Below the pieces are notes generated by a model that saw only the letters and a program-made list of their open reading frames with translations, did not search any database and had not been told where the DNA came from. The position numbers were made by a program, and so were the translations under genes. Of a stretch of DNA of 64,000 nucleotides, positions 1 to 64,000 are shown piece after piece. Numbering within the stretch: position 1 is the stretch's first letter; every line of letters begins with the position of its first letter. This DNA comes from Candidatus Latescibacterota bacterium (GTDB lineage: Bacteria; Latescibacterota; UBA2968; UBA8231): the NCBI GenBank assembly GCA_965223905.1, contig CBDCXV010000011.1, positions 1,184,001 through 1,248,000 of the forward strand. Direction: 5' to 3'.

Positions 1-1354
1 TTATGGATTTTCCTGTAACCACTTCAATAGTAGTTTCGATTAAACTTGAGTTTCTCTTTGCTCTACTTTTATGCACTGCGTTTTCAGGAGTAAAATGAAG
101 CGTCAGTGTGTGTCCATCAGAAGTCATGACACTGGTATTGCAAAGAGCATCGTACAGAGATTGTCGGGATTGCTTAAAAGTTTCTACGACCTTTATCCAG
201 TTTTCCTCCGAAAGGACAGTATTATTGGTCCCCACTTTATCCTTTGTTATAATTGTCCTGGACCTCCGAACCGATTTCTTCCCCTCAAGATAACGAATAC
301 AATCCTTAATCGACCTCGCATCGAATTCACCTCCAATTATGTGGCTATGGTTCCTTATAATTTCAGGTGCATCGGGAGAAGAGTTTTTATCGATGACAAC
401 GATAGCGGGGATTTCACCAAGAGGGTCATTTAAATTATCACTAATACCTTCCTCCAAAATTTGATTAATCTGTTCATCTCTAAATGAGTATCCGACAAAT
501 ATCAATTTGTCAGCCTCCGTTGATATGTCCTTGAGATCACCATAAAACGAGCCAAAGGGAAAGGGGACATCCTTTAATGATCGTCCTTTAAACCCCGGAT
601 ACAGTATTGCCATGTCTGCTGGATCGAAAAGTCTCCCGATTAAATCACTGCACTGTATTTCCTCGCCAACACGCCTCCAATTCGTTGATCCATGTAGCTT
701 TGTAAGACTGCCTTTCGTTCTTTCAGACCTAAATGATATCCGGCGCTCCATATTCAATACAGTTGTTCCCCCTGGCTTGGTCACCATCCCGTCTTCTATA
801 GGAAATTTATTATGAATTATGGTTCCCTCAAACACCTTGTCATAGTTTGTAGTGAAGATATTCAGAGGAAGAGATCCTATTCCCAAAAGGTTTTTAATAA
901 ACTCAGCCCAAAGATTGGTTTGATAAAATTCATCGCTATTATCCATCCCATATATTTCGTGAATTCTCTTCCATATCGAATTCCTTATATCCTTTAAGTC
1001 TGCTTCTGTCGATGCAGATTCATTCGGATTACAATACATCGTCTCATGATTAACGTCTTTCATCTTTGCACTCGTGGACATCATCCATCCTGGGAATTTT
1101 TGGGGATCTCTTATATCAGACAAGAGGTTTTCAAATTCTTGCATTTCCCATAGAACTTGCTCGATATCTACTATAACCTCCGTCCCTACGGTTCTATTTT
1201 TCCCCCGCAAAAACTCATATGCATTCTGAAACCAACGGGATCCCCAAATATCTGGTTCTTCTTCTTGGAGACGATGGAAAAACTCCACTGTAGTGGGAAA
1301 CTTCTCTTTATCCAAAGCATACGACCCTCCAGCGCCAACAAATAGCAAGATCAT
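1..1354 (-). CDS. SIR2-like (SIR2_2) NAD-binding protein, runs off the left window edge
   Basis: Absent from the ORF track, consistent with having no stop inside the window. Read by hand: MILLFVGAGGS start, IFTTNYD, TKLHGSTNW and LIFVGYSFRDEQIN, the standard SIR2_2 motifs. Confidence 0.85.
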   Translation of the reverse strand, partial: MILLFVGAGGSYALDKEKFPTTVEFFHRLQEEEPDIWGSRWFQNAYEFLRGKNRTVGTEVIVDIEQVLWEMQEFENLLSDIRDPQKFPGWMMSTSAKMKDVNHETMYCNPNESASTEADLKDIRNSIWKRIHEIYGMDNSDEFYQTNLWAEFIKNLLGIGSLPLNIFTTNYDKVFEGTIIHNKFPIEDGMVTKPGGTTVLNMERRISFRSERTKGSLTKLHGSTNWRRVGEEIQCSDLIGRLFDPADMAILYPGFKGRSLKDVPFPFGSFYGDLKDISTEADKLIFVGYSFRDEQINQILEEGISDNLNDPLGEIPAIVVIDKNSSPDAPEIIRNHSHIIGGEFDARSIKDCIRYLEGKKSVRRSRTIITKDKVGTNNTVLSEENWIKVVETFKQSRQSLYDALCNTSVMTSDGHTLTLHFTPENAVHKSRAKRNSSLIETTIEVVTGKSI

Positions 1355-1409
1355 AGAATTAGTCCCTTTCGCTATCGTTCCTTCTTCACAGCTCCCCAGC
1401 TTGGCGGGA

Positions 1410-1850
1410 TCACTGTAGTCGTAATCTCCATTCCCGCAGTTGTTCCCCCGTAATTCTACCCGCTAAAAACAGTTCTACTTGCTCAGCGAATTCCCTGGGT
1501 ATGGAAAGGAGATCCCTCACAACTCTAAGGTTGAACTCGCCTGAACTTGCAGGGAATAAGAACCACGTAGAATATCCCCTGGATACCGGATATCCTGCGG
1601 TTTCATAAAACCATCGAATCCCCAAAGAAGGGACAATTGCGCCGTTATCATGCTCCCACCCCAGCGCAATGACGGCCCATCTTTCATCTATGCTCTTGTC
1701 CACAACTACGTAGGTACGACCCCCTACCCTTCTCTGAGGAGAATCGATTTCCAATATCTGGTTGTCGTTCCTTATCGGGAACCTTCTTCCGCCGTCTTGT
1801 CTTGCCATTTGGTTCTTTTCTCTATCTTGACAGAGTTCTGCTCCTGTCAT
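1410..1850 (-). CDS. hypothetical protein
   Basis: 146-aa ORF with protein-like composition, co-oriented with the SIR2 gene. Confidence 0.6.
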   Translation of the reverse strand: MTGAELCQDREKNQMARQDGGRRFPIRNDNQILEIDSPQRRVGGRTYVVVDKSIDERWAVIALGWEHDNGAIVPSLGIRWFYETAGYPVSRGYSTWFLFPASSGEFNLRVVRDLLSIPREFAEQVELFLAGRITGEQLREWRLRLQ

Positions 1851-2071
1851 GGTCTCTGTTTCAGCCAGCCCCAGCTTGCCGAAGTCACGGCAGTCGGGAT
1901 TTCCGGAGTCTCTGTCTCTGGGAGCTCGGATATGATGTCATCCTTCACAACCGCCACTGCCCACCGGAAAGCGTCGTTATCTAATGTCGCAAAGTAGATC
2001 AACCCCGCTGGGTAATCCATTGATGGGTTGTAGTGAAAGACGGCGCGGAACACCGATGTAGCTGTTCCCAT
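1847..2071 (-). CDS. small hypothetical protein
   Basis: 74-aa ORF with an ATGA overlap into the next gene; lies downstream of a predicted promoter. Confidence 0.5.
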   Translation of the reverse strand: MGTATSVFRAVFHYNPSMDYPAGLIYFATLDNDAFRWAVAVVKDDIISELPETETPEIPTAVTSASWGWLKQRP

Positions 2072-2121
2072 TTCTACCGCCTTTTCCTAATCCAAATCCG
2101 TAAACGGACCTGATGATGACG

Positions 2122-2139
2122 TGTCGGTGTCCACCGACT
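2122..2139. promoter_or_regulatory. dyad site TGTCGGTG-TC-CACCGACT (copy 1 of 6)
   Basis: Inverted repeat with a 2-bp centre, just downstream of the minus-strand promoter at 2163-2191. Confidence 0.7.
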
Positions 2140-2162
2140 GACTGCCCATCCGTTCACCGATT

Positions 2163-2191
2163 ATGGTAGTATTTCTTTGCGCCGCTGTCAA
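2163..2191 (-). promoter_or_regulatory. sigma70-like promoter TTGACA-N17-TACCAT
   Basis: Perfect -35 box with 17-bp spacing, upstream of the 2071-1850-1354 gene run. Confidence 0.55.
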
Positions 2192-2437
2192 TCCCCTCCG
2201 TATTCGCGCCGTTGCGCTCGACGCGTGTTGCGGCCAAGTCGTGGGAGCAGTGGCGGGCACGGTTTCCCGTCTTCAATCCTTCTTGCCGGCGAATCAGGCC
2301 GATCCTACCAGCTAAAGGATAGGCGCAACGTATTACACCTACCCCTTTGGTCGGCACCTACCGGCTACGCCAGTGGTTCAAAACAATCTGAATTGCCTCA
2401 AGCGTTAGCTCCAATACCACGGCCAACCATCTTGGCA

Positions 2438-2806
2438 TCATGATTTACCACCCCCTTTCTGTGGTGTGTCGTCGTCCCCGTTCTTTTTGAACCTCCCACG
2501 GTTGTCTCGATCCCGAGACCTTGCTGCTTCGCTCCTCTCGCGGTTCTGTTCTTCCTGTCGCCGAGCTTCTTCTGGGTTAACCCCGTTTTGGATATCCGAC
2601 CCGGTTTCCGTTTTCCCAAACTCCCGCTTCACCACATTCAACCGCTCTTTCACCTTCCCCTTGATCCACTCGGAATGAGCTTTGTTGACAGCAAGATGGA
2701 AGAGGCGGACCCCCACCTCCCTGGCAACGACCACGGCGACAGCCGTTACTACTGGCTTCCAGGGTATGCCACTGTCCTTCTTTCCGTTCCTGCGTAATGG
2801 TTCCAT
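2438..2806 (-). CDS. hypothetical protein (hydrophobic N-terminal segment, RDNRGRF motif)
   Basis: 122-aa ORF with an AGGA RBS. Confidence 0.55.
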   Translation of the reverse strand: MEPLRRNGKKDSGIPWKPVVTAVAVVVAREVGVRLFHLAVNKAHSEWIKGKVKERLNVVKREFGKTETGSDIQNGVNPEEARRQEEQNRERSEAARSRDRDNRGRFKKNGDDDTPQKGGGKS

Positions 2807-2817
2807 GATGTTCCTTT

Positions 2818-3027
2818 CTACAGGTCTTTTGGCCTGCCGGTTTGTTTGCCCCCTATCTTTTCCGACAGAAGGTCGATGAGTTCCCGCACTCTATGTGTGG
2901 GAATTAACACTTCGTAGGTCCCGCCGTCGCTGCGGGAGCCTTGTATCGAGACACCAGGAGCATTGATCCAGGCGAGGAATTCGCACTTCTCAATGTCCCG
3001 TATCTGGATACAGCGATGTTCGTTCAT
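2818..3027 (-). CDS. small hypothetical protein
   Basis: 69-aa ORF with a GAGGTG RBS. Confidence 0.45.
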   Translation of the reverse strand: MNEHRCIQIRDIEKCEFLAWINAPGVSIQGSRSDGGTYEVLIPTHRVRELIDLLSEKIGGKQTGRPKDL

Positions 3028-3164
3028 ACGCAGTTCACCTCTTTGTTAGGAGATAGAAGATGGATACACGACTACCAGCCGATTTCAGAGACGAAATCGC
3101 CAAGAAACAGAGAAAGGAAATTCAGAGACTACGGAAGGAGAAGGAACAGCTACGGGAAGAGCAC

Positions 3165-3209
3165 AAAAAAGCCCCCGGATCGTCAGATACCGGGGGCGTG
3201 GTTTTTTTT
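3165..3209. terminator. bidirectional intrinsic terminator
   Basis: A6-GCCCCCGG...CCGGGGGC-GTGG-T8. Confidence 0.6.
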
Positions 3210-3228
3210 CTCTGGTGGGGAGGGTGAG

Positions 3229-3528
3229 TTAGGGATCGGAGTCGGAACCGTTTCCAGCTGCCTCGATTCTCTTGACCGCATTCTCGATTCTATGGATGGG
3301 CTTGACGGCATTCTCAACTCTCTTAAGTCTATCGAGGACAGACTTAATCTCTGAATGTCTTTCAAGCGTGATCCGTATTGTAGCCTCGAATAAATCTATA
3401 TGAGCATTAGCTTTTGAGATAGTCATATCGTGCGCGGAATAAAGCTGAACCAAGTTTCCTCTGATATGGTCTATATGCTTTAAAGTTTTAACTTCGAGAG
3501 GTTCTTCTTTTCTTCTTTCGTCTACCAT
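3229..3528 (-). CDS. hypothetical coiled-coil protein
   Basis: 99-aa ORF directly downstream of the YkvA gene. Confidence 0.55.
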   Translation of the reverse strand: MVDERRKEEPLEVKTLKHIDHIRGNLVQLYSAHDMTISKANAHIDLFEATIRITLERHSEIKSVLDRLKRVENAVKPIHRIENAVKRIEAAGNGSDSDP

Positions 3529-3541
3529 CGTTTCCCTTTCT

Positions 3542-3949
3542 CTATGCCTTTTCGGGTATCTGTGGCGGATTGTCGTCTGAATCGTCGGGTTTGATCTTCG
3601 GCTTGTCGTCTTTGTCTCCGAATAGCTCCTCCATCTTTTCGTCGGCTTGTATTCTGTGGATAAGCTTTATGCTTGCGGCAATGGTAAAGATTGCCCCGGC
3701 CAGCACTGCAAGATCGTCCTGGAAGCCTATGACGGGGAGGTAGTCGGGAATTAAGTCGAGGGGATTTATGAAATACGCGAGAGCCGCGAGCACCACTGCC
3801 TTAGCCTTGGCGGGTGTGTCTGGATCGGATAACACGTAATACAGGACAAGGGCTTTCGAGAGTAGATCCTTGGCGATTTTCTTAGCCAGCTTAGCAACGG
3901 CTTCGATCTTATCCCAAAAGGTTTCTTCCGAGTAGTTGGGATGTTCCAT
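3542..3949 (-). CDS. YkvA/DUF1232 family membrane protein
   Basis: Motif ALAYFINPLDLIPDYLPVIGFQDDLAVL. Confidence 0.9.
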   Translation of the reverse strand: MEHPNYSEETFWDKIEAVAKLAKKIAKDLLSKALVLYYVLSDPDTPAKAKAVVLAALAYFINPLDLIPDYLPVIGFQDDLAVLAGAIFTIAASIKLIHRIQADEKMEELFGDKDDKPKIKPDDSDDNPPQIPEKA

Positions 3950-4056
3950 GACTAATCCCTCCATCCTTTTTTTGCACCGCTCTTCTTGTCAGCTTCGTAT
4001 CCTATTTTGTTTCCCGTCAGCCCACCAATAGCACCTACCAAGATGCCAAGAGGAAC

Positions 4057-5631
4057 GGGTGTCTTAGCTGATTGTTACGGTTTCGGTGGTTGTTTTTAGG
4101 TTTTCTCGGTACTGCTGAAAGACCCGGTCAAGCGTTCCATTGTACAAGGCGCAGCGCAGGGCCAGAATGGCGTTGCTGTTTTCCTTATACCACCAAGCGC
4201 CCGACCGTTTCAGACGAACGTGGCCGATGAAGCGATGCGCCGATTCGATCGCCCCCGACCCGATCGGGTATCCGCCCTTGCGATGGCTGCCGAAATCGAC
4301 CTGGTGCAGTCGCTTTTGCAGGTAGGTCAAGGCCGTGCCGATGGCCTCTCCGGCCTCTTCCGAGAGCGGCTGCATGCGCTGCAGACCCCAGACCACGCCG
4401 CTGCCCTCGCCGCAGAACAGGCGCGCCAGGGTCGCTTCCAGCCAATGGGCAGCACGCGCCGCATCGGCGCCGTATTGGGCCTCGGCCACCGCGTGCAGGT
4501 AGCTGCTGCAATGGTAGTAGTCGAGGATCTGACGGGCGCTCGGGAACAGCTCTTCCACCCACTTCCAGATCCACGGAGCGCCATCTCCGATGGCACACAA
4601 GCGCACCTGATCCTCCGGGATCAGCCCCGCCTCCTTGACCTGGCGCAAGGCCGCGCCGAAGGCCTGTTCGTTGCCCATCTGGTGCCAGGAGATCAGCTGC
4701 TCGATGCGCTCATCGTCTATCAGGTAGAAGCGAAAGCCCTTGGCTTCGTGGTATTCCCCCTGCCAACGCCTTCGCCGAGCCCGGCTCTTCTTGCGTCCGG
4801 GACGGGTGCCTTTGGCGGTCTGGGGACGACTGGGCACGTCGGCCGCGTCGATGGCCAACACCACGATCGGCCGCCACTTGCGACCGGCGGCGGCTTGCGC
4901 AATGCGATCCTGGATATCGGCCGCGTCCGGACACACCTGCAGCACGTCCAACGACCCGGTCTGTTGCAGCACCTCGTGAATCACACAATCGCTCATCGAC
5001 GCGTCGGTGAGCTCGTCCAACAGTTCGGCGGCGCGCCGGTGGGGCATCTCCAGCCCCAGCTTGACCCCGGCCTGCTGCACGTCCCACTGCTTGCGCTGCG
5101 CCGACAGGCCCAGGGCCTCGTCCAGCGGATAGAACCCGTGGTGACAGCCAACGCAGTAGAAATAGGGACGCTCCAAGGTCACCGGCCCGAGCAGCGTCTC
5201 CACCGTGCGCGAGCGAGACGGGCGCGCTCGCAGCAGGCCTTTGCACTTGGGGCAGGCCGCCTCTTCCTGGGCCAGGAAATGGCCGTGGCGGCGTTCGACG
5301 AAGGCTTCCACCAAGGCCGCGGTGAGCCCGGAGCGCTCTTGAGACATCGCCGCGGTGATCTCCATCAACGTCGGCGCACAAGATCCGCGCTCGCTCATTT
5401 GCGTCTCCACCCGATCCAGCCATTGGTCCAAGGCTTCATGCGCCCGGCTTCGAAAGCGGTCCTGACTCTGCCGCTCCTGAAAAACTTCCAGAGAGAGAAT
5501 CGCACTCATCGCTCCCCTTCTTTCTGAAATCAGGGGAGCGCGCCGCAGGGGATGCGGAAAAAGAAAGCAACTTACTGTAAAATATACACATACGCACCTG
5601 AATTGCGCTATAACAATTACTTAAGACGCCC
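4057..5631 (-). mobile_element. ISKra4-family insertion sequence, 1575 bp
   Basis: Imperfect terminal IRs GGGTGTCTTAGCTGATTGTTA / GGGCGTCTTAAGTAATTGTTA. 8-bp TSD AGAGGAAC at 4049-4056 and 5632-5639. Confidence 0.9.
4064..5509 (-). CDS. ISKra4-family (UPF0236) transposase
   Basis: Zn-finger CPKC/CVGC, GDGAPWIW, ILDYYH and GYPIGSGAIES motifs. Confidence 0.9.
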   Translation of the reverse strand: MSAILSLEVFQERQSQDRFRSRAHEALDQWLDRVETQMSERGSCAPTLMEITAAMSQERSGLTAALVEAFVERRHGHFLAQEEAACPKCKGLLRARPSRSRTVETLLGPVTLERPYFYCVGCHHGFYPLDEALGLSAQRKQWDVQQAGVKLGLEMPHRRAAELLDELTDASMSDCVIHEVLQQTGSLDVLQVCPDAADIQDRIAQAAAGRKWRPIVVLAIDAADVPSRPQTAKGTRPGRKKSRARRRRWQGEYHEAKGFRFYLIDDERIEQLISWHQMGNEQAFGAALRQVKEAGLIPEDQVRLCAIGDGAPWIWKWVEELFPSARQILDYYHCSSYLHAVAEAQYGADAARAAHWLEATLARLFCGEGSGVVWGLQRMQPLSEEAGEAIGTALTYLQKRLHQVDFGSHRKGGYPIGSGAIESAHRFIGHVRLKRSGAWWYKENSNAILALRCALYNGTLDRVFQQYRENLKTTTETVTIS

Positions 5632-5758
5632 AGAGGAACTGTCGCGGTTATTCCCCACCCTCCAGAAGCTAATCCTATAGCGGAGCCGATCTTAGCCCCC
5701 GCTACGGCTCCTGTCAGCAGTCCAGCTATGGTTCCGGCTGCTTCTTTTTTCCGTGGCA

Positions 5759-6802
5759 TTATTCCTGACCTCCTATGATAGCCTTGAGTTCTCCCCAGGA
5801 GGTCTGTTCGATGGAAGTGGGAATGTCGGGAGTATCGTATTCCCATAGTTTTATAAGACTGTCTGTTCCGGCACTGGCAAGGTATCGGGAAGACATAGCG
5901 AGGGCCGTTAGTTCGTTAAATAAATACCCCTCTCTCCCCTCGTGATGTTCCAGGGTTGCAGTAGGTTCCCAGGTGACGGTGCTGAGTATTTCGATTGCCC
6001 ACGATTCAGCTAACGAAACTGCAAGCAAATTGCTATCTGGAGAGAATGACATTTCTCCAACTGGCTTGTTGAAATACGAAGATATTCCCCAGGTATTAGT
6101 GTCCCACACTTTGAGCCTATTGTTGTTGGATATGCTGGCAAGTAACCGGCCATCGGGAGAAAATTCAAGATTAGTGACATCCCAATGGTCTGAGCCCAAC
6201 AGGGTGACGATTTTCTCTCCTGTTTCTGTATTCCATATGTATATAATGTCGTCTGTTGTCCCTGTTGCCAGCATGTTTCCGCCAGGATGGAATGCCAAGA
6301 AAGAGAAATACGGACCGAATTGGTCTCGGGATATTTCCAGCTTAGTGTCGAAGGTTTCTGGATCTACAAGGTATACAATTATATCATTTCCGATTGCAAT
6401 GGTTTCCCCGTCTGAGGATAGCGAAATCAGCAGAAATTCTCTGTTGGCGGAATAGGTTTCTTCTTCAAGGTTGATAATTATTGACCTACCGGAACGCAGG
6501 AAATCCGCCCGACTGTCTCCTCCAAAATCGTTTCCGATACGCCCACTGTTTATTAAGAACTTGCCATCGCGTGAGAACGTCATATGACGCCCACCGGTAA
6601 GGTTGAGCGGTTCTATCTCTTCCTCTCCGGATTCGATATTCCAAATCCTGATTTTCCCACCCCCGGTGCTTGCCAGACGGTTTCCATCTGGCGAAAACGC
6701 CAGTGAGTTTGTTGCGTATAACGATGGAGTATCTGGAATAAGAAATTCTTTATCGGAGGCAGATACTGCGGCAGCCAGCAGACACAGCAGTAGAAACGTC
6801 AT
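5759..6802 (-). CDS. secreted WD40-repeat protein with C-terminal TSWGELK tail
   Basis: Signal peptide and repeated AFSPDG..LAS..IKLW units. Confidence 0.9.
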   Translation of the reverse strand: MTFLLLCLLAAAVSASDKEFLIPDTPSLYATNSLAFSPDGNRLASTGGGKIRIWNIESGEEEIEPLNLTGGRHMTFSRDGKFLINSGRIGNDFGGDSRADFLRSGRSIIINLEEETYSANREFLLISLSSDGETIAIGNDIIVYLVDPETFDTKLEISRDQFGPYFSFLAFHPGGNMLATGTTDDIIYIWNTETGEKIVTLLGSDHWDVTNLEFSPDGRLLASISNNNRLKVWDTNTWGISSYFNKPVGEMSFSPDSNLLAVSLAESWAIEILSTVTWEPTATLEHHEGREGYLFNELTALAMSSRYLASAGTDSLIKLWEYDTPDIPTSIEQTSWGELKAIIGGQE

Positions 6803-7396
6803 TTGTCGATCCTCTTGCCGCTATGTCAGAGAAAGAGAGCCGTAGCCGCTACGCCAGAGAGGCCATCCGTAACGTCGAGAAACCCAGCCTGGAGCTTTCG
6901 CTATCCGGAAACGGCGACTACGGGAACTGCGCGTGGGCGGCAGTAGGGAATCTCTCTCCCCGAGCAAGGTGAAAGTAATCCCCGGCTCCCATTGGAGCCG
7001 GGTCCTTGCAACCTTGCCACGCAGAGAGCGGGAAGTCCCACCTATTTACCAAGTCTCAGGGAGCTACCCCTCGACTGGAAAAAACTGGCTGTTTTATTCA
7101 GCGGGAGACCCGACAAGCAGGACTCCACGCAGCAAGATTGCGAAGGAGATAGTAAACCTTCATTGATAACGACACAAGGGGAAATCGGTTACGGGTATGA
7201 GCGGTGAAAGATTACACCGAGAAGTGCCAAATGAAGTGCCAAATTTGCACGGCGAAGACGACCTTTGACCGGCAGCCCGGGAAGTTGGCACGACTCTTTC
7301 CGAAGCCCGTGGTATTCTCCGAAGGAAAATTCTGAAGAAAGCGGCGAGCAGCGCGGAAGCGGAGCCGGAGGGACTTCGCCCCCCGGCCTGACGTGG

Positions 7397-8389
7397 TTAC
7401 TTCACCAGATTCCGATACAACAGCCGTTTCCCCACCATCCGGGCAACGACGTCTTCCATCTGCTCGATGGTGTCCTTGTCGCGGATGTTGTGCCTTCCGA
7501 CAAACTCGTCTACGTATCGCTGTAAGTGCTTGGGGGACATGGAGTGATAGGTTCCCTTGTATCCTCGCTTGATATTTGACCAGAAGCTTTCGATGCCGTT
7601 GGTGTGGGAACCATCGGTAGAGAACTGGCCTTTTGAGTGAATGACGAACTCGGATTTTCCCGGCCACTTGAAATCCTTCAAAGCACTTGCCCCGTCGCTG
7701 TAAAGGGTGCCGTTTACTCTCAGGTGCTTCCGGGCGAATGCTCTCAGAATGTCCGCAGTTTCCGCAGGAATTACGCTCGCTGCGACCTTGCCGGTTTTCC
7801 TGTCCTTCATACCGACGACGATGGTTTTTCCATCCATCCATCGTTCCCGCAGTTTCTTGTCGGCATGTTTGTTGGCCTCCTTTCCGCCTATATAGGCTTG
7901 GTCGATCTCGCCTCTCTTGCTTCTGAGCTTCTCTTGATCAGACCATGCCTCCCTGATGCGGTGCGCCATGAACCAGGCCGTTTTCTGCGTCACCCGGAGG
8001 TCCCGGTGTAGCTTCATGCTGGACACGCCTTTCAGGCTGGACAGGTGCAGGTAGATGGCAATTGCCCATTTTTGATACGAGATATGGGAGCATTCGAGCA
8101 CCGTTCCAGTGCGAACGGAGAACCGTTTGCGGCAGTCTCCGCACCAGTAAGCCTGCGGTTTGCGGTTCGGGCATTCGGAAATCATGCCGTAACATCCGCA
8201 ATGGGGGCAGTATATTTCCTTGGGCCATCGAACATCCTCGAACCACTGTTCCGCCGTTCTGTTGTCCGGGAACTTCTCGAACAGCTCGATCAGGGATACG
8301 CCTTTCCTGTCGTTCCTTCCCGGCCCTTCCGGTACAAGGCCTCTTCCGGCTTTCGACCAGCGGCCCAGGAATCGCTTCAATAGTTTCAT
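7397..8389 (-). CDS. IS1595-family (ISXO2-like) transposase, copy A
   Basis: CPHC..WCGDC Zn ribbon, KTAWFMAHRIRE, EIDQAYIGG, YSDG, HTNGIESFW and KHLQRYVDEF motifs. Confidence 0.92.
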   Translation of the reverse strand: MKLLKRFLGRWSKAGRGLVPEGPGRNDRKGVSLIELFEKFPDNRTAEQWFEDVRWPKEIYCPHCGCYGMISECPNRKPQAYWCGDCRKRFSVRTGTVLECSHISYQKWAIAIYLHLSSLKGVSSMKLHRDLRVTQKTAWFMAHRIREAWSDQEKLRSKRGEIDQAYIGGKEANKHADKKLRERWMDGKTIVVGMKDRKTGKVAASVIPAETADILRAFARKHLRVNGTLYSDGASALKDFKWPGKSEFVIHSKGQFSTDGSHTNGIESFWSNIKRGYKGTYHSMSPKHLQRYVDEFVGRHNIRDKDTIEQMEDVVARMVGKRLLYRNLVK

Positions 8390-8792
8390 GAGTTCCTTTC
8401 TGGTGAGAATGGGGGGGAGCGGGTTGTCGGGATCGAGTCCCCCGCGCAGGTCGTTCCGAGACCCCTGGCAGGTTGACAAACGGCTGCAACGGGTGTCCCG
8501 CTCCCCTATAGGTCTTTGGAAACTGCCGGATCTCCGCTCAGGTGATTGTGAACGGGAATGATCGAACAGGTTCCCTAATGACGGCGGACTTGAAGACTTC
8601 CCGAGGATGCACCAGGGAGGCCGTCTGGCTGCCTAATCGAGGTTATTTCGGGGGGGCGACTACCCGGTTCCGGGCACCGGGGTGGAGGACGACAAAAAAT
8701 CCCCTGTCGGCCATTCGAGACAGGCGGTTACGTCACCCGGGGTCACAAACGGTTACGGCCCGAATGCCCAGGTCAAACCGAAATCCTGAAAT

Positions 8793-8810
8793 TGTCGGTG
8801 TTCACCGACA
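8793..8810. promoter_or_regulatory. dyad site TGTCGGTG-TT-CACCGACA (copy 2)
   Basis: Perfect dyad upstream of transposase A; its flank is homologous to the flank of copy 6. Confidence 0.7.
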
Positions 8811-8890
8811 GTAGAAACAGGGTAGCGGTCAGCAGACCCGGGAAGGAATGACGCCTCCCCGGGCTCCCCTCTGAAGGGCACCGCCCTGTC

Positions 8891-9679
8891 CTACTTGCCC
8901 GATCCTGCCTCCGGGTTGTCGGTGTTTTCCCGGGATACAGGCGCTGCTGTCGTCCTTGCCTCGCCCGATCCCGGATCTTCGCTGTTTACCGAAAAGGCGC
9001 TGTGGGAGTATATCTGCTGCTGATCGACTGAAGTTGTTTCCTTGGGAGTCCCCTTTTCCTCAAGCTGGCGTTTGAGCTGCTTGTTTTCCTGGAGCAGCTC
9101 GGCGATCCTTTCCTCGGCAACGCGCAGTTCATCCTCGGTCTTGCGCAGTTCGGCAACTTCTTCCTCGGCTTTGCTCAGTTTTTTCCCGGTCTCGCGCAGC
9201 TTGTCGCGGAGCTGCTGAATCTCCTGCGGGGACTCGATTTCGACGGGAAGCGACGGAGTGCCTTCGCCGTCAGTGACTTCCTCCTGCTGCACGGATGAGG
9301 CTTTCCCTTCAGCCACATCGGGTTCGACCTCCCTGGCCGGCTCCTTGCGTTTCGAACGGGCAGGTTGCCAGGCCTTCAAAGCCTGATCCACCGAGTTAAA
9401 TTTCCCAATTTGGGATATTTCATCATACTGCTCTGAGAGCTTCATCCATCGATGGGCCGTGCTCGTGGGGATGCCGGCGGACTTCAGCCATTCCCCCCAC
9501 TTTCCATGCGGCAGCTCTTTTTTGACCTCGCACAACGCCCGGCCGCATTCCCAGACTTCCTTAATGGTGTTCCTGAAAAATCGATTGGCAGATTTCCAAT
9601 GCTCGATTGCCCGACTCTGAGCATCGCTCAGGTCGGAGTTTTCTGCTTTCGTCTCCATTTTTCCCGATTCCTGTTCCAT
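8891..9679 (-). CDS. DUF3102-domain protein with coiled-coil tail
   Basis: Motif WECGRALCEVKKELPHGKWGEWLK...STAHRWMKL. Confidence 0.8.
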   Translation of the reverse strand: MEQESGKMETKAENSDLSDAQSRAIEHWKSANRFFRNTIKEVWECGRALCEVKKELPHGKWGEWLKSAGIPTSTAHRWMKLSEQYDEISQIGKFNSVDQALKAWQPARSKRKEPAREVEPDVAEGKASSVQQEEVTDGEGTPSLPVEIESPQEIQQLRDKLRETGKKLSKAEEEVAELRKTEDELRVAEERIAELLQENKQLKRQLEEKGTPKETTSVDQQQIYSHSAFSVNSEDPGSGEARTTAAPVSRENTDNPEAGSGK

Positions 9680-10555
9680 TGATATTCAACCTTTATTTGA
9701 GTGGAATCCTGTTCAGAGTTGCATACCTTGTGTGCCGGATGCCGCATTGCCGGGACGCAAATGCCCATAAGGTATTGTTTTAATAATTAGTTACTTCATT
9801 TCCTCATCGATTCGTTATTCGTCTTTCGGTGTCCTCCTTCCTCCTGCATATGAGTTCTCGCGGTACCCTGATTCCATCAGGTAATTCTTGGGGATCTCCC
9901 CGTAAGCCCTTCTTCCACAAGCATATAGCGCCTGCTTCCATCGTCCAAGCCTGAATATGGCTGGGTTGGATGTCCATGTCAAATCGGGCTGCTGAGGGAG
10001 TGGGCAGGTGGGAACTCGGGAATTCCTGCCCCCCTCTCAACTTCCTGTTCAGAGTAACCTGTGTGCGGAAATGGCTGATTTTCGTGATACGAAGGCTGTA
10101 AGGCGCTATTTTACAACAGGTTATCCGTTTTTCGTCTCTTCGCCTCGTGTCTCCCTTCCTGGCCCGACTTCCACGCCAAATCGGCTTCTGAACGGTCGTG
10201 TTTCACGGGCAAAGGCGCTGCTTTCGTCCTTCCACCTGCCCGATTCTCGATTTCCGCCGTTCAGGGCACTTGCGTCGTACACGACCCGACTTTCCTGGCC
10301 CCGAGCAGCCGAGGCGACACTGCACGGGTGAGCCGGCACTCGACGCCCCGGCGTCGGCATTTTCGTACGGGATCGATCCGACCTGGTTTTTCGGCAAGGG
10401 TCACGCGATACTGCATGGCTGAACCGGGCCACGACCCTTCCGGTGTCCTGGCTGATACTCGGGAGCCGATCACCGATCCACCGAGGGCAAGAGGTTGTTG
10501 ACTTGTGGCAGGAGGGGAGGTTAACTTTCAGAAAAGATGCCCAATTGGGCACTAT

Positions 10556-10573
10556 CGTCGGCGGTCACCGACC
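10556..10573. promoter_or_regulatory. degenerate dyad CGTCGGCG-GT-CACCGACC (copy 3)
   Basis: 13 of 16 arm positions match the consensus; lies just downstream of radC. Confidence 0.45.
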
Positions 10574-10586
10574 GGAGTGGAATCAA

Positions 10587-11027
10587 TCAGACAATCCCGA
10601 GCTCCTTCATGGACACGCTTCCGCCAGGAGGGGCAACGATTACATGATCCATAACGTCGATTCCTACGAGATGCCCCGCATCGCGCAAGCGGTGCGTCAG
10701 ACTGATATCCTCTTTCGACGGCGCAGGATCGCCGGAGGGGTGATTGTGGGCCAGCACGATGCCATCGGCACCCTTGAGAATCGCGGCCTTGAACACTTCC
10801 CGAGGGTGCACGAGGGACGCAGTCTGACTGCCGATGGAGGTGATTTCGTGGGCGATGACGCGGTTCCGGGTGTCGAGGTGGAGGACAACGAAAACCTCCC
10901 TGTCCGAATTCCGGAAATCATCCAAGCTGTCCAGGTAAGTAATAACGTCGCCGGGGCCGACAAGGGCCTCGCTGCACACGTCTTGCCATATCTGCTTCAC
11001 GGTTCGTTCTACGACTTCGAGTTTCAT
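10587..11027 (-). CDS. radC: RadC-like JAB-domain protein
   Basis: Motifs VHPREVFKAAI, AHNHPSGDPAPSKEDI and MDHVIV. Confidence 0.9.
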   Translation of the reverse strand: MKLEVVERTVKQIWQDVCSEALVGPGDVITYLDSLDDFRNSDREVFVVLHLDTRNRVIAHEITSIGSQTASLVHPREVFKAAILKGADGIVLAHNHPSGDPAPSKEDISLTHRLRDAGHLVGIDVMDHVIVAPPGGSVSMKELGIV

Positions 11028-11059
11028 ACGAGGGTCCTTTCTTGAAAGGAAAGAGGAAA

Positions 11060-11677
11060 ATGACAAACCTCCTGCAACCGGATGAGGCATTGGCCGTCAT
11101 CATCGGAGACGCGCCGCTGACCCGGACGGAGGTAGTCAAGAAACTGTGGGGTTATATCAGGGAGAACGGATTACAGGACGCGAAGAATCCGCACTATATC
11201 AATGCCGACGACAATCTCAGGAAGGTGTTTGGCGGCAAGGAGCAGGTGACCCTGTTGGAGTTGACCAGGCTGGTCAACAAACACCTGTTCGTCGGCGCTG
11301 AAGGCGAAGCGGTAACGGACGAGGAGCTTGAGAGGGAGTTCGAGGAACAGGTGCTGGCGGGGTCTTACGAGACGCTGGGATGCTCGCCGGAGATCTCCGA
11401 CGCGGAACTGAAACAGAAATACCGGGAATTATCTCGGGAATATCACCCGGACAGGCTGGTAGGCGAGGAGATTCCCGCAAGTATCGTCAAGCTCGCGAAG
11501 GAACGGAACACGAGCTCGCGAACTTCCCCTCCGTGCTTCTGGCGGTGTGCGGTGGCTTCCGGAAGGGTTTCGAACCGGTCAACCTTGCCTTCCTTCACTA
11601 CTACCCAGCGACGGATAACCCATCGGGGTAGGTCTACTTCGTCGGGCATTTTTTGTCCTCACTCTTTTCGACGATAA
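11060..11677 (+). CDS. SWIB/MDM2-domain plus DnaJ-domain fusion, J-domain tail displaced
   Basis: SWIB: LTRTEVVKKLWGYIRENGLQD. J-domain: YETLG..LKQKYRELSREYHPD. The natural J-domain end (EEKFQEIQSAY) is found at about 12110-12150. Confidence 0.75.
   Translation: MTNLLQPDEALAVIIGDAPLTRTEVVKKLWGYIRENGLQDAKNPHYINADDNLRKVFGGKEQVTLLELTRLVNKHLFVGAEGEAVTDEELEREFEEQVLAGSYETLGCSPEISDAELKQKYRELSREYHPDRLVGEEIPASIVKLAKERNTSSRTSPPCFWRCAVASGRVSNRSTLPSFTTTQRRITHRGRSTSSGIFCPHSFRR
11443..11649 (-). CDS. small hypothetical protein, paralogue of 12171-12389
   Basis: Near-identical MPDEVDLPRWVIRRWVVVK... sequence. Confidence 0.55.
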   Translation of the reverse strand: MPDEVDLPRWVIRRWVVVKEGKVDRFETLPEATAHRQKHGGEVRELVFRSFASLTILAGISSPTSLSG

Positions 11678-11739
11678 GTGGAAAGTTATTGAAGACGACG
11701 CCCCCAGCACCGGGGAGTAGCAACCAGGAGCGCCGCCCA

Positions 11740-11997
11740 CTATACAGAGCCTTGTAGATCCTCGCATATCTCGCACAGTATCCGCTTCGCGGTCGCTTTC
11801 GCGTCCTGGTAGGAGATGCAAGAATCGTTGTGATAGAACAGAAGCGTAATCAGAAATTGATTAGGCGATATTTCATATGCACCCTTGGGGCCAGGGGCAA
11901 GCTCTACCTCAATTACCGCCCTGGTCGTGCACTTCCCAATCGGGATTGATGGGATTTCGGTTGTTCGACCGACGAAGACATTGGTTACTTTTGCCAT
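11740..11997 (-). CDS. hypothetical protein
   Basis: Unique ORF with a GAAAGGA RBS, lying between the duplicated units. Confidence 0.5.
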   Translation of the reverse strand: MAKVTNVFVGRTTEIPSIPIGKCTTRAVIEVELAPGPKGAYEISPNQFLITLLFYHNDSCISYQDAKATAKRILCEICEDLQGSV

Positions 11998-12170
11998 GTT
12001 CCTTTCTTCCGGAGAATGCTCAAATGGAGTTTCTTTTTTGGGAACTATGTCAGGAATTTCACCCAAACAGGCTGGCAGGGGAGGAGATTCCCGCAGGTGT
12101 CATCAAGCTGGCGGAGGAAAAGTTTCAGGAGATTCAAAGTGCTTACGCAGCCGTTGGTGACATCCCGGCG

Positions 12171-12389
12171 CTAATCCCCGTCAGCCCTGATCCAGCCCTT
12201 GTTAGGCTGGTAGTTCTGAGGAATCGTTTTGACGCTTGACAAACGAAACTCCAACTCGCGTACTTCGCCGCCGCACTCCTGCTTGTGCGCGGTGGCCTCT
12301 GGCAGGGTCTCGAAGCGGTGCACCTTGCCGTCTTTCACTACAACCCAGCGACGGATTACCCAGCGGGGTAGGTCTACTTCGTCGGGCAT
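12171..12389 (-). CDS. small hypothetical protein
   Basis: Paralogue of 11443-11649, coupled to the upstream SWIB gene. Confidence 0.55.
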   Translation of the reverse strand: MPDEVDLPRWVIRRWVVVKDGKVHRFETLPEATAHKQECGGEVRELEFRLSSVKTIPQNYQPNKGWIRADGD

Positions 12390-12634
12390 TAGACATTCCT
12401 TCCTGTTGGGGTTATGTGATTCTTCAGGACCTCGGTTAGCTCCTTCGCAGACACCTTGTCCCGATCCACCAGAGCGCGTAGAGTGGCATCTACGTTGATG
12501 TATGGAGGCTCGGCTTCCAGATTGTTTTCCTTGATATGATCGCCTACCAGTTCGATGATCTTTACCCAGGACAACGGGGTATCCCCGACAATGACAGCAA
12601 GCGCGGGAGAGGGTTGATGTAGTTCAGAAGTCAT
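12389..12634 (-). CDS. SWIB/MDM2-domain protein
   Basis: QPSPALAVIVGDTPLSWVKIIELVGDHIKENNLE; homologous to the 11060 N-terminus. Confidence 0.75.
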   Translation of the reverse strand: MTSELHQPSPALAVIVGDTPLSWVKIIELVGDHIKENNLEAEPPYINVDATLRALVDRDKVSAKELTEVLKNHITPTGRNV

Positions 12635-12903
12635 CCTTTTTTCACCGCCAGTTCCCTGATCTCCTCCAGGGCGGTTTCCAGGTATGGATCTATGATGCCC
12701 TCGCTTTCTCCGAACATTTCCAACAGAGCGAAGGTGAGACAAATAGCCTGTGGTGCCGACACCGGTAGGGCTATCCCTCCCATCTCGGGGTGACTGAAGA
12801 AGATTGCAACGCAAGCTGGCTCTGTGTCCGCCATCAGGTGAACTTTCTCGAAGGAGATTTCTCGATAGACGGATTCGATCTTACTTCTCGTTTCGTCTTT
12901 CAT
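12631..12903 (-). CDS. hypothetical protein
   Basis: 90-aa ORF with an ATGA overlap into the SWIB gene. Confidence 0.55.
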   Translation of the reverse strand: MKDETRSKIESVYREISFEKVHLMADTEPACVAIFFSHPEMGGIALPVSAPQAICLTFALLEMFGESEGIIDPYLETALEEIRELAVKKG

Positions 12904-12940
12904 TGGGTTCCTTTCTGGAAAAGAGAGGAGGAACAGTCAA

Positions 12941-13354
12941 ATGACTGTGCTTATCTGCCTGCTTTTGCTTGCCTCGGCTGCCTGGAGTATCGACCCTCCT
13001 GATTCGGTATGGGTAGAGAGCAGAGAAGATGGCTTTGTAACCCTTGCCTGGACCCTGGTCCCCGATGCGGGCGGGTATGAGGTTTACCGGGAAGTTGTTG
13101 TTACAACTGGAATAAATCAGAATGGAGAGGTAGTGCTCCTGGACGAACCTCTATTTGCTTTTGTGTTTTGGGGAACAGCGGAGCAGTCTGGCTTAGATCC
13201 AGTTCGGGTTAGGGTTGCGAAATTGGACAACGACCCTTCCCGGTGGGCTGTTTCGGCAGTGAAGGATGGAGAAGTATCAGAATGGACAGAGACGGCGGAT
13301 ATGCCGACTGCAATCCGCAAGCCAACCTGGGGAGAGGTGAAAGCGGGCAGGTAA
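12941..13354 (+). CDS. secreted FN3-like protein with C-terminal PTWGEVK tail
   Basis: Signal peptide, VTLAW..VPDAGGYEVYR motif, strong RBS. Confidence 0.75.
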   Translation: MTVLICLLLLASAAWSIDPPDSVWVESREDGFVTLAWTLVPDAGGYEVYREVVVTTGINQNGEVVLLDEPLFAFVFWGTAEQSGLDPVRVRVAKLDNDPSRWAVSAVKDGEVSEWTETADMPTAIRKPTWGEVKAGR

Positions 13355-13380
13355 TTGTCTAACCTTTAAGGAGAAGTGCT

Positions 13381-14022
13381 ATGATACTCGGAGTTTGTAT
13401 TCTGGTGATGATCCTTGGGTTTCCAGGGTTCCCGTCTGAACCTGATGAGGAGAATAGTCGATGGGCTTTAGGACTCAGCCTGCCGGGTATGCATTCCGTT
13501 AGCTTTTGGCGTATGGGAGCTGCTCGGGACTGGGGAGTAGGACTATCCGCTATCGACAGACGGAGAACCTACCTATACCCCGAATTCGAACAGAAACCCT
13601 ACCCCTCGTATGCAGGAGAAGAGCCGTTTCTACAAACGGACCAGGGGTTCTTTTTGCTCCCCCGTGGGGAGGAGTATCGCTCTATTTCAGCCAGTCTTAC
13701 GGTGCGGCAATACCTGAGACGGGCAGTCGGAGACATACGGCCCTATACCTATGCCCAAGGAGGAATATCGCAAAGGAGCGACCGCAGCCTGCGGGACGAC
13801 CCATCACCGGACCTTGGGTTCAACCTGGGACTCGGAATCGGTCTTCGATGGATGCCCTTTAAACAGGTCGGCCTAACGGCGGCAACCGGGCTCCGCTACT
13901 CCCGGAACAGATTGAATCAACAGGAATACCTTTCCTTTTTTGAACACACCATACTACAGGAATCCGAATACCGGACCGTGCACTTCGGAGGTACTCGGAT
14001 TAAGGCTTTCTTTGCTTTCTAA
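13381..14022 (+). CDS. outer-membrane beta-barrel-like protein
   Basis: Alternating beta strands (RPYTYAQGG, LGLGIGLRW) and a C-terminal Phe. Confidence 0.7.
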   Translation: MILGVCILVMILGFPGFPSEPDEENSRWALGLSLPGMHSVSFWRMGAARDWGVGLSAIDRRRTYLYPEFEQKPYPSYAGEEPFLQTDQGFFLLPRGEEYRSISASLTVRQYLRRAVGDIRPYTYAQGGISQRSDRSLRDDPSPDLGFNLGLGIGLRWMPFKQVGLTAATGLRYSRNRLNQQEYLSFFEHTILQESEYRTVHFGGTRIKAFFAF

Positions 14023-14773
14023 ATCACCCCTCCTTTACCTTCTTTCCCTGGTGGCCTTGGCTGCATGTGGGGGCACGGGCGAACCTTTGGGGCCGTGTCG
14101 GAGCAAGGCACCTCTGTCATGCCCACCGGTTAACGTATTGCCTTACTATCCAGAAGGTAGAAGTGTGCTTGTGTGGGACAAAAACCGCAGGCACCGGTAC
14201 TCCAAGAATCCCATCACGGGAACAGCCAGTCGGATCTTTCCGGTTATCAATGCCCTCCGTGTATCCAACGGCGAGGAGATCGGGCCAGAGAATGTGGAGG
14301 AGGTAGCTCGAAAGATTCTAAGGGAAGTAGAGGAAATCAGTGGGGTCGATGAGACTCAGTTGAGACTTATTCGAGTGAGAAAGTCAAGGTTGTCCGGCTC
14401 ATGGAGCATATCCTTTGAGCAGGTATATCGTGGCTTCCTGGTATACGGTTCTGGATACGGGGTGGCGATTAATCGGCACAATAGGGTCCCCTCCATAGGG
14501 GGCGATGCGTATAACGTAGTTATGACGACAGACCTCGAAATGCAGCCGACCATAACCTCTTGCCAGGTAGAGAGGTGTCTATTGGGCAATAGCGGCGATG
14601 CTGAAATCATGGATAGTCCGTCTCTTGTGATCTATCCTGATGCGAAAGAAACCGGGATTAGCTACATAATGGGTTGGGCTGCTTCAGTGTATGATGGAGA
14701 TGATTCGCGCAGGGTAGTTGTGGATGCCTTCACCGGGAAAATCCTCTTTTCTGCAAGTCTGGTAAGATTCTAA
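13940..14773 (+). CDS. lipoprotein with FTP/PepSY (M4/M36 propeptide-like) domains and no catalytic domain
   Basis: LAAC lipobox, ISFEQVYRGFLVYG (FTP) and VVVDAFTGKIL (PepSY). Start codon uncertain. Confidence 0.7.
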   Translation: MNTPYYRNPNTGPCTSEVLGLRLSLLSKSPLLYLLSLVALAACGGTGEPLGPCRSKAPLSCPPVNVLPYYPEGRSVLVWDKNRRHRYSKNPITGTASRIFPVINALRVSNGEEIGPENVEEVARKILREVEEISGVDETQLRLIRVRKSRLSGSWSISFEQVYRGFLVYGSGYGVAINRHNRVPSIGGDAYNVVMTTDLEMQPTITSCQVERCLLGNSGDAEIMDSPSLVIYPDAKETGISYIMGWAASVYDGDDSRRVVVDAFTGKILFSASLVRF

Positions 14774-14971
14774 TCAGCTGGTCTTCTCCTACTTGCTATT
14801 TTCCCCATATTGATTCTGGTTTTTAACTCGCCAATAATGCGACCATTTTCTCGTATAGAGAAAGTCGTCTCTTAGCTTCTTCCCAGTCCATTGCTCCTAA
14901 GTCCATCGAGGATGTGCGGTCTCTGTAATCGTAGTCAAGTAAGTAAGTTGGCATAACAAGGAGGATCTCCT

Positions 14972-15178
14972 ATGGGTACTGTTCAGTTCGAAATCTTCAA
15001 AGGCGAAGATGGTAAGTACTGGTGGCGTCTGGTAGTTATTACCAGAGGTATCTATGCTCCTGCAAAGGATATCATCGCCACGTCCCACCAGGGCTTCGAT
15101 AGTCGCACCGCGTGCAAACGAGAAATAGAGAAAGTGATACAGGCGATATCTGATGGTCCTGATATTATAGAATCATAA
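14972..15178 (+). CDS. YegP/DUF1508 family protein
   Basis: Motif FEIFKGEDGKYWWRL...IIATSHQGFDSRTACKREI. Confidence 0.8.
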   Translation: MGTVQFEIFKGEDGKYWWRLVVITRGIYAPAKDIIATSHQGFDSRTACKREIEKVIQAISDGPDIIES

Positions 15179-15208
15179 GAGTAGAAGTCAAATACGAGAG
15201 GATAATTA

Positions 15209-15805
15209 ATGACTAGCGAATACGTTGCAGAACTACGACTATCGGCTTGTCGATATTTAAGCATCCTTGAAGGTTTATTTGGGTCTCGTGATCCGAGATT
15301 TATTTTCGGAACAATCCGCAAGGCACTCAAGTCATCATTCGGTGATCGCCCGCGAATACATTTTCCGTGTAACTACTTTTTAACAGGTAGATGTATTGTC
15401 GATATAAATGTCACTGAACATCCTTGGGAACACTGTTGCATAGATCAAGGCAAATGGCAAGTTGCGCATGAATGTGTCCATCTTATTGACCCCGGAAAAG
15501 AGGGATCAGCAAATGTTCTGGAAGAGGGTCTGGCATCCTGGTTTCAAAATAATCAGGAATTCCATGATGACGCAGTTAATCGATACATCCATCGTAATCT
15601 TCAAGACCCTGAGAAGGATTATGAAACTGCAAGGCTGTTAGTTGTTCCTATCGCAACTGACATCACTCAGGCAGTGAAAGACATTAGAAGATCGGGAATG
15701 AGAATTCGAGACATAAAGCCGGATATTCTTGGCTCCTTTTTACCAAATATCGAAAAAGATACAATTAACGGCTTGTGCACCAAATGGCCTGATTTCATTT
15801 CCTGA
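15209..15805 (+). CDS. HExxH metallopeptidase-like protein
   Basis: Motif WQVAHECVHLIDP...NVLEEGLASWF. Confidence 0.7.
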   Translation: MTSEYVAELRLSACRYLSILEGLFGSRDPRFIFGTIRKALKSSFGDRPRIHFPCNYFLTGRCIVDINVTEHPWEHCCIDQGKWQVAHECVHLIDPGKEGSANVLEEGLASWFQNNQEFHDDAVNRYIHRNLQDPEKDYETARLLVVPIATDITQAVKDIRRSGMRIRDIKPDILGSFLPNIEKDTINGLCTKWPDFIS

Positions 15806-15987
15806 GATACTGGGTCAGCGAAACTACCCCTTTTCTGGTATAATCCTTTTTTGAACACACCATACTACAGGGATCCGAATACCGGACCGTACACTTCGGA
15901 GGTAATCCGATTAAGGCTTTCTTTGCCTTCTGAGGATCGGTGAATCTGTTCGAATGGAACTATGAGACATCTGAAAGGAACAAGAGG

Positions 15988-16260
15988 ATGAACTTCTGGA
16001 TAGTAGGAGCGACATGGGAGGGTGTAGATATGGTTCCTGAGTTTGTAGAAAAGGGGATCTGAAAACTCGGGTGGGATTCTGCTGCAGAAGGCCCTAATAC
16101 CAGGGAATACTACGACTACGCTCCACAGATGCGTCCAGGTGATCGAATTGCGATAAAAAAGCCTTCTTTTAGGAGTAGGCCAAGGTAATATGCAGATTCG
16201 TCATATTGGAATCATCCAGCAACCATTTATCTGGAAGGATGACATAATCAACCTTAATTG
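15988..16260 (+). pseudogene. relic of an McrB-like N-terminal domain gene
   Basis: MNFWIVGATWEG..FVEKGI*KLGW...QMRPGDRIAIKK with an internal TGA. Confidence 0.4.
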
Positions 16261-16297
16261 TTTCTTATGGATTAAAGCCTTATTGAGTAGGCGAGCG

Positions 16298-17002
16298 ATG
16301 GAAGTCCCCAAGGTATTTCTATGGATCGTAGTAGTATTGGCCTTTGCGTTGTATGGATGTCTGCCGCTTCCAGTGATCGAAACCACTTACCTCGAATCCC
16401 CACCCTCCTAATCGACACCTTCCAAACCCGAGGTAGAAGTTGATTCCGAAACTGGCCTTGTCGTAAGCGTTAGGGAGTCCGGAGGTTGGAAGGTGAAAAC
16501 CCGCCGAGACCCGCTTACCGGCGCGGTTAAATATTGGGAGTTGTCGTCTCCTGAGTTTCTCCCTGCCGAAATCATATTTGACGACTTTGGAGGGGACTAC
16601 AGGGACTTCACTTGGTACGAGGGATACATCACTATTTCCTGTACTCCTCCGAGTGCTGAAGTTAAAAACGATGGGCGACGTGTGTCTTTCAGTGCTTACC
16701 AGTCGGGACAAAGGTTTGGCAAATTCGCTTTTTCGGCTTTCAGGCCGATTGAATTTGCCTTGGGAACCGATAAAGGAACAGCCGATGGACCTGGCAACAT
16801 TCTTTTTAAATCACCGGATAACTCTTGGATCAACCCAGATCGGTTGCTGTCCGTAATGGTTGAAACCAAAACATCGGCAAAATGGAGCGCCAAGATGGGG
16901 TACCGTATGCGTCTGACGAACCAGGATCTTGTCCAGGTCCGCAAGTTCAAGAACAGCTATTGCTCGTCTTCCGATAGCCAGTTGACACCTGATGCCCCGT
17001 AG
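16298..17002 (+). pseudogene. lipoprotein gene with an internal in-frame TAA (16409-16411)
   Basis: ALYGC lipobox; the frame continues past the stop into ORF 16493-17002. Confidence 0.6.
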
Positions 17003-17413
17003 GTAAGTTGTATATAAAGCGAACAAGTCCTATTCCCAGAACATATCGCAGCCAGTGTTTCTTGAGACGGCTTCGATTTCTTTCGTTCTTTCCATTAGAT
17101 AGTGGCAGAGGGAACCGAAAGGCGGGTCTTGACGAATCGGCAAAATGCCAGGAGTTCTCTTTCCGGCTCAAGGGACTACGCTCGTGGGGCATAGTTCAAC
17201 AGACGGACAAGAGGCTTCAGCCAATTGCCTGCCAATCTACTCGATCCCCCCTGCCAAAAACTGTCCGTCATCGTCGGATGTTCTCTTTTCCTCTTCGGGG
17301 TCTTCCTTCTCGCTGCACGGGATGCATATGTGCTCGTCGGGGGTGGGCATATAGAACAGGTGATATGGCCTGATTTCCTGGCCGCATACGCAGCAGACCG
17401 TCTTGAAAACCAT

Positions 17414-17863
17414 TTACTGCCTCGTGTCCCGGATTCTGCCCTCCTCGTCCACGAAGATCCGGAATGGCGAGGCCACCATTCTACGACAGGACTTGGTAAG
17501 GGCATGCACGCACTCGATGCAGATATCGAACTTCCTCCAATCCGTCATGCTGGCCGTTCCGACCTTGAGCTGCCCCCGCAAGTCGTCTTCGGAGGCGACC
17601 CCGTTGCAGATATCACAGATTGTGGTTCCCATTTTCGTTCTCCTTTCTCGGTGGATTTGATGCTTTGTAGGACAGGCGTAAGCCATTTTCCTGGTGATGG
17701 ATGATCGCCCCATGAGGCAGAGATACCTTTCCGGCATCGTTCGCTTCCCCTTCTCCCACAGGCACACTTCGGCTTCACTGACACCAAGGGCGATGCCCAG
17801 CTCCCACTGCTTCATGCCCAAGGCGTCTCTCGCCCTTTTCAGCTGATCTTGCGTCATCTTCAT
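17414..17863 (-). CDS. XRE/Cro-like HTH regulator, in frame with a CxxC-containing downstream part
   Basis: Motif MTQDQLKRARDALGMKQWELGIALGVSEAEVCLWEKGKR. Confidence 0.8.
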   Translation of the reverse strand: MKMTQDQLKRARDALGMKQWELGIALGVSEAEVCLWEKGKRTMPERYLCLMGRSSITRKMAYACPTKHQIHRERRTKMGTTICDICNGVASEDDLRGQLKVGTASMTDWRKFDICIECVHALTKSCRRMVASPFRIFVDEEGRIRDTRQ

Positions 17864-17885
17864 TCTCCATTTCGAGGGGGTGATT

Positions 17886-17903
17886 TGTCGGTGGTCACCG
17901 ACA
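17886..17903. promoter_or_regulatory. dyad TGTCGGTG-GT-CACCGACA (copy 4)
   Basis: Perfect dyad about 22 bp upstream of the XRE start. Confidence 0.75.
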
Positions 17904-17947
17904 GAAGGACACAGAACGGCCCTGAACCGGCCTGACGGGGCCGGGTG

Positions 17948-17976
17948 TTGACAGGTATTCGGGTTCCCGTTAGAAT
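17948..17976 (+). promoter_or_regulatory. sigma70 promoter TTGACA-N17-TAGAAT
   Basis: Near-consensus; conserved in module copy 2. Confidence 0.75.
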
Positions 17977-18081
17977 CGAAAACTGAGGTTCGAACGGTAG
18001 CGGATTCAGCGAGCGGGTCGCGGGAACTGCCTCTGCTTCACTTCATTGCAATGAGCATGGACCCGAGGGAGCGGAAGACCC

Positions 18082-18426
18082 TTGAGATGGCCTTTTCGCC
18101 GACGGCTCCACAAATGGATCGACGAAAGAAACCTTCGGGATGATCCAGACAAAGAGACATTGATTGGCATTTCAATGTCTATTCGCGAGAACCGTCGTGG
18201 AGAGCATGAAGACCCTGTACATGTGACCTTTTATTTTGCAACTCCAGGGTCTTACGATGGCGTCAAGAAAGCTATAAGTGAGAGCGGCGATCCTATCCCG
18301 GTGAGGGACGTAGATATTCAAATGAACCTGTCTGAATTCTTCTCTCTCTTCAAGAGATTCCAGGTAAAAATCTCTACCCGTGGAATTCTTGAAGGACGCG
18401 AAATATCCCTTGCCGAACTCGGGTAG
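18082..18426 (+). CDS. hypothetical protein
   Basis: 114-aa ORF downstream of the module promoter. Confidence 0.55.
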   Translation: MRWPFRRRLHKWIDERNLRDDPDKETLIGISMSIRENRRGEHEDPVHVTFYFATPGSYDGVKKAISESGDPIPVRDVDIQMNLSEFFSLFKRFQVKISTRGILEGREISLAELG

Positions 18427-18658
18427 CATATCGTCAAATCTCATTGAAGGGGTGCTCCGGTAGGTTCCGGATTGTATTCAGCCCTTTCCCTGGGCATTAG
18501 GCGCAATTCATCGGGATCTAATGAAGATCCAGGAGGATACTCCGGAAGCATCAAGACCCTGAATTGAAGGATCTGGACGAGTACGGCAAGGATCTTATCA
18601 GAAAGGGACTTCTACATCCAGAGGTAGAGAAGTATAATCTCAGAGGAGAACTTTTCCC

Positions 18659-18934
18659 CTATCCGTAGGGCCTGCCTTTTATACTACTCAGTTGCAGGGC
18701 TGCTCCGTTTTGCATGTTCACTGGGAGTGCAAGTAATCCCGTGTAATCCGAGGGACTTTTCCCCTCTATATACTGCCTGAACAAATCCGAAGACTGGGCA
18801 TCGAGTAAGCCGACTGACTGAGTAAGAGCATCTTCAAGTACGGCAATTCTACCATGAAGGAACTCGATATGATCCTTCAGTTGGTCTTGTTTGGGTTTCA
18901 TTTTGGGCTCCTTTTTAGTGATTTTTCGGGGCAC
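18659..18934 (-). CDS. hypothetical protein
   Basis: 91-aa ORF; the internal ATG (MKPKQDQ) has an AAGGAG RBS. Confidence 0.5.
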   Translation of the reverse strand: MPRKITKKEPKMKPKQDQLKDHIEFLHGRIAVLEDALTQSVGLLDAQSSDLFRQYIEGKSPSDYTGLLALPVNMQNGAALQLSSIKGRPYG

Positions 18935-18970
18935 GATACCTTCAAAACAGGCAGTTAGGGAGAACCACCT

Positions 18971-19318
18971 ATGTCCAGCCCTCTTTCTGCTGGCCCGAGT
19001 TGTCCTTTGTGCAACGGGTACCTTTGTCCGCCAGAAGAAATTTCAGAAGAGTTGAAGAGGTTGAGCTTTGACCGAAACCTACCTGCTTCCGTGCGGGCTA
19101 CTCGCATTGTAAATATCGCCGCTCGGCATGGTGGAAGCTGGTGGTGTGCGGCAGTCCTGGGATATTCGACAGTGCTGAGGAGGCCAAAAGCGATGCACTG
19201 GAAAAACTGGCTGCTTTATCCTGCCAGATCGAACAACCAGTTGCGCACGCGCTTCATTGGGTACTGGAGAGCTTCGGGGAGCGGTGAGTGGCAGAGGGAA
19301 CCGAAAGGCGGGTCTTGA
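18971..19318 (+). CDS. hypothetical protein
   Basis: 115-aa ORF that ends inside module copy 2. Confidence 0.35.
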   Translation: MSSPLSAGPSCPLCNGYLCPPEEISEELKRLSFDRNLPASVRATRIVNIAARHGGSWWCAAVLGYSTVLRRPKAMHWKNWLLYPARSNNQLRTRFIGYWRASGSGEWQREPKGGS

Positions 19319-19600
19319 CGAATCGGCAAAATGCAGGAGTGCTCTTTCCGGCTCAAGGGACTACGCTCGTGGGGCACAGTTCAACAGACGGACAAGAGAC
19401 TTCAGCCAATTGCCTGCCAACCTACTCGATTCCTCCTGCCACAAACTATCCGTCATCGTCGGCAGTTCTCTTTTCTTTTTCGGGATCTTCCTTCTCGCTG
19501 CAGGGGATGCATATGTGCTCGCCGGGGGTGGGCATATAGAACAGGTGATATGGCCTGATTTCCTGACCGCATACACAGCAGACCGGCTTGAATACCATTT

Positions 19601-19813
19601 TTACGACCCAGCTTTGTAGGACAGGCGTAAACCATTTTCCTGGTGATGGATGATCGCCCCCATGAGACAGAGATACCTTTCCGGCATCGTTCGCTTCCCC
19701 TTCTCCCACAGGCACACTTCGGCCTCACTGACTCCAAGGGCGATGCCCAGCTCCCACTGCTTCATGCCCAAGGCGTCTCTCGCCCTTTTCAGCTGGTCTT
19801 GCTTCATCTTCAT
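19601..19813 (-). CDS. XRE/Cro-like HTH regulator, copy 2
   Basis: HTH near-identical to the 17863 copy. Confidence 0.8.
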   Translation of the reverse strand: MKMKQDQLKRARDALGMKQWELGIALGVSEAEVCLWEKGKRTMPERYLCLMGAIIHHQENGLRLSYKAGS

Positions 19814-19834
19814 TCTCCATTATTCGGGGTTGTT

Positions 19835-19852
19835 TGTCGGTGACCACCGACA
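19835..19852. promoter_or_regulatory. dyad TGTCGGTG-AC-CACCGACA (copy 5)
   Basis: Perfect dyad; its centre is the reverse complement of the copy 4 centre. Confidence 0.75.
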
Positions 19853-19897
19853 GAAGGACACAGAACCGGCCCTGAGACAGCCTGACGGGGCCGGGTG

Positions 19898-19926
19898 TTG
19901 ACAGGGTATTCGTGTTCCGGTAGGAT
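19898..19926 (+). promoter_or_regulatory. sigma70 promoter TTGACA-N17-TAGGAT
   Basis: Homologue of 17948-17976. Confidence 0.7.
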
Positions 19927-20257
19927 CAGGACTGGAGGGTGGAAATACCGTTGCAGAATTCAGCGAGCCGGTAAGGGCAACTGCGTTGACTCGCTAACTT
20001 GCCGTTTTCTGCAAGAAGGGTCGGTATGGACTCAGCGTGAGATTAGGGAAACGGAGAACGACAGAAGGAAAGCCGGGTCCCGGGTCGCCTCTGTCCGGAG
20101 GTGCTGGCGGAGTTGGATACCGTGATTCGGATGCAGTCTTTCGGATTCCTGAAGCGCGCCGAGCAGGTCCTGCAGTGAGGGAAATAAACGTCTTTCTCTA
20201 TTATGTTATACCAGATTTTCAGCGAAATCGCGCTTTTGAATCGGTATTCTACCGCTC

Positions 20258-20767
20258 ATGGACGCTATGATACAGAGCGCAGCTGGACTGCGGTCCGTTG
20301 GGGAGGAGCTGTGGCGTGAAGGCACATCTTCCGATCCCGGGACCGACAGGTTCTACGGTAGCCTGCAAGCTGCGCCCATTCTTCTGGCTCTTGGAATCGA
20401 GCTTGCATTGAAAGGATGGATCTACCGGGAGTCGAAGTGCGAACCCCCGTATATACACGACCTGCTCTGCTTATTCGAAAAGCTGGAACATGAAACCCAG
20501 GAACTGCTCGAAGATGCGTTTCAGCGTAACCGAGGCGCTGGAACTCCAGATGATCCGATTCACGAAATGGGAATACCGAAGAGTCGGCTAGAAGCACTGA
20601 CGGCAAGGGATCTTACTTGCCCGCGTCTGTCGTCTCTGAGAGAGGTTCTCGAAGAACACCGTAACCTGTTCGTAAACTATCGGTATCCGTACGAGAGAAC
20701 GCGCGAGCGCCCTTATCCTGGCGTTTTGAACAGAGTCCTGGTTGTGCTCATAGAGACCTACTGGTAG
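20258..20767 (+). CDS. HEPN-like domain protein
   Basis: Motif LLALGIELALKG...YIHDLLCLF...FVNYRYPYE. Confidence 0.65.
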   Translation: MDAMIQSAAGLRSVGEELWREGTSSDPGTDRFYGSLQAAPILLALGIELALKGWIYRESKCEPPYIHDLLCLFEKLEHETQELLEDAFQRNRGAGTPDDPIHEMGIPKSRLEALTARDLTCPRLSSLREVLEEHRNLFVNYRYPYERTRERPYPGVLNRVLVVLIETYW

Positions 20768-20950
20768 ACTTTATTTATTGACAGAGGGGGCAGACAATCG
20801 GAAGTGTCCAGGAATCTGGAGACTGTCACATAGATGCGTAGCTAGTACGAGCCACCTCTGACCGATCCGACCTAAAGCTGCGAATTGCTAACACGAAAGT
20901 CATCGCGGTCTTGCGATACTGACTTGGGCCTCATCCTATCCGGAAAGATC

Positions 20951-21199
20951 GTGAATACTGACAGGAGTAAGGCCGTAATTGAAATTGCACCCCAGGTTGT
21001 CAGAATAGAAACTGCACATGGCTACCGCACTGGATTCATCTGTTACGCTGGTGAGCCTCTGCGTACTGTGGCAACGGCTTACCATGTCATAGACAATGCC
21101 GCAAACATCCCCTTATTTCCTGGCGAAGCAGTGAAAAAAACAAAACATCTCGGTAATCGTGGGAATTTCCCAAATTGTTGTTCGATGAGGAGGACATGA
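20951..21199 (+). pseudogene. trypsin-like serine protease N-terminal fragment
   Basis: VVRIET..GYRTGF...VATAYHVI; no catalytic Ser region follows. Confidence 0.45.
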
Positions 21200-22751
21200 T
21201 GGAATTTGAACAGGAAATGTTTGATGAACTTGGAGCTTTATGTAGATCAAAGGGATTTATTCATGTAATTCCATACTTCTATTTTAGAGACCATGTAATT
21301 GCCTATAACGAAAATGGATTGACTCCAGAAAATCTGGGGAATCTATATTCTTGGTCACGAATCACCCGAGCAGAAATAAACCTATTAATAGGATTGATTT
21401 TGCGCGGCCCTATAGACTTCTCCTTGCCAAGTCCTCACAAACTATCGGAGTACCTGAAACGCAGCGAAGAGATTTTAGGCAGTATACATACTTATAGCAC
21501 TCGGCCTAATAGCACTCGGCAAAAAATGGATAATGACACTCGGCCAAGTGATCTAAGAGATATCGGAGATTCTATAGGGAAGGATTTGAAAGGTTCCGAT
21601 TGGATTCGTGAGGCATCGTTTTATGCTATAGGCATACGTATCGTAACGTCAAAATATATAGTCATCGTAATAGAAAAACAGAGTTAGGAGAAATTGATGT
21701 CCTGGTTGTCTTTGGGCATCTTGCGATTGTCCTTCAATGCAAGTCAAAAAGGCTTACGCTTAAGGCGCGAAGTGGGGACACCAAAGCCTTTCAGAAAGAT
21801 TTTGCGGGAGCAATAGGAGGTGCGGTCAATCAGGCATATTCATGTGCAGAATTGCTTTTCGACTCTTCTGTCGTTCTGGTAGATAATCAGGACACGGTAA
21901 TCGAAATAGATACACCGCTAACTACTGTCTATCCTTTGACTGCGGTTTCTGATCATTTTCCAGGGTTGGCATTTCAGGTATGGAATCATCTGGACTTCAA
22001 ACCCACTGACAAGACACCTGCTCCATTTGTCACAGACATATTTACCCTTGATATAATAACTGAATTCTTGGATTCTCCTCTCAAGATTCTGAGTTACCTT
22101 AGACTCCATGCCAGGTTTTATGACCGGATGCTTGCTGATCATGAGATCGTAGTATTGGGATATCACCTTGAGAATAACTTGTGGATTAATGAAAAATGGG
22201 ATAGTGTTTATTTTGAGCCAAGTTTTTGTAGCTGCATCGATATAGCAGTAGCGGCAAGAAAACACGGAATGCCAGGCCCCAAGACTCCTGAGGGGATTCT
22301 TACTTGGTTCGACGGAACAATATTCGAAGAGATAATTCCTGAAATAGAAGGCAATCCTACCCCGGAATTGATAGAATTTGGGCTTTTTCTGCTTCAGTTT
22401 GGAAAGGCAGGAATAGTCAATATTAATAACCAGGGGACTCGCATATTAGAGATCACAAGGAAAGACAAAAAGATACACGGGTTTTCTGTTCCTTTTGAAT
22501 CTGAATCGAAAGGATTGACGATTAACTGTGGTGTTTCTGATAAGGAATCGGCTGAATGGCTGTGGCAATTTTGCCTTGGTCGCAAATACGCCAGTCGTTT
22601 TGATTATTGGTTTGGTGTATCTCTTTATCCTGACGGGTCTCCACGCTTGGCCATTGCCCTGGATGACCCTTGGGAATATGATGAGAATATGGAAGAATTA
22701 ATTTCAGAAATGCCGACAGATGCCGTGTCTTTAATATCGGATACTAAATAA
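21196..22751 (+). pseudogene. NERD/PD-(D/E)XK nuclease-domain protein with an internal deletion or frameshift near 21630
   Basis: Second frame reads YRNVKIY..ELGEIDVLVVFGHLAIVLQCKSKRLT and continues into 21852-22751. Confidence 0.65.
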
Positions 22752-23244
22752 AGACTTATGGTTCATTTACGATTCTCGGTTTTGTTCTCCCTTTTTGTAC
22801 AGTGATGGTAATTCCCTGACACTCCTCCCCTGCTCCGGGGTAGTTGTTCAGGCCGCGCAGCGTGGTCATGCCGTTCATGTTGCGGCCTGATGAGGTGGTT
22901 GCCCCAGGCGGTATCCTCCTCGGCGAAGCCCTTCCCACCACCGAGGAACAGCGCAACCAGGTCGTATCCCTCCAGCGATATCCTCGACCCGCAATTTCCT
23001 GAACCTCCCAGATACACCGGTCCTGACCGACCCCCCAGCGACAGCTTGCAGACCCAGGGGATCATACGGAGCCTCGTTCCCGCATCCGCTCCTCTCTCGC
23101 TTCCAGAAATTAAAGTTTTCTCCGTCACTACCGGATTCCTTCGACTAAAGTTTCCCCCGATTTGCTTTTTTAGAAAATCCGGGTACACTAATGATAAATC
23201 GAAAAGGAATCCGTCAGGATCCGCTGCCGCTTCTCTGTCCCTTC

Positions 23245-23262
23245 TGTCGGTGCACGCCGACA
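23245..23262. promoter_or_regulatory. dyad TGTCGGTG-CA-CGCCGACA (copy 6)
   Basis: One mismatch; about 110 bp upstream of transposase B. Confidence 0.7.
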
Positions 23263-23370
23263 GGTCACTTTCCCACTAACCGAAAGGAATCCTATGGGAG
23301 CGTGAATCACAATATTTTATGAGGGCCGCTGGTCTCAAGTTCGGTATTCCACGGCTCGAAGGTAATCAGA

Positions 23371-24381
23371 ATGAATAACGGTATCGATAATGGCATCGAA
23401 TTAACCCTAAAATTTCCAGACAATGCAACCGCAGAAGAATGGCTCGAAAAGGTCATATGGAGACGAGGCTTGCACTGTCCTCGCTGCGGGTGCTACGGCA
23501 TGATATCGGAGTGTCCGGACCGAAAACCCCAGAAGTATTGGTGCGGCGACTGTCGAAAACACTTCAGCGTTCGCACCGAAACCGTAATGTCCCACTCCAA
23601 GATCCCTTTGGAGAAATGGGCCACCGCCTTCTACTTGCACGTATCCGATCCGAAGGGAATCAACGCCATGCAGCTGAGCCGCAAACTCAAACTCAATTAT
23701 CGGTCGGCGTGGTTCATGCTGCATCGCATCCGGGAAGGATGGTCGGATCAGGAACCGCTGCGCAGCAGGATAGCCGAGATAGACGAAGCCTATTTCGGCG
23801 GAGACGATAAAAAGAAACACCGCAACAAGAAGTTCCACAAGCAATGGAGGTATGGTAATACCGCCGTGGCCGGAATGGTTGACCGGGAAACCGGGAACGT
23901 GGCCGCCAAAGTGATCCTCACTTCGGATCGCGAGACCTTGTTCCCCTTCGCAGAGGAACACCTATGTCCAGAGGGCACCCTAAACAGCGACAATGGCCCG
24001 GCTTATGGTGGCGGCTTCGGGTGGCCGGGAAGACACGAAACCGTCAACCACAAGAATGAATTCGTCAGAGGGGATGTCCATACGAACAGCATTGAATCGT
24101 TCTGGGCTCTGGCGAAACGAATCTATCGCGGGATCTATCACCACATATCTCCCAAGTATTTTCCCCGATACCTCAACGAGATGGCAGGGAGGTACAATAC
24201 CAGAGGAATGGATATCCTGGAACAGATGGAACTGCTTGCTTCCGGGATTGTGGGGAAACGGCTGACGTACCGGGATCTGGTGGACACGGAGGTCCCTCCG
24301 GTTCCCTTCACTCATCATCGATGGAAGGAGGGCGAACCCTTCCGAAAAGTCAGCAAGGTGAAAAACCCCGGTGAAATCTAA
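23371..24381 (+). CDS. IS1595-family transposase, copy B
   Basis: Zn ribbon, AEIDEAYFGG, NSDNG and HTNSIESFW motifs. Confidence 0.92.
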   Translation: MNNGIDNGIELTLKFPDNATAEEWLEKVIWRRGLHCPRCGCYGMISECPDRKPQKYWCGDCRKHFSVRTETVMSHSKIPLEKWATAFYLHVSDPKGINAMQLSRKLKLNYRSAWFMLHRIREGWSDQEPLRSRIAEIDEAYFGGDDKKKHRNKKFHKQWRYGNTAVAGMVDRETGNVAAKVILTSDRETLFPFAEEHLCPEGTLNSDNGPAYGGGFGWPGRHETVNHKNEFVRGDVHTNSIESFWALAKRIYRGIYHHISPKYFPRYLNEMAGRYNTRGMDILEQMELLASGIVGKRLTYRDLVDTEVPPVPFTHHRWKEGEPFRKVSKVKNPGEI

Positions 24382-24789
24382 GACCGCAACAGAGGCCATA
24401 CTTCGGTTTCCTGCTCGTCCCGGATGCAGGGATGCTCTCCGGGTCCATGAAGACCTTCTCGCTGGGTACCCCGTCTTGCGCATCGGGGGTCGAACTGAGT
24501 CTGTCGATGGAGCGGCAAAATCTTTTCGAATAGTCAGCAAGATGACAACCGCTGCCTGCTCCCGTCAACCTGCAATCGAGGAATCAGCTTTCCCTCCTTG
24601 CTCGCTTGTCAACCAAACGGAATGATTCCTCACCCCGGCGGCTTAACCCGTGGTGTCAATCTGACATTCTTCCATGTTCGGGGCTAAACACTTTGAGGAC
24701 CTGGATGTCCTTCTCTCTGGTATTTTCTCTACTATATTATACCAGATTTTCTTTAAATTCGCGGATGAGATTACTAAAGTTGTGCTTGC

Positions 24790-24810
24790 GTAGTTATCTA
24801 TATAATTCCC
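24790..24810. mobile_element. probable element terminus (reverse complement GGGAATTATATAGATAACTAC)
   Basis: Sharp GC step; the giant gene breaks here as DESVALG|II* where sister repeats read VTLGF/VSLGFG. Confidence 0.5.
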
Positions 24811-27800
24811 AACGCCACCGACTCGTCGACCCGGTCGGCATCCTGAGTCGCCGTGATCGAAAACGACTGAGAGGTCGTGCTGCCCGAAAACGACAGCGTG
24901 TCTTCCACCCCCGGCCACGTCGCCGTGTAGTCGCCCGACTCAGGAGCTCTCGTGATCGGGATCTTCACCAACCGCTCCGCCGCCGCCGACAGCGACACCG
25001 TCACCGCCACCGACTCGCCCCCTTCGACGGCCTCATACGACGAGCGGCCGAACGTGACCGTCAGCCGCCGGGGTGCAACCAACTCGGCGTACTCCCTGGC
25101 CGCCACCTTGCCGGACCCGTGCGCGTCCGCGTAGTAGACGCGGGCGCTCAGCAACAACCCGGCGTCCCCTGACACCGGCCGGTAGGTCGTGTCCGACGCC
25201 ACGCGCTGGTGAGCGCGGCCGCCGGGGCCCGGCTGCCGCGTCTGGCCACTGCCAGACCGCGCCGGTCACACCCCCGTCCGGGTCTCTCAGCTGCGCCCTC
25301 AGCTGATGACCGACCTGGGGCGACGTCGGCGGCGCCAGGGAGACCACGCCCGGATCGTCCTCGTTGGTGATGCGAACGGACACGCCCAACGTCGTATCCG
25401 CTGCCGGCGGCCCGGCGGTGCGGGCCCCCACGATCACGCTCCAGACGGTGTCCCCGTCAGCGTCCTTCGGGTGTTCGTAGTCCGGTTCCTTCGTGAAGCG
25501 CAATTCGCCGTCATCCTCGTCAATGGCCAGCGTGTCGCCGGCATCGGCCCCCGACAGCGTCCAACTCACCCCCGTGGCCGCCGTGCCGTCCGTGTACCGG
25601 GCCACGTAGGGTGCCACCAGGCCCGTGGCTCGCTCCGCGAACGTCGTGTCGGCCGCGCCCAGAATCTCCAGCCGCCGGACAGGAGGCGGGGGAGCTGTCG
25701 CAACGACCGGATGCGTTTCACCGCTCTGCGCGCTCTTGCGGTCCTCCTCGTCGGCGCTTGCCCCGTCCAGGTAGGAGGCGGTCACCCGCAGCCGCTTCCC
25801 CACATCGTCCTCCGTCGGCGTGTAATAGACATATCCCGGATAGGTGGAGGGAGGCGTCCGCGTTTCCTCATCCGTGGTGGTGGGCTCCCAGCCCGACGAG
25901 CCCAGACGCTGCCACTGCTGCGAACGCACGTCCACGTTCCCGTCCGGGTCGGTGAGCGTCCCCCTCACCCGCACGTCCACCTGGGGCGTCCCCGTGAGAA
26001 ACTCGATCCGGCCGGGCCCCTCGTCCACGTTGGTCACCGTCACCTGAACGGTCAGCGGATTCGACAACAGCGATCCGTCGCTCGTGCGCAGGCTGACCTC
26101 GTAGACGTCGTTGCGGTCCGCGTCGGCGGTGCCCTCGAAATCGGGGAAGTCCGGCCTGTCGGCGAAATACAGCGTGTCGCCGCTGATCCGGAAATGAGCC
26201 GCATCCGGGCCTTCTTTCTGCAACCTGAGCACGTCGTCCGGATTCGGGTCGGTCAGCCGGTAGGTGGCCACCGAGTCCTCCCGGTCCTCGGCGAACAACA
26301 CCGCGGTGGGACCGTCCGGAGGGTCCGGCGGCGAGTTGGTCGCCGGCTCCACCAGGGTCACCGCAGCGCCGGCCGGGGAGCCGGCGGTCACCTGCCAGGG
26401 CAGCGAACCGAACCCCAGCCTCACCCTCCCGTCGTCGCCGTCGCCGTCCGGTTTCGCCGTGATCGTGAACGTCCGCGCGGCGTCGCCGTTCGAGAAGGTC
26501 AGGGTGTTGCCGCTGCCCAGCCCGCCCAGGCTGTAGTCGTCCGACTCGGTGCCGGCTTCCCCGGTCGCCTCGATCGGAATGCCCAGCTGCCGGTCCGCGG
26601 CCGGTTCCATGCGCACCGTCACCGTCGCCGCAGCGCCCCCCTCGGCCGCCTGGTACGACTCGGCGCCGAAGAAGACCTGCGCATGAATCACCCGGGCGGT
26701 GGAATCGCTCTGCGCGCGCTTGTCCGGGCCGAGGGCATCCGCATAGCCGACCGTCGCCCGCAGCCGCTTGCCCGCATCCCCTGGTTGCGGCGTATAGCTG
26801 GTCAGCCCCGGATAGCGCCCCGCCGGCAGGGGGGGCTCCCACGCGTCCGTATCCCGGTCCCGGTGCTGCCAATGCCACCCGTCCACCCGGATGCCCCTAT
26901 CCTGATCGGTGAGCACCGCGGTCAGCGGCGTGCCCACCCGCGGCGACGACGAGATCAGGGTCACCTCGCCGGGATCGTCCACGTTGGTCACCCGCACCGA
27001 CACCGGCAAGGCCGCATCCGCCGCCGGCTGACCGTCGGCGTTGGCCTCCACCGTCACCTCGTAGACCGTGTCTCGGTTGGCGTCGGCCGGATTCTCGTAG
27101 TCCGGCGGCTCCTCGAAGCGGAGCCGGCCCGCATCGTCGATCGTCAGGGTGTCGGCATCGGCCCCCCCGAGGGACCAGGACACCGGCGCGACCGCCTGCC
27201 CGTCCGCGGAGAGCGCCCGGTACGGGGCCACGACGCCCTCCCTCCTCTCGGCGAAGGTGGTATCCTGGGTGCCCACAATCACCAGGGCGCCGGTCGGGCG
27301 CTCGGCCAGGGTCAGGGTGGCGCGCGACGGCGTGCCCGCGCTCACCCCGGCCGGCAACGGCGTCCCGAACCCCAGACTCACCGTCTCGTCGTCTGAATCG
27401 GGATCCGCGTTCGCCTGAATCGCAAACGACTGCGCCGTGGCCCCCGACTCGAACCACAGCGTGTCGGCCACCCCCGGCCACGTCACCGTGTAGTCGCCTT
27501 CCTCGGTCTCCGAATCCGGGGTCACCGAAATCGGGATCTTCAGCGCCCGGTCCGTCTCCGGCGATACCGATACCGTCACCGATGCGGTGCCCCCTTCCCT
27601 CGCCGAATACGATTCCCTGTCGAACGAGACCGTCAGGTCCGCCGGCTCCGGGGATTCTGCCACCGGGCCGATGGCCGCGCTCGCGGCGCTCTTGTCCGGG
27701 CCGTGCCCGTCCGTGTAGCGCACCGTCGCCTGAAGATACTGCCCTGCATCGGCCGACACCGGCGTATACGCCGCCGCCGTGGCCCCCGAAACCGGCGTCC

Positions 27801-30800
27801 AGTCCGTCGCCTCTGGGGCCCGCCGATGCCACTGCCAGCCGCCGATCGACACCACGCCGTCGGCGTCGCTCAGCGTCGCCGTCAGCTCCGTGCCCACCTC
27901 CGCCGTCGCCGGTCTAACCGTCACCACCCCGGGCGTATCGTCGTCGTCGACCAGAGACACCGTGGCGCTGGACGGCGTGCCCGCAACCACCCCGGAAGGC
28001 AGATCGCGGAAACCCAACGTCACCTCTTCGTCGACCGTGTCTGCATCCTGACCCGCCGTGATCGTGAACGTCGCTTCGTCCGCCTCCGGTGCGAACGACA
28101 GCCCCCCGTCCGTCAGCCCGGCCACCGCGAAGTCCCCCGACGGGGGATTGACCGCAATCGGGATGCGCAGCGCCTGAGACGCCGGCGCCGACAGCCGCAC
28201 CGTCACCGTCGCCGCCTCCCCCCCTTCACTCGCCGAGTAGGACGACGCCCCGTAGGTGACCGTCACCGACGGCGGGGGAGGAGGAGGAGGAGGAGACCCC
28301 GCAGCCCGAGGCGTGGCCGTGACCCGGGCGAGGGCACTGGTCCCCACCCCGTTGACCGTCCGCACCTCGAAGGTGTACTCCAACCCGTTGGTCAAACCCT
28401 GCCAGCCCTCGCTGTACCCCGAGGTGAACCGACGCGGGTAATCCGACGAACTCGGGTCGACGGCCGTCTCGAACCACCGCTCACCGAACGGCCACAGCCT
28501 GGCCCCGTCGACCAGGCGGTACACCCGCGTGTCCCGGCGCGTGATCCCCGACCCGTTGTCCGACCCCAGTACAAACCGCAGCCGCACCCGGCCGTCCCCC
28601 TCCTCCACGCTCAATACCGGCGGGTCGGGAGCTCCAACCGGCGTCGCCGCCACCGAGGTGGAGTCGCTGTTCCCCGCCCCGTTGACCGCCCATAGCTCGA
28701 AGGTGTAGGCCGTGCCGTTGGTCAACTGATCGATCGTGTGACTCGTCGTCACCCCCAGAGTCCCCGGGGTCCAACTGCCGCCGCTGCCGTAGCGATACCC
28801 ATACCCCCTCAGCGCCGAACCGTTGTCCGTAAGCGGCGGATCCCACCTCAGATCCACCCGGGCGTTCCCCGCAGCCGCCTCCAGGTTCCGAGGCGCCGAA
28901 GGCACGCCCCCAGGCGTCGCCGACACGACGAACGATTCCGGACCCGTCTCCGCACCCAGAAGCGCCCGCACCTGAAACTCATACGACACCCCGTTGGTCA
29001 GACTCCCCACCTCAACCGCCGTCACCGTCGCCCCGGCGCCGGTCGGTTCCCAGCTGTCTCCATCCCAGGTGCCGTCTTCCTGCTTGTACCGGTACGACCA
29101 CCCCGTGATGCCTTCGATGCCGGCCGGCGCGTCCCAACTCAACCCGACCCCCCCGGCCCGCGCCTCGGCCCGCAAACCCAGCACCGTCACGGTGTTGGAC
29201 TTCGGACTCGGCTGCCCCTCCGGTCCGACCAGATACGCCCGGTACCAGTAGATCTTCCGGTTGTCTACCGCCGCCACCGGGGCCGAGATAGTCACCGTGC
29301 TCGACACCCGACCCCGCGCTTGGGTCGATCTCGTACCCGGAGAATCGGTGAGTGTCTCCTCGGTAACGAGGTCCCCGATATCGGCCCCGGTCAGCTCTAC
29401 ACACGTCTCGTCCCCATTCGTTTCAGTACAGCGCTCCAGCACCACATCCTCGAGGGAGAACAACAAGCCCTCGGTCGAGGACGGAGACTCCGGTTCCGAC
29501 TCCCGGAACGGAATCGGACCCGGAAAGGGGAACGATACCACGAACTGCATCCTCCCACTTTCCAGGAAGCGCACCCCAAGGACGGGCCCGGTCGGCCCCC
29601 ATTCCACAGGCTGGATCTCGACGCTGTGCGCCGACTTGTCCAGGGAAAGAACGAGTCCTTCGCTGCTGCTGAACGCGTCCCGGTAGCGCACCGTCGCCCG
29701 CAGAACCCGATCTACGTCCGAAGGCATGAGCCGGTACCCCCCGGGGGGAGGATCAAGTAGCGGATCCGTATCCGAATCATCATCATCATCGTCTTCCCAT
29801 GTCTCGCTGCCGGGCAGACGGCGCTGCCACGTCCACACCTCGTTCGTCACGGGAACATCCGGGTCCTCCAGCGCAGCCGTCACCACAAAACCCACCGTGG
29901 GCGTCGTCGTCGACAAGCTCACCGTGCCGGGATGGTCGACCCGCACGATCCGATAGAGCCGGGCGTCCCCGGCGGCCAGAGCCTGTCCGGTGACCGTGAC
30001 GTTGCCGCTGGCATCGGCCACCAGGGTACTGGAAGTGCCGTTGCTGACGCTGACGTCTTCAATCTGGTAAGACCCGCTCCCGCCAGCGACGGACGCCATC
30101 TGAGCCACATCGAAGCGCAGGTCGAGGGTCTGGCTGGTATCGGTGGCGCGGTTGACGACCAGGACATAATCGGCCTCGTCGCTGTGGAACTGGCCGAACT
30201 CCAGCCGCGCCGTACTGCCCGTCACCTGGTCGATCAGCGTCGTATCCGCCGACAGGCCGTTCTTGTCGTAGTTGGCGTCCCAGGTCAGCCGCCGGTACTC
30301 CCCCGGGGTGACCTCCGGGTAGAGTTCGTCCCCGATGACTTTCAGCTTCTGGTTGATCGTCTTGACCGTGTCAAACATGGGAGACTTCTTGCGGTTTTGC
30401 ACATCGTATGGCGAGAACCGCATCAAGCCGAAATACCAGTTTTGTCCCAATTTGTTCTCCGCCTCGGCTGCGTCCCAGTCGGCCTGGAAGTCGGATATGC
30501 AGGTTGGCATCTGGGACAAAGGATCGCGGTCGGCCAATTCATCCGCACATGAAGGGGCAGGAGGGGTTGTTGGTGGATTTGGTGACGGCACACCGGTCAT
30601 GACCCCAAGGCCATTGGTCGCGTGCGAGTAGTAGACGATACCGGTAGCCCCCCTCGCCAATGCCATGTACGCCTGCACCGAGAGCTCGGCCTTGTTGGGT
30701 CGGCGAAACCAAGAGGAATGGAGGGGCGCGGTTCCCCCCCCACTCGTATTTCTCTCCCCCGTCCAGCAATTATTATCTATCCATACAGGGTTCTCATTTT

Positions 30801-31908
30801 CATCAAGTTCAATATCTCCATTTTCATCTCGTTCAAAATATCCAGCTCGGTATTCGTGGTTGACGTTGATGATGTGATACCACTCCGCCTTGCGGCCCTC
30901 GCTGCGCGCCTTGACGACCATGTTGCGGGTGCGATCCAGACTGCCGTTGGAACCGATAAGTTGATCGAGTTGTGTCTGAACTCTGCCTTCCGAAGTCGTG
31001 CCACAGTTGTAGATGTACTGCTCGTTCATGAGGATGTTAGCCGGTCCCGGATCCGTGTTCGGACGAAAGAATTTTTGGCGGAATTCATCCTGTTCGTCGT
31101 CCGACCAGGTTTCGTCCTCGTCGACGTCGACACTGCCGACCGCGACGATGGCGCGCGTGGTGTCTCGTTCGCGGATCGCTTCGATTACCTTGCCCAGGTT
31201 GGTGTAGGTAGCCGAGTCGTAGATGCCGCCCCGAAAGCCACCCTCGCTATACCAATTCGGATAACTCTCGTGCCCGACTAAGTAGCCGAAGAAGCCGGCA
31301 CTATTCGTAGCGTTTCCCCACTTGTCGGACAAGGCCCTAACCTGCTGTTCCAGTCTATGCTCGACACTGCCGTTCATCATATCTGGTACGCCGGCAAAAT
31401 CGATCAGGCGGTCTCCGACGGGATGCTTGCTGTAGTAAGGGCCACCCCCGGGGGAGGTGAGATCGCCGTCGCCGGCGGCCTGCTCCACGACAAGGCCGCC
31501 GTAAGCCTTGAAGGTGTCTATTATAGCCTGCTCCAGAAGCTGCATGCGGGTGTAGGCATTGTTTTCTCTCTCGTCTTCGGTGTTTCCCGGTAGAGCCTCG
31601 ATATCAGAAAAATCATGGTGCCCATGAACATCCGCACGCCCTATCCGGGGCGTTTGGATCAGCAGGTTGACGCCGAGCTCCGCCAAGGAATCAGCATCGC
31701 TTTGCCTGAAGAACCGGTCGTAGGAATCCAAATCGGCCCCCGACCACCCGGCCGGCGACCACACGCCAATAACGAAACGCTCGATCGGGGCCTGGGCGCG
31801 CAGGCTCAGCGGCCACAGGGCCACCGACAGCAGCAGAATCAACCCAAGGCGCCACACGGCGCCGCCTTTGTTTGTCATATACCGTCGTCGCATGGTTCTC
31901 ACCTTCAC
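24798..31908 (-). CDS. giant secreted protein: glycoside-hydrolase-like N-domain plus FN3, Calx-beta-like and cadherin-like repeats; frameshift near 25200-25240 and C-terminal truncation
   Basis: Signal peptide; YMALARGATGIVYY; LTNGxxYxFxVRA (FN3); PDYENPADANRD (cadherin-like); DxDxxDExVxLGF repeats. Continues in ORF 24798-25202. Confidence 0.85.
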
Positions 31909-32013
31909 CTAAGCGTTAAGGGGGGTTGGGAAAAAGCCCGTTCCGGCCACCGGTCCGGGTTTAGGTTTGTTGGACAAGCGCGTCGCGCGCGACAAAGGGT
32001 GCGCGCCGGGTTT

Positions 32014-33237
32014 TCATTCCTCTACCGGCAGGCGCCAGCGCGCAAGTCGTTGGTTGGCTATCCATAACACGCTGCCGTCGTAGTACAGCTTTCGAGCCAG
32101 ATAAACCCTACCAACGAAGGCATCCGCATTCGAGCCGGTAGGCGTGCGGTGCAATTGGCCGGACTCGAACACGCCGATCCATCCCCCTCCGTCCATCCAG
32201 ATACGACCGGCGCGCTCTGCGGCCATCGAGGGCCTTCCCTGGCCGTAGAAAGAGGAGTACTCGTACTCCATCCACCCGCTCGCGGTCTTTTTTACCAGGA
32301 GATAGGGAGTTGAAATCCACAGCGTTCCTCCCGGGTCGACCAGCATGCCCACGCTGTTTACCCCTATGGGCGCCCCAAGGGAAACCTGGTACCCGCGCCA
32401 CTCGCTACCGTCATACGAAATCAGCGAAAAGAAATCCGAAGAAGTATTGACGAAGTCGGGAACATCATAGACCGGCTTGCCCCACACCGTGCCGGTGCCG
32501 TCCACGGCAACCACATCGATCCATGAGTAGTCAGGCAACCCATCGGCCAACGAAAACCGCCGCCACTCACGCCCGTCGAAGCGTAGCATCAGGGCCGGAT
32601 TCATCCCCCCCAAATCCACACTGTACCCTCCCATCCACACCGTGTCCCCCGTTCCTTCCCCCAAACTGGACAGAAATCCGATTCCGAAATCCTCCAAGCC
32701 GCTGTACTCCGTCAGCGTATCCCCCGATATGCGGCACACCATGTCGTTCGACAGATGGTCCGTCACCGTTATCCAGATCCGGCCCTGCGCGTCCCGACCG
32801 AGGTTCTGGACATACCGAGACCAGACTACACGCCGCCAAGAGGTGGTGCTGTCAGAGAATACATACAGCCCGGCTGGCTCCCTGGCGTATGCCCACAGCC
32901 GTCCCTGGGCGTCCTTGGTGACTTGGGAGAACTTGCCGGGATACACACCGAGTTCGGTGACCAGATCCGATTCGGTGACCGTCGGCGTAATGACGGTCCC
33001 CGAACCGGTTCCGATCCGTTGCCCAGAGTCTGTGACCGACCGGCCCGGCCCTATATCGACCCTTACGAGATTCGAAACCGTGCGCGTCTCGAAGGTGGAA
33101 GACGGGGTGCCCCTGGCCCCCGAGGGGCCCTCCACCAGCACCTCCAGGGTTCCCGTATCGTTTTGGGCGGTCGCCTCTAGCCGCATCCACAGCAGCAGCG
33201 CCAGGCCGGCCAGAGAAAGTCGTCGTATCTGTCGCAT
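32014..33237 (-). CDS. secreted beta-propeller (Reg_prop-like) protein
   Basis: Signal peptide; DAQGRLW, DGTGTVW and FSLADGLP repeats. Confidence 0.75.
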   Translation of the reverse strand: MRQIRRLSLAGLALLLWMRLEATAQNDTGTLEVLVEGPSGARGTPSSTFETRTVSNLVRVDIGPGRSVTDSGQRIGTGSGTVITPTVTESDLVTELGVYPGKFSQVTKDAQGRLWAYAREPAGLYVFSDSTTSWRRVVWSRYVQNLGRDAQGRIWITVTDHLSNDMVCRISGDTLTEYSGLEDFGIGFLSSLGEGTGDTVWMGGYSVDLGGMNPALMLRFDGREWRRFSLADGLPDYSWIDVVAVDGTGTVWGKPVYDVPDFVNTSSDFFSLISYDGSEWRGYQVSLGAPIGVNSVGMLVDPGGTLWISTPYLLVKKTASGWMEYEYSSFYGQGRPSMAAERAGRIWMDGGGWIGVFESGQLHRTPTGSNADAFVGRVYLARKLYYDGSVLWIANQRLARWRLPVEE

Positions 33238-33274
33238 GGGTATCTCCCTCTTATTTGGGATGACTCCAACTATC

Positions 33275-34342
33275 CTATCCTTGATTCGGTGAAGCAGCGC
33301 CGTCGGGTTCGGTTCCTGCCTTAGCTTCGTCCCCGCAGAACGGCAAATCTCCTCCGTATCTGATGCCATTCAGCGCCGCGGGAACGCATCCGCTCAAGTC
33401 GTTGCCGAAGAGGCGCAGCTCTTCCAGGTTGGTCAGTTGGCCCAATTCGGGCGGGATCGAACCGCTCAAGCCGTTCCCCTCGAGGTTCAGCCCTTTCAGG
33501 TGGGTCAGCTGCCCCAGTTCGGACGGGAGCGAACCCCACAACCCGTTTTCGGATAGAGACAGCCCGATGATGCGGCCGTTGGAGTCCGTCTCGACGCCAT
33601 ACCATTTACTCAGGGGCACGTCGTAGTTCAGCCAGTTGGTTTTTTTCTTCCAATTCTTCCCGTGGTTGTTCGCCTTGTACAGCGCCGCCAGTGCGGATGC
33701 TTCCGGATCCCCGTCAGGTGGTTCGCTTTGATCGTCCCCGCAGAACGGCAAATCCCCTTTGTAGGCTTCCTTTTTGAGCGCACCGGGGACGCATCCGCTC
33801 AACTGATTGCCGCGGAGGTCCAGCACTTTCAAGTTGGTCAGCTGGCCCAGCTCGGCCGGGACGAAACCGCTCAACTGGTTGTTGGAGAGGGACAGGTATT
33901 CCAAGTTGCCCAGCTGGCCCAGTTCAGGCGGAATGGAACCGCTCAACTCGTTGGAGCCAAGGTCCAGCGTATCCAGGTTGACGAGCTGGCCCACCTCGGG
34001 CGGAATGGAACCCCCCAACCCGTTTTCCGATAGAGACAGCCCGGTGATGCGGCCGTCGCGGTCCGTCTCGACGCCGTACCATTCACTCAGGGGCACGTCG
34101 TAGTTCAGCCAGTTGGTTTTGTTCCCCCAATTCTTCCCGTGGGTCGCCTTGTACAGCGCGGCCAATGGGGCAGCTCGTTCCCGGCGTTCGCCGATATTGT
34201 CGATCGCTGCTACCGGATCGCTATATGTCAGGCTGCTGCTGTCGCGCTTGGCGCCCTGATCAGGATTATTGACCCCCTTGCTTTTGTCTGAGCACGAAAG
34301 CAGCAACGGCAATGCGAGCCCAGCGAAAAACAGTCGTCTCAT
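33275..34342 (-). CDS. lipoprotein with two plant-type LRR blocks
   Basis: LLSC lipobox; LSGSIPPELGQLTNL repeats; an internally duplicated unit. Confidence 0.9.
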   Translation of the reverse strand: MRRLFFAGLALPLLLSCSDKSKGVNNPDQGAKRDSSSLTYSDPVAAIDNIGERRERAAPLAALYKATHGKNWGNKTNWLNYDVPLSEWYGVETDRDGRITGLSLSENGLGGSIPPEVGQLVNLDTLDLGSNELSGSIPPELGQLGNLEYLSLSNNQLSGFVPAELGQLTNLKVLDLRGNQLSGCVPGALKKEAYKGDLPFCGDDQSEPPDGDPEASALAALYKANNHGKNWKKKTNWLNYDVPLSKWYGVETDSNGRIIGLSLSENGLWGSLPSELGQLTHLKGLNLEGNGLSGSIPPELGQLTNLEELRLFGNDLSGCVPAALNGIRYGGDLPFCGDEAKAGTEPDGAASPNQG

Positions 34343-34346
34343 GGCA

Positions 34347-34608
34347 TTATTCTCCTGCTTGGCTTGTGATACTCTTTGATCCGGTATCTCGAAGGGCCTT
34401 CAGGTATTCCGACTCGGTACCGGGGTACGAGTCATTCGCATAGTGATGCTCGTACGTCCAGCGATTACCCACCGCCAATGGGACGTAGTCGTGCGGATCG
34501 AGTTCTAACCGGAGAGAATCGGGCTCATCGATTTCATGGACGGCCACAGCGGCTGAATAGCTAACCAAAAAAACGAGCATGAACATTGGCAATCTCATCC
34601 CACGACAT
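34347..34608 (-). pseudogene. truncated secreted-protein gene
   Basis: Signal peptide plus DYVPLAVGNRWTY, then an early stop. Confidence 0.45.
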
Positions 34609-35063
34609 TTCATCGAATAACCTCCTATGGGTACCGGGGCGAGCATCTGAATTTCACGTCCCAAGTTATGGACTACTCTACTGATATCATCGCACACAAG
34701 ATGACCCTCTGGTTGCCAAAACAAGCGCCCAGACACCGCCACCGCTTACGTGATTCGGGCCCTTTTGCATGAGCGCGGGGAAGGGCACGAGCACAGGGCG
34801 CCTTCGCCGCTGCCAAAACCCACTCCATCATTCGCTACACACCGCGCCCTAAGTTTAATTGCGCCTGACTGCGCAGGGTTTCGCTTGGCCCGTACAAGAA
34901 ACCCCGCCAATATGCCCTTGTCAATACCAATACCTAAATTTGTTTGGGAGCAAAAACATCCCTCCTTGCCCCCTTTATCTCTTCTATGGGCGCCTACCTC
35001 TCCTATCCGTTAGATCACCGGGTTCGGGCACGCTGTACCCTCCCTGCTTGTTAAGATCCGGTT

Positions 35064-35080
35064 CGCAAATTCTGTGCCAA
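35064..35080 (-). promoter_or_regulatory. sigma54 promoter TTGGCACAGAATTTGCG
   Basis: GG-N10-GC -24/-12 consensus. Confidence 0.75.
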
Positions 35081-35711
35081 TTTTTTTGAAAACAGACTAA
35101 CATACGGTATATGCGGAAGTTATATCGTATGTGGGTTTCCTGGCAAGATTTCGGGAAGTGTTTCGAAATGCGACACGCCCATCGCTCGCGACGACCTAAT
35201 GCCCTGTTGCGGGGAGACTTCAACTGTAAGTTTTTGAACAAGTTATAGGAAATATTCGGAGACGGGACGGGGAATGTGTCGCATTTTTCAACGAATGTCC
35301 CATTTTGCGACAGTCCTCACGCATTGGGGGATCACCGCATCGATCCCCTCGACGCGCAGGCCGTCTCGACCCTCTATCCCCATCGTCAAGGCCTCCCCTG
35401 CTCAACCCACAGATTCTCCGGAGGAGCCTCATTTTTCCTCCTTCATTCAGGAGGGAGTCATCAAAGGCGCCCACCTCCACCGTGCTGCTGTCGATCTGAC
35501 CGCCTTTCAGGATCACCCCTGCCGGCGGCAGGTAGTCCGCGGCCTCACAGTCGGCAGCTACGGCCCCCCAGGCCCAGCTCACTGCGAGCAGCTCGGCCAG
35601 GGTCAGGCTGATCATCTTTTTCGTTTCCATCATCTTTTCGTTTCCATGGTGTTTTCCTCTCCTCAATCGTTCAGCAGCGACGGGAAGAGTCTTGCATATC
35701 AAGACTTGGTC

Positions 35712-35728
35712 TGCAAATCCTGTGCCAA
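35712..35728 (-). promoter_or_regulatory. sigma54 promoter TTGGCACAGGATTTGCA
   Basis: Consensus match; IHF-like TATCAATAAGTTA at 35881-35893. Confidence 0.8.
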
Positions 35729-36059
35729 TCTGTTAGAAAGCGGACTAACTTATTGCAAATGCAAGAGTTATATCGTATGTGAGTCTCCTTGCAAGATTTG
35801 GGGAAGCGTTGCAGAATGCGACACGTACATCGCTCCGAAGACCGAATGCCCTGTGGCAGAAGAAACTGCAACTGTTTGTTTATCAATAAGTTATAGAAAA
35901 GAATAAGAAGCAGGACGGGGAATGTGTTGCAATTTGGAACGCGAGTCGCATTTTGCGACACACCTCACACATAGCAGATCACCAGCTCGATCCCCTGGAT
36001 GCACCGGGAGTCCCGACCCTCGTACCGGGGTTTGCTGGTCAGGGAGGGTACTATCATGG

Positions 36060-36812
36060 ACGCGACGATGGTTCAGGCCTCTCCTTCGACCAAGAACCGG
36101 GATCGTCAACGGGATCCGGAGATGGGCTCTCGACCGACTCGACGATCACCGGCGACGACACCGAGATCGGCAGTCGCCCGGTGCGGGGTGTGTCCGCCCC
36201 GGGGACCAGCTTCAGGCTGATCCGGCTGAGAGCCCCCACAACCCGGGGGACCTACTACTACGGAGCCTGCGTGCCGCCGGCCTCGACCCGCAGGCCGTGC
36301 GAGGGGGTGCGGGCACCGGCCCGGTTGAGCGACCCGAAGGTCACGCCCGTTCCCACGGTCAGGTTGCCGTCATCGGCCACGATCAACTCCGGCCGGTCGT
36401 TTGCGTCGGTGCCGAGCGGCGCCAGGAAACAAACCGTCGTGTTGTCGGAAATCGTCAGGCTCGCGCCGTCCAGGACCGTGACGTCTCCGCCCACATGGAC
36501 CGGGCCCGGTCCCCAGGTTTCCGTACCGTCAATCGGGCCTACCCAATGGTCGAAATAGACATCGACCCGCGCGCTCCCGGTTCCCGGGTTGTTCTCGTCA
36601 CGGGTCACGCGGATGTTGCGGACCGCCCGCCGGGAAGATGGATGCGGCTCGAAGTCAGGGTGCCCCGGGTAGTAAGGGCGGGACCTGAATACACCTACAT
36701 CAGGTACCTGAAAATGGCCGTCGTCCGCGGCCGTCACCTCCAGGCGCAGATTCGGATTGTCCAGAGCCGTGCTCGTGGGCAAGGAGTTGTCCGGGTCCTG
36801 GTAATACGCCAT
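36060..36812. pseudogene. fragments of secreted-protein genes on both strands
   Basis: Plus-strand CARDB-like RAPTTRGTYYYGACV and minus-strand ORF 36258-36812, which has no signal peptide. Confidence 0.4.
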
Positions 36813-36905
36813 CGCCTGGAATTTTGCCTATAAGATGCTACGGGCCGGGGGACTTGCGTCCTGCCGCGGCTTCCCCCCAGAGACCGGCTTGCCGCCGACG
36901 CGAAA

Positions 36906-37901
36906 ATGTGCGATTACATAGCCGCAATTTTCCAAAGCCCTTCCGGAGGTATCGCTGCCGTGCTGCTCCTGCCCCCGCTCGAAAGCCTGCGCTTCTTCGA
37001 GGCCGCCGCCCGCCACCAGAGCTTCGCCCGCGCCGCGGCCGAGCTCGGCGTCACCCCGCCCGCCGTCGCCCACCGCGTCCGCAGCCTGGAGAAGCATCTC
37101 GAGGTCCCGCTGTTCGACCGCCACCACCGGGGCGTGCGCCTCAACCGCCGCGGCCGGGCCTACCTGAACGAGGTGCAGCGCATCCTCGGCGATCTCCACG
37201 GCGTCTCCGAACGGCAGCGCCGCTGGCCCCGCCGCGTGCGCATCGTCTCGGTCGAGGCGGTCGCCGAGAAGTGGCTGGTGCCGCGGCTGGCCACCTTCAA
37301 GGCCGCCCACCCCGGCATCGCCATCGAGGTCGAGACCAACCACCGGGGCGTCGATCCGGACCGCCGCGACTTCGACGCCTGGTTCGCCTACACCGGCGAG
37401 ACCGCGGCCCCGCGCCCGGTGACGCGGCGTGAGGACCTCTTGTTGGAGGAGACGCTCTACGAGGAGCAGCTGCTGCCGGTCTGCAGCCCGGCCCTGCTCG
37501 CGGCGCGCGGACGGCCCCGCCGACCGGCCGGCCTGCACCACTGGCCCCTGCTCTACGACCTGGGATGGGACGCCGACTGGTCGTACTGGTTCGCCCGCCA
37601 GGGCCAGTCCACGCCCGACCTGTGGCGGGCCTCGGGCTTCCGCCTCTACAGCATGCTGGTCCAGGCCGCAGTGGCCGGGCTCGGGGCCGCCATCGGACGC
37701 TCGAGGCTGATCGCGCAGGAGCTGGAATGCAGAACCCTGGTCCCCGTCTTCCAGCGCCAGGCCGAGGCGGTTGAACGCTGCTGCCTGATCACCACCGCGC
37801 CGGCCCGGCAGCGCCCCGAGGTGCGGACTTTCCGCAAATGGGTCCTGGGGGAGGCCGAAACCGCGGGCCGGCGAGCCGACGACCTCCCGCGCCAGCGGTG
37901 A
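36906..37901 (+). CDS. LysR-family regulator (GcvA-like)
   Basis: Motif LPPLESLRFFEAAARHQSFARAAAELGVT. Start uncertain. Confidence 0.92.
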   Translation: MCDYIAAIFQSPSGGIAAVLLLPPLESLRFFEAAARHQSFARAAAELGVTPPAVAHRVRSLEKHLEVPLFDRHHRGVRLNRRGRAYLNEVQRILGDLHGVSERQRRWPRRVRIVSVEAVAEKWLVPRLATFKAAHPGIAIEVETNHRGVDPDRRDFDAWFAYTGETAAPRPVTRREDLLLEETLYEEQLLPVCSPALLAARGRPRRPAGLHHWPLLYDLGWDADWSYWFARQGQSTPDLWRASGFRLYSMLVQAAVAGLGAAIGRSRLIAQELECRTLVPVFQRQAEAVERCCLITTAPARQRPEVRTFRKWVLGEAETAGRRADDLPRQR

Positions 37902-37939
37902 CCGGGCGCCGAACGTCCATTTCTGCAAGGGGATAGTGA

Positions 37940-38290
37940 GGCCCACGGGGGCCGCATCCGGGCCGGAGAGCGAGGGCCCCGGCCTGGGGGCGCGGTTCAC
38001 CTTCACGATTCCCGTGGTCAAAGAGGCCGCAACCAGGTCCGCTGCGCGTTCCCGAAGGGCGCCGCTGACCGCGAGGGCCCCGGCCGCCGGCAGGTGCCCC
38101 CCGTTCGAGAAGCAGGCCGGCGGCTCGAGCGGCTGTCCCCAGGTCCTCGACGGCGACGCCGACCAAATACTCCGCTTCCGTCTGGTTCGGCGCGACGATA
38201 TCGAACGCCCCGAAGGCGTCCGCCGGGATGCCGGCAGCCGGGGCCGGGTCGAGGACGACGCGGACGTTGCGGTCCCTGGCGGCCAATCTC
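37940..38290. pseudogene. histidine-kinase C-terminal relic (+) and ribokinase/PfkB relic (-)
   Basis: ESEGPGLGARFTFTIP and VVLDPAPA...DIVAPNQTEAEYL. Confidence 0.6.
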
Positions 38291-38388
38291 CCGGGGTAAA
38301 TCCGGCAGGCCGTTGTACTTGATCAGCGTCTGCGAATGCTTGCCGGCCGTCGCAGGCTGCGGGGGGTCGCAGCCCGGACCGATGCAAC

Positions 38389-38958
38389 TCACTTCCCCGG
38401 GGGAAACACCTCCGGGTTGCGCTGCCGGAAGAGCTCCAACCAGTAGAACCCGGCGACGACGAGGGCGTGGTCGATGTCGCCGTTGCGGATCAGGCTTTCG
38501 ATCCCGGCCAGGTCCACCTCCTCGACGGCGATCTCCTCGGCGGCGTCGAGCCGGGGCTCCCGCTGGCGACGCGCCCCGAGGGCGAGGAAGGTGTGCATGT
38601 GATTGTCCTGGATCGCCGGGTTGGCGGCCACCCTGCCGATCAGGATGAGCTCCCCGGCAACGTAGCCGGTCTCCTCGAGCAGCTCGCGGCGCGCGGTTTC
38701 CTCATGCGTCTCCCCCGCGTCGACCACCCCGCCCGGGATCTCCAGGCTGATCTCCCCGGTCCCGTGCCGGTACTGCCTGATGACGACCACCTTCCCCTGC
38801 GGGGTGACTGGGATGACGTTGACCCAGTCCGGCATGCCCAGGACGTAGAAGTCGTGCAGGGCACCGGTGCGCGGGGACCGGCGCCGCTCCCGGCGGAGCT
38901 TGAAGACGCGGAAGTCGCCGAGGTCCTCGCTGTCGGTCGTCGGCCAGTGTTCGGTCAT
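38389..38958 (-). CDS. NUDIX hydrolase (ADP-ribose pyrophosphatase-like)
   Basis: Nudix box EIPGGVVDAGETHEETARRELLEETG. Confidence 0.93.
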   Translation of the reverse strand: MTEHWPTTDSEDLGDFRVFKLRRERRRSPRTGALHDFYVLGMPDWVNVIPVTPQGKVVVIRQYRHGTGEISLEIPGGVVDAGETHEETARRELLEETGYVAGELILIGRVAANPAIQDNHMHTFLALGARRQREPRLDAAEEIAVEEVDLAGIESLIRNGDIDHALVVAGFYWLELFRQRNPEVFPPGK

Positions 38959-38967
38959 CGGATCGGC

Positions 38968-40386
38968 TCAGACCTCGAGGGCCTGGCGCAGCTGGCGCAG
39001 CGCCGCTTCCGGGGTCGTCGATACATCTACCGCTATCGCCCCGGCAGGGATCTCGAGGGTCTCGAACTGGCTGCGCAGCAGGCTCCGCGGCATGTAGCGG
39101 TGCACGCGGTCCGCGAGGCGGGCGGCGATCACCTCTTCGGCGGCGTGCAGGTGGGCGAAGCGGACCTCGCTGCGGCCGGCGGCGAGGAGGTCGCGGTAGT
39201 TCTGCTTCAGGGCCGAGCAGGCGAGGATGCAGCTCTCGCCGCGGCCGATCCGTTCCCCGAGCATGGCGGCGAGGTGCTCGAGCCAGGGGCGCCGGTCGTC
39301 GTCGTCGAGGGGCACCCCGGAGGCCATCTTGGCGACGTTCGCCTCCGGGTGGAAGTCGTCGCCGTCGAGGAACGGCCACCCGAGCTCGGCGGCCAGCAGC
39401 TCCCCTATCGTCGTCTTGCCGCTTCCGGTGACTCCCATCAGCACGAGCGCCACCGGGGGCTCCGGCGCTTGCAATACCCTGCGGTAGAACTGCTGCAGCA
39501 CCCGCTGTCCCGCGGCCGACACCGCGCACTCCACCGGGAACCCGGCGCCGCGGCCCAGGCCGCACGCGACCCGGCCGCGCGCCTCCGCGTCGGTCTCGAC
39601 GTCGATCCGGTGGACGGCGGTCTCGCAGAGAGAGCTGTCGATGGCGAAAGCGACGGCGAGCAGGTCGTGGAGGTGGATGACCGCTCTTCCCTGGGTCTGC
39701 TCCATGCGCGCCATTCCCGTGCGCGCCGCGGCCTCGCAGAATGCCGCGGCCGGCGTGGGATCGGCGCCCAGCCGCCGCTGCAGGGCGGCGCGGGACAGCT
39801 CGACCTGGCGGGTGGCGTCGAGCGGCACCAGGGTCAGGACGGCGCCGGAGCGGACGACCGCCTGGGCCGCCTCCGGGTCGGCGTAGAAGTTGAACTCGGC
39901 GGCGGCGGTGACGTTGCCCGGTTCCACGAGGGCCCCGCCCATGACGACGATCCTTCCGGCGCGCTTGAGCAGGCCCGGCTCGCGGGCCTCGGCGAGGGCG
40001 AGATTGGTCAGGGGCGCCACCGCGATCACGGTGATCCCGGGCTCCTCCCGCAGGCGGCCCACCAGGTAGTCGGCCGCGTCCCCCGAGGCCTGGCCGGAAG
40101 GGGACGGCAGCTCGGCCTCGCCGAGACCTCCGGCGCCGTGGAAGTGCGTGGCGCGCAGGGGCCGGCGCCGCAGCGGCCGCGCGGCGCCGGCGTACACCGG
40201 GACGTCGCCGCGGCCGGCGAGCTCGGTGATCCTGAGGGCGTTGGCGACCCCGGCGGCCAGCGGCACGTTGCCGCTGGCAACGGTGATCCCCCGGACCTCG
40301 AGCTCGGGCGAGGCGAGGGCGAGCAGGATGGCCATGGCGTCGTCGACGCCGGGGTCGACGTCGAGTATGACTGCTTCGGGTGGCAT
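38968..40386 (-). CDS. nucleoside hydrolase-gluconokinase fusion
   Basis: DVDPGVDDA, GNVTAAAEFNFYADPEAA and HLHDLL, then GVTGSGKTT, DGDDFHP and LACSALK in a single frame. Confidence 0.85.
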   Translation of the reverse strand: MPPEAVILDVDPGVDDAMAILLALASPELEVRGITVASGNVPLAAGVANALRITELAGRGDVPVYAGAARPLRRRPLRATHFHGAGGLGEAELPSPSGQASGDAADYLVGRLREEPGITVIAVAPLTNLALAEAREPGLLKRAGRIVVMGGALVEPGNVTAAAEFNFYADPEAAQAVVRSGAVLTLVPLDATRQVELSRAALQRRLGADPTPAAAFCEAAARTGMARMEQTQGRAVIHLHDLLAVAFAIDSSLCETAVHRIDVETDAEARGRVACGLGRGAGFPVECAVSAAGQRVLQQFYRRVLQAPEPPVALVLMGVTGSGKTTIGELLAAELGWPFLDGDDFHPEANVAKMASGVPLDDDDRRPWLEHLAAMLGERIGRGESCILACSALKQNYRDLLAAGRSEVRFAHLHAAEEVIAARLADRVHRYMPRSLLRSQFETLEIPAGAIAVDVSTTPEAALRQLRQALEV

Positions 40387-40715
40387 TCGGGCGAGGCCTG
40401 TAGGCTCTTGCGGGAACCCCTTCGCCGCGGTCTCGGACAGCGGGCCTGAAGGTCGGTTGGTTAAGATCTGCGAAGTACCGGAATCGGGGGCGAACCGGAG
40501 CGATTCGGCCCTCGGCGAGACGCGAAAACCCGCCGCGAGGACGGTCCGTCCGCCCCACCCTGCACATGGATCCGCGTCCGGGGGAATCCTATCCAGCACC
40601 CCGGCGAGGGTCAAGCGCCTTCCCCCTGCCGCGGCGGCCTGGTGCCTGCGAGGGCAATTCCGCGTGAATTCGGGCCCGTTGCCTTCGCTCGCCGTACACC
40701 CCCGGTACGGCTCGC

Positions 40716-41963
40716 TCAGGCGCCTTGCGAGCCGGGCCCATCGGCGCCCTCGTTCGTACGCCTGCTTACGGGCGCAGGCACCAGGGTCTCGGGAACCCCC
40801 AGCAGCAGGATCGCCGCGGCCGCGACCCCGACCCCGGAGACGGCGACCGGGGCCGCGGTCAGACCGAGAAGATCGGCGACCGGGCCGACGACGAGGGGGC
40901 TGCCGGCGTTGCCGGCGTCGCCGATGAAGCGCCAGACCCCGAGGAACTCCGCCCGCGCATTCCCGGGAGCGAGGTCGGAGCCGAGGGTCAGCATGGTGCC
41001 CGAGCCGATGCCGTTGCCGAAACCGATCAGGATCGCCACCGCGGCGAGGCCGGCGAAGCTGCCGGTCAGGGGGATCGCCGCGATCCCGACTGCCTGCACG
41101 AGAAAGCTGGGGACCGAGGCGAACTTGCGGCCGAAGCGGTCCATCAGCAGACCTGCGGGGTAGAACATCAGCATGTCGACGCTGTACGAGAGGCTGGTGA
41201 CCACGCCGATGTCGGCGGCGCCGAGGCCGAGCTGATCGGCTCCGTACAGGGGGATCAGGACGTTGCGGGCCGAGCGGATCAGCGACACGCAGAGGTGGGC
41301 GGCGCAGGCCGGCACGATGGCGTTGTGCTCCCGGATCATCTGCAACAGGACGCCCCTGCGGCGGCCGCCCGCGGACCGCCCGGTGCGCTCCGGCCCGTCT
41401 CCGGGGATCCACCGGGCCGCGGCCAGCAGCGCCAGGAAGGTGAGACCGGCGCAGGCGAGGAAGGGGACGCGCAGGCCGAATGCGGCGGCGAGGAACCCCC
41501 CGGCCGCGGGCGTGAAGAAGGAGGTCACCCGGTTGATTCCGCCCATGAAGGCGCTGGCGCGGCCGCGGCGGTCGCTGCGGATCGCCTCGGCGAGGAACGA
41601 GTGGCGGGAGATGTTCCACATCGCCGTGCCGATGCCGCCGGCGAACTGCACCGCCACCGCCTCGAAGACCGACTCCACCCACCACAGGCCCAGAAGCGAC
41701 AGCGAGACCACGAGGCCGCCGGCGAGCATGACCCGCTTGCGCCCCAGGCGCCGGATCAGCACCCCGACCGGAAGGTCGGCGGCGAGGTTGCCCCCGGCGC
41801 CGGCCGCCAGGATCAGCCCGACGGTGGCGTAGGAATCGGAGAACTCCCCGGCGAACAGCGGCAGGATCGGCAGCAGCAGGCCCCGCGCCAGGCCGTTGAT
41901 GACCGTGGGGGCGTAGAGGGCCAGCAGCAGCGAGCCGCGCGCCGGGGTACGGCTCCCCGTCAT
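40716..41963 (-). CDS. MFS transporter
   Basis: Multi-TM pattern; GLLMDRFGRK motif. Confidence 0.9.
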   Translation of the reverse strand: MTGSRTPARGSLLLALYAPTVINGLARGLLLPILPLFAGEFSDSYATVGLILAAGAGGNLAADLPVGVLIRRLGRKRVMLAGGLVVSLSLLGLWWVESVFEAVAVQFAGGIGTAMWNISRHSFLAEAIRSDRRGRASAFMGGINRVTSFFTPAAGGFLAAAFGLRVPFLACAGLTFLALLAAARWIPGDGPERTGRSAGGRRRGVLLQMIREHNAIVPACAAHLCVSLIRSARNVLIPLYGADQLGLGAADIGVVTSLSYSVDMLMFYPAGLLMDRFGRKFASVPSFLVQAVGIAAIPLTGSFAGLAAVAILIGFGNGIGSGTMLTLGSDLAPGNARAEFLGVWRFIGDAGNAGSPLVVGPVADLLGLTAAPVAVSGVGVAAAAILLLGVPETLVPAPVSRRTNEGADGPGSQGA

Positions 41964-42009
41964 CGATCGCGAATCGCCGCGGGCACCGCCTGGCGCCGCC
42001 GGCCCCGGC

Positions 42010-42402
42010 TCAAGCCATCGGCTCGCGGCGTTCGCACAGCTGCAGGGCGAGGCCCCAGGGGTCGCGCAGCATGGCCATGCGATCCCCCCAGGCGTTCTCC
42101 GAGACCCCGCCGAGAGCGGTGGCCCCGGCCGCGGTCAGGCGCTCGTGGTCGGTGCGGGCGTCGTCGCTGGCGAAGGCGATGTGCAGCAGCAGCGGGTTCA
42201 TCGACCCGTAGTCGGGGACCTCGTCCGGCAGGGCGCGGTAGATCTCGAGCATCAGGCGGCCGCTGCCGTCGGCGAGGAACCGGGTGTCCGCGGGCGGATC
42301 GCCGGCGCGCACGACCTGCATGCCGAGGTGGCGGCAGTACCATTCCGTCATGGCGACGGGATCCTCGACGTTGACGGCGAAGTGCTCGACGTGAAGTGCC
42401 AT
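42010..42402 (-). CDS. VOC/glyoxalase family protein
   Basis: Motifs HFAVNVEDP, HIAF and LRDPWGLALQL. Confidence 0.9.
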   Translation of the reverse strand: MALHVEHFAVNVEDPVAMTEWYCRHLGMQVVRAGDPPADTRFLADGSGRLMLEIYRALPDEVPDYGSMNPLLLHIAFASDDARTDHERLTAAGATALGGVSENAWGDRMAMLRDPWGLALQLCERREPMA

Positions 42403-42602
42403 GGAACAGCTCCTCTGAAGCGGAACTCCAACAGCCTGTTGAAAAGGTCCATCCGGGCTGCGCCCGGCCCTGGCCTGCAGAGCAACTTCATCAACGGGCT
42501 GCCGTGCGTTGTCGGTGGAATCTGCAGGCGCTACGTTCTTTTCGATTGAAGTCCGCACGCCCGCGGCGAGACCGCAAATATAGAAAACCCGCTCCCTGCC
42601 TC

Positions 42603-43649
42603 GTGAAGATCGCCGTACTGCTCTCGGGAGGAGTCGACAGCTCCGTCGCCCTGCGCCTGCTCGTGGAGGAGGGAGGGCACGAGCTGCGCGCCTGCTACCT
42701 GAAGGTCTGGCTCGAGGACGATGCGGTGCTCGCCGGCGACTGCCCCTGGGAGGAGGACGTCCGCTACGTCCGCGCCGTCTGCGAGCAGCTCGGCGTCCCC
42801 TTGGAGATCGTGCCGCTCCAGACCGAGTACCTCGAGCACGTGGTCGACCACGCCCTCGGCGAGCTCAGGGCCGGGCGCACCCCGAGCCCGGACATCCTCT
42901 GCAACCAGCGCATCAAGTTCGGGGCTTTCCTCGAGCGGGCGGGAGATTGCGACGCCGTCGCCTCCGGGCATTACGCCCGCGTCGGCCGGGAGAACGGCCG
43001 GGCGGTTCTGCTGCGCGCCGCCGACCCGGTCAAGGACCAGACCTACTTCCTGTCGAGCCTCTGCCAGCAGCAGCTGCAGGGCCTGCTCTTCCCGGTCGGC
43101 CACCTCCGGAAACAGGAGGTCCGCGACCTCGCCGCCCGTTTCCAACTGCCCACCAAGAACCGCAAGGACAGCCAGGGAATCTGCTTCCTCGGCAAGATCG
43201 ACTACCGCGAATTCGTCGCCCGGCGCCTCGGAAAAAAGGAGGGCGCCATCCTCGAGAAGGGGAGCAGCCGCGAGCTCGGCAGGCACCGGGGGTACTGGTT
43301 CTACACCATCGGCCAGCGCTTCGGCCTCGGCCTCGGGGGCGGCCCGTGGTACGTGGTCGCCAAGGACCTCGAGCGCAACCTCGTGTACGTCGCCCACCGC
43401 GACGCCGCGGAAACCCGGCAGCGCCGGCAGTTCCACGTCGACCGCGTCAACTGGATCTCGGGACCGCCGCAACGGACCGACCTGCAGTGCAAGCTGCGCC
43501 ACGGCCCCGGGACGACCGGCTGCCGCATCGATCCGGGGGCGGAGCCGATGGCCGTGACCCTGGAGCGCCCCGACCCGGGTATCGCCAGCGGCCAGCACGC
43601 CGTGTTCTACGACGGCGAGCGCTGCCTCGGAGGCGGGGTCATCGCCTGA
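42603..43649 (+). CDS. mnmA: tRNA 2-thiouridylase
   Basis: Motifs SGGVDSSVA, GRTPSPDILCNQRIKF, KDQTYFL and KDSQGICF. Confidence 0.96.
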   Translation: MKIAVLLSGGVDSSVALRLLVEEGGHELRACYLKVWLEDDAVLAGDCPWEEDVRYVRAVCEQLGVPLEIVPLQTEYLEHVVDHALGELRAGRTPSPDILCNQRIKFGAFLERAGDCDAVASGHYARVGRENGRAVLLRAADPVKDQTYFLSSLCQQQLQGLLFPVGHLRKQEVRDLAARFQLPTKNRKDSQGICFLGKIDYREFVARRLGKKEGAILEKGSSRELGRHRGYWFYTIGQRFGLGLGGGPWYVVAKDLERNLVYVAHRDAAETRQRRQFHVDRVNWISGPPQRTDLQCKLRHGPGTTGCRIDPGAEPMAVTLERPDPGIASGQHAVFYDGERCLGGGVIA

Positions 43650-43658
43650 TGCAGACAC

Positions 43659-44441
43659 GTGACTGAGCCCCATCCCAGACTCCTCGAGCTGCTCGAGGGG
43701 GCCTCCGACATCCTCGTCTTCACCGGCGCCGGGATCTCCACGGCGAGCGGCATCCCGGATTTCCGCGGCCCCCGGGGAATCTGGAAAACGCGCCGGCCCG
43801 TGTACTACCAGGACTTCATGACCTCGGAGCGGGCGCGCATCGAGGCCTGGGAGTTCAAGCTCGAGGGCTGGGAGCAGTTCCGCGACGCCAGGCCGACCCC
43901 GACCCACGAGGCGATCGCCGGCCTCGAACGCGCCGGCAAGCTGCTGATGGTGGTCACCCAGAACATCGACGGACTGCACGGCAAGGCCGGCACCTCCCGC
44001 GACAGGCTGATCGAGATACACGGGACCAACGCCGAAATCGAGTGCCAGACCTGCGGCGAGCGCTCCGATCCGGAGCCTCGCTTCGAATGGTTCAGGGCAA
44101 CCGGACGGCCTCCGGTCTGTCACTGCGGCGGGTTCCTGAAATCGGCGACGATCAGCTTCGGTCAGGACCTGGTCGCAGCCGACCTCGAGCGCGCCGCCGA
44201 GATGGCGGCAAGGACCGACCTGGCAGTGGCCCTCGGATCGACCCTGAAGGTGTACCCGGCCGCTTCCATTCCCCTGATGGCCGCCGAGCGCGGGGCGCCC
44301 TACGTTATCGTCAATCGCGGCGAAACAGGACACGACGCCCATCCCGGTGTCACCCTCCGGCTCGAGGGCAGCGTCGACGAACTGTTCGCCCCGGCATGCC
44401 GCGCGGCGTGCATGACCGGCAGCAATTCGGGAAACGAGTGA
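43659..44441 (+). CDS. cobB: Sir2-family NAD-dependent deacylase
   Basis: Motifs TGAGISTASGIPDFRG, TQNIDGLH and EIHG, plus Zn-binding cysteines. Confidence 0.92.
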   Translation: MTEPHPRLLELLEGASDILVFTGAGISTASGIPDFRGPRGIWKTRRPVYYQDFMTSERARIEAWEFKLEGWEQFRDARPTPTHEAIAGLERAGKLLMVVTQNIDGLHGKAGTSRDRLIEIHGTNAEIECQTCGERSDPEPRFEWFRATGRPPVCHCGGFLKSATISFGQDLVAADLERAAEMAARTDLAVALGSTLKVYPAASIPLMAAERGAPYVIVNRGETGHDAHPGVTLRLEGSVDELFAPACRAACMTGSNSGNE

Positions 44442-44442
44442 G

Positions 44443-45207
44443 ATGACGGAACCAGGCCTCAAGTCGCTGTCGCAGACCCAGCTCGACCAGTTTCACCGGA
44501 AGGGCTTCGCAGTGGTCGGTCCCCTGCTCGAGGAAGGGGAAGTGGGCGAGCTGAGGGAGGAGTACGACCGCCTGTTCGCCGAGGCCCGCGAGACCGCGAG
44601 GATGCGCAACCTTGCCAGCGCCGACGGAGAGGCGACCACCCCGGCGGAGGAAGAGATGCTGCAGATCGTGCAGATGTGCGAGCGCAGCATCATCTACCGC
44701 CGGCTCCTGTACGACGACCGCCTCCTCGATCTGGCGGAAGACCTGATCGGCTCCAACCTGCAGCTGTTTCACGACCAGGCCCTGTACAAGCCGCCGCGCC
44801 ACGGCGGCCCCATCCACTGGCACCAGGACAACGGCTACTGGCAGTGCGCGCCGGCGAACCTCGTCAGCTGCTGGCTGACCCTCGACGACGTGGACATCGC
44901 CAACGGCGCCATGCACCTGATCCCCGGATCGCACCTGCAGCCGGAACGGCACGAGCGCCAGGAGGGGACGCCGCTGTTCGACCTCGGCGACCGGGTCGAC
45001 GCGGAACGGGCCGAAGTGATCGAGCTGCCCGCGGGAGGAGTGATGTTCCACCACTGCCAGACCCTGCACCACACCCCGCGCAACACCACCGACCGCGAGC
45101 GCCGCGCCTTCGCCATCCACTACATGAACCCGGGAACCCGCTCCCTCAGGGACGGTGAGCACATGCCGGTGAGCTTCTCGCGCCCCCTGCTGCGGATGCG
45201 GATGTAG
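44443..45207 (+). CDS. phytanoyl-CoA dioxygenase (PhyH) family protein
   Basis: Motifs WHQD, NGAMHLIPGSH and TLH. Confidence 0.92.
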   Translation: MTEPGLKSLSQTQLDQFHRKGFAVVGPLLEEGEVGELREEYDRLFAEARETARMRNLASADGEATTPAEEEMLQIVQMCERSIIYRRLLYDDRLLDLAEDLIGSNLQLFHDQALYKPPRHGGPIHWHQDNGYWQCAPANLVSCWLTLDDVDIANGAMHLIPGSHLQPERHERQEGTPLFDLGDRVDAERAEVIELPAGGVMFHHCQTLHHTPRNTTDRERRAFAIHYMNPGTRSLRDGEHMPVSFSRPLLRMRM

Positions 45208-45218
45208 ACGGCGACGAC

Positions 45219-45725
45219 ATGAAACAGTACCACTCCCGCATGGACTTCCTGACCGTGCTGATCAACCTGCTGGCGGTCTTCGTCATCGACGCCGCGGCCC
45301 TGTTCGCCTCGTCGAAGGCGCTGGTGCGGGAATCCGGGCTCACCTCGTTCGGCCTCTTCCTCGGGGCGGTCTCGGCGCCGGTCGCCCTGATGCTCTTCTT
45401 CTTTCCGGTGCGCTACTTCCTCGGGAATTCCCTTCTCGTAGTCCGCAGCGGCGTCCTGCGCTGGCGCATCCCGGTCGAGAACATCCACCGCGCCGTGCGC
45501 CTGCGCAGCATCGTTCCCTCTCCGGCCCTCTCCCTGGAACGGATCCGCGTCGACTACTCGAAGGGGAACAGGGTCAAACGGATCTTCCTGTCGCCGGCCG
45601 ATCGCTCCGGGTTCCTCAACGACCTGGCGATGCTCGACCGCGGGCTCTCCCACGACCAGAACGGCCTCGTGAGGTGGGCCGGCAGGATCATGCCGCTTCA
45701 GGCCCGCGACCCGGAAGTCCGCTGA
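45219..45725 (+). CDS. bacterial PH-domain membrane protein
   Basis: Two TM segments plus SPALSLERIRVDY...FLSPADR. Confidence 0.8.
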   Translation: MKQYHSRMDFLTVLINLLAVFVIDAAALFASSKALVRESGLTSFGLFLGAVSAPVALMLFFFPVRYFLGNSLLVVRSGVLRWRIPVENIHRAVRLRSIVPSPALSLERIRVDYSKGNRVKRIFLSPADRSGFLNDLAMLDRGLSHDQNGLVRWAGRIMPLQARDPEVR

Positions 45726-45903
45726 ACCCAGTTCAAGAATCCCCAGGCCCCGGACTCGCGGCAATGCATCGGGCTGTCCGGGATACTCCTGATGAAGGTG
45801 GGCAATGCCCCGGCCTCGGGCAGGGCAGGGCGGATATACAGGGGGCTCGAACCGGTTTCCCAGGGCGCGATCCCGCCCGGGCATGGCCCGCCGCTTCAGC
45901 CGC

Positions 45904-46749
45904 CTACCCGGGCAGCTGCGCCCAGGCGGTTACATGGGGAGGCAGAAGCAGCGGGCGCTTGGACGCCACCACTTCCTGACGAACCCGCTCCGCCAGGGTG
46001 TCGACGTCGATCTCCTCAGCGGTCGCGAGCCCGAACTCCACAATGAGGGGCTGCAGGCTGCGAAAGCCGTTGGCGATGAACAGGTACCCCGCCCACGACT
46101 CCGGACCGCCGACCGGAGACTCGAAATGCATGTAGGGCTCCGGCAGGCCCGCATCGACGAAGGTGCGGTAGAGTTCGAAGCCCATGCCGACGTGCGCCCC
46201 GGAACGCTCGAAAACCCCGAGAGCCCAATCGATCAGCTTGTTGGCCAGGGGGGTATCGGGGCGATGCATCTGCCTGTAGGGAGTGAAGTCGACCTCCTGG
46301 AAGGCGACGATCCCCCCCGGGCGCACCCGGGCCGCCAGCTGTTTCAGGGCCTCGGCCGGATCGGCCATGTACATCAGGACCAGTCGGCCGATCAGCGCGT
46401 CGAAGTCGTTTCCCAGATCGAGGGTGCGCGCGTCCCCCGCTATGAACTCGACGTTGGAAAAACCGGCTTCCTGTGCCCGCGACCGCGCCGTCTCGAGAAT
46501 CGCCGGGTTGACGTCTACGCCTACGACCGAGCCTTCCGGACCGACAAGGTCCGCGGCGGTCGCCGCCACCTCCCCGGTGCCGCTGCCGATGTCGAGCACC
46601 TTCATGCCGCTGCCAATGCCCGCCTCCCAGAGAAGACGGCGGGTCACCGCGTCGTACAGCTGGGACTGCTGAATGAGACGATCCTCCTCCTCGCGGGTGC
46701 GTCCCATCGTGTATCTCGCATCGCTTCTCTCGCTTTTCGACTCGCTCAT
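45904..46749 (-). CDS. class I SAM-dependent methyltransferase
   Basis: Motif VLDIGSGTG. Confidence 0.92.
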   Translation of the reverse strand: MSESKSERSDARYTMGRTREEEDRLIQQSQLYDAVTRRLLWEAGIGSGMKVLDIGSGTGEVAATAADLVGPEGSVVGVDVNPAILETARSRAQEAGFSNVEFIAGDARTLDLGNDFDALIGRLVLMYMADPAEALKQLAARVRPGGIVAFQEVDFTPYRQMHRPDTPLANKLIDWALGVFERSGAHVGMGFELYRTFVDAGLPEPYMHFESPVGGPESWAGYLFIANGFRSLQPLIVEFGLATAEEIDVDTLAERVRQEVVASKRPLLLPPHVTAWAQLPG

Positions 46750-46944
46750 CGGGCTCGATTCTCCTCTTTTTGGGTTTCAGGGCGTCCATGGACGGGGTGC
46801 GGCCCGGGCTGCCAAGCGAAAGGCCCGGCAGTAGTTGGACAACCCCGCAGTTCGCGAGATGTTCCGGTATTTATAGTATCCCGCGGCAGGGAGTCAAACG
46901 CCGCGGCTCCTCCGGAAATGGCCCTGTTTGGCTGCCTCGACCGC

Positions 46945-47488
46945 ATGTCCATCACCGATACCACCCCGGAGACGATTCGTGACCAGCGCGAAGATCGACA
47001 GCGTGACCGTCCATCTCGAAGACCCGGCATGGCTCAAGTGGGCGCTTCCCCTGTCCCTCCTGTTCTTGGCGGCCGTTTCCGTCTTCCAGTACGCCACGGG
47101 ACAGCACCCGGTGCTGTGGCTGCTCGCAACGGCCCTCTCCTTTCTGGGCATACTCTTCGGGGGGCTGCGCCGTATGAGGTCGAACGAGGGCATGTCCGAC
47201 GCCTATCTCCGCGTCGACGCCGAGGGAATCCGGATAAAGCGGCTTCTGTCCCGGCCCCGGCGTTTCCCCTGGGAGCAGGTGCAGCGGGTGTGGCTGCGGG
47301 GTTCGGTTGTGGAGGTGGACCTGCGGGGAGGCCGGCGGGAGCGCTACGTGCTCAACCCCCGGCTGCAGGCCGCCGTGCGCCTGCAGGAGCTGCGCGACCT
47401 GCTTGGGCGCTACAGGGACCGCCACGAGTTCCTGCTGGCTGTAGATGAGGTTGAAGCTGAGAGCGGAAGCCCCCGGCCGATGGGCTGA
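46945..47488 (+). CDS. membrane protein with PH-like domain; its 3' end is duplicated beyond the CRISPR array
   Basis: Two TM segments, YLRVDAEGIRI..FPWEQV. Start uncertain (possible frameshift near 46945-46990). Confidence 0.65.
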
Positions 47489-47566
47489 GAGTCCCAAGGA
47501 CCACCAGGACGCCTATTGTCGATGCATCCCACAGGACCACAGGATACATTAACTGGAGAGGCCTCG

Positions 47567-47743
47567 ATGACAACGACCAGAACGCAGTTTTCACCCTGGG
47601 ATGCGGCGGATTACCTCGCGACCGATGAGGACATCGCCGCCTGCATCGAAGCGGCATTCGAAGATGGCGACGCGCGCCTGATTGCCGCTGCTCTCGGCGA
47701 CGTCGCCAGGGCCAAGGGGACTTGGCTTGGAGATCATGGGTAG
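47567..47743 (+). pseudogene. truncated addiction-module antitoxin (HI1420-like)
   Basis: FSPWDAADYLATDEDIAA..IAAALGDVARAKG; the HTH half is missing. Confidence 0.75.
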
Positions 47744-48131
47744 GTTTGCCGCCCAACTCGAAGTGGCTGATCCACAAGGCCGCCACTACGAAACAGTCGA
47801 AGTCATGGTGGACTCAGGGGCGACTTACACAGTCCTTCCGGCGTCGACCCTCGAACGCCTGGGCGTGGTTCCGCACGGCGCCCGGAGGTTCGTCCTGGCC
47901 GACGGCAGCCGCGTCGAGCGAGGCTTCGGCAGGACCTGGATGCGGCTCGACGGCCGCGAGGAGATCTCGCCTGTGGTATTCTGGGACGAAGGCGCCCAAC
48001 CGCTGCTGGGCGCGGTCACCTTGGAAATATTCAGTTTGGGCATCGACCCGGTGAACGGCCGCCTGATTCCCGTGGATGCCTTCATGCTGGAGGTGGCGAC
48101 CGGTCGAGCTCTCGGAGGAGAAGTGGGATGA
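47736..48131 (+). CDS. clan AA (retropepsin-like) aspartic protease
   Basis: Motif MVDSGATYTVLP...LLGAVTLE. Confidence 0.88.
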   Translation: MGRFAAQLEVADPQGRHYETVEVMVDSGATYTVLPASTLERLGVVPHGARRFVLADGSRVERGFGRTWMRLDGREEISPVVFWDEGAQPLLGAVTLEIFSLGIDPVNGRLIPVDAFMLEVATGRALGGEVG

Positions 48132-48149
48132 ATTCTGGCAACGACATGA

Positions 48150-51361
<3,212 letters not shown>

Positions 51362-51377
51362 ACGAAAAGAGCCGGCA

Positions 51378-51677
51378 ATGAGAGAACCCGACTTGCCAAG
51401 AGTCAAGGATGTCGTCGAAGAGACCTTGAAAGAGCGATGCGGCGACGTGTTTAAACTGATTGCGGTAAGGCCGGACTTCGATGAATACGGTGGCGAGATT
51501 CTTGTTATCAAAGCTGTCTTCAACCAGGACCGCCTCGGTGCTCAGCGAACCTCCGGCCTGATACGTCACCTGCGTGCCAAACTGGCGGAGGCGGGCACGG
51601 AAGCGTTTCCGGTAATCTCGTTCATCGCCAGATCCGAACTGAGGGACCGCGACCTTGAAGCCCTCCGATCTTATTGA
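51378..51677 (+). CDS. small hypothetical protein (possible antitoxin-like)
   Basis: 99-aa ORF; overlaps a possible truncated partner start (MKPSDLIE). Confidence 0.5.
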   Translation: MREPDLPRVKDVVEETLKERCGDVFKLIAVRPDFDEYGGEILVIKAVFNQDRLGAQRTSGLIRHLRAKLAEAGTEAFPVISFIARSELRDRDLEALRSY

Positions 51678-51701
51678 AAGGCGAAAGAATAAACGCCACC
51701 C

Positions 51702-52921
51702 ATGTCCAGACGCAGACTCCCCATCGGCATCCAGACCTTCCGCGAGATCCGCGGGCAGGACTGCTACTACGTCGACAAAACCCCGTACATCCGGCGCCTG
51801 GTCGACGGGGCCAAGCACTACTTCCTCTCCCGCCCCCGGCGCTTCGGCAAGAGCCTGTTCCTCGACACCTGCAAGGAACTCTTCGAGGGCAACGAACCGC
51901 TCTTCGAGGGGCTGGACATCCACGAGCACTGGGACTGGTCGGCGCGGCACCCGGTGGTGCGCCTCGACTTCAGCAGCTCCAACATCCGGACACCGGAAGA
52001 CGTGCGGACGGAAGTGGCGGCGCAATTGAGCGTCATGGAGAATCAAGCGGAGATACCCCCCCGCGACGACGACCCGTCCTTCCGTTTCGGGCGCCTGATC
52101 GAGGCGCTGCACGAGCGCAGCGGCCGGCGCGTGGCGGTTCTCGTGGACGAATACGAGAAGCCGATCCTGGACAACCTCGACACCCCCGAAACCGCCCGCG
52201 CCATCCGCGACTACCTGTTCGGTTTCTACGCGACGACCAAGTCGAGCGACGCCGACATCCATTTCAGTCTTTTTACCGGGGTTCACAAGTTTCCCCTGGC
52301 CGGACCGTTCTCCGGCCTCAACAACCTGATCGACATCACCCTGGACCCGCGCTATTCCGCCATCTGCGGCTATACCGATTCGGACCTGGACGCAGTGTTC
52401 GCCCCGGAGTTGCCCGGCCTCGACCGGGACGAGATCCGCGACTGGTACAACGGCTACAACTGGCTGGGCGAGGAGAAGGTGTACCACCCCTTCGACATGC
52501 TGATGCTCTTCGACAAGCGGGAGTTCGGCGCCGAGCGGTTCGAGACGGACGCCCCGGCGTTCCTGGTCGAAACCCTGACCGGTCTCGGGTTCCGCTCCAC
52601 AGATGCGGACGACATGCTAAGTAGCCAGGACCTGCTGTCCTTGTTAGACGTGGAGGATATGACGACGGAAGCGCTGCTGTTTCAGGCCGGCTACATCACG
52701 ATTACGAAGGATAGGAACCTTGGCGGAAACCTGTTCTGCTACATGGGTTATCCCAACCGGGCGGCGCGCTTTCGCCTCGACAGGGCACTGCGAGGGCGCA
52801 ATTGAAGGAGAAACGCTACGCCGACAAGTACCGCGGCTTGGGCCGGCCGATCTACCTGGTGGCCGTCGAGTTCAGCAGGGAGACCCGCAACCTGGCGGCC
52901 TTCGCCGTCGAGCGGGCTTGA
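51702..52921 (+). pseudogene. AAA-ATPase-like/PD-(D/E)XK paralogue 1, internally deleted
   Basis: LPIGIQTF, SRPRRFGKSL; lacks the nuclease core; C-terminal remnant in another frame at 52800-52921. Confidence 0.85.
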
Positions 52922-52944
52922 AGAGCCGGAACAAGCTGACATCC

Positions 52945-54492
52945 ATGCCCCGACGCAGACTCCCCATAGGCATCCAGACCTTCCGCAGGATTCGCGAGGA
53001 AAACTGCTACTACGTCGACAAGACCGCGTACATCCGGCGGCTGCTCGACGAGGGCACGCACTACTTCCTCTCCCGCCCCCGGCGCTTCGGCAAGAGCCTG
53101 TTCCTCGACACCTGCAAGGACCTGTTCGAGGGCAACGAGCCCCTGTTCGAGGGGCTGCACATCCACGATCGCTGGGACTGGTCGGTTCGCTATCCCGTCG
53201 TGCGGCTCGATCTGGGCAGCGGGAATTGCATCGAGCCGGGGCATCTGCACGAGGACGTGATGGCCCAACTGGAGGACGAGGCGGAAGCAGCCGGCATTGC
53301 GACCCGCTACGACACCGCGCCAGCCCGTTTCCGCCACCTGATCCGGGCGCTGCACCGGCAGGTCGGCCAGCCCGTTGTCGTGCTGGTCGATGAGTATGAC
53401 AAGCCGATCCTGGACGCGCTGGAAAGGCCCGACGTCGCCCGCGCCAACCGGGACTATCTGCGCGGCCTCTACGCGACGATCAAGTCCAGCGACGCCCACG
53501 TCCGGTTCACCTTGCTCACGGGCGTCAGCAAGTTCTCCAAGGTCAGCCTGTTCTCCGGCCTCAACAACCTCAAGGACATCACCCTGGACCCGCGCTATTC
53601 CGCCATCTGCGGCTATACCGAGGCCGACCTGGATACCGTGTTCGCGCCGGAGTTGCCCGGCCTCGACCGGGACCAGATCCGCGACTGGTACAACGGCTAC
53701 AGTTGGCTCGGCGAGGAGAACGTGTACAACCCCTTCGACATCCTGCTGCTCTTCGACAGCCGCAAGTTCAAGGCCCACTGGTTCGAGACCGGTACGCCCT
53801 CGTTTCTGGTCGAAACCCTGTTCCGGCGCCGGATCGGCTCCTTGTCCCTGGAAAACATGGTGGGCACCGACGATCTGCTGTCGAAGTTCGACGTCGACGA
53901 CATCGCCACCGAGGCGCTTCTGTTCCAGACCGGCTATCTCACCATCGCCCGCGCCGAGCCGCGCGGCGGGGAGATGTTCTATCGTCTGGGCTACCCGAAC
54001 CGGGAGGTTCGGCAGAGCCTGAACCGAAGCCTTCTGAATCACCTGACGGGAAGCCCGCCGCAGCAGTCGGAGCACAGAGCCCGGCTCCACGACCTGCTGC
54101 TCGCCAACGACTTCGCCGGGCTCGAGACCCTGTTCCGCGCCTTCTTCGCCAGTATCCCCTACGAGTGGTACACCCGCAACGACATCTCCCGCTACGAGGG
54201 CTACTACGCCAGCGTGTTCTACTCGTACTTCGCGGCCCTGGAATCGGACGTCACCGTCGAGGACAGCAGCAGCCACGGCCGCCTCGACATGGCGGTCCGC
54301 TTCAACGACAGCGTCTACCTCTTCGAGTTCAAGGTGGTCGAGATGGCCCCGGAGGGCGCGGCCATGGCGCAGTTGAAGGAGAGGCGCTACGCCGACAAGT
54401 ACCGCGCCCCGGGCCAGCCCATCTACCTGATTGCCGTCGAGTTCAGCAGGGAAGCCCGCAATCTGGCGGCCTTCGACGTCGAGCGGGTCTGA
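52945..54492 (+). CDS. AAA-ATPase-like plus PD-(D/E)XK (DUF1703) protein, paralogue 2
   Basis: Motifs RPRRFGKS, VDEYDKP and GRLDMAV..FEFK. Confidence 0.92.
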   Translation: MPRRRLPIGIQTFRRIREENCYYVDKTAYIRRLLDEGTHYFLSRPRRFGKSLFLDTCKDLFEGNEPLFEGLHIHDRWDWSVRYPVVRLDLGSGNCIEPGHLHEDVMAQLEDEAEAAGIATRYDTAPARFRHLIRALHRQVGQPVVVLVDEYDKPILDALERPDVARANRDYLRGLYATIKSSDAHVRFTLLTGVSKFSKVSLFSGLNNLKDITLDPRYSAICGYTEADLDTVFAPELPGLDRDQIRDWYNGYSWLGEENVYNPFDILLLFDSRKFKAHWFETGTPSFLVETLFRRRIGSLSLENMVGTDDLLSKFDVDDIATEALLFQTGYLTIARAEPRGGEMFYRLGYPNREVRQSLNRSLLNHLTGSPPQQSEHRARLHDLLLANDFAGLETLFRAFFASIPYEWYTRNDISRYEGYYASVFYSYFAALESDVTVEDSSSHGRLDMAVRFNDSVYLFEFKVVEMAPEGAAMAQLKERRYADKYRAPGQPIYLIAVEFSREARNLAAFDVERV

Positions 54493-54515
54493 GGATCCAG
54501 AACAAGGTGATGGCC

Positions 54516-56063
54516 ATGCCCAGACGCAGACTCCCCATCGGCATCCAGACCTTCCGCGAGATCCGCGAGCAGGACTGCTACTACGTCGACAAGACCGCGT
54601 ACATCCGGCGGCTGCTCGACGGGGGCAAGCACTACTTCCTGTCGCGGCCCCGGCGCTTCGGCAAGAGCCTGTTCCTCGACACCTGCAAGGAGCTCTTCGA
54701 GGGCAACGAACCCCTGTTCGAGGGGCTGGACATCCACGAGCACTGGGACTGGTCGGCGCGGCACCCGGTCGTGCGCCTCGACTTCAGCAGCGGCAACTAC
54801 CAGGCACCTGAAGACGTGCGGACGGAAGTGGCGGCGCAATTGAGCGTCATGGAGGACGAAGCGGAGGTAACCCCCCGCGACAACGATCCGTCCCTCCGCT
54901 TCCGGCACTTGGTCAAGGAGCTCCACGAGCGCACCGGCCGGCGCGTGGCGGTCCTCGTGGACGAGTACGACAAGCCGATCCTCGACAGGCTCGACGCGCC
55001 CGAGGTCGCCCGCGCCAATCGCGACTTTCTGCGCAGCCTGTATTCGACCGTGAAGTTCTCCGACGCGCACATCCGTTTCAGCTTCCTTACCGGGGTGAGC
55101 AAGTTCTCCAAGGTCAGCCTGTTCTCCGGCCTCAACAACCTGATCGACATCACCCTGGACGCGGAGTACTCCTCCATCTGCGGCTATACCGATTCGGACC
55201 TGGACGCGGTCTTCGCGCCGGAACTCCCCGGTCTCGACCGGGACGAGATCCGCGACTGGTACAACGGCTACAACTGGCTCGGCGAGGAGAAGGTCTACAA
55301 CCCCTTCGACATCCTGCTACTGTTTCGACGCCGCCAGTTCGGCGCCTGGTGGTTCGAGACCGGCACCCCGGCGTTCCTGGTGGAAACGCTGTTCCAGCGG
55401 AGAGTGAGTTCGCTGGCCCTCGACGACATGCTGGGAAGCAGCGACCTGCTGTCGGCCTTCGACGTCGATCACATCGCGACGGAGGCGCTGCTGTTCCAGA
55501 CCGGCTACCTGACCATTCGCCGCACCGAGCCGCGCGGCCGGCGGATGTATTACCGGCTGGGCTATCCCAACCAGGAGGTGAGGCAGAGCCTGAACGAGAG
55601 CCTGCTGAACCGCATGACGGGGGATGACTCGCGCCAGGAGGCGAACAGCGCCCGGCTCTACGACCTGCTGCTCGCCAACGACTTTGCCGGGCTCGAGGCC
55701 CTGTTCCAGGCGTTTTTCGCCAGCATCCCCTACGAGTGGTACACCAACAACGACATCGCCGGCTACGAGGGCTACTACGCCAGCGTGTTCTACTCGTACT
55801 TCGCGGCGCTGGGATTGGACGTTACCGTGGAGGACAGCAGCAGCCACGGCCGCCTCGACATGGCGGTCCGCTTCAACGACAACGTCTACCTCTTCGAGTT
55901 CAAGGTGGTCGAGATGGCGCCGGAGGGCGCGGCCATGGCGCAGTTGAAGGAGAGGCGCTACGCCGACAAGTACCGCGCCCCGGGCCGGCCCATCTACCTG
56001 GTTGCCGTCGAGTTCAGCAAGGAAACCCGCAACCTGGCCGCCTTCGGCGTCGAGAGGGCCTGA
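54516..56063 (+). CDS. AAA-ATPase-like plus PD-(D/E)XK protein, paralogue 3
   Basis: Same motifs; same length as paralogue 2. Confidence 0.92.
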   Translation: MPRRRLPIGIQTFREIREQDCYYVDKTAYIRRLLDGGKHYFLSRPRRFGKSLFLDTCKELFEGNEPLFEGLDIHEHWDWSARHPVVRLDFSSGNYQAPEDVRTEVAAQLSVMEDEAEVTPRDNDPSLRFRHLVKELHERTGRRVAVLVDEYDKPILDRLDAPEVARANRDFLRSLYSTVKFSDAHIRFSFLTGVSKFSKVSLFSGLNNLIDITLDAEYSSICGYTDSDLDAVFAPELPGLDRDEIRDWYNGYNWLGEEKVYNPFDILLLFRRRQFGAWWFETGTPAFLVETLFQRRVSSLALDDMLGSSDLLSAFDVDHIATEALLFQTGYLTIRRTEPRGRRMYYRLGYPNQEVRQSLNESLLNRMTGDDSRQEANSARLYDLLLANDFAGLEALFQAFFASIPYEWYTNNDIAGYEGYYASVFYSYFAALGLDVTVEDSSSHGRLDMAVRFNDNVYLFEFKVVEMAPEGAAMAQLKERRYADKYRAPGRPIYLVAVEFSKETRNLAAFGVERA

Positions 56064-56121
56064 GCCTCCGGGACGCGCGCGAAAGGCAGGCAGCGGCCTG
56101 AATACCCATGCGCAATTCCTA

Positions 56122-57867
<1,746 letters not shown>

Positions 57868-57969
57868 TAGTTGATTTCAGGTATGGAAAATGCTCCGACC
57901 GCGGCCAGGCGGCCTTGCCCCGGCTCAGGCGAGAGTTGATTTTAAGTTAAACTTGAGAAAGGTACCCCG

Positions 57970-58215
57970 ATGCCAGAGATAATCAGTGCCAAACAGCTTC
58001 GAGAGCGCCTGCAGGATGTCGTAGAAAAAGTGCGGCACGGGGAGCGATTTACCGTTCTGTACCGCAGTCGTCCGGCCTTCGACATCGTCCCGGTTGGCAG
58101 TCCACCTATCGAAAGTGTGCCGCTGGAATCGGATTCGCTATACCAGGCCCCAGCCGTTGGTGCATCCGAATCGGGGGACGCTGCCGCACGGCATGACGAG
58201 GTGCTGTACCGGTGA
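57970..58215 (+). CDS. Phd/YefM-family antitoxin
   Basis: Motif ISAKQLRERLQDVVEKVRHGERFTV. Confidence 0.88.
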   Translation: MPEIISAKQLRERLQDVVEKVRHGERFTVLYRSRPAFDIVPVGSPPIESVPLESDSLYQAPAVGASESGDAAARHDEVLYR

Positions 58216-58619
58216 GGCAAATGTTCGTGGATACGGCCGCATGGGTTGCGGCCGCGGATAGCGGTGATACGGCGGGTTCGGCTGTACGGGAAGCTCGGGA
58301 TCAATGGCTGTCGTCTGGAGGCCTGCTGACGACGACCGACTATGTGATCGACGAAACTCTTACCACCATCCGGTTCCGCCTTGGTCTTAATGCTGCTGAA
58401 GCTTGGTGGCTGCAAATCGACGGCTCGGTTCGACTGCGGATCGAGTCCATTGACGAACCGCGAAGAGAACGGGCGCGGTCACTCTTCTTTGGCTATCGGG
58501 ATAAGGAATTCTCCTATACCGACTGCTGCAGCTTTGCCCTCATGCGAGAATTGCGAATTCGGCGGGCATTGACGTTGGACCATCACTTCCGACAGATGGG
58601 ATTTGAAGTTATTCCATAA
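58212..58619 (+). CDS. vapC: VapC PIN-domain toxin
   Basis: Motifs FVDTAAW, YVIDET, SYTDC and LTLDHHF. Confidence 0.9.
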   Translation: MRQMFVDTAAWVAAADSGDTAGSAVREARDQWLSSGGLLTTTDYVIDETLTTIRFRLGLNAAEAWWLQIDGSVRLRIESIDEPRRERARSLFFGYRDKEFSYTDCCSFALMRELRIRRALTLDHHFRQMGFEVIP

Positions 58620-58723
58620 CGCTGTTCCAGACCGGCTGCCTCACGGCGGCACCTTCACCGCCCTCGGCAAACCCTACCTCCACTTCGACGCCCCGCTGAT
58701 CGTCGTGTAACGGAAACCATGCC

Positions 58724-60493
58724 ATGAGCACCGAGCCGGCTCCCGCCTCTTCCCGCCCCGCGCTGCCCGACTACATCTCGGCGCGCATGATCAACGAGTA
58801 CGTCTACTGCCCGCGGCTGTTCTACTTCGAGCAGGTCGAGGGAGTGTTCGTCCACAACGAACACACCGTGGAAGGGGCCGTGCAGCACAAGCGCGTCGAC
58901 AAGGAGGGCAAGTCCGCCCCCGGTCCGGAGGAAGAAACGGACGAGCCGGTCGTGGTGCGCTCGATGACCTTGTCCTCCGAGAAGCACCGCGTCATCGCCA
59001 AGCTCGACCTGGCGGAGTTCGACCACGGCCGTGCCACGCCGGTCGACTACAAGCACGGCCGGCCCATGTCCGACGACGAAGGCGTGCAGGCGTGGCCGAC
59101 CGACCGCGTTCAGCTCGCCGTCCAGGCGCTCGTTCTGCGCGCCAACGGCTACCGCTGTGAGGAAGGTTTCGTTTTCTACCAGAAGACGCGGCAGAGAGTG
59201 CGGATCGCGTTCGACGACGGGACGATCGCCGAAGCGGAGCGGGCCATCGCCGGCGCCTGGGACACCGCGGCCGCACAAGAGATGCCCCCGCCGCTAATCG
59301 ACTCCCCCAAGTGCCCCGGATGTTCGCTGGTCGGCATCTGCCTGCCGGACGAGACCTGGAGCCTGTGGTCGCGGGACGACGGCGAGGCCGAGCAGCTCGA
59401 CCTGTTCGAGACGCGTCCGGGAAAACGCCCAAAGCCGCGGGCCGGGGAACCCCGGTTGCTGGTAACCCCGCGCGACGACCTGCGGCCACTCTACCTCAAC
59501 ACCCAGAGGCTGCGCGTCGGAAAGACCGGCGGCCTGCTCCGCATCAAGGAGCGCGACAAGGTCGTCCAGGAGGCGCGCATCAACGAGATCTGCCAGGTCA
59601 ACCTGATGGGCGCCGTCCAGATCAGCACCCAGGCCGTGCAGGAGCTGTGCCGCGCCGAAAAACCGATCTGCTACTTCTCCCAGGGCGGATGGTTCTACGG
59701 CGTAACCACCGGGCTCAGCACCAAGAACGTCTTTTTGAGGAGAACGCAGTTCCGTCTCGCGGAGGAGGCCCGCTTCTGTCTGCGGATTGCCAGGACGCTG
59801 GTCGCGGGCAAGATCCGCAATCAGCGAACCATGCTGCTGCGCAACCACGTCGAGCCGCCGAAGCCGGAGCTGCAGGAATTGAAGTGGCTCGTTGCCCGCG
59901 CCGAAACCGCGGAGTCCCTTGAAGAGCTGCTCGGTTTCGAAGGCTGGGCGGCGCGCATCTACTTCGGGCTCTTCGCCGGCATGTTGAAGCGCGACCGCTC
60001 AGAACAGGAGGACCCGGAGTTCACATTCGATTTCCAGGCCCGCAACCGAAGACCGCCCCGCGACCCGGTCAACGCCCTGCTGTCCCTCGGCTACAGCCTG
60101 CTGGCCAAGGACCTGACCATCGCCTGTTACGCGGTCGGCTTCGATCCGATGATGGGCTTCTTCCACCAGCCGCGGCATGGCCGGCCGGCCCTCGCCCTGG
60201 ACCTGATGGAGCCGCTGCGGCCGTTGATCGCCGACTCCGCCGTGCTCAGCACGGTGAACACGAAGATGGTTTCCGAGCGCGATTTCGTGACCGCGGGACC
60301 GGCGGTGTCGCTGACCGCCGCGGGCAGGAAAAGCTTTCTGCGGGCGTACGAGGCACGGATGGACACCCTCGTCACGCATCCCCTCTTCGATTACCGCGTC
60401 AGCTACCGGCGCCTGCTCGAAATCCAGGCGCGCCTTCTGGCCAAAACGCTCGAGGGCGAGCTGGACGAATACCCGGTTTTCGTGACGCGATGA
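58724..60493 (+). CDS. cas1: Cas4-Cas1 fusion (type I-G)
   Basis: Cas4: YCPRLFYF, KLD..VDYK, KCPGCSLVGIC. Cas1: RNRRPPRDPVNALLS, ALALDLME. Confidence 0.95.
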   Translation: MSTEPAPASSRPALPDYISARMINEYVYCPRLFYFEQVEGVFVHNEHTVEGAVQHKRVDKEGKSAPGPEEETDEPVVVRSMTLSSEKHRVIAKLDLAEFDHGRATPVDYKHGRPMSDDEGVQAWPTDRVQLAVQALVLRANGYRCEEGFVFYQKTRQRVRIAFDDGTIAEAERAIAGAWDTAAAQEMPPPLIDSPKCPGCSLVGICLPDETWSLWSRDDGEAEQLDLFETRPGKRPKPRAGEPRLLVTPRDDLRPLYLNTQRLRVGKTGGLLRIKERDKVVQEARINEICQVNLMGAVQISTQAVQELCRAEKPICYFSQGGWFYGVTTGLSTKNVFLRRTQFRLAEEARFCLRIARTLVAGKIRNQRTMLLRNHVEPPKPELQELKWLVARAETAESLEELLGFEGWAARIYFGLFAGMLKRDRSEQEDPEFTFDFQARNRRPPRDPVNALLSLGYSLLAKDLTIACYAVGFDPMMGFFHQPRHGRPALALDLMEPLRPLIADSAVLSTVNTKMVSERDFVTAGPAVSLTAAGRKSFLRAYEARMDTLVTHPLFDYRVSYRRLLEIQARLLAKTLEGELDEYPVFVTR

Positions 60494-60675
60494 GCTTGCG
60501 AGCGGCGAGGCGACGCGCCAAGTCCCGCCGGTGCTCGCGTTGCCGCAAGTGACGTATTTTCAATGAGATCCATACGGGAGACGATCAGGGCACCAATCGA
60601 TTTAGAGGGGGCGGCGGTCGCCGCTCGCATTTACGCTTCCAGGTGTTTGATAATACTATAGATAGGGTGCAGGCT
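60494..60675 (+). promoter_or_regulatory. CRISPR leader
   Basis: Non-coding gap between cas1 and repeat 1 with GCGAGC/GCTCGC boxes and an AT-rich end. Confidence 0.7.
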
Positions 60676-62043
60676 GTTTCCGCGATCTATTGGTCGCGGC
60701 CTCATTGAAGCGACGATGCCCACTCCTACGAGCATGTCCGGCTCCCCCATGTTTCCGCGATCTATTGGTCGCGGCCTCATTGAAGCTCGTGTTACGTTAT
60801 ACGTGCACGCGTGCGGAAGGCGGTTTCCGCGATCTATTGGTCGCGGCCTCATTGAAGCTCGTGTTACGTTATACGTGCACGCGTGCGGAAGGCGGGTTTC
60901 CGCGATCTATTGGTCGCGGCCTCATTGAAGCCCTGCTCGTTGAGTCGGCCCTGGAGGATTCGGTCATCCGAGTTTCCGCGATCTATTGGTCGCGGCCTCA
61001 TTGAAGCATCCGTTACCCGATGCGATCTATCGCCGGCTGCTGCGAGTTTCCGCGATCTTTTGGTCGCGGCCTCATTGAAGCGTATCCATTCGCTATCGGG
61101 ACTGGATAGGGATTCCCCACGTTTCCGCGATCTTTTGGTCGCGGCCTCATTGAAGCCACTCGGTGATAAGGAACACCTCACGCAACCACTGCATGTTTCC
61201 GCGATCTTTTGGTCGCGGCCTCATTGAAGCGCGCTGTTGCATGGCGACAACTGCCCGGCGCGGGTCGGGTTTCCGCGATCTTTTGGTCGCGGCCTCATTG
61301 AAGCTCGGGCCAACAGGGGCAGGCAGGCACACCGTGAGAGGCGTTTCCGCGATCTTTTGGTCGCGGCCTCATTGAAGCTTTGTGCATCCGCATCGCGCAG
61401 CGAGACATCGTTTCAGGTTTCCGCGATCTTTTGGTCGCGGCCTCATTGAAGCGAGTAGACGATGGCCCTCTTCCCCCCGTCTCCCCGCACGTTTCCGCGA
61501 TCTTTTGGTCGCGGCCTCATTGAAGCTCCAGGTTGAAACCTCGATGTCGTAAAGCGTCCATCCGAGTTTCCGCGATCTTTTGGTCGCGGCCTCATTGAAG
61601 CAAGTAACAGGGATTCATGGAATTTCGCAGGAGCTATGTTTCCGCGATCTTTTGGTCGCGGCCTCATTGAAGCCAATCGCCATATGCAAACCTGTGCCAA
61701 GTTCCAACGGGTTTCCGCGATCTTTTGGTCGCGGCCTCATTGAAGCGCTGCTCCGTCCTGGTCGATGTAGCTGATCGCGTCCGAGTTTCCGCGATCTTTT
61801 GGTCGCGGCCTCATTGAAGCCGACACTGAAGGAAAGTATGTCGGAGTCGATGTGTTCCAAGTTTCCGCGATCTTTTGGTCGCGGCCTCATTGAAGCCTGA
61901 AACCGCTCACCGCTTGCCTCGAACCCAAACCGGAAGTTTCCGCGATCTTTTGGTCGCGGCCTCATTGAAGCACCACGAAGTCAAAAGTGTCATCGGGGTT
62001 TTCGGTCGTTTCCGCGATCTTTTGGTCGCGGCCTCATTGAAGC
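60676..62043 (+). CRISPR. CRISPR array: 19 repeats of 36 bp (GTTTCCGCGATCT[A/T]TTGGTCGCGGCCTCATTGAAGC) and 18 spacers of 36-40 bp
   Basis: Counted manually; internal CCGCGA/TCGCGG hairpin; degenerate extra repeat at about 62242-62277. Confidence 0.97.
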
Positions 62044-62376
62044 GAGGCGGCAGGGACGCATGCAAGAGCTGCACGACCTGCTCGGGCGGTACAGGGACGG
62101 CCACGAGTTTCTGCTGGCTGTAGATGAGGTTGGAACTGAGAGCGGAAGCGCCCAGCCGATAGGCCGCTGCATCAGCGGCCAGCGATGGTCCGCTACGACA
62201 TCGCCGACCAAGTTAATAGGTAGGGGCTAAAAGATTCAGAACCAGAGGGAATCTTGTGGTCGCGGCTTGACCGAAGTGATACTTTGGCCCGGACTTCTTA
62301 CTTAAGAAAAATCACCTGCTCTTCTTTTCCGCGGCTACCTCATGCAGTCCGGACTGAGTGCGACTGTCTCCGGCTA

Positions 62377-63694
62377 TCATTGGGTTGCGCAGCGCGAATC
62401 GTCTTCTGTGCAAACCGGCACATACTCCCACTCATATTTGCACGGTGGAGATTCACCACTTTCGCACAACTCAGTATCTTCGAACTCCTTGCAAAAAATA
62501 CTGTTTCCATCTTCATCTTTATTTTCTGTCGAATGGTATTCTTCCCGTGGTACATTGTGGCCGCAAACTACCGTAAACGGGTGATTGTAAATCGGAATTG
62601 TGGTTTGCCCAGCCGAATTCCCATCTACAGTGTAATAGCCCCAACTTTTGCTGTGAAGAAATAGGTCTCCGGGTTGGTCCCCGGGGTAATTTTCCCCGGG
62701 ACAGTAGCAATCAGTGGGACGACGAGGAGGAGGAGGTGGTGGTAGTGGTGGTGGTAGTGGTGGTGGTAGTGGTGGTGGTGGCTGCCCGTCGTCCGTGCCG
62801 CCGTCGCCCGTGGTGGTTCCATCCCCCCGACGCCGTCATCCGTCCCGTCGCCCGTGGTGGTTCCATCCCCGACCCCGTCATCCGTCCCGCCGCCCGTGGT
62901 GCTTCCATCCCCATCGTCGACCGAGCCGTCGTCCGTCGTCGTGCCGCCGTCATCCCCCTGACCGTCGTCCGTCGTCGTATCCGCCGTCGTCCATCCCCGA
63001 CCGCCATCCCCCTGATCCCCGTCTGTGCCATCCGTGCCTCCGTCCCCGTCGGCGTCGTCCGATCCTTTGCCGCAGTCGTGCCGCCATCCCCATCGTCGTC
63101 GTCGGTCCCGTCAGCAGTCGTGCCGCCGCCATCGTCCCCCTGACCGTCCTCCGTGCTATCCGGCGCTTCCATCCCCATCGTCGACCGACCCGTCATGCCG
63201 TCGTGTCCGTCACCGCCCCTTTGCCCGTCGTCCGTGGTGCCTCCGTCGTCGACCCTTTCCGTCATCCACGGTCAAACCTCCGTCGTCCGTCTGTCCCGTC
63301 GTCACGAGGCTCTCTGCCATCGTCGTCACACCTTTCCGTCATCAGTGGTGGTGCTCCCGTCGTCGACCGTCCCATCATCCGTGGTGGTGCTCCCGTCGTC
63401 GGCCGTCCCGTCATCCGTGGTGGTGCTCCCGTCGTCGGCCGTCCCGTCATCCGTGGTATCTCCGTCCTCACCTCCGGTTCCGTCCGTGTCCGTGGGTTCC
63501 CGGCGCTCTCCGAAGTGGTCGGCGAAGATGAAGAAATCGTCGAGGTCGACCAGCCCGCCGTCCCCATCGAGGTCGTACTTGGGGGCCACGGTGCCGAAGT
63601 GATCCTTGAACAGCCAGTAATCCTCCCATTCGACCACCCCATCCCCGTTGAAATCGGGAAATACCATCACCCCTGCCGCAAGCAAGAGCCACAT
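62377..63694 (-). pseudogene. dockerin/EF-hand-like secreted protein with DDGT repeats, poly-Pro linker and Cys-rich C-terminus; several frameshifts
   Basis: DFNGDGVVEWED and DLDGDGGLVDLDDFF motifs. Frame 62835-62377 is open and reads PPPPLPPP...DCYC...CATQ*. Confidence 0.7.
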
Positions 63695-64000
63695 GGCCTA
63701 CAACTCCTTCTCCCCCCCCGTAACCGTTCCCCTCCCGGATCGATGGGACCGGGAACAGGAACGCAGGGAGCTACGGTTACGGCGGTAGTTCGAGGTTGAA
63801 CGCGGTGCTGCCGAAGGCTGCCGGGGGGAGAACTGCTCGGATGGCTCGCCTTCTTCGATGAAACCAGAGAGCGTGCCGCCGGGGAATGCGACACTAAAAC
63901 ACTAGCTTAAAATACGAAGACGGGGGAATTCTTGCCCCTGGGCTTTAAATCCCGTCTTTGCGATTCCTCAGGGATTCCCTGACAGGCGGGATCACATAGG

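Follow-up and report, generated by a model that had tools for sequence, protein, structure and literature searches.

The question raised by this locus is what purpose is served by an 18-bp dyad that recurs six times within one genomic island, and which protein would read it. A search of the window, the whole 64-kb stretch of Latescibacterota DNA analysed, with the pattern TGTCGGTG-NN-CACCGACA recovered all six copies listed by the first-pass annotation, with the positions and centres given there (Table 1). When up to three mismatches to TGTCGGTGNNCACCGACA were allowed, seven matches were obtained, at 2122 (1 mismatch), 8793 (0), 10556 (3), 17886 (0), 19835 (0), 23245 (1), and 49213 (3); shuffled controls gave a mean of 0.27, and 0 of 100 shuffles reached seven. 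A refined core, GTCGGYG-NN-CRCCGAC (GTCGGYGNNCRCCGAC), defined post hoc, matches exactly the six island copies in the 64 kb with no mismatch, against a shuffle mean of 0.17, and allowing one mismatch adds nothing further in the window. The match at 49213 fails this core and is probably due to chance; no core match lies to the right of 24810, in agreement with the first-pass annotation. All six are found at 2.1 to 23.3 kb, inside the low-GC island at 1-24.8 kb, and the core is absent from the remaining 39 kb of the window. The half-site TGTCGGTG occurs 12 times, eight of them within dyads, and the only perfect dyad families with at least three copies in the window are this family and the CRISPR repeat. 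The intergenic or gene-boundary placement of the copies was also borne out, since all six lie outside the coding DNA of a hand-made gene list, which leaves 29% of 1-24800 non-coding.

Each dyad is laid out as 8 + 2 + 8 bp, with the arm centres 10 bp apart. Every copy matches at 13-16 of the 16 arm positions, the mismatches being confined to positions 1 and 18 and the mirror pair 7/12, whereas the 2-bp centres of copies 1-6 (TC, TT, GT, GT, AC, and CA) take five different values. No symmetry is detected past 18 bp, as the flanks are asymmetric and each arm ends at 8 bp, and no similarity links the flanks of copies 1 and 3 with those of the other copies. Arms that stay near-invariant around a free centre, even amid unrelated flanks, are the pattern expected for the site of a dimeric DNA-binding protein. 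In addition, five of the six dyads are placed 5′ to the closest gene or gene fragment, at a distance of 27 to ~108 nt.

Table 1. Dyad copies and neighbouring features, in window coordinates.
Feature	Position	Strand	Basis or remark
Gene run downstream of copy 1	2..2071	-	74-aa ORF 1847-2071, 146-aa ORF 1410-1850, SIR2-like ORF 2-1354
Dyad copy 1, TGTCGGTG-TC-CACCGACT	2122..2139	.	Motif search
Sigma-70-like promoter match TTGACA-17-TACCAT, 10/12	2163..2191	-	Reads towards copy 1 and the SIR2 run
Left IS1595-family transposase gene	7397..8479	-	Probable ATG start at 8389
RadC pseudogene fragment, residues 60-127 of 167	8512..8717	-	Between copy 2 and left transposase gene
Dyad copy 2 (8793-8810, perfect) with one-sided extension (8811-8839)	8793..8839	+	Motif search, flank comparison
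Dyad copy 3, CGTCGGCG-GT-CACCGACC, core kept	10556..10573	.	Motif search
58-aa Zn-ribbon ORF downstream of XRE_A	17237..17413	-	Copy at 19422-19598 has an internal stop
XRE_A, Cro/C1-type HTH gene (predicted)	17414..17857	-	Start 28 nt from copy 4
Dyad copy 4 (17886-17903, perfect) with extension	17886..17940	+	Motif search, flank comparison
Divergent promoter-like site TTGACA-17-TAGAAT, 11/12	17948..17976	+	44 nt from copy 4
XRE_B, Cro/C1-type HTH gene (predicted), 68 aa from MKQDQ start	19601..19807	-	Begins 27 nt from copy 5
Promoter-like site TGGTCA-16-AATAAT, 9/12, reads into XRE_B	19819..19846	-	First hexamer inside copy 5
Dyad copy 5 (19835-19852, perfect) with extension	19835..19890	+	Motif search, flank comparison
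Divergent promoter-like site TTGACA-17-TAGGAT, 10/12	19898..19926	+	45 nt from copy 5
Dyad copy 6 (23245-23262, TGTCGGTG-CA-CGCCGACA) with extension (23217-23244)	23217..23262	-	Motif search, flank comparison
Right IS1595-family transposase gene	23371..24381	+	Family match

The dyad may be the operator of an island-encoded, dimeric, sequence-specific binder, most likely the small XRE HTH protein in its 81-aa family form, although this identification is tentative, with slightly less than even odds. Binding by the XRE protein is the best-supported reading on account of the conserved arms and free centre, the 10-bp spacing, the copies 27-28 nt upstream of the XRE genes, and the prevalence of 5′ positions. 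A Cro/C1-type HTH domain is assigned to this protein from its predicted structure and its family. The AlphaFold model has four helices (pLDDT 76), and its best Foldseek matches are HigA2, C.EcoT38IS, Aca2, P22 c2, SinR, and C.Kpn2I (TM 0.55-0.66). The nearest Atlas clusters are 100% HTH_3 (score 0.94), and a profile search with the XRE family retrieves HTH_3 proteins. Against Pfam HTH_31 the protein scores 20.8 bits where the cut-off is 27, and hits by sequence in the PDB have an E of 0.05 or worse. In an alignment of 29 sequences, the 25 invariant columns all fall in the N-terminal 47 residues, which include the predicted helices. Homologues of the XRE protein were obtained in 28 clusters, at 78-98% identity.

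The nearest known parallel is with the Cro/C1 (XRE) autoregulators, such as C.EcoT38IS, C.Kpn2I, C.AhdI, HigA2, MqsA, Aca2, P22 c2, and 434 Cro. These are likewise small four-helix HTH proteins and provide the best matches to the predicted model, though the sequence similarity of the island protein to them is marginal. As in these systems, an operator-like palindrome is placed directly upstream of the regulator's own gene, here with a divergent promoter-like site adjoining; the half-sites of their palindromic operators are separated by roughly one turn of the helix, and the arm centres of the dyad by 10 bp. Unlike these systems, the island carries further dyads at unrelated genes, those of the SIR2 run and of the two transposases. 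The XRE protein has small Zn-ribbon ORFs as its downstream partners, and no toxin, methylase, or anti-CRISPR partner was identified; a word search of the literature for both arms gave no published operator matching the dyad among the matches listed.

The first-pass annotation had placed copies next to both XRE genes. This adjacency stands, but copies 4 and 5 are not independent, as a segmental duplication (17101-18030 ~ 19287-19984) contains both together with the paralogous XRE genes, so that the association of XRE gene and dyad amounts effectively to one independent case. The two XRE copies of the window both carry damage, which counts against the XRE protein as the binder. XRE_A is frameshifted after about residue 50, where the loss of 1 nt in a C-run produces a fusion to the Zn-ribbon ORF, and its canonical 81-aa C-terminus is still readable in another frame. 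XRE_B is cut short by about 13 C-terminal residues relative to the 81-aa form.

If the XRE protein is the binder, each recognition helix would read one 8-bp arm, and the 10-bp separation of the arm centres would place both on the same face of the DNA helix, leaving the 2-bp centre uncontacted. We infer that the protein binds as a dimer and acts as a repressor. At its own gene, the bound XRE protein would occlude the promoter and give autorepression. The promoter-like site that overlaps copy 5 has no equal match overlapping copy 4. Within 1-26000, three of the eight promoter-like sites matching at least 10 of 12 positions lie within 50 nt of a dyad, against about 0.3 expected by our own arithmetic. 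Two of these are the divergent sites beside copies 4 and 5, where the dyads are centred ~88 nt upstream of the implied start sites, which is too far for occlusion there.

The third accompanies copy 1. The promoter-like site noted by the first-pass annotation was confirmed; the dyad follows it after 23 nt and precedes, by 50 nt, the 74-aa ORF at the head of the SIR2 run, whose SIR2-like ORF continues off the window edge. A protein bound at copy 1 would be positioned between this strong promoter-like site and the gene that opens the run, and would block transcription. At copies 2 and 6, bound protein would hold down both IS1595 transposase genes. An island-borne repressor with several operators is plausible but unproven, and we infer, as the first-pass annotation did, that such a regulon may co-control transposition and cargo. 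The circuit itself would be of an ordinary kind, which here may extend to two transposase genes and the SIR2 gene run. Among the global regulons of mobile elements are those of KorA/KorB in IncP-1 plasmids and those run by master repressors in phages and integrative elements. These likewise place one short palindrome at several promoters of one element, at varying distance to the start sites, and such a layout, if true here, would coordinate maintenance, mobility, and cargo genes. No KorA-like or ParB-like protein was found.

Further observations count against the operator reading or are not accounted for by it. Copy 3 is found in 3′ untranslated DNA, 13 nt past the RadC stop; it precedes a terminator-like hairpin (10552..10537), and no coding-like ORF lies downstream. 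The copies had also been described as next to both transposase genes, and they do lie upstream of both, copy 6 at 108 nt from the right transposase ORF, but copy 2 is set apart from the left gene by the RadC fragment, 313-403 nt from its start, and no canonical promoter for either gene was found near copies 2 and 6. Finally, a simple operator does not account for the conserved one-sided extension that copies 2, 4, 5, and 6 share in register with the dyad, always pointing away from the adjacent gene; the pairwise scores with copy 6 were reached by 21/1000 shuffles for copy 2, 26/1000 for copy 4, and 15/1000 for copy 5. The flank reported as shared by copies 2 and 6 is real (79% identity over 47 nt, same orientation and collinear with the transposase genes), but it is not limited to those two.

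It is also possible, though unlikely, that the dyad is the operator of another protein, whether a host regulator silencing the island, the DUF3102 protein, or the zinc-ribbon N-terminus of the IS1595 transposases. The conservation pattern indicates a protein site without naming the binder, and the damage to both XRE copies leaves room for another candidate. The gene for the DUF3102 protein is located between copies 2 and 3 (8891-9679), with its stop 80 nt from copy 2, and its product has an HTH-like N-terminus and a long coiled-coil tail with coiled-coil matches. Two dyads lie upstream of transposase genes, which would suit a transposase as the binder; however, sites would then be expected at both element ends, and the far end has none. 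A general host regulon is at odds with the zero copies in the 39 kb outside the island, and perfect copies stand directly at 5′ ends only for the XRE genes.

The extension prompts a further explanation, in which extension and dyad together (~47-60 nt) are a cis site or the relic of a mobile or duplicated unit, and recur through copying rather than as a regulon. The unit may be a 5′ cassette that the XRE and transposase genes share by descent, a subterminal site for the transposase, or a target preferred for insertion; these forms taken jointly are doubtful. The register and orientation of the extension in four copies count in favour of copying, and the cassette is 79% identical between the transposase loci against 65% for the diverged coding DNA of the two genes. 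The truncated RadC gene abuts copy 2 in a junction-like manner, and the contigs that carry some of the XRE homologues measure 746-785 nt, close to the length of the duplicated module (0.7-0.9 kb). ISApl4, of the IS1595 family, carries a 14-bp repeat at each end, together with 8-bp target duplications (PMC12561309). The ~47-nt sequence upstream of both transposase genes in the same orientation resembles such terminal repeats; unlike the repeats of ISApl4, however, it has no partner at the other end of either gene. Downstream of the two transposase genes, no inverted copy of extension and dyad was detected, and local scores there reached at most 17-18 (9-17 nt matches). Also unlike terminal repeats, the same cassette precedes XRE genes that have no transposase gene. 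Copies 1 and 3 are dyads without the extension, so the dyad is kept on its own, and the arms are much better conserved than the extension.

It is improbable that the dyad acts as a nucleic-acid hairpin, whether as a 5′-leader stem-loop stabilising or masking mRNA or in the manner of extragenic REP palindromes. The dyad does form a 7-bp stem closed by a 4-nt loop in 5/5 leader folds, pair 7/12 changes to G-U on the neighbouring gene's strand in copies 3 and 6, and the 3′ untranslated position of copy 3 would suit such an element. However, no compensatory changes are seen, and a conserved stem sequence with a free loop is the reverse of what a constraint on structure alone would give. The leaders fold no better than shuffled sequences (z -1.5 to +0.8), and no Rfam family matches. 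Nor does any dyad form its own stem in the terminator scan, and none is followed by a T-run on either strand. As with REP elements, a short GC-rich palindrome recurs in non-coding DNA; unlike them, it is confined to one island within the window, absent from the 39 kb outside, and usually stands 5′ of a gene, not between convergent genes. A Y1 (RAYT) transposase was sought among the island ORFs and 22 large ORFs from the rest of the window, and no match was obtained.

The suggestion that the dyads are serine-recombinase-type crossover sites, with the 2-bp centre setting polarity and inversion or deletion between copies, found no support and is very improbable. Such sites, for example res site I, hix, and gix, also have inverted half-sites about a 2-bp centre, and copies 2 and 6 are mutually inverted around a 14.5-kb segment; known sites measure 26-28 bp, however, with half-sites of about 12 bp around the core, whereas symmetry here is limited to 18 bp. 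None of 175 ORFs (at least 50 aa, 1-25300; 41 screened at E ≤0.01 and 134 at E ≤0.001) matches a resolvase or integrase family, in an island that may extend left of the window. Copies 4 and 5 have reverse-complementary centres, but their flanks are collinear on both sides, and a reversed centre can also be obtained by two transitions or a template switch.

Within the window, the motif TGTCGGTGNNCACCGACA is matched with up to three mismatches at seven positions, the six island copies and one further site; shuffled sequence gives a mean of 0.27 matches, and seven are reached in 0 of 100 shuffles. Three of the seven matches carry no mismatch, two carry one, and two carry three. Because the mismatches of the six island copies are confined to positions 1 and 18 and the mirror pair 7/12, the core GTCGGYG-NN-CRCCGAC, a post-hoc refinement of the motif, fits exactly these six copies and none further in the window even at one mismatch (shuffle mean, 0.17). 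The seventh match breaks this core and is taken as chance. The six-copy dyad reported in the first-pass annotation is real and non-random, and the motif search also bears out its centres (TC, TT, GT, GT, AC and CA for copies 1 to 6) and, for the core, its absence to the right of 24810. The copies had been called intergenic or at a gene boundary, and all six fall within the 29% of the island that is non-coding under a hand-made gene list built on the G+C pattern at codon positions. The half-site TGTCGGTG lies within dyads in 8 of its 12 occurrences. In a survey of perfect dyads (arms 6-8 nt, spacers 0-8 nt), no other family had at least three copies in the window, the CRISPR repeat's own palindrome aside.

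Positions of the dyad copies and of other features of the window
Feature	Position	Strand	Setting
Dyad copy 1	2122		23 nt downstream of minus-strand TTGACA-17-TACCAT (10/12); 50 nt upstream of 74-aa ORF
Dyad copy 2	8793		75 nt upstream of RadC pseudogene fragment (residues 60-127)
Dyad copy 3	10556		13 nt past stop of intact RadC gene; ahead of terminator-like hairpin
Dyad copy 4	17886		28 nt upstream of HTH gene start (XRE_A)
Dyad copy 5	19835		27 nt upstream of HTH gene start (XRE_B)
Dyad copy 6	23245		108 nt upstream of right transposase ORF
Seventh motif match	49213		
SIR2-like gene			runs off left end of window
DUF1232, ISKra4-family transposase and WD40 genes			island part
IS1595-family transposase gene, left	7397-8479	minus	
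IS1595-family transposase gene, right	23371-24381	plus	
DUF3102, RadC and two SWIB-domain genes			island part
Small HTH gene XRE_A	17414-17857	minus	island part
Small HTH gene XRE_B	19601-19807	minus	island part
RadC to DUF3102 gene	9700-10555		
XRE module copies A; B	17111-18035; 19287-19990		
Frame loss in XRE_A	17617-17710		
Shortened end of XRE_B	19600-19611		
58-aa Zn-ribbon ORF	19422-19598		beside XRE_B
Stretch ending in dyad, copies 2; 6	8839-8793; 23217-23262		
40-nt AT-rich repeat	20193-20232; 24724-24763		
88-nt repeat	13933-14020; 15844-15931		intergenic
Duplicated segments	11424-11650; 12040-12390		around SWIB-domain genes
Pieces of 74-aa ORF	1992-2055; 12315-12380; 13208-13342; 5783-5887; 11587-11640		
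2291-aa ORF	25033-31908		directly right of island
cas genes	48168-50444; 58724-60493		
Genes between cas genes	51702-57523		
CRISPR array	60676-62079		

The island has a G+C content of 44-60% (positions 1-24800) versus 60-73% across most of the remaining window, which holds housekeeping genes and a CRISPR-Cas locus. As the first-pass annotation had noted, copy 1 lies just downstream of a promoter-like site, and the 74-aa ORF that follows opens the gene run ending in SIR2. The RadC fragment stands between copy 2 and the left transposase gene, which are 313-403 nt apart. At copies 4 and 5, the HTH gene starts were placed at MTQDQ/MKQDQ, common to 27 database homologues. The first hexamer of a minus-strand TGGTCA-16-AATAAT site (9/12) lies within copy 5, with no equal promoter-like match at copy 4. 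Overall, three of the eight promoter-like sites at 10/12 or better in 1-26000 are within 50 nt of a dyad. Copy 3 stands apart from the others by position; the approximately 870 nt beside it show no coding-like ORF by codon-position G+C, and may represent decayed genes or a non-coding RNA.

Copies 4 and 5 count as one observation because both lie in a single segmental duplication of 87-100% identity. Each module copy carries a small ORF of Zn-ribbon type and the HTH gene, both on the minus strand; next come the dyad and a shared stretch that ends in a strong plus-strand promoter-like site, TTGACA-17-TAGAAT (11/12) in one copy and TTGACA-17-TAGGAT (10/12) in the other. Decay is seen in both XRE modules. 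A single base is missing from a C-run in XRE_A, leaving the canonical C-terminus readable only in another frame, and XRE_B is without its last 13 or so residues, a part modelled at pLDDT below 50. Module copy B has a deletion of about 236 nt that takes away a 72-aa Zn-ribbon ORF along with the XRE tail, and its 58-aa Zn-ribbon ORF has an internal stop.

The extended flank attributed to copies 2 and 6 is also present: a 47-nt stretch ending in the dyad is 79% identical between them and collinear with the transposase genes, which share 65% DNA identity over 817 nt. This extension (GACAG-AAGG-ACA-CAG...) also adjoins copies 4 and 5, and in every case it occupies the flank that faces away from the neighbouring XRE or transposase gene. 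For in-register local alignments of the flanks beyond the dyad, the observed score was reached in 21 of 1000 shuffles for copies 2 and 6, 26 of 1000 for copies 4 and 6, and 15 of 1000 for copies 5 and 6; the best alignment of copies 2 and 4 is not in register. Copy 6 had seemed by eye to retain a vestige of the XRE 5′ end, which was rejected, as 98-159 of 300 shuffles score as well. Some XRE homologues occur on contigs of 746-785 nt and the duplicated module measures 0.7-0.9 kb, which hints that the module is a multi-copy repeat; this would favour copying as the explanation for part of the pattern.

The dyad itself is conserved much better than any surrounding sequence. Because no similarity links the gene-proximal flanks of different copies, and copies 1 and 3 are without the extension, the dyad is maintained by itself. 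Invariant arms with centres 10 bp apart around a free 2-bp centre, a conservation that holds even where the flanks are unrelated, form the pattern that a dimeric HTH protein would leave. The recognition of a palindromic operator by an HTH dimer is a textbook mechanism. Equally possible binders are a host factor, the DUF3102 protein and the transposase. Site-specific recombination, raised in the first-pass annotation as a serine-recombinase alternative, is unlikely. The centres of copies 4 (GT) and 5 (AC) are reverse complementary, as had been noted, but their flanks are collinear, and two transitions or a palindrome-internal template switch explain the reversal equally well. In addition, the symmetry ends at 18 bp, and 0 of 175 ORFs of at least 50 aa in 1-25300 match a recombinase family. 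A hairpin acting through structure only is disfavoured, since no covarying stems are seen, leader RNA folds no better than shuffles, no Rfam family matches and no T-run follows the dyads. Classical IS ends are ruled out, as a convincing downstream partner repeat was found for neither IS1595 transposase gene; ISApl4 of the same family differs in having matching 14-bp terminal repeats at both ends, with 8-bp duplications (PMC12561309).

With the hairpin, recombination site and IS ends disfavoured, and with conservation of the HTH type, a putative island-borne repressor with several operators is the most economical reading. Such a repressor would autorepress at the XRE genes and would keep the SIR2 run and the two transposase genes from being transcribed, resembling in behaviour the global regulons of plasmids and phages. 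The regulon first proposed for the island is thus partly supported; its XRE-dyad link amounts to one independent adjacency. Copy 3 and the conserved extension are also left over by the operator reading, and no promoter was identified for either IS1595 transposase gene.

The small XRE protein, as the candidate binder, is placed in the Cro/C1 class on structure-model, Atlas and profile evidence, with a Pfam HTH_31 score (20.8 bits) below the threshold of 27. Its AlphaFold model, built with 20 homologues, has four predicted helices and a mean pLDDT of 76. The best PDB matches of the model are HigA2, C.EcoT38IS, Aca2, P22 c2, SinR, C.Kpn2I and the MqsA C-terminal domain, at TM-scores of 0.55-0.66 and a best E-value of 0.0095, with none at or below 0.001. 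The nearest Atlas clusters are 100% HTH_3. A word-index search returned 28 homologue clusters of 78-98% identity, typically 81 aa, and in an alignment of 29 sequences all 25 invariant columns fall in the first 47 residues, the region of the predicted helices. A profile search with the family gave 806 representatives at E ≤ 0.001, the closest beyond its own small clusters being proteins with 4-12 tandem HTH_3 domains; a transposase domain was absent in all 18 of the relatives checked. The tandem relatives have an unusual architecture, for example 1048 aa with 12 matched stretches. The predicted homodimer complex scored 0.02 against a mark of 0.42, which is neither support nor counter-evidence.

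If the operator reading is true, a single 18-bp site lets one small repressor from the island keep down its own gene, both transposase genes and a SIR2-type run, a compact case of mobility and cargo being coordinated by a mobile element. The dyad would then also be a defined operator for a Cro/C1 subfamily that is narrow and had not been described before. Losing the repressor would be predicted to release transposition and the SIR2 run from repression together, and both XRE copies here are already damaged. If this reading is wrong, the dyad is still a clean marker of the island family. A joint reading, which we consider improbable as a whole, holds that the extension and the dyad, together about 50-60 nt, form a portable control cassette. 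Copies of it would have reached the 5′ ends of unrelated genes, namely the XRE genes and a pair of IS1595 transposase genes that diverged long ago. At the SIR2 defence-like operon, dyads without the extension would have been recruited, with one small repressor coupling transposase and defence-gene expression across a multi-copy island module, and the 0.7-0.9 kb XRE module might be a repeated non-autonomous mobile unit.

Beyond the window, the exact dyad occurs in at least 119 stretches of genome contigs, against a chance expectation of 140-225 matches in 596 Gb by our own arithmetic. Among the matches listed, almost every one is a lone copy in an unrelated taxon, the only multi-copy exception being Symbiopectobacterium plasmid NZ_CP189884.1, where it occurs twice, 1.5 kb apart, with identical flanks. 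Two Firmicutes genomes carry the exact dyad with a shared G-rich flank. The extension or a window-like gene context was found in none of the matches listed, plasmid and Firmicutes flanks included. Window DNA at 17100-20300 had no match in plasmid or phage searches, and the XRE protein had none in plasmids and two weak ones (40% identity) in phages; the transposase had relatives at ≤38% identity only. The Rfam and tRNA searches gave no match. Among the literature matches listed, motif words retrieved only primers, miRNA and similar, and none of those for IS1595, XRE and operator mentioned IS1595. A search joining genomic island, XRE family, palindromic operator and transposase expression found nothing.

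Several other repeats lie in the island. Other ORFs of the island match pieces of the 74-aa ORF ahead of SIR2 in their protein sequence (tblastn E 3e-9 to 3e-3), suggesting that they have a small domain in common or that gene fragments are repeated. Of the two SWIB-domain genes, one is fused to a DnaJ J-domain; the duplicated segments around these genes are 83-84% identical. The 88-nt repeat, 94% identical, has an internal hairpin-like stretch, and of the two copies of the AT-rich repeat (83% identical), one is upstream of a 169-aa ORF while the second lies where the low-GC island ends on the right. The adjoining 2291-aa ORF, of about 70% G+C, encodes fibronectin-III and cadherin-like domains. 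Farther right, the CRISPR array comprises 19 repeats of 36 nt and 18 spacers of 36-40 nt, which have no match in the rest of the window. Near the array are genes for a Cas3-like protein and a Cas4-Cas1 fusion; between the cas genes stand three AAA-ATPase/PDDEXK_9 genes together with an ISL3 transposase gene.
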